In this document: in pieces, positions 1 to 37,132 of the stretch
How the letters are laid out: each line of letters opens with the position of its first letter
Numbering within the stretch: position 1 is the stretch's first letter
Sequence record: SRR22947725_531
Strand: one strand, 5' to 3'
DNA: 37,132 nt
Made by a program: the position numbers and the translations under genes
The notes under the pieces: generated by a model
Told to the model about the DNA's origin: nothing
Database searches by the model: none
Seen by the model: the letters and a program-made list of their open reading frames with translations, nothing else

Positions 1-61
1 CCCACACGCCCGAAGGCGGGGGATTTTGAATCCCCTGTGTCTGCCATTCCACCACTCTGGC
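1..61 (-). tRNA. tRNA-Leu(CAA), 3' end truncated by window edge
   Basis: Reverse complement reads GCCAGAG-TGGTGGAATGGCAGACAC-AGGGGA-TTCAAAA-TCCCC-CGCCTTCGGGCG-TGTGGG: D-loop GG, anticodon CAA (26-28), long class II variable arm; T-loop and acceptor 3' strand lie outside the window. Confidence 0.93.
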
Positions 62-72
62 AATGGTCGTGT

Positions 73-100
73 ACAATAGACCCAGTGCAGTCAGGGTCAA
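73..100 (-). promoter_or_regulatory. Putative sigma-70 promoter of tRNA-Leu
   Basis: Minus strand TTGACC-N16-TATTGT ending 11 bp before the tRNA 5' end. Confidence 0.55.
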
Positions 101-371
101 CTCAAATTTTACAGGTAATCTCTAGATTTCTCAGCCTCTTTTTCTAAGCTGTTTAACAGCAATAAGAAGTGGGGCTTTAAATCATATCCGGAATTACCTT
201 TAGGCTCTCTTTTATTTGCATCCGCAAATGGATACACCACAACAGGCGCACAAATCAACAAAGTCATAAACCTCTCATTTAGATTAAGTTAAATCTGAAG
301 TAGATATTTAAGAATCATTCTTTCTTTAGAAGTCATGAATTTAATAAATGTAAAAAATTAAGGAAAATTAT

Positions 372-461
372 ATGACGCCGATTCTTATTGCTTTTGTAGC
401 TGCTTCAATTTGGACTGTAACTATGGTCTTCTCAGTTATTACTCAAAAGATTGAAGAATAG
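372..461 (+). CDS. Small 29-aa hydrophobic (single-TM) protein MTPILIAFVAASIWTVTMVFSVITQKIEE
   Basis: ATG 372 preceded by AAGGAAA; about 22 hydrophobic residues then a charged tail; TAG 459-461; below the ORF-track length cutoff. Confidence 0.5.
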   Translation: MTPILIAFVAASIWTVTMVFSVITQKIEE

Positions 462-467
462 ACCACT

Positions 468-1745
468 CTACTCTTCAGAGGTCTCCGGCTTTTCTGGCCT
501 CTGATAATAACTCTGCAATTCTTTATCGAGCGCCATAATCTGGGAATCTAGCTGCTGATTGCCGGTGCTATAGCGCTCGACAATCAACTCCCATTTCTCT
601 TGTTTAAGTGCCATACACTTATCCAAGTGTTCATAAAGGTGATTCGACTTACCAAAAGGGCGACTTTCGACAAAATCCTGCCTTATTTGGCGCCAAGCTG
701 GTAGACTCTTGTTTGAGACATAATCAATCATTGTTTCTTTAGAGCCATCCTTTGCGCTAGTAATTACATCGATATTCGCCCATAACGACCGAAATTCTTT
801 ATCGGCCTCATTAAACTTTTCTTCTATAGCCAAAAAAGAAACGTTAAATTCTTTTTTAATCTGATGATAGGAGCTCATCAACAAAAGGCTTCCTAGAACG
901 GTAAACTGCAAGCCTTTCTTCAAGCGAAGCTTACTGACTGATTTTGCTAGTTTGTGACTCAAAAACAAAGCCGCCACGAAACCACCAGCTAGACCACCCA
1001 TATGCGCCGCCATATCGATATTTGGCACGGAAAAGCCAAAAGCTAAATTCAGGCCTAAAAAGAGGAAGACATTTTTTTTCATCTGCCCAAAAACACCCTG
1101 AGGGATATCTTTTTTACAGATGACCAAATAGCCGCAAAGAGCCCCAAAAACACCAAAAACTGCTCCTGACGCACCGGCACTCACCGAAATAGGATTCCAA
1201 ACATTACTGACTAAACTGCCTATTAAACCGGAGAATATGTACAGCAGCAAGAAATTAACATTACCAAAAATTTTCTCAACAAAATCACCCAAACTCCAAA
1301 GGACCATCATATTGAAAAATAAATGAATGACGCCGATATGAATAAACATACAGGTAAAGAGGCGCCAGGGCTCGCCAAACATAGAGGCACTTGAGTAATT
1401 CCCACCCCAGCTAATAACAGCATCCGTTGTGGGGCCCATTGGACTTACGCCATAACTGATCATCACCATAAACACCAGTACATTCAAACCAACCAACGCT
1501 TTGGTTACGTAAATGTCTTTAACCGAGTTTTTGAGGAGGTAGACAAACTGATTAATCTTGCGGTCTTCCCGTAACTGGCGCTCTATCTCTACATAGGGGT
1601 CTTCGAGCATCTCAACTTGAGAATCATTTACTTCATGAACTGGCTCATAAGCACACAATAAGCAAACTAGCTCACCTGTTTGCGGGCTCATTTGCATTTT
1701 GGCACCACATACATGGCAACGTACGACACTGTTATCGCTTGTCAT
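468..1745 (-). CDS. Rhomboid family intramembrane serine protease with N-terminal Zn-ribbon and C-terminal soluble domain
   Basis: WRLFTCMFIH, HLFFNM, GASGAVFG (catalytic Ser), AHMGG (catalytic His); N-terminal CHVC...CLLC. Confidence 0.93.
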   Translation of the reverse strand: MTSDNSVVRCHVCGAKMQMSPQTGELVCLLCAYEPVHEVNDSQVEMLEDPYVEIERQLREDRKINQFVYLLKNSVKDIYVTKALVGLNVLVFMVMISYGVSPMGPTTDAVISWGGNYSSASMFGEPWRLFTCMFIHIGVIHLFFNMMVLWSLGDFVEKIFGNVNFLLLYIFSGLIGSLVSNVWNPISVSAGASGAVFGVFGALCGYLVICKKDIPQGVFGQMKKNVFLFLGLNLAFGFSVPNIDMAAHMGGLAGGFVAALFLSHKLAKSVSKLRLKKGLQFTVLGSLLLMSSYHQIKKEFNVSFLAIEEKFNEADKEFRSLWANIDVITSAKDGSKETMIDYVSNKSLPAWRQIRQDFVESRPFGKSNHLYEHLDKCMALKQEKWELIVERYSTGNQQLDSQIMALDKELQSYYQRPEKPETSEE

Positions 1746-2395
1746 TCGCCCGCAGGGTTCTTTTGAAATTGGCCTAGGTAGGCAACAACATCTTGCATTT
1801 CCTTCATGGAGAGTGCCGTGATCGCAGCTCGCATTTTCTGGCCGTGACTATCGCGAGTATCAACGCCCCGCCAACCGGCTTTATAGGCCCGTAGCTGAGT
1901 CATAAGGTACCAATCTTCTGCCTTATAAAGTTCCGGGCTTCTTGTAAACATTTTGCCCATGGGGTGCTCATGGCAAGAATAACAGGCTTTTTTGTAAAGA
2001 GCCTCGCCTTTCTTGAGGTCGCCTTTGACAACAGCTTTTATTTCTGGCCGTGGCTGACGAGCAAACCACTCGGCGGCAAACTCAAGATCACCGTCACTGA
2101 TATCCTTCACCGCGGAATACATCAACAAGCCATTTTTGTCATCTTTATGAGTACCGCGGACACCGGCTTTAAAGGCTTCTACCTGTTCTTCAAGATAAAA
2201 TTCTTCGAGGCCCTGAAGTAGAGGGCCTCTTTGCATTTCTACAGTACTATGGCATGTCTGACAATGGCGAATTAAAGCGGCTTTATCTGCCGGCAGCTGT
2301 TCTACTGGAGTTGACGTTTTTGTTCCACAGGATGTCCACAGCAAGAGGCAGATGATTCCCGACAATAAATTTAAGTATAAGCGTGATTTTTTCAT
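1742..2395 (-). CDS. Di-haem cytochrome c (c4/c553-like), probable lipoprotein
   Basis: Two CxxCH motifs (CQTCH, CYSCH), each followed by YL..Q...(F/Y)K.G.R and a distal Met; ATG 2395 gives MKKSR signal with lipobox-like LWTSC. Confidence 0.9.
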   Translation of the reverse strand: MKKSRLYLNLLSGIICLLLWTSCGTKTSTPVEQLPADKAALIRHCQTCHSTVEMQRGPLLQGLEEFYLEEQVEAFKAGVRGTHKDDKNGLLMYSAVKDISDGDLEFAAEWFARQPRPEIKAVVKGDLKKGEALYKKACYSCHEHPMGKMFTRSPELYKAEDWYLMTQLRAYKAGWRGVDTRDSHGQKMRAAITALSMKEMQDVVAYLGQFQKNPAGE

Positions 2396-2459
2396 ATTTT
2401 CAAGATTGGGCCTTTTCGGCAAACTGTCCAATGCCTTGATCAAAGAATTGGCTCCATAA

Positions 2460-2489
2460 TTGACTATTTCACCGGTTTATCTGTACTTT
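2460..2489 (+). promoter_or_regulatory. Putative sigma-70 promoter of alaA
   Basis: TTGACT-N18-TACTTT about 45 bp upstream of ATG 2534. Confidence 0.35.
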
Positions 2490-2533
2490 TTTACAGCTTG
2501 AGCTAAGTTTCGAAAAATTTTAAGGTCAGACAA

Positions 2534-3748
2534 ATGCAATATAACAAAGCTTCACACCTCGAAAATGTCCGTTATGAGATTCGTGGAAAAGTTGCTGCCA
2601 AAGCTTCGCAATTGAAGCTCATGGGCATCAATATCCTCGAACTTAACATTGGCAATCCTGGAGCCTTTGGTTTTCAGGTTCCCGACACCATGAACATGGC
2701 GATTATTCGGAATCTTGACAAAGCCGCTGCCTACTCTGACTCAAAAGGTATTTTCTCTGCCCGTGAAGCTATTGTTATCGATACTCAGAATCAAGGCATT
2801 CAAGATGTTGATATAGATCGCGTTTTCATTGGCAATGGCGTCAGTGAGCTCATCATGATGACCATGGAAGGCTTACTTAATCCTGACGATGAAATGCTCA
2901 TTCCTTCTCCTGATTACCCTCTTTGGACTGCTGCTGTAACTATTGCCAACGGTAAAGCTGTTCACTACAACTGCGATGCCGACAAAGACTGGCAGCCTGA
3001 CCTCGAACACTTGGAAGCTCAAATTTCCGACAAAACTCGCGGTATTGTTGTTATCAATCCCAATAATCCAACAGGTGCAGTCTACTCTCAAGAAACTCTT
3101 GAAAAGATCATCGCTATCGCTAACAAGCATAATCTGATTATCTTCAGTGACGAAATCTACAGCAAGGTTCTGTTTGACGAAGTTAAGCATATTCCTATGG
3201 CGACTCTCACTAAAGATGTTCTTGTCGTTACCTTTAATGGGCTTTCAAAGAATTACCGCGCTTGTGGTTTCAGAGCGGGCTGGCTTTATGTGACTGGGCC
3301 TGTTGATAAAGCTGCGGGTTATCTCGATGGCCTGAATCAGTTAGTCAGCATGCGCCTCTGCTCCAATGTCCCTGGACAATGGGCGATTCAAACTGCCCTC
3401 GGCGGTTACCAGAGTATCTTTGATTTGTGTTCAAGCGATGGCCGTCTCAAGAAGCAGCGCGATTTAACTCTTCAAAGATTAAACGCTATAGAAGGTATTT
3501 CTTGTGTTGTACCTCTAGCCTCTTTATATGCTTTTGCTGAAATCGACCTAGATATGTACGACTTTAAAAATGACGAAGACTTTGTGTTACAATTCCTCGA
3601 AGAAAAGCACGTCTTACTCGTTCAAGGCTCTGGTTTCAATTATGAACGGAGTGCCGCCTTCAGAGTGGTATTTCTTCCCCATATAGATACGCTTAACAAT
3701 GCCTTTGATCGCTTAGAAGAATTCCTCCAAAAGAACAAGCGTTCATAA
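2534..3748 (+). CDS. alaA: PLP-dependent class I/II aminotransferase, alanine (glutamate-pyruvate) transaminase
   Basis: N-terminal YEIRG, LNIGNP, GNGVSELI, PDYPLWTAAV, INPNNPTGAVY, DEIY, GLSKNYR.CGFRAGW (PLP Lys), SMRLCSNVP, typical of AlaA/YfbQ. Confidence 0.9.
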   Translation: MQYNKASHLENVRYEIRGKVAAKASQLKLMGINILELNIGNPGAFGFQVPDTMNMAIIRNLDKAAAYSDSKGIFSAREAIVIDTQNQGIQDVDIDRVFIGNGVSELIMMTMEGLLNPDDEMLIPSPDYPLWTAAVTIANGKAVHYNCDADKDWQPDLEHLEAQISDKTRGIVVINPNNPTGAVYSQETLEKIIAIANKHNLIIFSDEIYSKVLFDEVKHIPMATLTKDVLVVTFNGLSKNYRACGFRAGWLYVTGPVDKAAGYLDGLNQLVSMRLCSNVPGQWAIQTALGGYQSIFDLCSSDGRLKKQRDLTLQRLNAIEGISCVVPLASLYAFAEIDLDMYDFKNDEDFVLQFLEEKHVLLVQGSGFNYERSAAFRVVFLPHIDTLNNAFDRLEEFLQKNKRS

Positions 3749-3839
3749 AAATATCAAAAAAAATCATCTCCGTGACATCATATGCGCAAACGGCAGAATT
3801 AACCCGTTAAGCACATAACCTAAAAATAATGGAGATACC

Positions 3840-4025
3840 ATGAATAAAGTCACTAAACTAGCACTTGCCGGCGTTGTCGGAGGTGCCCTCATCTTTGGAA
3901 CTACAGGTTGCAGTTCTTCTTGCGAAACTACTTGTAGTGAAAAGGCCAGCTGCAAAGCCAATGGCGAATGTAAAGGAGCTGAAAAGTGCAAAGCCAATGG
4001 CAAGTGCAAAAGTGAAGCTAAATAA
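3840..4025 (+). CDS. Cys/Lys-rich RiPP precursor peptide for the adjacent MNIO, with signal peptide and lipobox
   Basis: GGAG RBS; MNKVTK, hydrophobic stretch, TTGC24; mature part has 6 more Cys, C32-C56 spaced every 6 residues; directly upstream of DUF692. Confidence 0.85.
   Translation: MNKVTKLALAGVVGGALIFGTTGCSSSCETTCSEKASCKANGECKGAEKCKANGKCKSEAK
3951..4001 (+). repeat. Internal duplication in precursor: TGCAAAGCCAATGGC x2 (CKANG), 36-bp period
   Basis: Identical 15-mers at 3951-3965 and 3987-4001. Confidence 0.85.
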
Positions 4026-4038
4026 TTAAGGGCCTTTA

Positions 4039-4061
4039 TCCAGGAACCAATGGTTCCTGGA
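4039..4061 (+). promoter_or_regulatory. Intergenic hairpin between precursor and MNIO genes
   Basis: Perfect inverted repeat TCCAGGAACCA-A-TGGTTCCTGGA, no strong U-tract. Confidence 0.7.
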
Positions 4062-4069
4062 ATCAATTT

Positions 4070-4894
4070 ATGGATAACTACCCAAACTTAGGAATTGGCA
4101 TTGGCTTAAGGGTTGATCACTATTCAGAAATTTTTGAAAAATGGCCTAAACTAGGCTTCTTTGAGATCATTTCAGAAAACTTTATGGTCGATGCCGGTCT
4201 CCCTCTAAAAAACCTCGAAAGAATCCTTGAGAGGTACCCGGTAGTTCAACATGGTGTTTCTCTGTCAATTGCCTCGGCCGAAGAACTTGACTTTGATTAC
4301 CTCAAAAAGCTCAAAAAACTCTGTAAGTTCACCCAAACTCCTTGGGTTTCTGATCACTTATGCTGGACCCAAGCCCACAGCCACAACTACCATGATTTAC
4401 TGCCTTTGCCCTACACTGAGGAATATGCCAACTTTATAGCCAATAAAGCGAGAATTGTCCAGGATTATCTCGAACTCCCTTTTGCTTTAGAAAACCTTTC
4501 CAGCTATGTCAGCTTTGAAGAATCAACGATGAGTGAGTGGCAGTTCTATAGTGAAATTGTAAAGCGCTCTAAAACTCATATGATGCTGGACATCAACAAT
4601 GTCTTTGTTTCGTCAGTAAATCACCATTTCGAACCTATGACTTACCTCGAGAATTTACCTCATGAGCGGATTTTACAAGTTCACTTAGCAGGTCACAGCC
4701 GACTCGACAATGGTCTTATTCTCGATACCCATGACAATTACGTCTGTGATGAAGTCTGGCAGTTATACCAATACATTTACCAGGCCACCGGTGGTGTCAG
4801 TACCCTTCTTGAATGGGATGATAATTTCATACCTCTAGAGGAAACTATTGCTGAAGCGAATAAGGCAAAATTGTTTCAGGAGAAAATACTCTGA
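4070..4894 (+). CDS. Multinuclear non-haem iron-dependent oxidative enzyme (MNIO, DUF692; BufB/HvfB/MbnB-like)
   Basis: GIGLR..H, EIISENF, HGVSLSI, SDHLC, LLPLP, ENLSSY, LDINN, HLAGH, DTHD, LLEWD metal-ligand motifs. Confidence 0.95.
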   Translation: MDNYPNLGIGIGLRVDHYSEIFEKWPKLGFFEIISENFMVDAGLPLKNLERILERYPVVQHGVSLSIASAEELDFDYLKKLKKLCKFTQTPWVSDHLCWTQAHSHNYHDLLPLPYTEEYANFIANKARIVQDYLELPFALENLSSYVSFEESTMSEWQFYSEIVKRSKTHMMLDINNVFVSSVNHHFEPMTYLENLPHERILQVHLAGHSRLDNGLILDTHDNYVCDEVWQLYQYIYQATGGVSTLLEWDDNFIPLEETIAEANKAKLFQEKIL

Positions 4895-5745
4895 TGACAA
4901 CCCCAGCCTCTCTTAAGGAGTTACAACAACGTATGGGCCATGCTGTTTGCACGCCCTTTTCATGGGATAGCAAAAATCCTGAAGAGTTTAATCTTCAAGA
5001 AGAAAACTATTCGCCCCAATTATTAGAGGCCATTTCTGAAAATGGGAAGATCACAGCAGTCCAAAGATTAGCCACTTACAATCGCGGCTACTGGTTCCGG
5101 CTTTTCACCGTTCTTCAGGGCGAGTTCCCCACCTTAATAAAGCTCATTAACTACAACGAGTTTAACCGACTTGCTCAAGAGTACCTCCAGGCATTTCCTT
5201 CTCAGTCACAGGTCCTTAATTACCTAGCGGATTATTTCTTAGAATTCATGAGCTTGGATCACCGGTGGAATAAAGCCGACTTAAGAAAAGCAGCTGAACT
5301 TGATTACTATTACATAAAAGCTTTCGATGCCGCCCAAGCTGAACCTCTTGACCCCACAAAGCTTTCTCAAAGCGAGCTTGAAACTCTTGACCAAAAGATC
5401 TTTTATCTTCAAAAGCACGCCTTTCTTTATCGCGAAGACAAAGCTTTCATGGAATTGCGCAAGACCGCCATAAAGGATGAAGACCTCCCGGTAAAATTAC
5501 CCAAGAAACAAACCAAATCATTTCTTGTATTTCGAAATCTAGTTTCGACTCTGGAGAGTGTTGAAATCACTGAGCTTCAGTACTCTATACTCAAAGCCAT
5601 CGAGAAAGGGCATACATTCTCCAAGGCAATTGAAAATACTTTTGATAATCTACCTGAAGAGCAAAGCATAGAAACTGCGCCACAGATAGGGCAATGGTTT
5701 AAACAATGGGTCTCATGGGGAATTTTCACCCTCAATCCCATATGA
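4894..5745 (+). CDS. DUF2063-family MNIO partner protein (BufC/HvfC-like)
   Basis: RLATYNRGYWFRL..L..EFP, F..LA..YL..FPS motif; translationally coupled to DUF692. Confidence 0.88.
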   Translation: MTTPASLKELQQRMGHAVCTPFSWDSKNPEEFNLQEENYSPQLLEAISENGKITAVQRLATYNRGYWFRLFTVLQGEFPTLIKLINYNEFNRLAQEYLQAFPSQSQVLNYLADYFLEFMSLDHRWNKADLRKAAELDYYYIKAFDAAQAEPLDPTKLSQSELETLDQKIFYLQKHAFLYREDKAFMELRKTAIKDEDLPVKLPKKQTKSFLVFRNLVSTLESVEITELQYSILKAIEKGHTFSKAIENTFDNLPEEQSIETAPQIGQWFKQWVSWGIFTLNPI

Positions 5746-5752
5746 AAATTGA

Positions 5753-6109
5753 TCATTCCCACATATTAACTAGATCGTCTTCTGCTTTAACCGCCAAATC
5801 TACACTACCATAAATTTCAACAACTTTCTCTAGGTAAACGAGCTCAAAAAGAGCAAGCACTAAGGGTTTTGTCGCAACAACTTTCAGTACATTGCCCATC
5901 TCTTTAACCTTTCTATAGCAGTTTAGAATCATTCCCAAACCGGAACTGTCCATGTACTCTACATGTGATAGGTCAATGATTATTAAAGGACTCTTTGTCA
6001 GAGACTTTAATAAATACTTCGAGATCTCATCGACGTTACTGACATCCAAGCGCTCTTCATTTAAATGAAAAACTGCTACTGTGTTTTGTTTTAAAGATTC
6101 AACAATCAT
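5753..6109 (-). CDS. STAS-domain anti-sigma-factor antagonist (RsbV/SpoIIAA/HsbA/SypA-like)
   Basis: RLD, IIDLSHVEYMDSSGLG with the phosphorylatable Ser, 118 aa. Confidence 0.93.
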   Translation of the reverse strand: MIVESLKQNTVAVFHLNEERLDVSNVDEISKYLLKSLTKSPLIIIDLSHVEYMDSSGLGMILNCYRKVKEMGNVLKVVATKPLVLALFELVYLEKVVEIYGSVDLAVKAEDDLVNMWE

Positions 6110-6110
6110 C

Positions 6111-7655
6111 TTATTCCTCCTTTTTAGCTGTTAAACATATGCAATTGAGCCCATTCTCTAGAACCGAGTAATCGACATTCTGACAAATTTTCTCCAATAA
6201 ATACAGGCCAAAGCCATTCACTTGTTGGCTGCAATCTGGGAGCTTTATTTCATGGGGCTGAAACTGAGGGCCGCTGTATACAAAAGAGACCTGGTGGCAA
6301 GAATCTATTGTTTTACAGACTCTAACCTCAATCGTAGGGTCTTCGTTTCCTGTATACTTGAGGATATTTGTAAAGGCTTCAATAGCTGCAACCTTAAATA
6401 GATCTCCCTCTTTGATGAGGTTCTTATTTAAGAACTTATTTAAGCGAAAGACTTCATCCATATCTCGCCGCAGCTTTATTGAAGCCTCCCCTCTTTCGGT
6501 ATGTGCCCATTTGAGAATTATAGAGATCAGGGTCATATCATCCTGACTATGACATTTACTTTGGGCCTGCTGCAGAATGTTATCGACGACACTCTGAGAA
6601 CTCTCTTCATCGCAACTGAGGCATGACATAACTAAGCTGCTTGTATCTGTCGAATTGGAATCATTTAGAGCATCGGTGATTCCATCTGAAAAGATGACGA
6701 TCTTGTCACCGCGATTAGCATGAAAACTTTTCTCCTCATACTCAACATCTTTGATCACCCCAAGAGGTACATCACTACTCTTTAACTGCAGAACAGTGGC
6801 GCCCTGATCTTTTAATAAAATAGCTCCGGGATGACCGCAGTTTACATAACTGACTTCGCCTTCCTTTATATTAAGACGCAAATAAAAAAGAGTAATAAAC
6901 GCTTTAGTCTGCTGTAGTTTATCTGCAAGTTCTCTGCCCACACTTGAGGTTATCTCACTTATAGTCGGTAAAGATTGCCCCTCTTTTTCCTTTAAAAGGA
7001 TATTTATTTGTTGATGAATTACATTTTTAGCCGCGGCACCGATTAAAGCGGCACTCAGACCTTTCCCCATCACATCAGCCAATATAACATCGTAGCATTC
7101 ATTCTTGTGAGGAATGACCTCATAAAAGTCACCGCTTACTTTTCTTTGGGCACTAGCATGAACTGCGAAATCTACAGAAGGACCAAACGGGTTATGACTA
7201 AAAACTAGCTGTTTCTGAAGGATTTCCGCAACATCATTCTCTTTAGTATGATTAACAAGAGCAGTCAACTCTGCTACTTTTGAATGATGCTCCCGCAAGC
7301 CTTCCTGTAATGCTTCTTGTACATCTACATTTTTACAAGGTTTAACTAAATACTTAAAAATCACACCTGAATTTAAAGCATCAACTGCAGTCCCGTATTC
7401 GCCCTGGCCTGTAAGTAGTATTGTTGAAGTTGTTGGTGACAGCTTTTGAACTTCTTGAAGGAATTCTATGCCATCCATCCCTGGCATACTCAAATCGCTT
7501 AAAATTACTGGATACTCACCCTTCTCAATGATCATTTCCAAAGCTTTAATCGGACTGGAACAGACTTCAACTTCAAAATTTGTTCGAAGCCTTAAGCTTA
7601 AAGCATTTAAAACTTCTGGTTCATCATCAACTAATAATATTCTATCTAGAGTCAT
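6111..7655 (-). CDS. Hybrid response regulator: REC + SpoIIE/PP2C phosphatase + RsbW-like HATPase domain
   Basis: LLVDDE, SDLSMPG, K-P (REC); VSGDFY, DVMGKG, NCGHP, FSDGI, DDMT (PP2C); EAFTNI, GFGLYLL (HATPase). Confidence 0.9.
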   Translation of the reverse strand: MTLDRILLVDDEPEVLNALSLRLRTNFEVEVCSSPIKALEMIIEKGEYPVILSDLSMPGMDGIEFLQEVQKLSPTTSTILLTGQGEYGTAVDALNSGVIFKYLVKPCKNVDVQEALQEGLREHHSKVAELTALVNHTKENDVAEILQKQLVFSHNPFGPSVDFAVHASAQRKVSGDFYEVIPHKNECYDVILADVMGKGLSAALIGAAAKNVIHQQINILLKEKEGQSLPTISEITSSVGRELADKLQQTKAFITLFYLRLNIKEGEVSYVNCGHPGAILLKDQGATVLQLKSSDVPLGVIKDVEYEEKSFHANRGDKIVIFSDGITDALNDSNSTDTSSLVMSCLSCDEESSQSVVDNILQQAQSKCHSQDDMTLISIILKWAHTERGEASIKLRRDMDEVFRLNKFLNKNLIKEGDLFKVAAIEAFTNILKYTGNEDPTIEVRVCKTIDSCHQVSFVYSGPQFQPHEIKLPDCSQQVNGFGLYLLEKICQNVDYSVLENGLNCICLTAKKEE

Positions 7656-8338
7656 TTGTACTGCCCACTTTTAATTGACAGGACAAGAAGCAGCACGCAA
7701 CCCAAACGCACAAAAAAAAAGATATAAAGTGTTATTGGTGAATAACTTGAAAATTTACAATAAAAATTATCTGTAATAAAATTTACAATATCCATACAAA
7801 AGAATATGCTAATCCACACAAAAAATAGCTCATAATTACATCACTCAAAAAAAGCAAACAAGTAAATCATAAATACCTAATGATAAAGTATTTACATCTA
7901 TTAAAATTAGCACCCCCAGTATTGCTTACTTATAGGCTACTTTGAGAAATCTTGAATATCACTCTCTTATAGACTTTGAATCAGAGTAGAAAAGGAAATG
8001 TTCGATATTAGCCTCAACAATCCAACTGATTTCTCGGCTCCCCTTTAGATTATAACTAGCTATAGCATTGTCTTAATTTTGCCTTTTAAAAGTAGTCGAC
8101 ACCAAATCAAGACATCCATCTACATTATACCAATCCATAAAATCAAGACCTATCTTGCTACTAGTATTTATTGAATGATTAACTTAATTTTAAGGAATTT
8201 AGATAATGAAAAAACCATCAATAAATCTGGGCTCATGAAAGTAGATATTAAAAAAAGTTTAAATGACGCACAGAAGCTAATTAGGATTTTAATATAAGCC
8301 TTGCCTTTAGGTGAATTTAAGACTCTTTTAATATAAAC

Positions 8339-8372
8339 AAAAAAAAAGCCCGGGGAACACAAACCGGGCTTT
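8339..8372 (-). terminator. Rho-independent terminator of the sugar transferase gene
   Basis: Minus strand AAAGCCCGG-loop-CCGGGC followed by T9. Confidence 0.85.
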
Positions 8373-8395
8373 CTCTCTTCTGCTGCTACGCTAAA

Positions 8396-9067
8396 TCAAT
8401 AAGCACCACGCGCTGTTACTACTGCTGGTACTGTTAAAATTAATAGTTTCATATCTGTATATAGAGAACGTTGCTTGATGTAATTAAGGTCCATTTCTAC
8501 TTGCTCCTCAAAACCAATATCCCCTCTTCCTGAAACTTGCCAAATACAGGTTAACCCAGGTTTTACTAAAAGACGTTGTCTCTCTCTACTTGTGTATTTT
8601 TGGACTTCACGAACTAGTGCAGGCCTTGGTCCGACTAAGGATAAGTCGCCAATTAAAACAAGCCATAATTGAGGCAATTCATCAATACTGAATTTACGAA
8701 TAAAGCGGCCTATTAAAGTAACTCGTGGATCATTCTTCATTTTAAATGTCACACTCTCTTTGTGATCATTATCTTTAGAGAACATATTAATCAAGAGGTC
8801 TGCATTTTGGACCATTGAACGAATTTTTGGGAAATGGATTATTCTGCCATTCTGGCCAACCCTTTCCTGCCAGTAAATTGCCTCACCCTTTGAAGTTAGT
8901 CGAACGATAACGCAGATTATCATTAAAAATGGGGCTAAGACAAATAGTGCGGTTAATGAAACTGATATATCTATTGTTCTTTTAGTTAGACCATAGAAAA
9001 GGTCTCTTTTGGGTATAGTCGCATACCCAATGTCATTAGATATATTGTGTGCATTTGTTGTGTTCAT
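8396..9067 (-). CDS. Priming polyprenyl-phosphate sugar-1-phosphate transferase (bacterial sugar transferase family)
   Basis: KRTIDI, KIRSM, DPRVT, SIDELPQL, SLVGPRP, KPGLTCIWQVSGR; ATG 9067 preceded by AGGAG. Confidence 0.93.
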   Translation of the reverse strand: MNTTNAHNISNDIGYATIPKRDLFYGLTKRTIDISVSLTALFVLAPFLMIICVIVRLTSKGEAIYWQERVGQNGRIIHFPKIRSMVQNADLLINMFSKDNDHKESVTFKMKNDPRVTLIGRFIRKFSIDELPQLWLVLIGDLSLVGPRPALVREVQKYTSRERQRLLVKPGLTCIWQVSGRGDIGFEEQVEMDLNYIKQRSLYTDMKLLILTVPAVVTARGAY

Positions 9068-9100
9068 TGTAGTCTCCTGAATTAATTTCAAGAGGCTCAA

Positions 9101-9116
9101 TGCACCTTACGATCCA
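9101..9116 (-). promoter_or_regulatory. Sigma-54 -24/-12 promoter of the sugar transferase gene
   Basis: TGGATCGTAAGGTGCA: GG and GC at the canonical spacing. Confidence 0.7.
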
Positions 9117-9234
9117 TTTACATACAAAAAGTCATAAATCGCTACTTATAAACATTTTAATAAAATCAAAAAAAACAGGAATTCCAATAAATTATTACAG
9201 AAGCCACACATTAAAACATGCGTTTAGTCACACA

Positions 9235-10608
9235 TCAATCTGTAGATTTAAAAAGCTTTCTGTTAATATTATATTTCTTAATTTTATCATAAAGAGTTTT
9301 TCTCGGTATACCCAACCCTTTATAAGTTTCTTCAACAACTCCATTATTTTTCTTGAATTCTTCCTCTATGAGATACTTTTCGTAAGCCCCAACCATTTCT
9401 GGTAACTTTAAACCTTTAGGGGCACTAAAATTATCTCCGGAAATAACAACGTCAGCATCGAGACTTTCGTGCTCTTCATCTGGTAAAAACCCTGTAATGA
9501 CAAAGCGTTCAGCGATATTCCTTAATTCTCTAACATTCCCTTCCCACTCTCTAAGAATAAGCTTATTGAGTACATCATCCTCTACATTTATGAGTTCACG
9601 ATTATACTGTGTACAATACTCAAAAACAAAATGGTTAAATAACAAAGCTATATCATCTCTTCTATTCTTTAAAGCGGGTATTTTTACCGGTATGACATTT
9701 AGACGATAATAAAGGTCTTCTCTAAATGAACCTTCTTTTACTAGCTCTTTTAAATCAACCTGAGATGCTGCGATTAGGCGTATGTCTACCTTAGTCAAAC
9801 TATTACTACCGAGCTTCTCTATGGCACGTTCTTCAAGTACTCGAAGCAGTTTTACTTGCATTGCCATAGGCATGGAATTAACCTCATCTAGAAATAATGT
9901 CCCGCCATGACTCAGTTCTATTTTTCCTTTGCGAGATTTAGCTGCTCCTGTAAAAGCACCTACTTCATGGCCAAACAACTCACTATCCATAAGGCTTTCT
10001 GGGATAGCGCCACAGTTAATGGCAGTAAAAACCTGATCTGCTCTATCTGAATTATCATGAATGAACTTTGCAGTAACTTCTTTACCTGTCCCTGTTTCTC
10101 CAACAATCATGACACTCGCATCAGATGCTGCGATATTTTTACACATTTCTTTTAATTTCAGCATAGATGTCGCCTGACCAAGTAATGAAGAACTTCCTTT
10201 CTTTAAAAGGTTTTTTCTCAAAACTTTATTCTCTAGCCGTAAACTCCTTTTCTCGAGAGCTCTTTTCGCTGACTCTATTAAATAGTCTTTTGAAAGTGGT
10301 TTCTCTAGAAAATCATAAGCCCCTGACCTCAATGCTTTAACTACTGACTCTAAGTCGCCATTTCCTGTCAGTACTATGACTGGTATATCTGGATCTATGC
10401 TTTTTACTCTTTCAATTACTTCAAAGCCATCAATTTTGGGCATAGTTAAATCTGTAACAACTATTCCTGGCCATTCAGGTTCAATCTTTGAAATCATTTC
10501 AACTGGGTCATCAAAGAATGTCCCTTTAAATGGGGCCTTATGCATAATTAATTTCATTGCATAAAGAATATTATTATCATCGTCGCAAAAATATATTTCT
10601 TTTTTCAT
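9235..10608 (-). CDS. Sigma-54-dependent enhancer-binding response regulator (NtrC family, DctD-like)
   Basis: REC (DDD, TDLTMP, EKP); Walker A GETGTGKE; SELFGH.GAFTGA; LFLDE; FREDLYYRL; WEGNVREL; Fis-type HTH LGIPRKTLYDK. Confidence 0.95.
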   Translation of the reverse strand: MKKEIYFCDDDNNILYAMKLIMHKAPFKGTFFDDPVEMISKIEPEWPGIVVTDLTMPKIDGFEVIERVKSIDPDIPVIVLTGNGDLESVVKALRSGAYDFLEKPLSKDYLIESAKRALEKRSLRLENKVLRKNLLKKGSSSLLGQATSMLKLKEMCKNIAASDASVMIVGETGTGKEVTAKFIHDNSDRADQVFTAINCGAIPESLMDSELFGHEVGAFTGAAKSRKGKIELSHGGTLFLDEVNSMPMAMQVKLLRVLEERAIEKLGSNSLTKVDIRLIAASQVDLKELVKEGSFREDLYYRLNVIPVKIPALKNRRDDIALLFNHFVFEYCTQYNRELINVEDDVLNKLILREWEGNVRELRNIAERFVITGFLPDEEHESLDADVVISGDNFSAPKGLKLPEMVGAYEKYLIEEEFKKNNGVVEETYKGLGIPRKTLYDKIKKYNINRKLFKSTD

Positions 10609-10676
10609 AAGTTCCTCAGAAAAAAAATTCAGATTAACTCAGCATACAATTTATTGATATGCAAAAGCAACTATTT

Positions 10677-10694
10677 TGTGCGTTTTTTTATACA
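10677..10694. promoter_or_regulatory. Candidate enhancer (UAS) for the sigma-54 activator
   Basis: TGTGCG-N6-TATACA between the divergent activator and nitroreductase genes; resembles the DctD-type TGTGCG...CGCACA dyad. Confidence 0.5.
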
Positions 10695-10943
10695 TCGTTT
10701 TGTATGGTTAATGAAACACTACCAATACTAAAATTCATAAAGAACTTATATATAGATACTTATGAATATAAAATAACATTACTGATGTATTTTTTTTATA
10801 TATGTGGTTTTAGTGTCAATCTTTTCAAAAAAATAAATTCATAAAGTCACAAAGTACTGCTTATGTGATACTTATACCCTATTATTCTCGATTGAACTTT
10901 TATTTGCTTTAAACAGGCACTCAATCAAAAACGAGAGAACACA

Positions 10944-12332
10944 ATGAACGGACAAAAATTTTTAGAACTAGCGGGTAAAAGAAGAAGCACAAGGCTTTTT
11001 CAAGATAAACCACTAGAAGATGAAAAAGTCAGAGAGGTTATTCAAGCCGCCTTGGAGGCTCCAACTTCATGTAATAGACAACTTCTTAAAGTAGTTGTAG
11101 TTAAAGATCCTGAAGTTAAAGCAAAATGCTGTAAGTTAAGCCATGCACAACAAAGCTACTTCTATGATGCGCCTGTCATACTTTCTGTATTCTACGACAT
11201 AAGCCTGGAAAATAGGAATCCCTGTAAAACTCCTTACATCAGTACCGGAATGGCAATACAAAATATGCTATTGATGGCTGAAGCCATGGGACTAGGGGCA
11301 ATATACTTGGGCGGCATTCGTAATCCAAAAGGTATGGAAAAAGCTTTAAATGCACCTCCATTTTTACAAAACTTAGGAGTTATATGTCTTGGTTACAGAG
11401 CAGACAACCCTCCAAAGCCAAGACACAGAAGTGTTGACGACATAATTTCGTACGATAGTTGTGCTTTTCAAGAAGCAAATTTCCTCAATGATATTCGCCC
11501 AGAGAAGTGGAACTACAAACAACTAGCAGATTTTAGGGAACAACTATTATGGTATAAAGGCATAGGTATTGATGCTAGAATTAAACATGTAGATTCAGCT
11601 CCTAGATTTTCATTAAAAAATAACTTTGTTTATCAAACTCTTGGAAGGATGATTCAAAGTATAAAGAGCCCAGCTAAGTACTTAGATGTCATGCCATTCA
11701 ATGGAGACCCTCTTCTACAACTAAAATTAATGTCTGGTAATGAAATTGATACTATCTACTCTTATGAACAAACTGAAAACATAAATAAGTACATGAGAAA
11801 AAGACTCAATGAAATTATCAGTCTAGATAAAATTGAGTTTTTGAGCAATAGCAAAACTGATGAGGTCTCCATCCCATTAGACGATAACAGTGTTGATGTA
11901 ATTAGCTGCTGCGAAAAAATCAATCAATTCCACGATCCAAAGCCACTATTAAAAGAGATTAAGAGAATTATGCGAAAAGGTGGTAAAGCCCTCTTTTTAG
12001 TAAGTAATAAACTCTACCCTCACCTGTACCATTACAAAAGGTTAAAGAATAAACAATATGCTCTTGGGCGTAATTGGAACCATGGCCCTGAATGTAAACT
12101 TTCTCATTGGGAGGTCTTAAAGCTCTTCAAGGAATTGAATTTCAAAGTAACCAGAAGTTATGGCTTAAATCCAATAGAAAATAAATTCGCAAGACTTACC
12201 TCAAAGCTTTTCAAAAAGATGAGTATGACTTCAAACTCTGATCTTTATGAAGATAAAGCACGTCATTCTTATGTAACTGAATCAAAATTAAAAAACTTTA
12301 GCGAGACACTGGCTTATGAAATCACATTATGA
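10944..12332 (+). CDS. Nitroreductase-family domain fused to a C-terminal SAM-methyltransferase-like domain
   Basis: RRSTRLF, APTSCNRQ, GMAIQNMLL.AEAMGLG, LGY (nitroreductase); IPLDDNSVDVI...DP..LLKEIKRIMRKGG (class I MTase). Confidence 0.8.
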   Translation: MNGQKFLELAGKRRSTRLFQDKPLEDEKVREVIQAALEAPTSCNRQLLKVVVVKDPEVKAKCCKLSHAQQSYFYDAPVILSVFYDISLENRNPCKTPYISTGMAIQNMLLMAEAMGLGAIYLGGIRNPKGMEKALNAPPFLQNLGVICLGYRADNPPKPRHRSVDDIISYDSCAFQEANFLNDIRPEKWNYKQLADFREQLLWYKGIGIDARIKHVDSAPRFSLKNNFVYQTLGRMIQSIKSPAKYLDVMPFNGDPLLQLKLMSGNEIDTIYSYEQTENINKYMRKRLNEIISLDKIEFLSNSKTDEVSIPLDDNSVDVISCCEKINQFHDPKPLLKEIKRIMRKGGKALFLVSNKLYPHLYHYKRLKNKQYALGRNWNHGPECKLSHWEVLKLFKELNFKVTRSYGLNPIENKFARLTSKLFKKMSMTSNSDLYEDKARHSYVTESKLKNFSETLAYEITL

Positions 12333-13587
12333 AAATGCCTTAAACAGGCTAGAACTCTGGATTAATAGTATTAGAACAGAAGATGGCTACCATGGACCTG
12401 CGATTGGCCCTAGAAGCACTCAATTAGGTTGTTGTCTTGTTGGCTTCGACTGGCGCTATGAAGGTCTGCTCAATGGCTGGATAAACTTACATAAATCAAC
12501 AGGTAAGATGAAATACCTGAAAAGAATACAAGAAGATTTAGATCAAATCACTAATGCTCAATTATTAAATGGTACTTTTCGAAACTCTCATTTCAGCGAA
12601 GGTCCATTTGAAGGTGGGATGCCCCACGAACCTGCCATGTTAAATGCTGCAGTGAAAGCGGCAGTTTATCTGGAGAAACATAAGTATGGCAACACTCATA
12701 ATTTAAGAGAGTGTGTAAGGAAATACATTGATACATACTTAATAAGTCACTTATGGAATAAGCTATTGAAAACATTCAATAATTGGCCATTTAGTGAGTT
12801 TGAGAAATACAGCCCATACTGTGTAGCTGCAGCCGTAGAATTAATTTATGATTACGGAATTTGGCAAGATAAATTAGAGAATTACGAAAGCTACATAGTG
12901 GCAGCTACTGAGTCAATGATAAAAGTTCAATGCACAGTCGGTACCTGCGCTGGAGGATTCCCCACTCTTTCTTCTCATACCAAGGGTTTTGTTCCGTTAT
13001 TTACTGCCAGATGCTTTCGAGCATTACAGGTTGCCAACCTACTGACTAATGACAACCGGTATATTCATTCCTTAGACAAAGCTAAGGCCTACGTAAGAAG
13101 GTCAGCCCTTGATGAAGGTGGCTTTTATCGCTTAACATACAATGACCGTGAACCTATAACTTACCCATTAATGATAGGTGCTGTAGCTAGTATACTTGAA
13201 TCATTCAGCAGAGTCGATGACCTCAAAAAAGATGAACTTGAACGGCACCTGCCTTTAATTCTTAGCGAACAGCTCCCAAGTGGAGGTTTTGCAACAGCCA
13301 TAGGGTTCAATAAGACCAAGAAGCCAAAAGATAATGAATTAAGGGACTACCGTGATTTGTTCCCTGTTTGTGCCTGGAATGACAAAGTCTTTCATCTACT
13401 CACAACGGTAGCTGATGGTACTACCATATGTAAAAGTTCTATAAAGGCCAACCTACAAGTTAAGATAAACGGTAAGGTTGGTACCTACATTGAAACTCCC
13501 CAGGAAATTACCCTTATGAATAATAAACATCAAATAGTTTATCAATGGCTCAAAAAAAATAGCTGGCCACTGAAAATAGCACTTTAA
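12316..13587 (+). CDS. Uncharacterised protein, probable (alpha/alpha) toroid fold
   Basis: Repeated Q..(N/S)G(G/T)F-type motifs (QLLNGTF, ALDEGGF, QLPSGGF) and TG..KYL; overlaps the upstream gene. Confidence 0.6.
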   Translation: MKSHYENALNRLELWINSIRTEDGYHGPAIGPRSTQLGCCLVGFDWRYEGLLNGWINLHKSTGKMKYLKRIQEDLDQITNAQLLNGTFRNSHFSEGPFEGGMPHEPAMLNAAVKAAVYLEKHKYGNTHNLRECVRKYIDTYLISHLWNKLLKTFNNWPFSEFEKYSPYCVAAAVELIYDYGIWQDKLENYESYIVAATESMIKVQCTVGTCAGGFPTLSSHTKGFVPLFTARCFRALQVANLLTNDNRYIHSLDKAKAYVRRSALDEGGFYRLTYNDREPITYPLMIGAVASILESFSRVDDLKKDELERHLPLILSEQLPSGGFATAIGFNKTKKPKDNELRDYRDLFPVCAWNDKVFHLLTTVADGTTICKSSIKANLQVKINGKVGTYIETPQEITLMNNKHQIVYQWLKKNSWPLKIAL

Positions 13588-13603
13588 AAAGGTAGGTGAC
13601 AAA

Positions 13604-14851
13604 ATGAAAAAAATGTTAATTATTAATGAAAGAATGGGCCGATTTTCTGGAGCTGAGCAGAATATTTTTGTAACTCTCCCATTCATAAGCGAAAAATTCA
13701 AAGTACATTTCCTTTACAATGAGAATACCGGCAAAGGCATAGATGAACTCGACAAATATATTGAAGGCAGTACACAAGTTGATTTCATCAAAGAAGGAAG
13801 AGAAAAGTTTAAAGAGACAAAGAAAATACTTGAAGAAATAAAGCCTGATATAATCTACGCCCATAAGTGTATGAATGTTTCCATGCTAAAAGCACTTAGA
13901 GCTTTTGGTGTCCCCTTAGTTCGAATGCAGCATGATCATGATATGTATTGTATGAGAAGCTATAAGTATAATCCATTAAATAGAGAGATCTGCACAAAGA
14001 AGGCTGGATTAAAATGTGTATTCCCTTGCATGGCTTCATTAAAGAGAGACCGCGATTCAAAATTAGGCTTTACATGGGTAAGCTACTTTAAGCAGATGCA
14101 GCAGTTAAAAATCAATAAAACGTTTGATGAAGTTTTTGTGGTAACTGAATATATGAAACAAGAGCTGATGACTCAAGGATTTGATGAAGAAAAAATTTCT
14201 ATTTTCCCGCCTGTCCCAAGGGAAAATAAAGATGTTGTAGAAAGTGAATTCTCCGATGAGAATATAATTATTTTTGCGACACAGATTATTAGAGGCAAAG
14301 GCCTAGATTGCTTAATTCAGGCTTTATCTAAAGTAAAAAGTAATTTTAAACTTTTAGTCTTTGGTGAAGGTGCTCACAAATCAACCTGCCAAGAACTTGT
14401 GAAAGAGCTTAATTTAGAAGATAAAGTTATTTTTAAAGGCTTTGTGAGCCAGGAAGAACTCAAAGAGTCTTATAGAAACGCCAGTATTGGAACTGTCCCA
14501 TCGGTATGGCCAGAGCCCATAGCGACTGTCGGCTTAGAATTCCTTAGGCATGGACTCCCTGTTATTGGATTTGATGCTGGAGGCATAAAAGATTGGTTAA
14601 AAGATGGAGAGACCGGTTTTTTATTACCATGGATGGATATTGAAGGAATGACTCAAAAAATTGATTTACTTCTCCAAAATAAAGATCTCGCAAAAAATTT
14701 AGGTCATCGTGGTCGTGAGTTCGTTAATCAAAGCTATAATTTTTCTGCTTACATCAACAGGTTGACGAATCATTTAGCACTACTCGCAGACCGCAGCCTA
14801 ACTAAATGTACACCACCTCTATTAGTTCACTCTAAAGTGGCAAACATGTGA
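13604..14851 (+). CDS. Glycosyltransferase family 4
   Basis: GAEQ, KGLD.LI.A, PSVWPEP...VGLE...GLPVIG...GGI.DW..DGETG. Confidence 0.92.
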   Translation: MKKMLIINERMGRFSGAEQNIFVTLPFISEKFKVHFLYNENTGKGIDELDKYIEGSTQVDFIKEGREKFKETKKILEEIKPDIIYAHKCMNVSMLKALRAFGVPLVRMQHDHDMYCMRSYKYNPLNREICTKKAGLKCVFPCMASLKRDRDSKLGFTWVSYFKQMQQLKINKTFDEVFVVTEYMKQELMTQGFDEEKISIFPPVPRENKDVVESEFSDENIIIFATQIIRGKGLDCLIQALSKVKSNFKLLVFGEGAHKSTCQELVKELNLEDKVIFKGFVSQEELKESYRNASIGTVPSVWPEPIATVGLEFLRHGLPVIGFDAGGIKDWLKDGETGFLLPWMDIEGMTQKIDLLLQNKDLAKNLGHRGREFVNQSYNFSAYINRLTNHLALLADRSLTKCTPPLLVHSKVANM

Positions 14852-16278
14852 GTGAATATAAGTACATAATTTTCTTTCTCACTTTACTTGTTGGAGTTCC
14901 CGTTGGCATTGTCCTATGCCAAGTACATAAAATATTTACCAAAATTTTTATGGTTATCATGATATGGGCAACTGCAGAACCAGATAAGGTTGGGATAAAC
15001 TTTGTATCAAGGGAATTTTACAGAGCTGCTACAAGGGGATTCGAAATAAGTATGCTTGATATATGTGTGCTTATACTGGCTGGTAATCTATTGATCAATT
15101 GGTCAGAGAATAAGCGAGTCATATTCCCGGCAATGACCATTCCATATGCTATATACTTAGGCCTTGGTTTTATTTCATGGGCAATAAATGCAGAAAATAT
15201 GTTAGTTCCGGGCCCAGTTGTGGTTAAGCAGTATACAGTTATTCCTCCTCCATATGCATATTTTGAGACTCACCTCTACCCTTTATTTGAAATGAGTAAA
15301 ATTTTGAGAGGAGTGTTTCTATTTTGGGTATTAGTTAATTATTTACAAGATAAAGAATATTTTCAGGTCATTTTTATCGGCCTCGGATTGACTGCTTTTT
15401 ACTTAACCGGCTTAGCCCTCCAAGACCGTTACATGAAAGGAGTCCATAGGGTTAAAACTACTTTAGGGCATGCCAATTCATTTTCTACATATATGGCCAT
15501 GATGGGGTGTGTACTAGTTCCAATTTTACTCAATTCAAAATCAGTAATAGTAAGTCTCATAATCAGTTTTTTAATAGCCTGTACAGGTATCTCTGTGGTT
15601 TTAACAATTTCTAGAGGCGGTTTACTTGCCTTCGGAATAGGTGCATGTTGTAGCCTAGCATTAATTTTCTATCGAATTATCACTGTAAAAAATATAGTAC
15701 TAATTTTTGCAGGTATATTATTTGCCGGTGCCATTTTATTTAAGTCCTCAGATACATTACTGAAAAGGTTTGTTGGAGATCAAGATGCAACAAAAGACAT
15801 GGAGTACCGAGGAAAGTATAACTCAAAAGCTAAATTAATGGCTTCCGAAAGAATTTTTGGTGTTGGCCTAGGAAACTTCTCTGCTTGGTCTTGGTCAAAA
15901 TACGCTGCACAAGTTGATGAGAATTTACCACCGGGAACCCCCCCACACAATATTTGGTACATCAATTTAGGAGAGCTAGGTTATCCTGGTCTTATTGCAT
16001 TCATGTTAATTTGGCTACGCTTCTATTCAGTGATCATACCAGTTATTTACAAAACTAGAAATCAAAACTTTTTACATTTCGTCGCTGTGTCATGCTTCTC
16101 AACAAGCCTCGTTTTACATGTGCAAAGCATGCTTCAATTAGGCTACAGACAAAGTCCACAATTTTTCTTTATGATCATTTTTACAGCAATGGCCGTGGCT
16201 ATACATCACTTGGCGAACTCAGAGGATAGTCCCAAAGAAGAAAGTGAAAATAATGATACAATATTCGCACATACCTAA
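14848..16278 (+). CDS. O-antigen ligase / Wzy-type polymerase
   Basis: Many TM segments; R...TLGHAN, LTISRGG, FGVGLGNF, PHN.W...GELG.PG; GTG start overlapping the upstream stop. Confidence 0.88.
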   Translation: MSEYKYIIFFLTLLVGVPVGIVLCQVHKIFTKIFMVIMIWATAEPDKVGINFVSREFYRAATRGFEISMLDICVLILAGNLLINWSENKRVIFPAMTIPYAIYLGLGFISWAINAENMLVPGPVVVKQYTVIPPPYAYFETHLYPLFEMSKILRGVFLFWVLVNYLQDKEYFQVIFIGLGLTAFYLTGLALQDRYMKGVHRVKTTLGHANSFSTYMAMMGCVLVPILLNSKSVIVSLIISFLIACTGISVVLTISRGGLLAFGIGACCSLALIFYRIITVKNIVLIFAGILFAGAILFKSSDTLLKRFVGDQDATKDMEYRGKYNSKAKLMASERIFGVGLGNFSAWSWSKYAAQVDENLPPGTPPHNIWYINLGELGYPGLIAFMLIWLRFYSVIIPVIYKTRNQNFLHFVAVSCFSTSLVLHVQSMLQLGYRQSPQFFFMIIFTAMAVAIHHLANSEDSPKEESENNDTIFAHT

Positions 16279-16379
16279 AGTATTTCAAAAAAAACAAATT
16301 TTTAAATGTTATTATAAAAAATATAAAGTACTAATATTCAATATATTACAAATAAAAATAAACAACTTACATTAATTAT

Positions 16380-16395
16380 TGGCAAGCTATATGCT
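16380..16395 (+). promoter_or_regulatory. Sigma-54 -24/-12 promoter of the ExeA-like ATPase gene
   Basis: TGGCAAGCTATATGCT, 33 bp before ATG 16429. Confidence 0.75.
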
Positions 16396-16428
16396 AGTAT
16401 ATAGTCAACCCTAACCAAACTGAAATTT

Positions 16429-17271
16429 ATGAGTAGTTATACACACAGAGACCAAATAAGATCAGCTTTTGAAGCAAGTGCAGATCCGCGTTTTTTTTAT
16501 GATAGCGCGCATCATTCTGAAGCACTTGCTCGCTTATTGTATATAAGCAATGATCAGGGTATGAACATAGGTGTAGTAACTGGTAATATTGGTTCCGGAA
16601 AGACCTTACTGTGCAGGACACTGTGCACCCAACTTAAGCATGATAGGTACGCTACCGTTTATATACCTACAGTAAATATTCCATTTGAAGCCTTAATTGA
16701 TTGTTGTATATATCAAATTACTGGGAACCATGCTCCAATGGAAATTCAAGGTAATAGATACTTACTATTAATTGAATTCCACAAAGCTCTTGAAGAGCAC
16801 ATTATAAGAAGTGGTAGACATTTAGTTTTAATACTGGATGAATGTCAAATGCTTTCGCAAGATTGCTTAGAGAACCTTAAGTGCCTAACAAACACACCTA
16901 ATGGAAACTCTCCTCTTACACTAGTTTTGTGTGGTCAACCAGAATTTAATGTTTTACTGAATAATTCACCAACTGTAAATCAAAGAGTTGGGTTAATGTA
17001 TTTCTTACCCTACCTGCCTAAAGACGAAATTTACCCTTATATTTCTCATAGGTTAAATCAAATTTCTAAGACACTTACAATGGATGAAAATGCCCTTGAC
17101 TTAATTTATGACTTTTCTAAAGGTTGTCCTAGAGAGATTAATAAAGTTTGTAAACTCGCTTATGAACAAGTTAATCAAGATACGGAAATTAATTTTTCAT
17201 CAGATGTCTTTAGTTTAATAATCAACGACATACATGAACAGCGTCAGATAATGACAATGATGAATGCCTAA
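16429..17271 (+). CDS. ExeA/GspA-family AAA+ ATPase (as found in exosortase/PEP-CTERM loci)
   Basis: DPRFFY.S..H.EAL.RL.Y, Walker A GNIGSGKT, Walker B LILDECQ, L.GQPE, S.G.PREIN. Confidence 0.9.
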   Translation: MSSYTHRDQIRSAFEASADPRFFYDSAHHSEALARLLYISNDQGMNIGVVTGNIGSGKTLLCRTLCTQLKHDRYATVYIPTVNIPFEALIDCCIYQITGNHAPMEIQGNRYLLLIEFHKALEEHIIRSGRHLVLILDECQMLSQDCLENLKCLTNTPNGNSPLTLVLCGQPEFNVLLNNSPTVNQRVGLMYFLPYLPKDEIYPYISHRLNQISKTLTMDENALDLIYDFSKGCPREINKVCKLAYEQVNQDTEINFSSDVFSLIINDIHEQRQIMTMMNA

Positions 17272-17654
17272 TCAAATTCGCTAAACCTTCGTCTCTAAGC
17301 CCACCGCTACACTACTTATACTACAGTGAACCTTTTGTCTTAACTTAGACTATTAATTACCCTGTATAGCCATAAACATCTAAGTACTTATAAGAACTGA
17401 ATTTAAATGTTGCTTTAAGATTTAACACGGCAAAAAAGCATTTAATTCAAGATCATGTCTATATACTAATCTCAAATACTCCCCAAACTACCTCGAGAAA
17501 AATGAGTACTTAATTAATTCAAATACAAATTAGGAATCAGCTATTCCTCTTCTAATCCTTGGCTACAATAGCAGGTATATAATACCCAACTTTTTTATCT
17601 CCCTGAAATAGCTCTACTCATCCTTTTTATTTCTAGATTTTGCTACAATGCTGA

Positions 17655-17694
17655 CTATACCCTTTTACACACAGCTATAACTTTTTACACACAA
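17655..17694 (+). repeat. Tandem 20-bp direct repeat, probable tandem activator sites
   Basis: CTATACCCTTTTACACACAG / CTATAACTTTTTACACACAA (17/20 identical), each containing CACACA. Confidence 0.7.
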
Positions 17695-17830
17695 CTCATG
17701 GGCACTCAACAAAAAAAGACACCCGCAAAAAATACATAAAGTGCTTACTGTGTTAATCTTATAATTTTAAGATTAGTAAATAAACCGAGAATTGCTAAAT
17801 GGAGTCATCTTTATTTAAGGAAGTTATAAG

Positions 17831-18688
17831 ATGAGTAAAAATAATAGAATAGCAATAATTATGAGATCTAAGAATGAGCAACCTTATACGGATAAGGCAC
17901 TCAGAAATTTAAAGAACCAAACATTCACCAATTACAAACTATACAATATAGACTCTGGCTCTACAGATGGAACTTTAGAAGTCATCAAAAAGTATAACGA
18001 CAAAGTAATTTCTATACCTCAAGAATCATACATTCCTGGACAGGTATTAAATGAAATGATTTCCCAAACTAATGAACAACTAATTGTCTTTCTTAATGCA
18101 GATGCCATACCGACAGATAAATTTTGGCTTGAAAGACTTTTGGAGCCAATTTTGGCAGATAAAGTCGATGCAACCATATCACGTCAAATTTCGAGAGATG
18201 ATGCTTACTTCATAGTACATGACGATTATAAACGTGGATATAAATCAAGAAACATACAGAAGAATGCTCATGTAATGTTCTCCGCTGTAGCATGTGCTTT
18301 TAAGAAGGAAATGTGGGAAACAGTAAAGTTTTATACAGATGGTTATGCAGAAGACCTGGTGTGGGCTACTCAGTGTTCACAAAAAGGTTTTAGATTTCTA
18401 TATGTACATGATTCTATTGTCGAACACTCTCATAACTATTCCCTTCAACAACTCTTTAAGAAAAAATTCAGACATGGAAGAGTTTACTTCAGACTTTTAG
18501 GTCAAAAACCAAATTTCCTTAAGCAAACCATTTCATGGAGTAAAGAGATTATCAGGGACCTACTTAAAGCTATGAAAAATATGAAATTACAGACCATACC
18601 ATACAATATTGTCTATAGATCAATAATTCACTTAGCAGTCTATAAAGGCATTAGATTCGCACACATAAATACGGAGAAAAAACTATGA
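17831..18688 (+). CDS. Glycosyltransferase family 2 (rhamnosyltransferase-like)
   Basis: RSKNE, IDSGSTDGT, FLNADA.P, AED..W, HSHNY. Confidence 0.9.
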   Translation: MSKNNRIAIIMRSKNEQPYTDKALRNLKNQTFTNYKLYNIDSGSTDGTLEVIKKYNDKVISIPQESYIPGQVLNEMISQTNEQLIVFLNADAIPTDKFWLERLLEPILADKVDATISRQISRDDAYFIVHDDYKRGYKSRNIQKNAHVMFSAVACAFKKEMWETVKFYTDGYAEDLVWATQCSQKGFRFLYVHDSIVEHSHNYSLQQLFKKKFRHGRVYFRLLGQKPNFLKQTISWSKEIIRDLLKAMKNMKLQTIPYNIVYRSIIHLAVYKGIRFAHINTEKKL

Positions 18689-19812
18689 GCCGATTTACTG
18701 TAAATTCTGGCAAAATTTTTGACCGAGTTGTCAAGAGAGATTTAGATACTGCTGTAGAGAGGTGTCTTGCCCTGCCCCAATCTAATCTCGTAGAGGCAAT
18801 AATAATAATGGGTTCTTATGGTCGTGGTGAAGGTACCGCCCTACAAACCAATTCAGGGTTAAAGCCGTTTAATGATTATGATTTGGTCGTCATCGGTAAA
18901 AAAATGTCTGAATTTAAACGCAAAAAATTCCAAAAAGTCCTTCAAGATCTTGAAGTGATAGTTAGCAAGGAACTCGGGATAACTGTTGATTATTTTTTAC
19001 ATACCATAAATAGCCTTAAAAGAGCAGAATTAAGCTTAATGAATTATGAAATGAAAAATGGTCATATGGTTTTGTACGGCAATGACAATATTCTTAATAT
19101 TATGCCTAACTACATAAAAGTGCCATTGATTGAAGGCACTCGACTTCTTCTAAATAGAGGCAAACTACTACTCGATATTAAAAAAACTTTGACTCTTGAA
19201 GGGCACTTCCATGAAAAAGATAATTTACTGTATAGGAAATTTTTGAATAAGACAGTTTTAGCCATTGGTGATGCAGCACTGATTGCTAAAGACTTATATG
19301 CGATTTCATATCAAATCAAAAAAACTAAGATTAATTACCTTACTGATGTACCAAATTTGGAATGGATTATAAAAGAATATAAAAATGCCATCGATTTTAA
19401 ATTTACTGGGGATACAGGCTATCTTCCCCAGAATATTGAAAAGTTTTTTTATAAATTACAAAAGGTTTTTCTAGAATTTTATTATTGGTTTGAAGGTGTT
19501 CGCCTCGGTAAAGTTATATGCTCTTCAGAAGGTCACCTCGAATGCATTGAAAATATAAAGAAGCCACTGCCTCTTTTTAATGTTATACGAAATGCAGTAA
19601 TGAATCTTAAAGAATTTGGATGGCAATTAAGGCAAACTCCTAGATGGCTACTAAAACACCCTAGAGAACGATTATTCGTTGTTTATCCCCTCTTACTCAA
19701 AACTAAGCGTTCACTTAAGGAAACAAAGCTTATTTCTCTTCTTGAAGCATGTGATGAAAAACCAGAATCAGGCATAACCAAATTTTATAACTTAAGGAAT
19801 TGTTACCTATGA
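18685..19812 (+). CDS. Pol-beta-superfamily nucleotidyltransferase-like protein
   Basis: MGSYGRGEG...NDYDLVV (GS...DxD signature) followed by a helical C-terminal region. Confidence 0.75.
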   Translation: MSRFTVNSGKIFDRVVKRDLDTAVERCLALPQSNLVEAIIIMGSYGRGEGTALQTNSGLKPFNDYDLVVIGKKMSEFKRKKFQKVLQDLEVIVSKELGITVDYFLHTINSLKRAELSLMNYEMKNGHMVLYGNDNILNIMPNYIKVPLIEGTRLLLNRGKLLLDIKKTLTLEGHFHEKDNLLYRKFLNKTVLAIGDAALIAKDLYAISYQIKKTKINYLTDVPNLEWIIKEYKNAIDFKFTGDTGYLPQNIEKFFYKLQKVFLEFYYWFEGVRLGKVICSSEGHLECIENIKKPLPLFNVIRNAVMNLKEFGWQLRQTPRWLLKHPRERLFVVYPLLLKTKRSLKETKLISLLEACDEKPESGITKFYNLRNCYL

Positions 19813-20975
19813 AAAAAGAAGAAAAACTTTCATTATTTTTATTCGTTGATGCATTCGGATGGGAAATCTTAAAGAAGAATAAAGGTTTTTTAAAAGATGA
19901 AATCGTTGATAAAAAACCTTTGAAGACCATCTTTGGTTACTCCAGTGCTTGCGATCCATCAATAATCTCAGGTAAGACACCCAATGAGCATGGACATTGG
20001 AATTCTTTCTATTATTCACCTAAAACTTGTCCTTATAAATGGCTTAAATGGCTTCGATTCCTTCCTGACTTTGTAATGAACCATCATAGAGTCAGATCAA
20101 AGCTAAGTCGCCTAATTAAAAAGATACACGGATTTACTGGCTACTTTATGCTTTATAACGTTCCTTTTAAATACCTTCCTTATTTTGATTATGCTGAAAA
20201 ATATCGAATATGGGAACCTGGCGGTCTAAATAAAGGAAGAAGTATTTTTGACGAACTTCACGAAAAACACATCAATTATCATGTTCATCAATACGGGCAA
20301 TCAGACGATAAAAAACTTGATCTATTAAAAAATAAAATATCCAATAAAAGTATAAAGTTTGCATATGTTTCTATGGGAGGTTTAGATTCACTGATGCATA
20401 AAGTAGGTACAGAGTCTGAAAAGGTCGATCAAAAAATTAATTGGTATGACAATAAATTTACTGATTTACTGAATTTGGCCAGACAAAACTATAAAGAAGT
20501 TAATTTCTATGTATTTACAGACCATGGAATGCATAATACTCATTCTTCATGTGATTTACAGCAAGAAATAAAAGATTCTGGCTTAAAGTTTGGCAGAGAC
20601 TATGTTGCTATATATGATTCTACTATGGCGCGATTTTGGTATAAAAATGAAAGTGCAAGAATTGTTTTGCGCGATCTCTTAAATAATCATAATAAAGGTC
20701 GCTTACTAAAAGAACAAGAGCTACAGAACTTTGGTGTATACTTCGAAGACCACCAATTCGGCGAAGATATATTCATGATGAATTCAGGTGTACAAATCTG
20801 TCCAAGCTTTATGGGCAAAAACTTTACCCCTGGCCTCCACGGCTATCACCCAAATGATGCGGATTCATATGCACAAATTTGTGGTAATAAAGAATTACCT
20901 GAAGATATGGAGTCAATTAAAGATATTTACCATGTCATGACCAATGAAATGAATTGGTTATTGAAAAGTGCATAA
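19809..20975 (+). CDS. Alkaline phosphatase superfamily protein (type I phosphodiesterase / nucleotide pyrophosphatase-like)
   Basis: FVDAFG, GYSS...SIISG..P.EHG, LD.LMH..G, TDHGM, GLHGYHP; ATG 19809 overlaps the upstream TGA. Confidence 0.85.
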   Translation: MKKEEKLSLFLFVDAFGWEILKKNKGFLKDEIVDKKPLKTIFGYSSACDPSIISGKTPNEHGHWNSFYYSPKTCPYKWLKWLRFLPDFVMNHHRVRSKLSRLIKKIHGFTGYFMLYNVPFKYLPYFDYAEKYRIWEPGGLNKGRSIFDELHEKHINYHVHQYGQSDDKKLDLLKNKISNKSIKFAYVSMGGLDSLMHKVGTESEKVDQKINWYDNKFTDLLNLARQNYKEVNFYVFTDHGMHNTHSSCDLQQEIKDSGLKFGRDYVAIYDSTMARFWYKNESARIVLRDLLNNHNKGRLLKEQELQNFGVYFEDHQFGEDIFMMNSGVQICPSFMGKNFTPGLHGYHPNDADSYAQICGNKELPEDMESIKDIYHVMTNEMNWLLKSA

Positions 20976-22482
20976 AAAAGTCACATTCAGCCAGGAGGCA
21001 ATAAGCTCTGTCCCCTGGCTAGTAATAGGCAAAATACTAAGTTTTGTTATATATTTCATTATATCAATACTTATCGTAAAATGCTTAAGTGCAGAAGATT
21101 ATGGCATATTCGTCATGGGTAAAAGCCTGGGTAATTACTTAGTTATACTATGTGCTCTTGGCCTCAACACTTGCCTTTTAAGGTATATTCCTGAACTAGT
21201 AGTAAAGAATGAATTTAAATCCATAAAAAGAATAATATCATCCTGCCTAAAACTGCAAGTGGCAATGTTATTTGTATGTGGGGTAGCTTTTTGGCTTTTT
21301 AGAGGTGAATTACAAAAGTATGCGACTTCATCTTTAATGATTTTAGTTATTACTCTCTGGATGGGGGGTATCTTGTGGAAGAACTTGTTAAATGATTGTT
21401 TAACGGCCCTGTTTAAGTCTAAAGCTGTAGCAATTGTGTCAGTCACTCAATCATTAATCTGGATAGCTTTACTCTATACAGCATTCATAACTCAAAGCTC
21501 CATTGAGATAATTTTTATAATAGAAATAATTTCTAATATTGCCGTCTCATTAGGGGCTATGTTTTACCTGAATCATAAAATCAGTACAAATAAAGAGACA
21601 AATTCTTCTTCTGAAGATGGTATTGATAAAAAACGCTTTACTAAACTAGCAGCACCTGTGCTTTGTAATGGTCTCTTGAGATCCTTAATGCTGCAATATA
21701 CAGAAGTATTTTTTCTAGGGCTCTACTTCGCTCCTGCTCTAGCAGGTTTTTATGAGTTAGGCTACAGCACACCTTTACTAGCTATAACCTTTATACCAAT
21801 GGCTGTACAAACACTATTTTCATCAGCATTTGCAGAAGCCTATACCAGAGACAACGATTTATTAAGTGAAATGGTACAAAAAACATATAAAATGTTAATT
21901 CTTTTAGCAGTACCTCTTTCATGCCTTGGGTTCACCTATTCTGAAGAGCTAATAGTCATTATTTATGGAAAAGAAATGGCGCAAGCTGGTCCTGTTGCCA
22001 AATACTTCAGTCTGATTCATTTATTCCCATTAATCAGCGTTCCGCTATCCATGGCAGTCACTACATTAGAGAAGAATTCAAAAACCCTTTGGTTACTATT
22101 CATGCAAGTAGCAGTTAATATAACATTAGATATAATTCTGATTCCAAAATACGGGCTTTATGGAGCTGTAAGTGCAATTGGTCTAACATTTATTTTAACT
22201 ATACCAATTAGGCTTTACGTTATTTACAAATTGATAGGCGGGATTTGGTTTCCGATAAGTTTTTTCACAAAATATACAGTCCTAAGTATTTCGGCACTTT
22301 TTATATGCACTCAAATTATCTCATTAACTGGTATTGTAGGCATCCTAATTAGCTCAATAATATTTTCAATTTTATTGTTTACATTGTCTTATAGTATGGG
22401 TCTTATACCAGACTATCATAAAGATCTGATGAAGAAATATATCATGAGAAAAGTACCAAAATCACAAGCCATCTTAAAGTAA
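20968..22482 (+). CDS. Polysaccharide flippase (Wzx, MOP/MATE superfamily)
   Basis: Highly hydrophobic multi-TM protein; L.AEDYG, LGL....RYI, AGFY.LG, N..L...LIP.YG..GA. Confidence 0.9.
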   Translation: MHKKVTFSQEAISSVPWLVIGKILSFVIYFIISILIVKCLSAEDYGIFVMGKSLGNYLVILCALGLNTCLLRYIPELVVKNEFKSIKRIISSCLKLQVAMLFVCGVAFWLFRGELQKYATSSLMILVITLWMGGILWKNLLNDCLTALFKSKAVAIVSVTQSLIWIALLYTAFITQSSIEIIFIIEIISNIAVSLGAMFYLNHKISTNKETNSSSEDGIDKKRFTKLAAPVLCNGLLRSLMLQYTEVFFLGLYFAPALAGFYELGYSTPLLAITFIPMAVQTLFSSAFAEAYTRDNDLLSEMVQKTYKMLILLAVPLSCLGFTYSEELIVIIYGKEMAQAGPVAKYFSLIHLFPLISVPLSMAVTTLEKNSKTLWLLFMQVAVNITLDIILIPKYGLYGAVSAIGLTFILTIPIRLYVIYKLIGGIWFPISFFTKYTVLSISALFICTQIISLTGIVGILISSIIFSILLFTLSYSMGLIPDYHKDLMKKYIMRKVPKSQAILK

Positions 22483-22529
22483 TCTAAATAGACTAGAAGT
22501 CTCTAAATATCATTCACAATAAGCCCTTT

Positions 22530-22561
22530 AAAAAGCTAAGCTAACACAGCTTAGCTTTTTT
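22530..22561 (+). terminator. Intrinsic (bidirectional-type) terminator after the flippase operon
   Basis: AAAAAGCTAAGCT-AACAC-AGCTTAGCTTTTTT. Confidence 0.85.
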
Positions 22562-22750
22562 AATTCTCCCGCCAAAAAGGATGTAACCAATGTCGCATAT
22601 TATGGCATCCCCCTTCTCACCCATTTATGGTAAATATTGAATTTTTAAATTTACATAAATAGCTAATTAGTAATATATTATAAATATATAATGCAACAAA
22701 GAACGCCTCCTGCTTTATCACGTGTAGAATTACTATAAAAGGACACAAAC

Positions 22751-23857
22751 ATGAACAACTACACGAATATTATGGGAATACCGGTATCTACACTTGAAAG
22801 GACAGATACAGCTAAACAAATTTTTAACTTGGTTGATGAATATACCAAAGACAAAAAAAGTAAGTACATTGCAACCCTCAATATGGACTTCCTGTCAAAT
22901 TGTTTCCATAAGATGAGTTTATCTGTAAAAAACACTAAGCTTTATAGCATAATACAAAATGCTGATTTAATCACTGCTGATGGTATGCCAATTGTCCTGA
23001 TGGGTAAAATACAAAATAATAACATAAATCAAAGAGTGACTGGTGCTGATCTAATATATGATCTAACTGATATGGCAGCCCAAAAAAATAAGTCCGTTTA
23101 CTTCCTTGCTCAATCAGATGACTTGTGTGAGGCTGCGTCTAAAGTTTTCAAACAAAAATACCCTAACCTGAAAATTGCCGGTTGGGATTCTCCAATGGTT
23201 GATTTTGAAGGGAAAATAGTAGGAGATGAAGAAGAGAAAAGAGTGCTACAACGCATCAATGAATCCGGAGCTGATATCCTATATCTAGGATTAGGTAATC
23301 CAAAACAAGAATTATGGTATGGCCAATACAAAGATAAAATAAATATCCCCGTAAGTATTGGTATAGGAGGTAGTTTAAATTTTGTTACCGGACGTGTTCC
23401 TCGAGCACCCAAAATCATGCAAAAGGTTGGTCTAGAATGTATATTCAGGTTACTAAGTGAACCTAAGAGACTATGGAAAAGATATACATCTCAACTCTTA
23501 TTACTTTTTTCAATAATCTTTCATGGAAGACTCGGAATTTTTAATTATGTCTGTGAAAAGTTAGGTCTTTACAAAGAGATTAATTTACCAATCAAATATA
23601 TAAATGGTGAAATACTGTTTCCTAAAAAGATTACCGCAAAATCAGTCGAAGTACTTTCTTCTTTACTGAAAGATAAGAATATAACCAGTATGAATTTCAG
23701 GAAAGTTGATACTATAAATAGAGGTGCCGTAGGCGATATGATATATGTAATGAATAAACTTAGTAATGAGTCGAAAGTTACAGGGGTTTCGAAGAAGGTT
23801 CAGAGAGACTTGAGAATATACTTTGCCGATAACATTCTCAGAAAACAAGCTGCATAG
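22751..23857 (+). CDS. WecB/TagA/CpsF family glycosyltransferase (GT26) with C-terminal STAS-like extension
   Basis: TLNMD, ADGMP, RVTGADL, GLGNPKQE.W, GIGGSL.F..G...RAP, GLE..FRL..EP.RLWKRY; extra C-terminal region of about 110 aa. Confidence 0.92.
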   Translation: MNNYTNIMGIPVSTLERTDTAKQIFNLVDEYTKDKKSKYIATLNMDFLSNCFHKMSLSVKNTKLYSIIQNADLITADGMPIVLMGKIQNNNINQRVTGADLIYDLTDMAAQKNKSVYFLAQSDDLCEAASKVFKQKYPNLKIAGWDSPMVDFEGKIVGDEEEKRVLQRINESGADILYLGLGNPKQELWYGQYKDKINIPVSIGIGGSLNFVTGRVPRAPKIMQKVGLECIFRLLSEPKRLWKRYTSQLLLLFSIIFHGRLGIFNYVCEKLGLYKEINLPIKYINGEILFPKKITAKSVEVLSSLLKDKNITSMNFRKVDTINRGAVGDMIYVMNKLSNESKVTGVSKKVQRDLRIYFADNILRKQAA

Positions 23858-23895
23858 TTTTCTAAACTTATCTTAAGCTAAAAAATACTTTCAGT

Positions 23896-23936
23896 TGAGG
23901 GATAATCTTTCACAGGATTATCCCTCATTTCTTTTT
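23896..23936 (+). terminator. Rho-independent terminator
   Basis: TGAGGGATAATC-N8-GATTATCCCTCA-TTTCTTTTT. Confidence 0.85.
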
Positions 23937-24140
23937 ACCTGAAAAAGGCTTCACTAAGAATTCTTACATTTAAATGAATTGAGTAAATCAAAAATATCCC
24001 CAATTCCTCACAAACTAAGAATCATAGAAAATTCTGTGTATATATACACACTTTCACAAACCCCGCACGAGCATAAATACACTCATTTAAAATACACAAA
24101 GTACTTACTATATGGTACTTACATAAAACATAATATCATT

Positions 24141-24156
24141 TGGCGTTAAGATGGCT
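24141..24156 (+). promoter_or_regulatory. Sigma-54 -24/-12 promoter of the wzc-wza-wza operon
   Basis: TGGCGTTAAGATGGCT with canonical GG/GC spacing. Confidence 0.65.
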
Positions 24157-24185
24157 AATACCCTATGAAAATAATTGGTACTATA

Positions 24186-26378
24186 ATGGAATTCAGAAAA
24201 CAAAATAACAATAAGCAAACTAAAGCTACTAGCTCAAAGAAGTTAAGTATTAAAAAAATGCTTGACAAGATTCAGCTAGAAGATGAATTCATTGAAAAAG
24301 AATTCTCTAGAATTGCTTCTGCAACACCAATTCCAATGCCTGAATTCACCTACAGCCAAAAATCATGCGATGCAAAATCAATCCTAACCCAAACGAAATC
24401 AACTGATTATGACTTTAAAACAAGTATAAAAGGTTTTAATAAAAAAGATTTCCTTTCAAATTTTGATTGGTCGAAGATCATAATAAACATTAAATTCAAA
24501 ATCCTATTATTTGCGATTGTTGCAGTTCTTAGCAGTTCAGCCGCAGCATATTATGCATTTCTACAATGGGATTCAAAAATACGTTACTCCTCAACAAGTC
24601 GCTTAATGTACAAAACGGTTAAAGACAAAAGCCGTCAGGTCCTAGGTAAAGCAACTTCCATAAAGATGATTGGTTCAAAAAGTAACCTAAGAAAGGTATT
24701 GGAAGATAAACCTGACTATGACTACAGCATTGGTCAATTGTCACATCAACTGAAAGTAAGCATTGATAGTAAAACTGGCATTGTAACTATTAATGTTAAT
24801 GATGCTGATAAAAATAAAGCTGTAGAATTTGCAAACAGTATTGCTGAAATCGCACTTATTGAAAATAAGAATTACTATAGGGCCGCATTTCATTCAAAGT
24901 ACCAAAACTTAATGAAGCAAATAGCATTAGCTGAAAAGTATCTTAATGCTCAGGAACGAAGAGTCGTCGACTTTATGAGTCAAAGTGGAATGATTAATAG
25001 TAAAGAATCATTCAGAGTATACTTCGAAGGTTTGAACATTCAGGAGAGGTCTTTCCTAAACGCTCAAATAAACTTAGAGCAGTATTTAATTGAACTTAAA
25101 GTTCTCGAAGATGAATATTCAATAATGCCTAATGAAGTCATAAGGAACTCTTATGAGGATAACCCAGTTAAAGCTCGCTTAACTAATACAAAACTAGCAT
25201 TACTTGATGCACAAATTACTTACGGAGAAGATAATCCAAATGTAAGTAGTATTCAAGATACAATAAAAAGGCTCCAGGATCAGTTAGCCACACAAGATGT
25301 AAAGTCAACTCTTCAAAAAGTATATATGCCTAACTTAGCGAAAGAGAGGCTCAAAATGGAGATCGAAAAGAAGAAAGGTCAGATAAAAGCGCAAAGAACT
25401 AGATTGCAAACGCTAAAAAGTGACATTACAGAAAGACAGCTTGACTTAGGTAAAATCCCTCAAAAACAATTGACATTAGAAGCTCAGCTAAGAAAAAAGC
25501 AAGCTTATGAAGATTTACTGAATAATCTTCGTCGAAAAGTTAATGATGTTGAAATCTCCATGAAAAGTGAGACAACTGATTTGGCTTTTTATGAACAAGC
25601 GACCAATGCATCGACAATTAAACCAACAAAATATCTAGCATTACCTGTAGGAGCATTAGTATTCACTTCTTTAATTGGTTTCTTTTTTATCAGCTTTAGT
25701 GAAATTCTCGATAAGAAAATCTATACAAGAAAACAACTTTCAATAAATTTTGATACACCTTGTGTCGCTACTGTTCAAAAAGATAAACAAGATGGTCTTT
25801 ATATCCTTAGAGATATTGCTTCATTTATTAAAAGTGAACAAAAAGCAGTCATCAAAACGCTAGCCTTTACAAGTTCCTGTAAAAAGGAAGGTAAATCTAC
25901 TTTCGCTCATAAAATGGCAAAATATTACCATAACCTGGGCTTAAACATCTTATACCTTAACCTCGATCATACTGATCTCTCTGCATGTGAGATCCCTCAA
26001 GATAAATTACTCAATAACTACATAGAGTCAGACTTAAGTTATGAAAGCTTTTTAATAAATGGCTCTACTCCTGAATTGAACTGCATATTCAATAATGATT
26101 TAATCGAATCTTTTAAAACTCGCCGTTTTGAAGGTTTATGGGTAAGCCTTAAAACTGACTATGAATTAATAATCATTGATCTACCTGCCGTTTTAGAAAG
26201 CAGCCTAACTTTAGATTTGTTAGAGAAAATCGACTTCAATTTATTAGTCATTGACTCGGAAAACACAAACACCGATAAACTTAAAAAAACTTTCCAGACA
26301 TTAGAAAACCGTACCCTTCAGCCACATGGCCTGATACTCAATAAAATCACCCCTAAATTTATGAAGATTAACTTATGA
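24186..26378 (+). CDS. Polysaccharide co-polymerase (Wzc/GumC-like) with C-terminal BY-kinase-like ATPase domain
   Basis: Two TM segments flanking a coiled-coil periplasmic region with YG..NP.V; TSS...EGKST (Walker A), IIIDLP; start placed at ATG 24186, downstream of the sigma-54 site (track start 24165). Confidence 0.88.
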   Translation: MEFRKQNNNKQTKATSSKKLSIKKMLDKIQLEDEFIEKEFSRIASATPIPMPEFTYSQKSCDAKSILTQTKSTDYDFKTSIKGFNKKDFLSNFDWSKIIINIKFKILLFAIVAVLSSSAAAYYAFLQWDSKIRYSSTSRLMYKTVKDKSRQVLGKATSIKMIGSKSNLRKVLEDKPDYDYSIGQLSHQLKVSIDSKTGIVTINVNDADKNKAVEFANSIAEIALIENKNYYRAAFHSKYQNLMKQIALAEKYLNAQERRVVDFMSQSGMINSKESFRVYFEGLNIQERSFLNAQINLEQYLIELKVLEDEYSIMPNEVIRNSYEDNPVKARLTNTKLALLDAQITYGEDNPNVSSIQDTIKRLQDQLATQDVKSTLQKVYMPNLAKERLKMEIEKKKGQIKAQRTRLQTLKSDITERQLDLGKIPQKQLTLEAQLRKKQAYEDLLNNLRRKVNDVEISMKSETTDLAFYEQATNASTIKPTKYLALPVGALVFTSLIGFFFISFSEILDKKIYTRKQLSINFDTPCVATVQKDKQDGLYILRDIASFIKSEQKAVIKTLAFTSSCKKEGKSTFAHKMAKYYHNLGLNILYLNLDHTDLSACEIPQDKLLNNYIESDLSYESFLINGSTPELNCIFNNDLIESFKTRRFEGLWVSLKTDYELIIIDLPAVLESSLTLDLLEKIDFNLLVIDSENTNTDKLKKTFQTLENRTLQPHGLILNKITPKFMKINL

Positions 26379-27400
26379 AAAATTTACTAATCGTAATAAT
26401 TATAGCTTTCTGTTCATGCTCTTCGCATGAACCGCCAATACTCGTAGGTAATAGAACTGAAATACCACAGCAAGAACTGGAGTCCAAAAAAGATCCTTTA
26501 GCAGCTGAGCTTTTTATACCTTTTAAAAAGAATCAGAGCCCTATAGAAATTGGTGATGAATTAGAGATCTCAGTCTTCGGCCAAGACTCTACTGAAGCTA
26601 GAGTAAAAGTAGCACCAGATGGCTACCTATATTACTTATTTGGAATAAAGGTTAAAGCTGTTGATAGATTTATTGAAGATATAGCTGAGGACATCAGGCT
26701 AAGCCTAGGGCAAATGTTCAATAATCCAGAAGTTTCAGTCCTGCCTATTCTAGTAAGAAATAATGAATTTTCATTAATTGGAAAAATAAGATCTCCTGGG
26801 CAATATAAGCTGACAACATCGCTAACCCTAAGACAAGCCATCACGCAAGCAGGCGGACTAAGAGATGGCGTATTTAGAGGAACTACTGTTAAAATCGCTT
26901 CTTTGAAAAAATCATTTATCATCAGAGACAATGAAAGAATCCCCGTTGACTTTCATGCTTTACTTCAAGATGGTGATACTAGCCAAAATATTTTCGTACA
27001 CCCTGGTGATTATATTTATATAGCTTCAGGTCTTGCACAAGAGGTTTACATACTTGGAGCTGTAACTGACGCACATCCTGCAGCTTATAATGATAATATG
27101 ACAATCGTAAGCTTACTTACTGAGCACGGAAGAGGCTTCACTAAAGATGCCTATATTAAACAGATTGTCGTTTTAAGAGGGGATCTCGAAAAGCCTCAGG
27201 CCTACCAGTTGAACCTTGAAGATATTTTAGAAGGTAAAAGCCATGACATCTACCTTCAGCCTGGTGACATAGTTTATATACCTACAAAGCCTTACAAGTT
27301 TGCCACTGAATTATTCAGGATGGCAATGCATGTCTTTGCTGCCACAATCGGTGGTAAAGCTGGTGACCGTATAGCTGACGAAATGTTTCCAAGGGAGTAA
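26375..27400 (+). CDS. Polysaccharide export protein (Wza/OPX family), lipoprotein
   Basis: Lipobox-like FCSC; IGDEL.ISV, V.PDG; SLBB repeats (G.I..PG.Y, PGD.(I/V)YI). Confidence 0.9.
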   Translation: MKNLLIVIIIAFCSCSSHEPPILVGNRTEIPQQELESKKDPLAAELFIPFKKNQSPIEIGDELEISVFGQDSTEARVKVAPDGYLYYLFGIKVKAVDRFIEDIAEDIRLSLGQMFNNPEVSVLPILVRNNEFSLIGKIRSPGQYKLTTSLTLRQAITQAGGLRDGVFRGTTVKIASLKKSFIIRDNERIPVDFHALLQDGDTSQNIFVHPGDYIYIASGLAQEVYILGAVTDAHPAAYNDNMTIVSLLTEHGRGFTKDAYIKQIVVLRGDLEKPQAYQLNLEDILEGKSHDIYLQPGDIVYIPTKPYKFATELFRMAMHVFAATIGGKAGDRIADEMFPRE

Positions 27401-27403
27401 ATT

Positions 27404-28360
27404 ATGTCCAAACTAATAGTCATTTTATTAATTTTTAGCATCAACTTGATTGCGAATGAAACAAAGCAAGTAAATCAAGAGTATCGCCTTAATAATGGCG
27501 ATGTGCTAGATATCAGCATTTATGGAGTTGTGAGAGCTAAAAAAAGAGTTGTTATCGACTCTAGAGGGTATGTAACATTCTTATTAACTGGTGCTGTTAA
27601 AGCAACGGGAAAAACTATTAGTGAACTAAGAAACCAACTTCATGAGACCATAACAAAAAAGAGAAAACATGTCGTTGTCAGTGTTACTCCTGTTGCCTTC
27701 AACAGTCAAAGTTACACAATAAACGGTCAAATAAAATTCCCAGGAAAAAAGCCTCTGGATGGGAACACTACACTCCTAGAAGCCATAGCCTTATCTGGTG
27801 GCTTTCAAGCTGGTGAGTTCCGCAATTCAACAGTAGATTTAGCTGACCTTGCTCATGCTTTTGTCGTAAGAGATAATGATAAACTTGATGTTAATTTTCA
27901 GGATCTAATTTTAAAAGGAAATACATCATTAGACATAGAGCTTAAAAATGGCGATTATATTTTTATACCAAGTGCATTAACTCAGCATGTTCACATTTTA
28001 GGAAGAGTTAAATTCCCAAGAAAAATACTCTATCTGAATAGTGTCACTCTAATTCAAGCATTGACTGAAGCACGGGGTCGTATGGTAGATGCATCTAACC
28101 ACGCAGCTATAATCAGAGGCTCCCTTTCTGAACCAAAGCAGATTATCGTTAATATAAACGACATACTAGCCGGTAAAGCACCAGACGTTTTACTTAAGCC
28201 GAACGACATCGTCTATATCCCAGAAGACGGAAGCCAAGAATTTACCGAATTAGGAAAAACAGCTATTAGAGCATTTGTTAGGACTGTGGCATCTCGTGCA
28301 GCCGACAATAGTGCTGAATTTATTATCCCAGAAAAAAGAATTGAATCAGACGTAAAATAA
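27404..28360 (+). CDS. Second polysaccharide export protein (Wza/OPX family)
   Basis: YRL..GDVL.ISI, ID.RG.V, G.T..EL; SLBB repeats; signal peptide without Cys. Confidence 0.9.
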   Translation: MSKLIVILLIFSINLIANETKQVNQEYRLNNGDVLDISIYGVVRAKKRVVIDSRGYVTFLLTGAVKATGKTISELRNQLHETITKKRKHVVVSVTPVAFNSQSYTINGQIKFPGKKPLDGNTTLLEAIALSGGFQAGEFRNSTVDLADLAHAFVVRDNDKLDVNFQDLILKGNTSLDIELKNGDYIFIPSALTQHVHILGRVKFPRKILYLNSVTLIQALTEARGRMVDASNHAAIIRGSLSEPKQIIVNINDILAGKAPDVLLKPNDIVYIPEDGSQEFTELGKTAIRAFVRTVASRAADNSAEFIIPEKRIESDVK

Positions 28361-28376
28361 AGAGAGGTATACGAAG

Positions 28377-29651
28377 ATGAGCACAAACAAAAACACAAGC
28401 ACAGGCACAACACTCAAGGTCATGATTGGTGGAGTCCCATTTGGTAGAAATAATATCGGCGATGAAGCTATATTAGAAGGAATGGTGAAAATCATAAGAA
28501 TCATTAGCCCAGGCGTTAAACTTACAGTCAGTACTGATGATCAAAAAAATACATCTGAAAAATTAGCCCTTAGTACATGCCCACTTTTTGGCTTTAGCCA
28601 TGTTGCATATGATGCTGGCCAAGCACGCAAGATTATAAAAGAACATGATTTGTACATTTGGTGTGGGGCAACAGGTCTTTCAGATTACCCTGAAGATGCC
28701 TTATCACTTTTAGATATTTGCCGCGATGTAAAAGTTCCCAGTATTGTTTTTGGAACTGGTATGAATAAAGAACTAAATCCACTCAAATATAAAATTCAGG
28801 ATGGCAAGAAAAGAAAACTTCTAGATTTAATTAAAACTTTGAGCATAGGCACAATAGATCCAGTTACAATCCTAGAAGAAAGAATGATGAAAAAAACTCA
28901 CCAGCACATTAAATCGGCATTTAATAAAACTGAACTTGTTGTCTTAAGGGACACTGATAGTGCACGCCGTGTAACCGAGATTTGTAATAGCAAGAACATA
29001 AATGTCGGTGCTGACCCTGCGATTCTCATTCCTAGCAACAAAGATATATATACAAAAATTGATGCTAAAACTAATGCAATGCTAAAGACCTCAAAGAAGA
29101 AAATCGGTATTTGCATATCTGCACAAAGAAAAGTCAAACAGTTTGCTGAATTGGCAGAAAGTATCGATGCATGGATCATGAATCACGACCTTGAAGTTTA
29201 CTTCATACCAATGAATCCAGTCACTGATCGCGAGCTCATGAAGAATTTACTGAGTACAATGAAAAATAAGGATGCCTGTGTAGTCGTTGAAAACTGCCTT
29301 GAGCCTGCAGATATAGTAGAAATCACGTCACATATGGACCTCGTCATTAGTAGCCGACTTCACCTATTAATTCTTGCATCCATTCATTCCATCCCCCTTA
29401 TTGGTATAAGTCGAGGTAGCAAGGTTGACTCATTCTTAAATATGTATGGGCTAAAATCTTCTGGTTCAGTAGATGATCTAGACTTGAACCATCTAAATGA
29501 GCAAGTTCAACATTTTATCGGTGTTGGGCCAGAATTTATTTACTGCGGCAAAAAAATTCGTGAACAAATGTTAAAACGACTTACTAATGCAATCACAAAA
29601 CTAGAAATGTCATTCAAGAAATTGTCTAAAAAAGGTGCTTGTCATGCATGA
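28377..29651 (+). CDS. Polysaccharide pyruvyl transferase (CsaB/WcaK family)
   Basis: NIGDEAIL, LRD..S, ADPA, SSRLHLLILA, KV. Confidence 0.9.
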   Translation: MSTNKNTSTGTTLKVMIGGVPFGRNNIGDEAILEGMVKIIRIISPGVKLTVSTDDQKNTSEKLALSTCPLFGFSHVAYDAGQARKIIKEHDLYIWCGATGLSDYPEDALSLLDICRDVKVPSIVFGTGMNKELNPLKYKIQDGKKRKLLDLIKTLSIGTIDPVTILEERMMKKTHQHIKSAFNKTELVVLRDTDSARRVTEICNSKNINVGADPAILIPSNKDIYTKIDAKTNAMLKTSKKKIGICISAQRKVKQFAELAESIDAWIMNHDLEVYFIPMNPVTDRELMKNLLSTMKNKDACVVVENCLEPADIVEITSHMDLVISSRLHLLILASIHSIPLIGISRGSKVDSFLNMYGLKSSGSVDDLDLNHLNEQVQHFIGVGPEFIYCGKKIREQMLKRLTNAITKLEMSFKKLSKKGACHA

Positions 29652-30900
29652 GTCAGAATTAAAATCTGTATGTCACGTCATGCGACGTTTTGTAAAGGAT
29701 AAATGGGGCGGCACAGAAGCTGTAGTTCTAAACTATTCAACAAATATGGTCCAAAGAGGAATTCATAATTCAATTTATGCAACAAACATTTTCACCAAAA
29801 ATAAGTATGAATCTATAAATGGTGCGGTTGTAAAGAGATTCAATTATATCTTCCCATGGCTTTTCCTTACAAAGCCCGCAAAAGAAAAACTCATGCTGAA
29901 AGGAGGCAGTCCACTATCATTAAGTCTCTTTTGGAACTTACTATGCCAAAAAGATGTATCGATCATACATGCTCATGTCCAACATAGACTAGGCGGTATA
30001 GCTAGAACTGTCGCCAAATTAAAAAAAATCCCCTACGTAGTTAGTCTACATGGTAATTACTTGACTCTGCCTAAGGAAGAGTCTGATAAAATGATGAAAC
30101 CGTTTAAAGGTAAATTTGAATGGGGTAAATTTTTCGGCTTATTGTTTGGTGCAAGAAGAACAGTTAAAGACGCAGATGCAGTAATCTGTGTAGATAAAGA
30201 AGAGTTCAAACAGCTTACAGTAAAATACCCAAGTAAAAGAATAATCTATCTGCCTAATGGTGTTGATGTCGAGAAGTTTCAGAACGTAACTGGTCAATTT
30301 TTTAGAGATTCAATTGGCTTAAAAAAAGATGAAAAGTATGTGCTTTGTTTGTCTCGAATTGATTATCAAAAGAATCAGCGCTTACTCGTTCAGGCATTTG
30401 CAGAATACAGTATCAACCATCCAAAACACAAGCTTGTCTTAGTCGGTCCTGTAACTGTTGAAAGCTACTTAAGTGAAATACAGAAAGATATAAAAACATT
30501 CGGTCTCCAAGATAAAGTAGTTATCATACCCGGCTTACAGCATGATGACCCTTTATTACCTTCGGCTTATAAAGGTGCTGATATGTTTGTTTTACCATCA
30601 AAACATGAACCATTTGGTATAGTTATACTAGAAGCTTGGGCATCTGAAGTCCCAGTGATATCGACTGCATTAAGTGGTATCCAGGCTTTCACTTCTAATG
30701 AAGAAAACTGCCTGCACTTTGAAAGTGACAACAAAGCTCAACTTCTTCAAAAAATGAACATGTTGGATGACCAAGATCTACGTTCAAATCTGATAAAGAA
30801 TTCTAACAATGAGGTTAATAAATACAGTTGGAAAACAATCACGTTAAAGTTACAGGAAATATACCGTGAACTAATTACAGCAAAAAGGAGCTCAAAATGA
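29644..30900 (+). CDS. Glycosyltransferase family 4
   Basis: GGTE, PNGVD, RI..QKNQ, FVLPSKHEPFGIVILEAWA..VPV; ATG 29644 after AAGGTG. Confidence 0.92.
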   Translation: MHESELKSVCHVMRRFVKDKWGGTEAVVLNYSTNMVQRGIHNSIYATNIFTKNKYESINGAVVKRFNYIFPWLFLTKPAKEKLMLKGGSPLSLSLFWNLLCQKDVSIIHAHVQHRLGGIARTVAKLKKIPYVVSLHGNYLTLPKEESDKMMKPFKGKFEWGKFFGLLFGARRTVKDADAVICVDKEEFKQLTVKYPSKRIIYLPNGVDVEKFQNVTGQFFRDSIGLKKDEKYVLCLSRIDYQKNQRLLVQAFAEYSINHPKHKLVLVGPVTVESYLSEIQKDIKTFGLQDKVVIIPGLQHDDPLLPSAYKGADMFVLPSKHEPFGIVILEAWASEVPVISTALSGIQAFTSNEENCLHFESDNKAQLLQKMNMLDDQDLRSNLIKNSNNEVNKYSWKTITLKLQEIYRELITAKRSSK

Positions 30901-32024
30901 ATATCGACTTTTCATCATTTGTTTTACAAGGAGGCAAAAGCGGTGTTGCTCGTTATGTCATAGACTTGCTAGCCACGCTTAACCAAAAGTCTAAAGGGCA
31001 CAAGTTTAACGTATATGTACCAGAGCATGAAAGGAAGCTTCTTAACAAACAAAGTAAATCAATGGCTTTTAATGTATGTTCTAAAATTACCGCAAACCCC
31101 ATTTTCTCGATTCTTTGGCATAACATTATTATGCCTTTCAAAAACCAAAATGTCGACCTTGTCCATATCCCAAGTTATCGTAGAATACCATTTATCAAAA
31201 AAAGTAAAATAATAGCAACAGTTCATGACTTAGCTACATTTAGAATTAATAACAAATACGATAAATTAAGAATGTTTTACAATCGAAAAATTGTACCTCT
31301 ATTAATTAGACGTTGTGATCGAATCATTACTGTTAGTGAGTTCTCGAAAAAAGAAATCGTGCATTTTACTGGTTATGATCCAGAGAAAATTGATGTTATA
31401 TACTCTGGTATAAATCATGAGCTATTTAGACCCATATGCAAAGAAGCTGCAAAAGCCCAGCTTTCTGCCGAGTTAAATATAAACTTCCCTTACATATGTT
31501 ATGTATCAAGAATTGAACCTAAAGCAAAAAATCATTTTAGATTACTAGAAGCTTTTGAACGTTACAAAGACAATAACGATACAGATAAAAAACTTCTACT
31601 AGTTGGTTCAAACTGGAATGGCGCTGATGAATTTATCAAAAGAGTCAATCAGTCAAAATACAAACACGATGTTTTGATGACAGGCTATGTAAGAGATGAA
31701 TTACTTCCATACATTTACTCTGCGGCATCCTTATGTGTTTACCCCTCACTTTTTGAGGGTTTTGGATTCCCTGTAATCGAGGCACTTGCATGTGGCGCGC
31801 CTGTTATTTGTTCCAATACAACATCATTAAAAGAGATTTCTGATGGCCGGCTCCCCTGTTTCGATCCAGAATCAACAGATGAAATTTACGATTGTTTGGA
31901 AAAAACTCTTGAATCAGATAATCACATGCAGAATACAAGAGAAAATATTAAATATGCCAAAACCTTTAATTGGAATAAAACTGCAAATAAGGTTTTAGAA
32001 TCATATCAAAAATGTATCGACTAG
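30897..32024 (+). CDS. Glycosyltransferase family 4 (mannosyltransferase-like)
   Basis: GVARY, TVHDL, TVSEFSK.EI, KN, YPSLFEGFGFPVIEALACG.PV. Confidence 0.93.
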   Translation: MNIDFSSFVLQGGKSGVARYVIDLLATLNQKSKGHKFNVYVPEHERKLLNKQSKSMAFNVCSKITANPIFSILWHNIIMPFKNQNVDLVHIPSYRRIPFIKKSKIIATVHDLATFRINNKYDKLRMFYNRKIVPLLIRRCDRIITVSEFSKKEIVHFTGYDPEKIDVIYSGINHELFRPICKEAAKAQLSAELNINFPYICYVSRIEPKAKNHFRLLEAFERYKDNNDTDKKLLLVGSNWNGADEFIKRVNQSKYKHDVLMTGYVRDELLPYIYSAASLCVYPSLFEGFGFPVIEALACGAPVICSNTTSLKEISDGRLPCFDPESTDEIYDCLEKTLESDNHMQNTRENIKYAKTFNWNKTANKVLESYQKCID

Positions 32025-32064
32025 AGGCGTTTAAGCTTATATAAAAATCGACTCATATTGAACA

Positions 32065-32100
32065 ATTAATGACGCCAATTTTAAACTTGGCGTCATTAAT
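32065..32100 (+). terminator. Stem-loop / probable terminator after the GT4 gene
   Basis: ATTAATGACGCCAA-N8-TTGGCGTCATTAAT, perfect 14-bp stem, weak U-tract. Confidence 0.7.
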
Positions 32101-32420
32101 ATTTAGACTTATTATAGCTTCACCGCTACTTGAGATTGTTTCATTCCAATAATAAATAATAATTTTTTATGCACTCTCAGATATAAACTTCCTTAAGAAA
32201 CTCCAGGCAAGATATAAGCTATTATAATTCATTGCACATCCATAAAGATTCCACGTGTTCTAAAACCCACACAATCCCTTCCCCCTAAGCGCACACGAAC
32301 CCTCCGAACCCACCAATAAAAAAATCATAATTACCTTATTATGTAAATGTTACACATAATTTACCAACAACTTCACGATTCCTGCTAGTAACCTAAAATG
32401 TACAAAACAAAGGACACACA

Positions 32421-33518
32421 ATGAACGTTTTAATAGGTATACCGGTTTGGAATGAGGAAGATATAATAGCCCAAACTTTAACTTCCTTACATCAGCAAAG
32501 TATTTTCAGACGTAAAGACCTCAATGTTGAAATAATTGTCTTGGCTAATGCCTGTAAGGATAGAACTGTAGAAGTAGCTCGTGATACTCTAAAATTATTA
32601 GAAAGCAGTAAACAGACAAATTCCTTTAGTAAGGTCATCAATTCTCCTGTTCCAGGTAAAATCAACGCTTGGAATGATGTAATGGATAAATACTCAACTG
32701 GAGATGACGATTACATCATATTTATGGATGGAGACATAATTTTTTTACAAGATGATAATCTGGAAAAACTAATCAATGCATTGGTCCAAAGTAATGAAGC
32801 ATGGGTTTCTACTGACCAACCGATCAAGGATATATCATTAATAAAAGAGAAAAATCTATCTCAAAAAATAAGCTTGTTATTTTCAAAATTCACACAAAAA
32901 TCGCAAGGTCAGCTTTGTGGACAACTGTACTGTTGTAAGTCTAGTTTTTTAAGAAGAATGGCAATTCCAAATGGTATCTTCATAGAAGACACATTTATAA
33001 AATATATGGCCATTACAAATGGTCTCACTGAAAAGCCCAATAACAAACGTCTCATTAATGTAGATGGCGCTTCACATCTATTTGAAGCTTATACTGGGTT
33101 AAGTGCGTACTTTAGCAACCAAGTTAGACAAACTATATCATTCACAATTTGGAGGCTCTTTAAAAAGCATGTCAAAGAAAATGTCAGTCCTTCAAATGCC
33201 CTTGAATACACCAAAAAAATGTATTCAAACAATCCTGATTGGTTTAGTGAAGTCGTTAGAAGCCGATTTGAAGAAAAGAAATACTGGCACATCTACAAAG
33301 GTGCCTTAAAAGTTCGCTTTCACAGACTAAAGCTTTTAGGGTTTGTAGATAAACTCAAAATGTTATTACCTGTAACCGCAGCATGGGTTCTAGATCTTGT
33401 TATTTTCATATCCAGTAACAAGAGAATCAAAGCCGGAAAAATTAACAACATATGGCCTGATACACAAAGTAGTAATTTAGCAAAAGTTAGCTCTGCCAAA
33501 ATAGACCCCGTCTGTTAA
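32421..33518 (+). CDS. Glycosyltransferase family 2
   Basis: IPVWNEE, NAC.DRT, GK..AWN, FMDGD, GQLY, ED. Confidence 0.88.
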   Translation: MNVLIGIPVWNEEDIIAQTLTSLHQQSIFRRKDLNVEIIVLANACKDRTVEVARDTLKLLESSKQTNSFSKVINSPVPGKINAWNDVMDKYSTGDDDYIIFMDGDIIFLQDDNLEKLINALVQSNEAWVSTDQPIKDISLIKEKNLSQKISLLFSKFTQKSQGQLCGQLYCCKSSFLRRMAIPNGIFIEDTFIKYMAITNGLTEKPNNKRLINVDGASHLFEAYTGLSAYFSNQVRQTISFTIWRLFKKHVKENVSPSNALEYTKKMYSNNPDWFSEVVRSRFEEKKYWHIYKGALKVRFHRLKLLGFVDKLKMLLPVTAAWVLDLVIFISSNKRIKAGKINNIWPDTQSSNLAKVSSAKIDPVC

Positions 33519-33521
33519 AGC

Positions 33522-33539
33522 AGTGCGAGAAACCGCTCA
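33522..33539. promoter_or_regulatory. Candidate enhancer (UAS) upstream of the TPR-exosortase operon
   Basis: AGTGCG-AGAAAC-CGCTCA, about 75 bp upstream of the -24 element. Confidence 0.55.
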
Positions 33540-33614
33540 GCCTAAAACCTCCATCGTCTAAACAAAAAACCTAAGACACTGATCTATATGATCTTATGAC
33601 TACAATAGACTCAC

Positions 33615-33630
33615 TGGCATATTAAGTGCA
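33615..33630 (+). promoter_or_regulatory. Sigma-54 -24/-12 promoter of the TPR-exosortase operon
   Basis: TGGCATATTAAGTGCA. Confidence 0.75.
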
Positions 33631-33645
33631 CTTTTGGAAACTGTT

Positions 33646-36366
33646 ATGAAAAAATTAAAATACATATTAACTACTTCAATAATTATTCTGGTAATAATTA
33701 CAACTCTTTTAATTTTCACGAAAGAAGAAGTTGAAGAAAAAAAGGTAACAACATCAACTGTAAACTTGAAAGAGTTGTCATCACAACTTCTTAAAGAAGA
33801 AAAATATCAGCAAGCTTTGAATGTGGCAATTAAAGCCCTGGCTCAAACTCCAAACGATAAAAATTTATGCTGGGATATAAGCACTATAGCCCTTTACAAT
33901 AAAAAAATGAACATGGCTGTCAAATATTCAAAGATGGCCTGGGATAAAGGTCTTCAAAATCGAGAAGTCATATTAAGAGTCTTACGTTCTAGCTCAAAAT
34001 CAAAAAGATATATCGCAGATTTTCAGAATTCACTTTTAGAAATGAGTAATTCTCTTAAGGGCCCTTTTGAAAAAGTCTCAACTACTGGCGATCTAAAAAT
34101 ACAATTTAATCAAACTGAAGAAGCCTTGCATCTGTGGAATGAATACTACAAAAAAGAGAAACACCCAAAAATAGCAAACAGAATTGCGAATGCATTAGTT
34201 GGAACAGGGCAATTACCACGAGCAACTAAATTTTTAACTGAATGCTACAATGACGATAAACTTGACGAAAGAGGTATGGCTTTATATTCAAGAATTTTTT
34301 TACTAGCCAGCCGATATGACCTATCATTAAATGTCCTTGACAAAGCCATCAAAAAATGGCCCAATTCAATTAGTTTGTTAACTGAAAAGTCATATTGTTT
34401 TCTTTTAACTGGAGAGCTGAAAAAATCATTGGAGCTATCTGAAGAGACTTTAAAAAAACCGCAATGCCCTAAGGCACTGAAAAAGCAGCTACAGATACAA
34501 ATTTTAACTAACGCTTTCTTACTGAATGATTATGAACGATTAAGTTCCTTCATAACAATCTCTCAAAAGACATCATTTGAAGAGGGGCTCCAATTTCTTA
34601 CTCAAGCATGCATTAAGGCAATATCTGAAAATTATGAACAATCATATACAGAGTTCAAGAAGTCTACTCGACTTATTGAAAATCAACTCATATTGCTATG
34701 CGAATTAAAAGTACTCAATGATAATGAGAAGTACGAATTATCACTTAAACATTGTGAGAAAATTAAAGACCTTGTCCTTAGGTCGTCTCCACTTTTTAGG
34801 AAATTTTGGGTTAAAGCTCTAATTGAAATGAAACAGTACCGTCTTGCCGAAAGCCTCCTTCAAGAAAGTATTTTCAAAGGCAACCTTAATTATAACTCAC
34901 TTAAAAGTTTACAAGATATTTACCATCATAACGGTAGGAAGGTTCAAGTCTTGAAAATTGCTAGTATTCTCAATAAGCTCTACTCTAAAAATACATACAT
35001 AAAACTCGATTCTCTACAAAAAAGCATCGAATATAAAGACCATACTCTTTCTAAAAATATTATTGATGAATTAGAGAACTTTAAACTTACAGAGGCCGAA
35101 AAGGTAATCTTTGACATCTATAAGTCGCTTTATGAAAAAAACCATTCAAACCTCATTGCGGCTATAGAGAAAACTCAGCTTAGTGCAGAGACCAAATTAA
35201 AAATTCAGGGCATCACTAACCTAATTAAAAATAAGATTACATTTAATTATGAGGACATTTTTAATAACAGTCTATCAACAATTACTGGAATCGACCTTAA
35301 AGGATCAAACCCTGAAAGAATTTTTAATGCTCAAAAGCTTATCTACCAAAATAAAGGGTTGGAAGCATTAGATGAATTAAATGCATTACCCATTAGTAAG
35401 AAGTCTCAAAGCGTCCTTTTGAGATCTCAGGTTGATGCACTTATGCTCACAGAACAATGGGAGACTTCCATAAGTGTGCTGTTGTCCATTATCCAAAAAG
35501 AGCCTTTACCTAGAGACTACAGAAATCTAATTTATTGCTATATTAAAACTCAAAAACATACTTTAGCTGAGAACCTCATAGACCAGCATGATAGCTTTAT
35601 TGAAAGCGACCTTTATATATTTAGCTTTACCGTTTTACAAATGATAAAAAAAGGTGACATAGCCTCAGCTTCCGAGACTTTTAAAGTTTATAAGTCTGTA
35701 AAACACCCTCTTTACGCCTATACCCATGCTGTACTCGATGAAACACAAGGAAAGAGTAAAAACGCTCTCAAGGTTTTATCTGAATTCCCTTTAGATCATA
35801 AATGTAACTACCTAAGTCTAGAAATAATGATTAACAATAAAATGGCGCATGAGATTTTATCTCTCAACCGACCTCATAAGTTAACACTTGAACAATGGTC
35901 AATGCTGGGAGCCAAAGCCTTAAAAAGGCAAAATTTCAAAATATCAGCAATAATCTATGATATGGCAAATTTAGAGCACCCTAATCAAGCAGTAATCTTA
36001 AATAATCTAGCCTGGAGTACCTTTAAACTCGGTGATTATGATTATTCTTTAAAAATAATAAAAGAAGCCTATAAACTGGCGAAGACTGATGTCGATATTT
36101 TACACACATACTCATCCACTCTATTAAAGAATAAAAATTACCATGAATGCAAATTAATTCTAGAAAATGCTGACGTCATAAACTCTTTGACGTCGACTCC
36201 AGAACTAATAAGAAATTTAGCTCATAGCTATAGTAAAATAGGGAGTAAAAAAGCTATAGAAGCATATAAAAAATGTATTCAAAATTATCAAAATGGCATT
36301 GGCGATCTTAGTCAAAGTTCACTTAACGAAGCCAGAGACTATCTACAATCCAATAACAAAATTTGA
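33646..36366 (+). CDS. Large membrane-anchored TPR-repeat protein (PrsT-like scaffold)
   Basis: N-terminal KKLK + TM helix; all-helical; TPR signatures such as P.....LNNLAW....GD...A and AIEAYKK; ATG 33646 preferred over TTG 33634. Confidence 0.82.
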   Translation: MKKLKYILTTSIIILVIITTLLIFTKEEVEEKKVTTSTVNLKELSSQLLKEEKYQQALNVAIKALAQTPNDKNLCWDISTIALYNKKMNMAVKYSKMAWDKGLQNREVILRVLRSSSKSKRYIADFQNSLLEMSNSLKGPFEKVSTTGDLKIQFNQTEEALHLWNEYYKKEKHPKIANRIANALVGTGQLPRATKFLTECYNDDKLDERGMALYSRIFLLASRYDLSLNVLDKAIKKWPNSISLLTEKSYCFLLTGELKKSLELSEETLKKPQCPKALKKQLQIQILTNAFLLNDYERLSSFITISQKTSFEEGLQFLTQACIKAISENYEQSYTEFKKSTRLIENQLILLCELKVLNDNEKYELSLKHCEKIKDLVLRSSPLFRKFWVKALIEMKQYRLAESLLQESIFKGNLNYNSLKSLQDIYHHNGRKVQVLKIASILNKLYSKNTYIKLDSLQKSIEYKDHTLSKNIIDELENFKLTEAEKVIFDIYKSLYEKNHSNLIAAIEKTQLSAETKLKIQGITNLIKNKITFNYEDIFNNSLSTITGIDLKGSNPERIFNAQKLIYQNKGLEALDELNALPISKKSQSVLLRSQVDALMLTEQWETSISVLLSIIQKEPLPRDYRNLIYCYIKTQKHTLAENLIDQHDSFIESDLYIFSFTVLQMIKKGDIASASETFKVYKSVKHPLYAYTHAVLDETQGKSKNALKVLSEFPLDHKCNYLSLEIMINNKMAHEILSLNRPHKLTLEQWSMLGAKALKRQNFKISAIIYDMANLEHPNQAVILNNLAWSTFKLGDYDYSLKIIKEAYKLAKTDVDILHTYSSTLLKNKNYHECKLILENADVINSLTSTPELIRNLAHSYSKIGSKKAIEAYKKCIQNYQNGIGDLSQSSLNEARDYLQSNNKI

Positions 36367-36371
36367 GAATC

Positions 36372-37132
36372 ATGTTACACCAAGCTAAACAATTACCTGC
36401 AAGTCAACTAGAGGGAAATAATAAAAGTCTCTTCAAGTTAGGTGTTTGTGCAGTTATTATCTATTACTCATTGTCCCTTATCGAACCATTGATCTCATTT
36501 CCACTAAGAGTTATTACTAGTAATCTATCTTTCAGTCTACTTTCATTTACCGGCATCGATATAACACTTGAAGGAACAGTTTTATCAACCGCCGATTTCA
36601 CATTCAATGTCGTTCCTGCATGCAGTGGTTCGCTAGTTCTCAAGGCGATAATGATGTTTGGTTTTGTCATTGCGATGCATTTACGGTCATGGTCTATAAA
36701 AAATTTTTGCTACCTTATTGTAGGCTTAGTAGCTTTAGCAATATTCGCCAACTCAGCCAGAGTTAGTCTCCTGGTAATAGCGAGTATAATCTACGAAAGT
36801 ACAATTGAGGGTGTCAAACACGATTTGCTTGGTATCATAACATTTGTTGGTTCATTACTGACACTTACCATGATACTAATGAAATTACCTAAAACGAAAA
36901 AAAATACAGTTCTTAATAAACCTTGGCTGTACCTTTTTTTCTATTTGTTGATTTTTGCCCCCTTTATTAAGACATTAGTACTAGCATGGACCTTTTCTCC
37001 ACTCGATAAATACTCATTTATATTTCTTATAACTGGTATATTTTTGATGTATAGAAAATCTGCTAAAGCTGGTAATTGCTCTGTTAAAGAACCAAAAGCT
37101 TTTTATTACACTTCACAGCTTATTATTTTTTC
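36372..37132 (+). CDS. Exosortase/archaeosortase family transpeptidase, 3'-truncated by window edge
   Basis: Open from ATG 36372 to the window end (absent from ORF track); FNVVPAC84SG, ANSAR130V, KH150DLLG give the Cys-Arg-His triad; multiple TM helices. Confidence 0.9.
   Translation, partial: MLHQAKQLPASQLEGNNKSLFKLGVCAVIIYYSLSLIEPLISFPLRVITSNLSFSLLSFTGIDITLEGTVLSTADFTFNVVPACSGSLVLKAIMMFGFVIAMHLRSWSIKNFCYLIVGLVALAIFANSARVSLLVIASIIYESTIEGVKHDLLGIITFVGSLLTLTMILMKLPKTKKNTVLNKPWLYLFFYLLIFAPFIKTLVLAWTFSPLDKYSFIFLITGIFLMYRKSAKAGNCSVKEPKAFYYTSQLIIF

Follow-up and report, generated by a model that had tools for sequence, protein, structure and literature searches.

A three-gene bufferin-type operon with a lipobox-like, Cys-Lys repeat precursor, probably from a marine member of the Lentisphaerae

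Gene content of the locus

The window, that is, the whole 37,132-nt stretch of DNA that was analysed (sequence record SRR22947725_531), contains three tightly packed open reading frames encoding a small Cys-rich peptide, an MNIO (DUF692) enzyme and a DUF2063 protein (Table 1). A sequence-only reading had assigned these genes to one operon and described them as a minimal MNIO (DUF692) RiPP cluster. Both statements hold: the two larger products match PF05114 and PF09836, the frames adjoin on the plus strand, and the gene content together with the enzyme family matches is that of a precursor/MNIO/DUF2063 set of the bufferin type.

Table 1. Positions and characteristics of the operon genes and neighbouring nucleotide-level features.
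Feature	Position	Strand	Characteristics
Promoter-like site	3772..3799	+	GTGACA-16-CAGAAT; 9/12 matches; in the 91-nt gap 5' of the precursor gene
Precursor gene, 61 aa	3840..4025	+	signal peptide with lipobox-like TTG-C24, SSS linker, Cys-Lys hexapeptide repeats
Perfect 10-bp stem-loop	4039..4061	+	between precursor stop and MNIO start; T-run absent after it
MNIO (DUF692) maturase, BufB type, 274 aa	4070..4894	+	PF05114, NF050167; R14-V15, E248-W249-D250-D251
DUF2063 partner (type-1 MNIO partner, PME1, BufC/HvfC class), 283 aa	4894..5745	+	PF09836

The precursor ATG is preceded, 7 nt upstream, by GGAG. The promoter-like site in front of it is a weak lead, because the eight such sites observed in the region, against 4.9 +/- 2.2 in shuffled sequences, are indistinguishable from chance. 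Only 44 nt separate the precursor and MNIO genes. The stem-loop located there (-16.9 kcal/mol, z -2.0; 9/200 shuffles fold equally well) tolerates a strain variant, 4046 A>G, which retains the pair as G-U, and it may serve in transcript stabilisation or attenuation. We rejected it as an intrinsic terminator since the hairpin is not followed by a T-run and the promoter/terminator scan makes no terminator call. The MNIO stop and DUF2063 start codons overlap as TGATG, and the next gene downstream is convergent. The scanned ORFs of the window include no DoxX (BufD), no copper-responsive regulator and no copper gene; DoxX is not obligatory for a bufferin cluster, as the buf2 cluster also lacks it.

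Comparison with marine-metagenome contigs that are 95-99% alike (short pieces from four runs in three studies, one of them possibly the source) indicates that these are genuine genes subject to selection, since the strain differences are almost all synonymous (2/2 in the precursor frame and 10/11 in the MNIO frame).

The MNIO and its partner protein

The MNIO aligns to PF05114 over model positions 1-262 of 263 (337.8 bits, cut-off 25; E 5e-101). It also scores above the cut-off of the NCBIfam equivalog for the bufferin maturase BufB (NF050167; 324.7 bits, cut-off 310) and below that for HvfB (NF003818; 247.1 bits, cut-off 360). According to a preprint (10.1101/2025.11.18.689057), MNIOs that act on Cys-Lys motifs carry an Asp in place of FonB Phe250 (Asp251 in BufB2), next to the catalytic Asp, and lose the second Arg, at the FonB Arg16 site. 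The window enzyme has both features, with D250-D251 and R14-V15 standing where the structure 3BWW (E 6e-44) has DF and RR; the FonB numbering was transferred through the 3BWW alignment, which did not include FonB itself. D251 is present in 34/37 members of the clade, and the EWDD motif in 105 of 120 relatives. Judged from sequence, this determinant would match the substrate encoded next to it, as each of the four repeat cysteines in the precursor is followed by Lys.

The protein encoded by the adjoining gene is assigned to DUF2063 by PF09836 (50.3 bits, cut-off 27.2). Its match to NGO1945_C is sub-threshold, and it falls well short of the HvfC equivalog NF050145 (37.7 bits, cut-off 142). Its identity to six partner proteins from chlamydial-MAG-type loci is just 23-29%, while the MNIOs of those loci are 60-67% identical to that of the window. 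Should the precursors form a separate family, as proposed below, this divergence of the partner beside a conserved MNIO would offer a natural test of what the partner recognises. A predicted complex of MNIO, partner and precursor scored 0.47, and a control in which the partner was replaced scored 0.66; the prediction is evidence in neither direction.

The precursor peptide and its family

Translation confirms the 61-residue precursor as originally read. The peptide begins with MNKVTK, continues through a hydrophobic stretch to TTG-C24-SSS, and then carries cysteines at positions 28, 32, 38, 44, 50 and 56; C28 follows C24 by four residues, and the core cysteines are spaced by 4, 6, 6, 6 and 6. 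The last four (C38, C44, C50, C56) each close a hexapeptide repeat with Cys-Lys, and the motifs ASCKA, GECKG, EKCKA and GKCKS give the peptide four CK motifs. With several such motifs in a Cys-rich peptide and an MNIO-PME1 pair encoded next to it, it matches the definition of the Cys-Lys group of captophorins already given in preprint 10.1101/2025.11.18.689057.

The precursor matched no Pfam or NCBIfam model at E<=10, including the BufA2 model NF050166 (Buf_6/12Cys precursors). The EGKCG motif of the Buf_EGKCG/oxazolin precursors is absent from the 61 residues, as judged by the motif rather than by the published HMM. In an hhalign comparison, the core showed sub-threshold likeness to BufA2-like domains across their C-x5-C-x5-C segment (probability 79.5%, E 1.5e-5, 23 columns). 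The initial impression that the motifs differ from EGKCG and resemble BufA2 only loosely is thereby upheld.

We assembled a family of 11 precursor sequences, two of which bear names; both come from Lentisphaerae MAGs and are annotated 'hypothetical protein'. As to the operon context of the other family members, co-location of P0007 with P0017 and of P0011 with P0016 was deduced solely from the equal size of their longest contigs (27021 and 1497, respectively). All six aligned sequences retain C24, C38, C44 and C50, and 37 of the 47 core cysteines across the family precede Lys; one member (P0003) has EGKCK three times. Of the up to six modifiable cysteines first suggested, just three (C38, C44, C50) are unchanged throughout this alignment; C56 is a fourth Cys-Lys site, and C28 and C32 are present only in the closest family members.

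A lipobox-like signal, first proposed from the single peptide, proves to be conserved. Ten of the 11 family members pass a PROSITE-type lipobox rule (after PS51257), against only one of 17 control precursors from the neighbouring clade (those passing a Cys-motif filter among 30 loci, L016-L045). A cysteine directly follows the hydrophobic region in every member, with the first Cys at residue 24 in nine, and in seven of the 11 a Cys-free linker of 6-18 residues separates it from the repeats, which assigns this cysteine to the signal rather than the core. The pattern by itself is weak evidence, as 3.4% of shuffles that preserve the composition of residues 8-61 (686 of 20000) also pass; conservation across the family carries the weight. 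The boxes (TTGC, ATGC, GLGC, STGC, TTSC, TVGC) never have the classical Leu, Val or Ile at -3 (0/11), and the combination of T at -3 and G at -1 would also allow signal peptidase I to cut the bond before the Cys. LspA (PF01252) was found in all five related genomes searched.

Proposed maturation and alternative explanations

On balance, we favor reading the three genes as a bufferin/captophorin operon that probably makes a copper-binding peptide held by a lipid anchor. By analogy with characterised relatives, from which the chemistry, order of steps, lipidation and copper function are all drawn, the iron-dependent MNIO and its DUF2063 partner would oxidise C38, C44, C50 and C56 in the cytoplasm to 5-thiooxazoles, with a loss of 4 Da each; C28 and C32 could perhaps be modified too, or form a disulfide. 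The Sec system would then export the peptide, Lgt would attach diacylglycerol to Cys24 and signal peptidase II would cleave before it, the new N-terminus perhaps being acylated. The result would be a Lys-rich thiooxazole peptide of about 37 residues, tethered to a membrane that faces the periplasm, where it sequesters copper. We propose more tentatively, as a little short of an even prospect, that the short peptides combining a lipobox with (x-x-G-K-C-K)n constitute a precursor family of their own in marine Lentisphaerae-like bacteria, outside all models. Such a family would unite an EGKCG-like tandem build with the Cys-Lys recognition of Buf2 enzymes, and would yield a chain of three to seven thiooxazoles, minimal and unstructured, that a lipid tethers to the membrane surface.

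The same enzymes and chemistry could instead yield a soluble periplasmic, bufferin-like peptide that starts at or near Cys24 and carries no lipid, if signal peptidase I made the cut. We consider this fairly unlikely, although the residues at -3 (T) and -1 (G) conform to what signal peptidase I requires and Leu is missing at -3 in all 11 members. Precursors beside related MNIOs are likewise mostly of the plain signal peptidase I type (the 1/17 noted above), and the characterised Buf1 and Buf2 peptides are reported to be cleaved in this way (PMC11626156). What such a cut leaves unexplained is why a mere core residue should stand straight after the hydrophobic region in 11/11 sequences, followed by a Ser/Asp-rich and often Cys-free linker; moreover, other members of this RiPP class are already known to carry lipoprotein signals (PMC13056109, PMC12452194). 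A lipid-anchored modified peptide might also serve a role other than copper buffering (another metal, redox or the envelope) or carry a heterocycle other than 5-thiooxazole. The lack of a nearby copper gene or regulator is consistent with this, as are the MerC-bufferin fusions, which in some systems suggest metals other than copper (PMC12452194), and the structural assignment of EGKCG peptides was disputed until 2025-26. We regard it as quite improbable: the characterised MNIO-PME1 products have so far all bound copper, the oxazolin structure has been reassigned to 5-thiooxazole (preprint 10.1101/2025.11.18.689057), and the enzyme scores above the BufB equivalog cut-off.

It is highly improbable, in our estimate, that the small frame encodes an ordinary Cys-rich lipoprotein, either a thiolate metal binder or an OmcA-like, disulfide-linked envelope protein, while the enzymes modify a peptide from another locus. 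Some precursor genes are known to lie apart from those of MNIOs (PMC12452194), and this precursor has no family match; against this, the gene directly precedes the MNIO gene in the same orientation, the gap of 44 nt has no terminator call, and its Cys-Lys repeats fit the Asp251 determinant of the enzyme. Upstream Cys-rich frames also occur at most of the 30 loci from which the control precursors were taken. A chlamydial OmcA-like small Cys-rich lipoprotein was rejected, as there was no match to the OmcA family or to any other Pfam model at E<=10.

Host lineage

A marine member of the Lentisphaerae is the probable host, an assignment based solely on the names of two precursor family members and one MNIO relative. 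A chlamydial host had been considered and was dropped once these names, and MNIO relatives of 70-85% identity, turned up. The flanking genes of the window are shared with none of the 45 fetched loci, its aminotransferase had no match in 120 sampled Chlamydiota genomes at E<=1e-30, and its TPR protein was matched in 0/5; an exosortase scored above the cut-off in 9/200. A tree of 37 MNIOs places the window enzyme outside the other 36, on a branch of 1.27 compared with a median of 0.18, with bootstrap support unsettled. Our literature search found no paper that links Lentisphaerae with DUF692.

Comparison with known systems

The closest counterpart in gene content is the Buf2 system of Caulobacter vibrioides (bufA2-bufB2-bufC2), of the Cys-Lys group of captophorins, which likewise comprises three genes without DoxX, a BufB-type MNIO with Asp251, a DUF2063 partner, and a precursor with a Sec-type signal, Cys-Lys sites and C-x5-C spacing. 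In this cluster the central cysteines were reported at -4.03 Da (PMC11626156). BufA2 differs in being a folded, six-Cys domain of 61 residues that is cut by signal peptidase I, whereas the window peptide has a tandem-hexapeptide core of ~37 residues behind a lipobox-like signal and does not match NF050166. For Buf1 and Buf2 a copper function has been demonstrated (PMC11626156); preprint 10.1101/2025.11.18.689057 proposes one for the class as a whole.

In its predicted signal type, the locus resembles lipo-NedA/NedBC of Neisseria dentiae, a DAG-RiPP. The sequence-only reading knew of no characterised lipid-tethered peptide of this kind; that view cannot be kept, since lipo-NedA, an EGKCG peptide with a signal peptidase II signal, was isolated in triacylated form after modification by its MNIO and partner, at -4 Da per motif (PNAS 2026, PMC13056109). 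The same source proposes that NedA holds copper at the membrane and ascribes signals of this type to subsets of the bufferins and oxazolins, and lipoprotein signals were predicted for about 16% of Buf2 bufferins in 2025 (PMC12452194). Both systems pair a small repeat peptide with an MNIO and partner, the signal peptidase II-type signal and the lipidation being predictions for the window peptide; they are distinguished by EGKCG (Lys-Cys) repeats and an HvfB-type enzyme in N. dentiae versus x-x-G-K-C-K (Cys-Lys) repeats and a BufB-type enzyme in the window.

The EGKCG captophorins, oxazolin HvfA and fontiphorin FonA, share with the window peptide short tandem Cys repeats rich in Gly and Lys. Their enzymes are set apart by Phe250 in FonB, where the window enzyme has Asp, and motifs with a charged residue after Cys (HNDCK, NACKG) are described as unprocessed by FonBC (preprint 10.1101/2025.11.18.689057). 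The nearest sampled MNIOs, 55-67% identical to that of the window and present in 97 of 300 sampled genomes, stand beside Chlamydiota BufA2-like precursors of ~140 aa, which are alike in their Cys-rich part by profile comparison and differ in an additional N-terminal helical region and mostly signal peptidase I-type signals. Methanobactin (MbnA/MbnBC) is likewise a copper ligand made through Cys modification by an MNIO. However, it is distant (MbnB model 47.5 bits, cut-off 325; PDB 7DZ9 at E 4e-10), with another partner, a leader peptide instead of a Sec signal, and a secreted product.

Since a lipoprotein-anchored, copper-binding MNIO peptide has already been published and shown at the bench, the locus opens no new class. 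What is new is a family of short tandem x-x-G-K-C-K precursors outside the Pfam and NCBIfam models, accompanied by a strongly diverged partner, which would extend the class to Lentisphaerae-like marine bacteria. As the locus shows, systems of this kind within the PVC group are under-counted by published precursor signatures; for Protochlamydia, the supplement of PMC12452194 lists an MNIO, DUF2063 and DoxX with no recognised precursor. With its four Cys-Lys hexapeptides, the window peptide would also be a very short natural substrate for the study of Cys-Lys-type enzymes and their partner proteins.

The Three-Gene Operon

The region 3840-5745 of the window encodes, on one strand, a cysteine-rich precursor, an MNIO (DUF692) and a DUF2063 partner protein, as the sequence-only reading had observed, and the first ORF translates as quoted there: MNKVTKLALAGVVGGALIFGTTG-C24-SSS-C28-ETT-C32-SEKAS-C38-KANGE-C44-KGAEK-C50-KANGK-C56-KSEAK. 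The three ORFs are arranged head to tail; the precursor ATG is preceded at 7 nt by GGAG, and the MNIO and partner genes overlap in TGATG. The next gene downstream, encoding a STAS-domain protein (5753-6109), is convergent, and an aminotransferase gene upstream ends 91 nt from the precursor gene start; therefore, the unit comprises three genes. The stem-loop between the precursor and MNIO genes (-16.9 kcal/mol, z -2.0; equally good folds in 9 of 200 shuffles) contains no T-run, and the terminator scan made no terminator call.

Features of the window
Feature	Position	Strand	Basis or remark
Rhomboid protease adjoining cytochrome c	468-2443	-	
Precursor gene, 61 aa	3840-4025	+	ORF
Stem-loop, perfect 10 bp	4039-4061		Fold
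MNIO gene, 274 aa	4070-4894	+	ORF; PF05114
Partner gene, 283 aa	4894-5745	+	ORF; DUF2063
STAS-domain protein, 118 aa, then 514-aa fusion	5753-7655	-	Domain scan
Polysaccharide locus	8396-37132		Domain scan
Nitroreductase-methyltransferase domain fusion, 462 aa	10944-12332		Head of polysaccharide locus
ORF, 423 aa	12316-13587		In polysaccharide locus; no Pfam match, E<=1e-5
ORF, 375 aa	18685-19812		In polysaccharide locus; no Pfam match, E<=1e-5
ORF, 737 aa	24165-26378		In polysaccharide locus; no Pfam match, E<=1e-5

The MNIO (PF05114, E 5e-101) scores above the cut-off of the NCBIfam BufB equivalog (324.7 bits vs. 310), below that of HvfB (247 vs. 360), and fails the NCBIfam ApyH, ChrH and MbnB models; among solved structures, 3BWW matches best (E 6e-44). 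The partner carries DUF2063 (50.3 bits vs. a cut-off of 27.2), the mark of type-1 MNIO partner proteins, and falls far under the NCBIfam HvfC equivalog cut-off (37.7 vs. 142). Its identity to six partners of BufA2-type loci is 23-29%, while the MNIOs of the same comparison share 60-67%; the partner may have changed in step with the precursor. With an MNIO that passes the BufB model, a DUF2063 partner and a Cys-Lys precursor, the proposed bufferin-type RiPP operon stands.

The Precursor Family and Its Match to the MNIO

The peptide has no Pfam or NCBIfam match at E<=10. A single-sequence search of 5.8 billion clusters returned two relatives, a three-sequence profile search of 1.84 billion representatives six matches (E<=1e-3), and a six-sequence profile search of the 5.8 billion clusters 11 matches (E<=0.01). 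The resulting family consists of 11 sequences of 51-84 aa, with P0008 set aside for its BufA2-like double domain. Its members share an MNK-type start and then a hydrophobic stretch, followed by the box [GSTA]-[TLV]-[GS] with a cysteine straight after, mostly SSD, and then three to seven repeats with a cysteine every six residues; across the family, 37 of 47 core cysteines are followed by lysine. The six-sequence alignment shows no variation at C24, C38, C44 and C50, and C28 and C32 are confined to the window peptide and its relatives P0002, P0003 and P0004. Compared as profiles with 17 BufA2-like precursors encoded in neighbouring loci, the repeats aligned with the C-x5-C-x5-C part of the BufA2-like domain (79.5% probability, E 1.5e-5, 23 columns), and we read the family as a putative stripped-down relative of Buf2 (the bufA2-bufB2-bufC2 bufferin system) outside the BufA2 model. 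In P0004 (68 aa; named as a Lentisphaerales MAG protein), the signal and lipobox are kept and the Cys-Lys repeats are gone from about residue 35 onward, which may reflect a frameshift or decay of this copy.

A recent preprint (10.1101/2025.11.18.689057) divides MNIO-PME1 precursors into DUF2282, Lys-Cys (EGKCG) and Cys-Lys groups and reports 5-thiooxazoles in all three, reassigning oxazolin accordingly. According to the same source, Cys-Lys-type enzymes have an Asp (BufB2-Asp251), beside the catalytic Asp, at the place of Phe250 in FonB (part of the FonBC maturase of EGKCG-type fontiphorin) and are without a second Arg near the N-terminus, and motifs with a charged residue after the cysteine are unprocessed by FonBC. 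All four repeat cysteines of the window peptide are Cys-Lys. The window MNIO has R14-V15 and E248-W249-D250-D251, where 3BWW has R-R and D-F at the aligned places, the equivalence to FonB positions being drawn through the 3BWW alignment. Of the 37 distinct MNIOs in the fetched clade, 34 retain Asp251, and EWDD is present in 105 of the best 120 relatives. From these residues, the window MNIO and peptide are predicted to fit each other as enzyme and substrate.

Other precursor types occur among the fetched loci with related MNIOs (L001-L045). The precursor that adjoins the closest fetched MNIO (68% identity), at L009:2062-2373, is of a third type: its SPI-like signal precedes KNGCSS-KNGCSG-KNGCSG repeats, neither Cys-Lys nor EGKCG. 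Some chlamydial loci encode signal-bearing GGSCG/GCGG-motif proteins near the MNIO, which may be further substrates: one, at L006:2170-2496, lies upstream of the BufA2-like precursor of that locus, one is the sole Cys-rich upstream ORF listed in L029, and L033 has two. Coordinates of ORFs in L029 and L033 refer to the orientation with the MNIO on the plus strand.

A Predicted Lipid Anchor

Signals were evaluated with a lipobox rule of the PROSITE PS51257 type, which asks for two permissive positions after six uncharged residues and then [AGS]-C, with the cysteine at residues 15-35 and Lys or Arg within the first seven. Ten of the 11 family members match it, P0006 departing in position only. 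The first cysteine is residue 24 in nine of 11, and in seven of 11 a Cys-free linker of 6-18 residues separates it from the repeats; therefore, this cysteine belongs with the signal, not the core. The rule is matched by only one of 17 control precursors (Cys-motif filter picks beside related MNIOs in the 30 loci L016-L045). LspA was found in all five related genomes searched. Counting against an anchor, 686 of 20000 shuffles of the window peptide match the rule, position -3 is never Leu, Val or Ile in the 11 members, and the bond between box and cysteine would suit signal peptidase I as well. Of the window's 32 ORFs that are 100 aa or longer, two more are lipobox candidates, likewise with odd boxes (FCSC, WTSC); they are too few to indicate host usage. 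We consider lipidation of the peptide fairly likely, and the operon product is probably lipid-anchored.

A few other precursors beside related MNIOs have lipobox-like signals too, at L001:2591-3001, L012:19-414 and in ORFs preceding the MNIO in L028 and L040 (listed together as AITTGC, MISGC, MSQGC and LALTGC); L028 alone of these was in the rule-tested control set. Lipid-anchored and soluble forms thus appear to alternate within the clade.

Buf1 and Buf2 were shown to be Sec-exported, thiooxazole-bearing and copper-protective, and buf2 to be a three-gene cluster without DoxX; the signal peptide is not needed for modification (PMC11626156). Lipoprotein signals have been predicted for about 16% of Buf2, and hundreds of unclassified small Cys-containing, signal-bearing ORFs precede MNIO genes (PMC12452194). 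DAG-RiPPs, RiPP-lipoprotein hybrids, have since been defined, with SPII signals in subsets of bufferins and oxazolins; lipo-NedA was isolated in triacylated form with -12 Da across three EGKCG motifs, and copper capture at the membrane was proposed for it (PMC13056109). The earlier remark that no characterised example is known is therefore out of date. A lipid-anchored MNIO-modified peptide is already known as a general idea, of which the window operon is a variant; its precursor family may already be listed in the PMC13056109 supplements or the preprint datasets.

Supplement 2 of PMC12452194 lists Protochlamydia amoebophila with one DUF692, one DUF2063 and one DoxX, and without a Buf1, Buf2 or EGKCG precursor. 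Chlamydial precursors have sub-threshold BufA2 scores (25-39 bits), in agreement with this precursor-less listing; published signatures miss them.

Host

Among species-representative genomes, Chlamydiota MAGs encode the nearest MNIOs (55-67% identity), and such MNIOs occur in 97 of 300 sampled Chlamydiota genomes. A chlamydial host is argued against by the precursor type (in none of 30 fetched loci), by flanks not common to the fetched loci, by the aminotransferase, not found in the 120 genomes searched, and by the long branch that places the window MNIO outside the remaining MNIOs in the tree. A wider protein search yielded MNIOs at 70-85% identity; one of these, P0017 (74%), bears the name of a Lentisphaeraceae MAG. 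Two precursor relatives are named as hypothetical proteins, one of a Lentisphaeraceae MAG (P0007) and one of a Lentisphaerales MAG (P0004). The longest contig is 27021 for both P0007 and P0017, and 1497 for both P0011 (precursor relative) and P0016 (MNIO), which suggests, short of proof, that each pair are neighbours. Four marine-metagenome runs, belonging to three studies and perhaps including the source itself, contain short contigs that are 95-99% alike; the two differences from them in the precursor are both synonymous, as are 10 of the 11 found in the MNIO. On balance, we lean toward a marine Lentisphaerae-like bacterium as the host.

Remainder of the Window

A polysaccharide/exosortase locus fills the rest of the window. 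This locus encodes a sugar transferase, a sigma-54 activator with a receiver domain, glycosyltransferases, a Wzy-like ligase and a flippase, as well as two Wza-like exporters, a pyruvyl transferase, a 910-aa TPR protein and the exosortase EpsH, whose gene is cut by the window end; of 200 Chlamydiota genomes sampled, only 9 have an exosortase above cut-off. Between the operon and this locus, the 514-aa fusion joins response-regulator receiver, SpoIIE/PP2C phosphatase and HATPase_c_2 kinase-like domains, and together with the STAS protein it would form a partner-switching module whose phosphatase and kinase share a single chain. The rhomboid protease has an N-terminal Cys-x2-Cys...Cys-x2-Cys stretch, and the adjoining cytochrome c has two CxxCH motifs and a lipobox-like signal end, LLLWTSC.

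Follow-up and report, generated by a model that had tools for sequence, protein, structure and literature searches.

A phased 29-bp palindrome as the apparent companion of sigma-54-type promoters, with and without the -24 GG, in a Lentisphaera-like exopolysaccharide locus

Our analysis points to a phased, three-part organisation of the sigma-54-type promoters in a bacterial exopolysaccharide locus, where a 29-bp palindromic box lies at a near-constant distance upstream of core sites that may or may not carry the GG of the -24 element. The window, by which we mean the whole 37,132-nt stretch of DNA analysed, carries an exopolysaccharide locus of the XrtA/PEP-CTERM type and comes from a metagenome-derived, marine Lentisphaera-like member of the Lentisphaeraceae. 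Profile matches show that it encodes a PEP-CTERM ATPase, a chain-length determinant, export proteins, an exosortase, a TPR protein and an NtrC-family activator. Comparison with related genomes indicates that the box accompanies sigma-54 promoters of this family in general and is not the enhancer of the locus regulator. We favour, as somewhat probable, a model in which the box is a generic architectural element, the GG-less sites are weak promoters that are assisted from upstream, and the RpoN box of sigma-54 is unaltered.

The eight 16-mers that the initial annotation had taken as sigma-54 sites were all found by direct check where it had placed them and on the same strands. They divide, as it had described, into four with GG-N10-GC and four without GG that end in TGCT (Table 1). 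A TTGCW-like -12 element is seen at all eight. A further 16-mer with GC only, at 7911, lies out of register and has no ORF downstream. On the coding strand, the intergenic regions of the GG-less sites contain no other GG-N10-GC, with the sole exception of AGGCAAGATATAAGCT at 32205. The distance from 16-mer to start codon is 29–37 nt in 14 of 16 cases, and 49 and 38 nt in the other two, both wecB. The 16-mer at 24141 ends 8 nt 5' of the listed ATG at 24165, so that a later ATG is probably the true start; the 16-mer itself is identical in a variant contig despite eight differences immediately upstream. For the sugar transferase gene, the true start is probably the ATG at 9070–9068.

Table 1. Core 16-mers, upstream boxes and the activator gene in the window (box scores are PWM scores; distances run from box end to 16-mer).
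Feature	Position	Strand	Remarks
GG-less 16-mer CACCCCCAGTATTGCT	7911..7926	+	14 nt from box, 2–3 nt out of register
16-mer TGGATCGTAAGGTGCA, GG and GC	9101..9116	-	upstream of sugar transferase gene
GG-less 16-mer TGAACTTTTATTTGCT	10893..10908	+	16 nt from box
16-mer TGGCAAGCTATATGCT, GG and GC	16380..16395	+	ATPase gene; 29 nt from box
GG-less 16-mer TAAACCGAGAATTGCT	17781..17796	+	17 nt from box
GG-less 16-mer AAGAACGCCTCCTGCT	22699..22714	+	16 nt from box
16-mer TGGCGTTAAGATGGCT, GG and GC	24141..24156	+	17 nt from box
GG-less 16-mer CTTCACGATTCCTGCT	32371..32386	+	16 nt from box
16-mer TGGCATATTAAGTGCA, GG and GC	33615..33630	+	16 nt from box; precedes TPR/exosortase genes
Ninth box copy, CATAAATACCTAATGATAAAGTATTTACA	7868..7896	+	scores 16.9 and 27.7; inside 740-nt noncoding stretch
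Weak half-box, only 3' half GATTTATG fitting	9134..9162	-	16 nt, then TGGATC
Second, nearly symmetric box	10736..10764	+	score 22.7; rescored 27.4 (+), 15.8 (-)
29-bp box	10848..10876	+	PWM
29-bp box	16322..16350	+	PWM; ATPase gene
29-bp box	17735..17763	+	PWM
29-bp box	22654..22682	+	PWM
29-bp box	24095..24123	+	PWM
29-bp box	32326..32354	+	PWM
29-bp box	33570..33598	+	score 19.9, weakest of the seven from 10848 on
NtrC-family response-regulator activator (PrsR-like), Walker A and GAFTGA	9235..10608	-	profile match

The upstream element, originally described as 25 bp long, exists and is redefined here as a 29-bp imperfect palindrome with an approximate consensus of CATAAAGTAyTTAT-N-ATAArTAcTTAyR, which is also readable as two tandem 13-bp palindromes. 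Its distance to the core had been reported as fixed, at 18–19 bp with 31 bp for the ATPase gene, figures that agree with ours if the element as first drawn ended 2 nt earlier. Fixed spacing stands for six of the eight sites when taken strictly (16–17 nt) and for seven when the ATPase outlier is counted; it does not stand at 9101, which has the half-box only, the minus strand between 9000 and 9300 holding no box at a score of at least 4 and, after rescoring, none at 10 or above. A comparably wide spacing of 27 nt is found elsewhere, at locus L090. The boxes at 7868 and 10736 are additional to those first listed, and the latter sits in the prsR-like/10944 divergent region, 112 nt 5' of the box at 10848. 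A-tracts of at least six A occur no more than 25 nt upstream of the box in 6 of 8 window boxes. A 7-mer search upstream of the nine window boxes returned mainly A/T-rich words and box fragments and no distal enhancer candidate, and an Rfam search gave 0 matches. Palindromes of the type TGTAA-N-TTACA (e.g. 7772–7787) were set aside, TGTAA-N4-10-TTACA occurring about once per 40–60 kb, the chance level estimated by hand. Against noncoding frequencies per position of 0.0119 for [TG]GC[AT], 0.0040 for TGCT and 0.0010 for GG-N10-GC, [TG]GC[AT] falls at one of two register offsets at six of nine boxes (P = 1.4e-8), TGCT is in register at four of the five GG-less boxes (P = 2e-8), and GG-N10-GC is in register at two or more of nine (P = 1.5e-4).

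The module of box and sigma-54 site is conserved across Lentisphaeraceae genomes, and orthologous promoters bear out the proposal that the fixed register marks the position of a sigma-54 promoter. Orthologs of GT32421 carry the box, 16 nt and TGGCAT in all three relatives, exactly where the window has CTTCAC (the 32371 site). A composite model of box plus 16-mer likewise places GG in register in 11 of 17 new genome-wide matches against only about half of its training sites, although model and site table are partly circular because we chose the training sites ourselves. Genes behind its matches include prepilin-like, ClpB, ManC and PEP-CTERM genes. By eye, the module stands in G001 and G008 upstream of genes for proteins that finish with PEPEFY followed by a hydrophobic tail, and no PEP-CTERM protein gene is seen among the window ORFs. 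The GT17831 promoter is GG-less and keeps TTGCT in register in 4/4 genomes compared, with a differing -24 part (the counterparts of the 17781 16-mer being GTTCCAGGTGTTTGCT, GTTCCAGCTTTTTGCT and ATGCCTATTGTTTGCT). At pspA, which neighbours a pspF-like activator gene, a box is followed after 16–17 nt by a 16-mer in five of five genomes, and the box stands at 17 nt for the pspA promoters located through the protein, not through the model. The pspA 16-mers of the two nearest relatives, G005 and G006, are GG-less with CCTGCT (TTTCATTCAACCTGCT and CCCTCAAATTCCTGCT, respectively), and the G005 intergenic region holds no GG-N10-GC by eye. Since TTGCT is kept throughout at GT17831 and pspA is GG-less in these two relatives, the GG-less sites look to be under selection rather than random, and the related genomes suggest that a missing GG is tolerated rather than a sign of decay. 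The -12 half also varies, often reading TTTCW or TTTCG in Lentisphaera species. With the queries used, orthologs of GT17831, GT32421 and wecB were not found in G005 or G006, so that evidence from the closest relative is confined to pspA and to the promoters of prsR and the sugar transferase gene. A single-protein scan of genome contigs gave no match, an alignment scan gave L. marina only, and a metagenome scan gave four loci, none of them close.

Among characterised sigma-54 promoters, of which Barrios in 1999 reportedly compiled a collection with the canonical consensus, the GG at -24 hardly varies. The rpoN gene was found in 6/6 of the relatives' genomes searched, and the canonical RpoN box ARRTVAKYR is present in eight of nine sigma-54 proteins from six family genomes, all relatives of the window organism. 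The earlier suggestion of a sigma-54 with relaxed -24 recognition is therefore unsupported and assisted recruitment is more likely, while the companion suggestion of graded promoter strengths across the pathway may plausibly hold. Taken together, near-invariance and canonical boxes mean that GG-less sites would be expected to bind poorly. Both facts also favour an alternative that we judge unlikely, in which the GG-less 16-mers are decayed relics or sites of other factors and the operons use sigma-70-type promoters or read-through. Two of the GG-less sites are overlapped by sigma-70-like sequences (TTTACA-18-TATATT at 22650–22679 and TTCACG-16-TAAAAT at 32372–32399), -10-like hexamers stand by eye at the -12 place of some relatives' GC-less sites (e.g. 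TATAAT at wecB in G007), and GG can be present in one ortholog but absent from another, as at the sugar transferase gene where TGGATC in the window is TGTATC in G006 (TGTATCGTTACTTGCA), which implies weak constraint on GG. However, sigma-70-like matches are not above shuffles (59 against 68.5 +/- 9.7; 9 against 6.6 +/- 2.6), with no match for 10893 or 17781. Read as a -35, TTGCTA would have its -10 coincide with the ribosome-binding site and was dropped by eye on that ground. Also against this alternative are the exact register of TGCT, the persistence of TTGCT at GT17831 and the lack of GG at pspA beside pspF in both nearest relatives. Also considered by eye and dropped were ECF-type GAAC-N16-CGT promoters, an extended -10 (TGnTAnnnT), the final T of which is mostly absent, and the box TTACA as a -35, which would make TGGCAT the -10.

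Less likely still, in our estimation, is that the box acts as a short-range enhancer of the PrsR-like activator together with a relaxed sigma-54, all eight sites forming a single PrsR regulon. The activator gene does lie within the locus, Lentisphaera genomes carry just two or three such activators each (E <= 1e-60), and the tandem 13-bp palindromes would suit two dimers. In addition, the TTACA/TTTACA end of the box resembles the 3' end of the predicted PrsR motif 1 of Proteobacteria (PMC1569441), and predicted Desulfovibrio activator sites are mostly <100 nt from the promoter (PMC4641369). Against this, the same box occurs in the same register at pspA/pspF in five genomes and at the ectA/ectB (ectoine) operon beside a third activator, where it is followed by 16 nt and TGGAATGATTCATGCA. 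The box, initially viewed as the pathway's own element, is thus generic to several regulons and more likely an architectural site than a regulator-specific one. Separate inverted repeats upstream of the pspA box in five genomes, e.g. TGGTGTTTTTCACCA and GAGGTTTTTCA...TGAAAAACCTC, are candidate activator sites and fit that role better, and the box lies between them and the core promoter as an IHF-type site would. The PrsR-like protein is 84% identical to a G006 protein, but its best G005 relative is merely 40% identical. It scores 382.9 bits against TIGR02915 (cut-off 502.6), a PrsR model on which the unrelated ect-linked activator reaches 356.9; the TPR protein scores 49.6 bits on the PrsT model (cut-off 312.2), and no histidine kinase and no PrsK is present among the window ORFs. 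The canonical RpoN boxes of the family also argue against this regulon, as does the longer proteobacterial spacer between motif 1 and motif 2.

A box-only model was not significant genome-wide (best E 0.04). Its best matches are near-perfect palindromes, and at about six of 20 loci (the 20 best matches listed) a sigma-54-like motif lies in or near register, so that the box is also found without such promoters. Perfect TGGCAY-N5-TTGCW was found 40 times, and all 30 examined lie in long open frames without a box. That the box is a global regulator or nucleoid protein site or an alpha-subunit UP element, its link to -24/-12 being a side effect of the A+T richness of intergenic DNA and of the search models, would fit the missing genome-wide significance of the box-only model, its many top matches with no sigma-54-like motif in register and the A-tracts but is very improbable given the register probabilities of the window alone for GG-N10-GC and [TG]GC[AT], the share of in-register GG among new composite matches and the phased box at pspA promoters found via the protein.

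In the three-part promoter that we favour, the -24/-12 16-mer would seat the sigma-54 holoenzyme, as its sequence and conservation suggest, and the palindrome, 16–17 bp upstream of the core and centred near -57, would be bound by a dimeric architectural protein, the best candidate perhaps being the family's single IHF-like protein. HU/IHF-family genes number one per genome in 4/4 genomes, and the product scores 71–79 bits on IHF models against 40–46 on HU models, short of the curated thresholds of the two IHF subunit models (111–115 bits). The consensus of IHF sites is WATCAANNNNTTR, which the box matches only in part, a difference from Pu. TATAAGTAACTTA can be read in the box consensus and again in its mirror image, the conserved columns being the outer CATAAA, CT and TTAyA and not the WATCAA-equivalent core, whose columns hold only 0.1–0.6 bits. 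Bound as a homodimer, the IHF-like protein would introduce a bend that brings in activators from more distant upstream sites, namely the PrsR-like protein at the window locus and PspF at pspA; box protein and A-tracts just upstream may also help to recruit and position polymerase, as IHF does at Pseudomonas Pu. Such IHF-assisted promoters are said to have been described by Bertoni in 1998 and Macchi in 2003. Help in a fixed register could leave either half of the core free to decay, and the four in-register GG-less sites and the out-of-register 7911 site, all of which keep YTGCT, would most likely be weak, assisted sigma-54 promoters. Tentatively, and as something possible rather than probable, we extend this to the Lentisphaeraceae at large, where the phased palindrome and IHF-like homodimer may position the holoenzyme such that the -24 GG or the -12 GC is dispensable.

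The proteobacterial system of Haft et al. 2006 (PMC1569441) couples a 17-nt motif 1 to a sigma-54 motif 2 (spacer mean 62.8 nt, range 32–92) and includes PrsK/PrsR/PrsT, with both motifs reported there only in Proteobacteria. The window resembles it in a -24/-12 motif behind a shared upstream motif ending T(T)TACA, in belonging to an exosortase/EPS locus that also encodes a TPR protein and an NtrC-family response regulator and, in relatives, in the placing of the module before PEP-CTERM protein genes. It differs in a rigid spacer of 16–17 nt, an upstream motif that is a 29-bp palindrome, a module that precedes EPS biosynthesis operons as well as pspA, ect and prepilin-like genes with other activators, an activator and TPR protein below the family cut-offs, and the absence of PrsK from the window. 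Compared with IHF-assisted recruitment at Pu of the Pseudomonas putida TOL plasmid (PMC3900584), the position of the bend site between activator sites and a core of poor intrinsic affinity is alike, alpha subunits could dock on A/T-rich DNA 5' of the bend site, and recruitment would be limiting. Unlike Pu, which itself keeps GG, there is a single IHF-like gene with a presumed homodimer and predicted binding to a palindromic site, and the box keeps one register to -24 in many promoters and genomes. From the canonical consensus TGGCAC-N5-TTGCW, as given in PMC4641369 and PMC9850573, the window keeps the GG-N10-GC spacing at four sites and the -12 element at eight, along with short leaders with a ribosome-binding site and a GAFTGA activator nearby. 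It departs in four in-register sites and one out-of-register site without GG, and the family in the variant Lentisphaera -12 and in examined perfect-consensus matches that fall in coding DNA.

Across the family, core and phased box occur together, and one or the other half of the core is absent from promoters conserved between species, including pspA/pspF. No class of bacterial promoter is held to be more strictly defined than that of sigma-54, and predictions of its regulons depend on GG-N10-GC. Functional GG-less sites would mean that architectural help can be traded for core recognition and that sigma-54 regulons are under-predicted in poorly studied phyla; the PVC group would then be a simple system in which to test control by recruitment against control by isomerisation. 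Should either core half prove dispensable, there would be working GG-less sigma-54 promoters that every consensus-based regulon prediction would miss. If the GG-less sites do not work, the locus would instead present sigma-54 promoters in the course of decay, with the upstream box outlasting them. In both cases, searches for sigma-54 promoters in the Lentisphaeraceae gain a practical handle in the box.

All eight 16-mers that the initial annotation had placed as sigma-54 -24/-12 cores are present in the window as given, and alignment of the DNA upstream of them reveals a shared 29-bp imperfect palindrome (the box), approximately CATAAAGTAyTTAT-N-ATAArTAcTTAyR. A weight matrix from seven box copies recovers all seven in the window, together with two noncoding copies and one weak coding match. 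The annotated spacing of 18–19 bp, or 31 bp at the ATPase gene, is reproduced if the element as first drawn ended two bases earlier, except at the 9101 site, where the matrix search found no scoring box and only the 3' half, GATTTATG, fits. By chance estimates from noncoding background frequencies, [TG]GC[AT] in register at six of nine boxes has P = 1.4e-8, TGCT at four of five GG-less boxes P = 2e-8, and GG-N10-GC in register at two or more of nine P = 1.5e-4. The coding strand of the GG-less intergenic regions holds no alternative GG-N10-GC except the boxless AGGCAAGATATAAGCT at 32205-32220, 200 nt before the start of gene GT32421. This site matches the in-register GT32421 16-mer of the related genome G008 at 12 of 16 positions, a likeness that could be due to chance, with about 0.5 such sites expected in the spacer.

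Positions of promoter elements and genes in the window
Feature	Position	Strand	Box-to-16-mer gap (nt)	Remark
16-mer	10893		16	
16-mer	22699		16	
16-mer	32371		16	
16-mer	33615		16	
16-mer	17781		17	
16-mer	24141-24156		17	
16-mer	16380		29	
16-mer	7911		14	extra site
16-mer	9101		16	3' half of box
Box, noncoding	7868			additional matrix match
Box, noncoding	10736-10764			additional matrix match
Box, coding	25210			weak matrix match
Polyprenyl glycosylphosphotransferase	8396-9100	minus		family match
NtrC-family response-regulator activator	9235-10608	minus		top model PEP-CTERM-box regulator, 382.9 bits (cut-off 502.6)
PEP-CTERM-system ATPase	16429-17271			family match
Chain-length determinant/tyrosine kinase	24165-26378			family match
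Glycosyltransferases, two export proteins, pyruvyl transferase, TPR protein, exosortase start				family matches

The nearly symmetric second box at 10736 precedes the 10848 box by 112 nt and stands between the divergent activator gene and the operon starting at 10944; on the minus strand, facing the activator gene, no -24/-12 motif follows it. The 740-nt stretch 7656-8395 has no ORF of at least 70 aa and carries the strong 7868 box with an out-of-register TTGCT (7922-7926), two copies of the repeat AAATTTACAAT, near 7745 and 7781, which scored as -35 hexamers of the sigma-70-like kind as well, and, by eye, a GC-rich hairpin at about 8340-8372. An untranslated RNA could be encoded there; a search of the stretch against Rfam gave no match.

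Judged from sequence, the 37-kb window (G+C 33–43%) carries an XrtA/PEP-CTERM-type exopolysaccharide locus, its protein-family matches being mostly under curated cut-offs. On inspection, the activator sequence contains a Walker A and a GAFTGA motif. It shares 84% identity with a protein of G006, a genome of the same family as Lentisphaera marina, and 63–64% with those of L. marina itself (G001) and two further family members, G007 and G008, in which the cluster is rearranged yet largely orthologous. The nearest named relatives of the ATPase are in L. marina and L. profundi (53–54% identity). The clusters of G001, G006, G007 and G008 lack counterparts of a 462-aa nitroreductase-like/methyltransferase-like ORF and of the next ORF (423 aa), which occupy 10944-13587 in the window. 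In relatives a gene for a PEP-CTERM-tailed protein heads the TPR/exosortase operon; the window lacks that gene.

Four promoters were lined up across the window, G001, G007 and G008.

In-register 16-mers of orthologous promoters
Gene	Window	G001	G007	G008
GT32421	CTTCACGATTCCTGCT	TGGCATAGGATAAGTA	TGGCATAAGACCCGCA	TGGCATCATATAAGCA
GT17831	TAAACCGAGAATTGCT	GTTCCAGGTGTTTGCT	GTTCCAGCTTTTTGCT	ATGCCTATTGTTTGCT
wecB	AAGAACGCCTCCTGCT	GTGCACGGCGTTTTTT	TTGCACGCGGTCTTAT	TAGCATGAGCTATGAT
Sugar transferase	TGGATCGTAAGGTGCA	TGGCATGACTTATTTT	TGGAACATACTTTTTT	TTCACTATCTTTTGTT

At GT32421 the box, 16–17 nt and the 16-mer follow one another in each genome compared, which argues that this register is the sigma-54 -24 position in the family. 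At GT17831 GG is absent and TTGCT is in register in all four genomes, the -24 part being unconserved. The sugar transferase promoter of the closer relative G006 reads TGTATCGTTACTTGCA. A start codon lies 29–37 nt downstream of the 16-mer in 14 of 16 cases, both exceptions being wecB (49 nt in G007, 38 nt in the window), and by eye a pyrimidine-rich YTCC and then AAAC occur 5–12 nt past the 16-mer, approximately at the expected sigma-54 start. A metagenome variant contig shows eight differences within 24054-24131 but leaves the 24141 16-mer unchanged, a weak sign of conservation. The 24141 and 33615 16-mers end 8 and 3 nt before the listed starts (ATG 24165 and TTG 33634); if transcription begins about 11 nt past them, the true starts would be the later ATGs 24186 and 33645, and with the latter the TPR gene mRNA would be almost leaderless.

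Haft et al. 2006 (PMC1569441) describe, upstream of proteobacterial PEP-CTERM genes, a 17-nt motif ending TTTACA and then a sigma-54 motif, with 62.8 ± 10.6 nt (range 32–92) between them; the pair co-occurs with PrsK, PrsR and PrsT, and the motifs are described as common to Proteobacteria only. Later work in Aquincola reports RpoN dependence and a mapped start for one PEP-CTERM gene (PMC9850573). The family studied here differs from the Proteobacterial system in its rigid register of 16–17 nt, in having a 29-bp palindrome as the upstream element, in the use of the box by several regulons and in an apparent tolerance of an absent GG or GC. Literature searches with terms related to, though not identical with, sigma-54 promoters in Lentisphaerae found no report. 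TGTAA-N-TTTACA palindromes, TGTAATAAAATTTACA at 7772-7787 of the window and TGTAAAGTTTTTACA immediately before the G006 activator gene (contig C253 near 11405, locus L024), resemble the published TTTACA-ending motif, yet their frequency in these regions is that expected by chance.

A 74-nt composite, sequence-only model built from 22 sites and searched in five genomes gave 26 matches with loci, nine of them training sites. Among the 17 new matches 11 have GG in register and five lack it there, and one match is itself out of register. The genes behind them, named by eye except for PspA, include a second sugar transferase and mannose-1-phosphate guanylyltransferase-like, prepilin-like, ClpB-like, PspA-like and PEP-CTERM-like-tailed proteins. 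The same-family genomes G002, G003 and G004 have only one, one and two composite matches (E <= 0.05). In G005, with G006 among the genomes nearest the window, the pspA-like gene is preceded by a box, 16–17 nt and TTTCATTCAACCTGCT, with no GG-N10-GC in its intergenic region by eye; two inverted repeats distinct from the box, TGGTGTTTTTCACCA and GTGGTGTAAACCAC, lie beyond it on the upstream side. Divergent from this gene is one for a PspF-like activator of 313 aa carrying GAFTGA (best model pspF, 336 bits). Located through the protein, pspA in four further genomes (G001, G006, G007, G008) is likewise divergent from a PspF-like gene, each with its own upstream inverted repeats. GG is absent in G006 (CCCTCAAATTCCTGCT), and in G001, G007 and G008 (loci L116, L117, L118) the box and 17 nt are followed by TGGCACG..TTTCGTT, with GG and without GC. 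This shared pspA sequence and TTTCW at several other promoters of the Lentisphaera species suggest a lineage-typical -12 variant with T replacing the G of GC. At locus L090, on the minus strand of G006 contig C195, the canonical TGGCACGGTCACTGCA comes about 27 nt after a strong palindromic box, a second case of wide spacing comparable to the window ATPase promoter.

That the GG-less sites are real promoters is argued by their exact register and the chance statistics, by the retention of TTGCT in four genomes despite a drifting -24 part, by the lack of GG at pspA, next to pspF, in the two genomes nearest the window, and by the reciprocal Lentisphaera cases in which TGGCAY is kept and TTTCW, TTTCG or TTTTA replaces TTGCW. 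However, to our knowledge GG is almost invariant among characterised sigma-54 promoters, which counts against them, as do the canonical RpoN boxes of the family and the overlap of the 22699 and 32371 sites with sigma-70-like matches, although such matches are no commoner than in shuffles. An altered sigma-54 with relaxed -24 recognition, as first proposed, is an unlikely cause, given that the RpoN box ARRTVAKYR is canonical in eight of nine sigma-54 ORFs from six family genomes, including both paralogs of each of G005 and G006. In a table of 42 sites, author-chosen and partly model-derived, an automatic count gave 13 with GG and GC, 10 with GC only, 10 with GG only and nine with neither; correcting by eye 7911 and G006 pspA, mis-registered by the script, to GC only makes these 13, 12, 10 and 7. 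Perfect TGGCAY-N5-TTGCW has 40 matches in G001, G007 and G008; all 30 examined lie in stop-free stretches of at least 200 codons, and none has a box (best box score -3.5). On balance we lean slightly towards the GG-less sites being working, assisted sigma-54 promoters. The shared promoter geometry of the initial annotation is largely confirmed and its interpretation partly supported.

A box-only model is not significant by itself (best E 0.04); its best genome-wide matches are near-perfect 29-bp palindromes, and a sigma-54-like motif stands in or near register at only about six of 20 fetched box loci. Palindromic top matches mostly without a sigma-54 motif point to the box as a site in its own right for a symmetric protein. 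G001, G006, G007 and G008 each have a single HU/IHF-family gene, whose protein scores 71–79 bits with IHF alpha/beta models (under cut-offs) versus 40–46 bits with HU models, and a homodimeric IHF-like protein would fit the palindrome. The IHF consensus is WATCAANNNNTTR; the box consensus is similar to it, and so is that consensus in mirror image. Since the WATCAA-like columns are poorly conserved, we infer such a binder with the chances about evenly balanced. The box centre, about 33 bp upstream of GG and near -57, would fall between presumed activator sites and core, a place taken by IHF in many sigma-54 promoters (PMC4641369) and at Pu (PMC3900584). A-tracts of at least 6 A occur within 25 nt upstream of six of eight window boxes and recall the UP-like elements described for Pu, brought to the alpha subunits by IHF bending (PMC3900584). 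Candidate sites of the real activator may be a direct repeat of TTTTACACACA at 17652-17690 (two copies 21 nt apart, about 95–125 nt upstream of the 17781 16-mer), CACAC/GTGTG words recurrent upstream of several boxes, and TGTGTGAA, found again ahead of wecB in three relatives.

The G005 ectoine operon, with ectA (143.7 bits, above cut-off) and ectB, has a box, 16 nt and TGGAATGATTCATGCA upstream and stands next to another response-regulator activator. With boxes at the pspA and ectoine promoters, the element accompanies sigma-54 promoters of at least three different activators. We regard these cases as decisive: the box is a generic element rather than the pathway's own enhancer.
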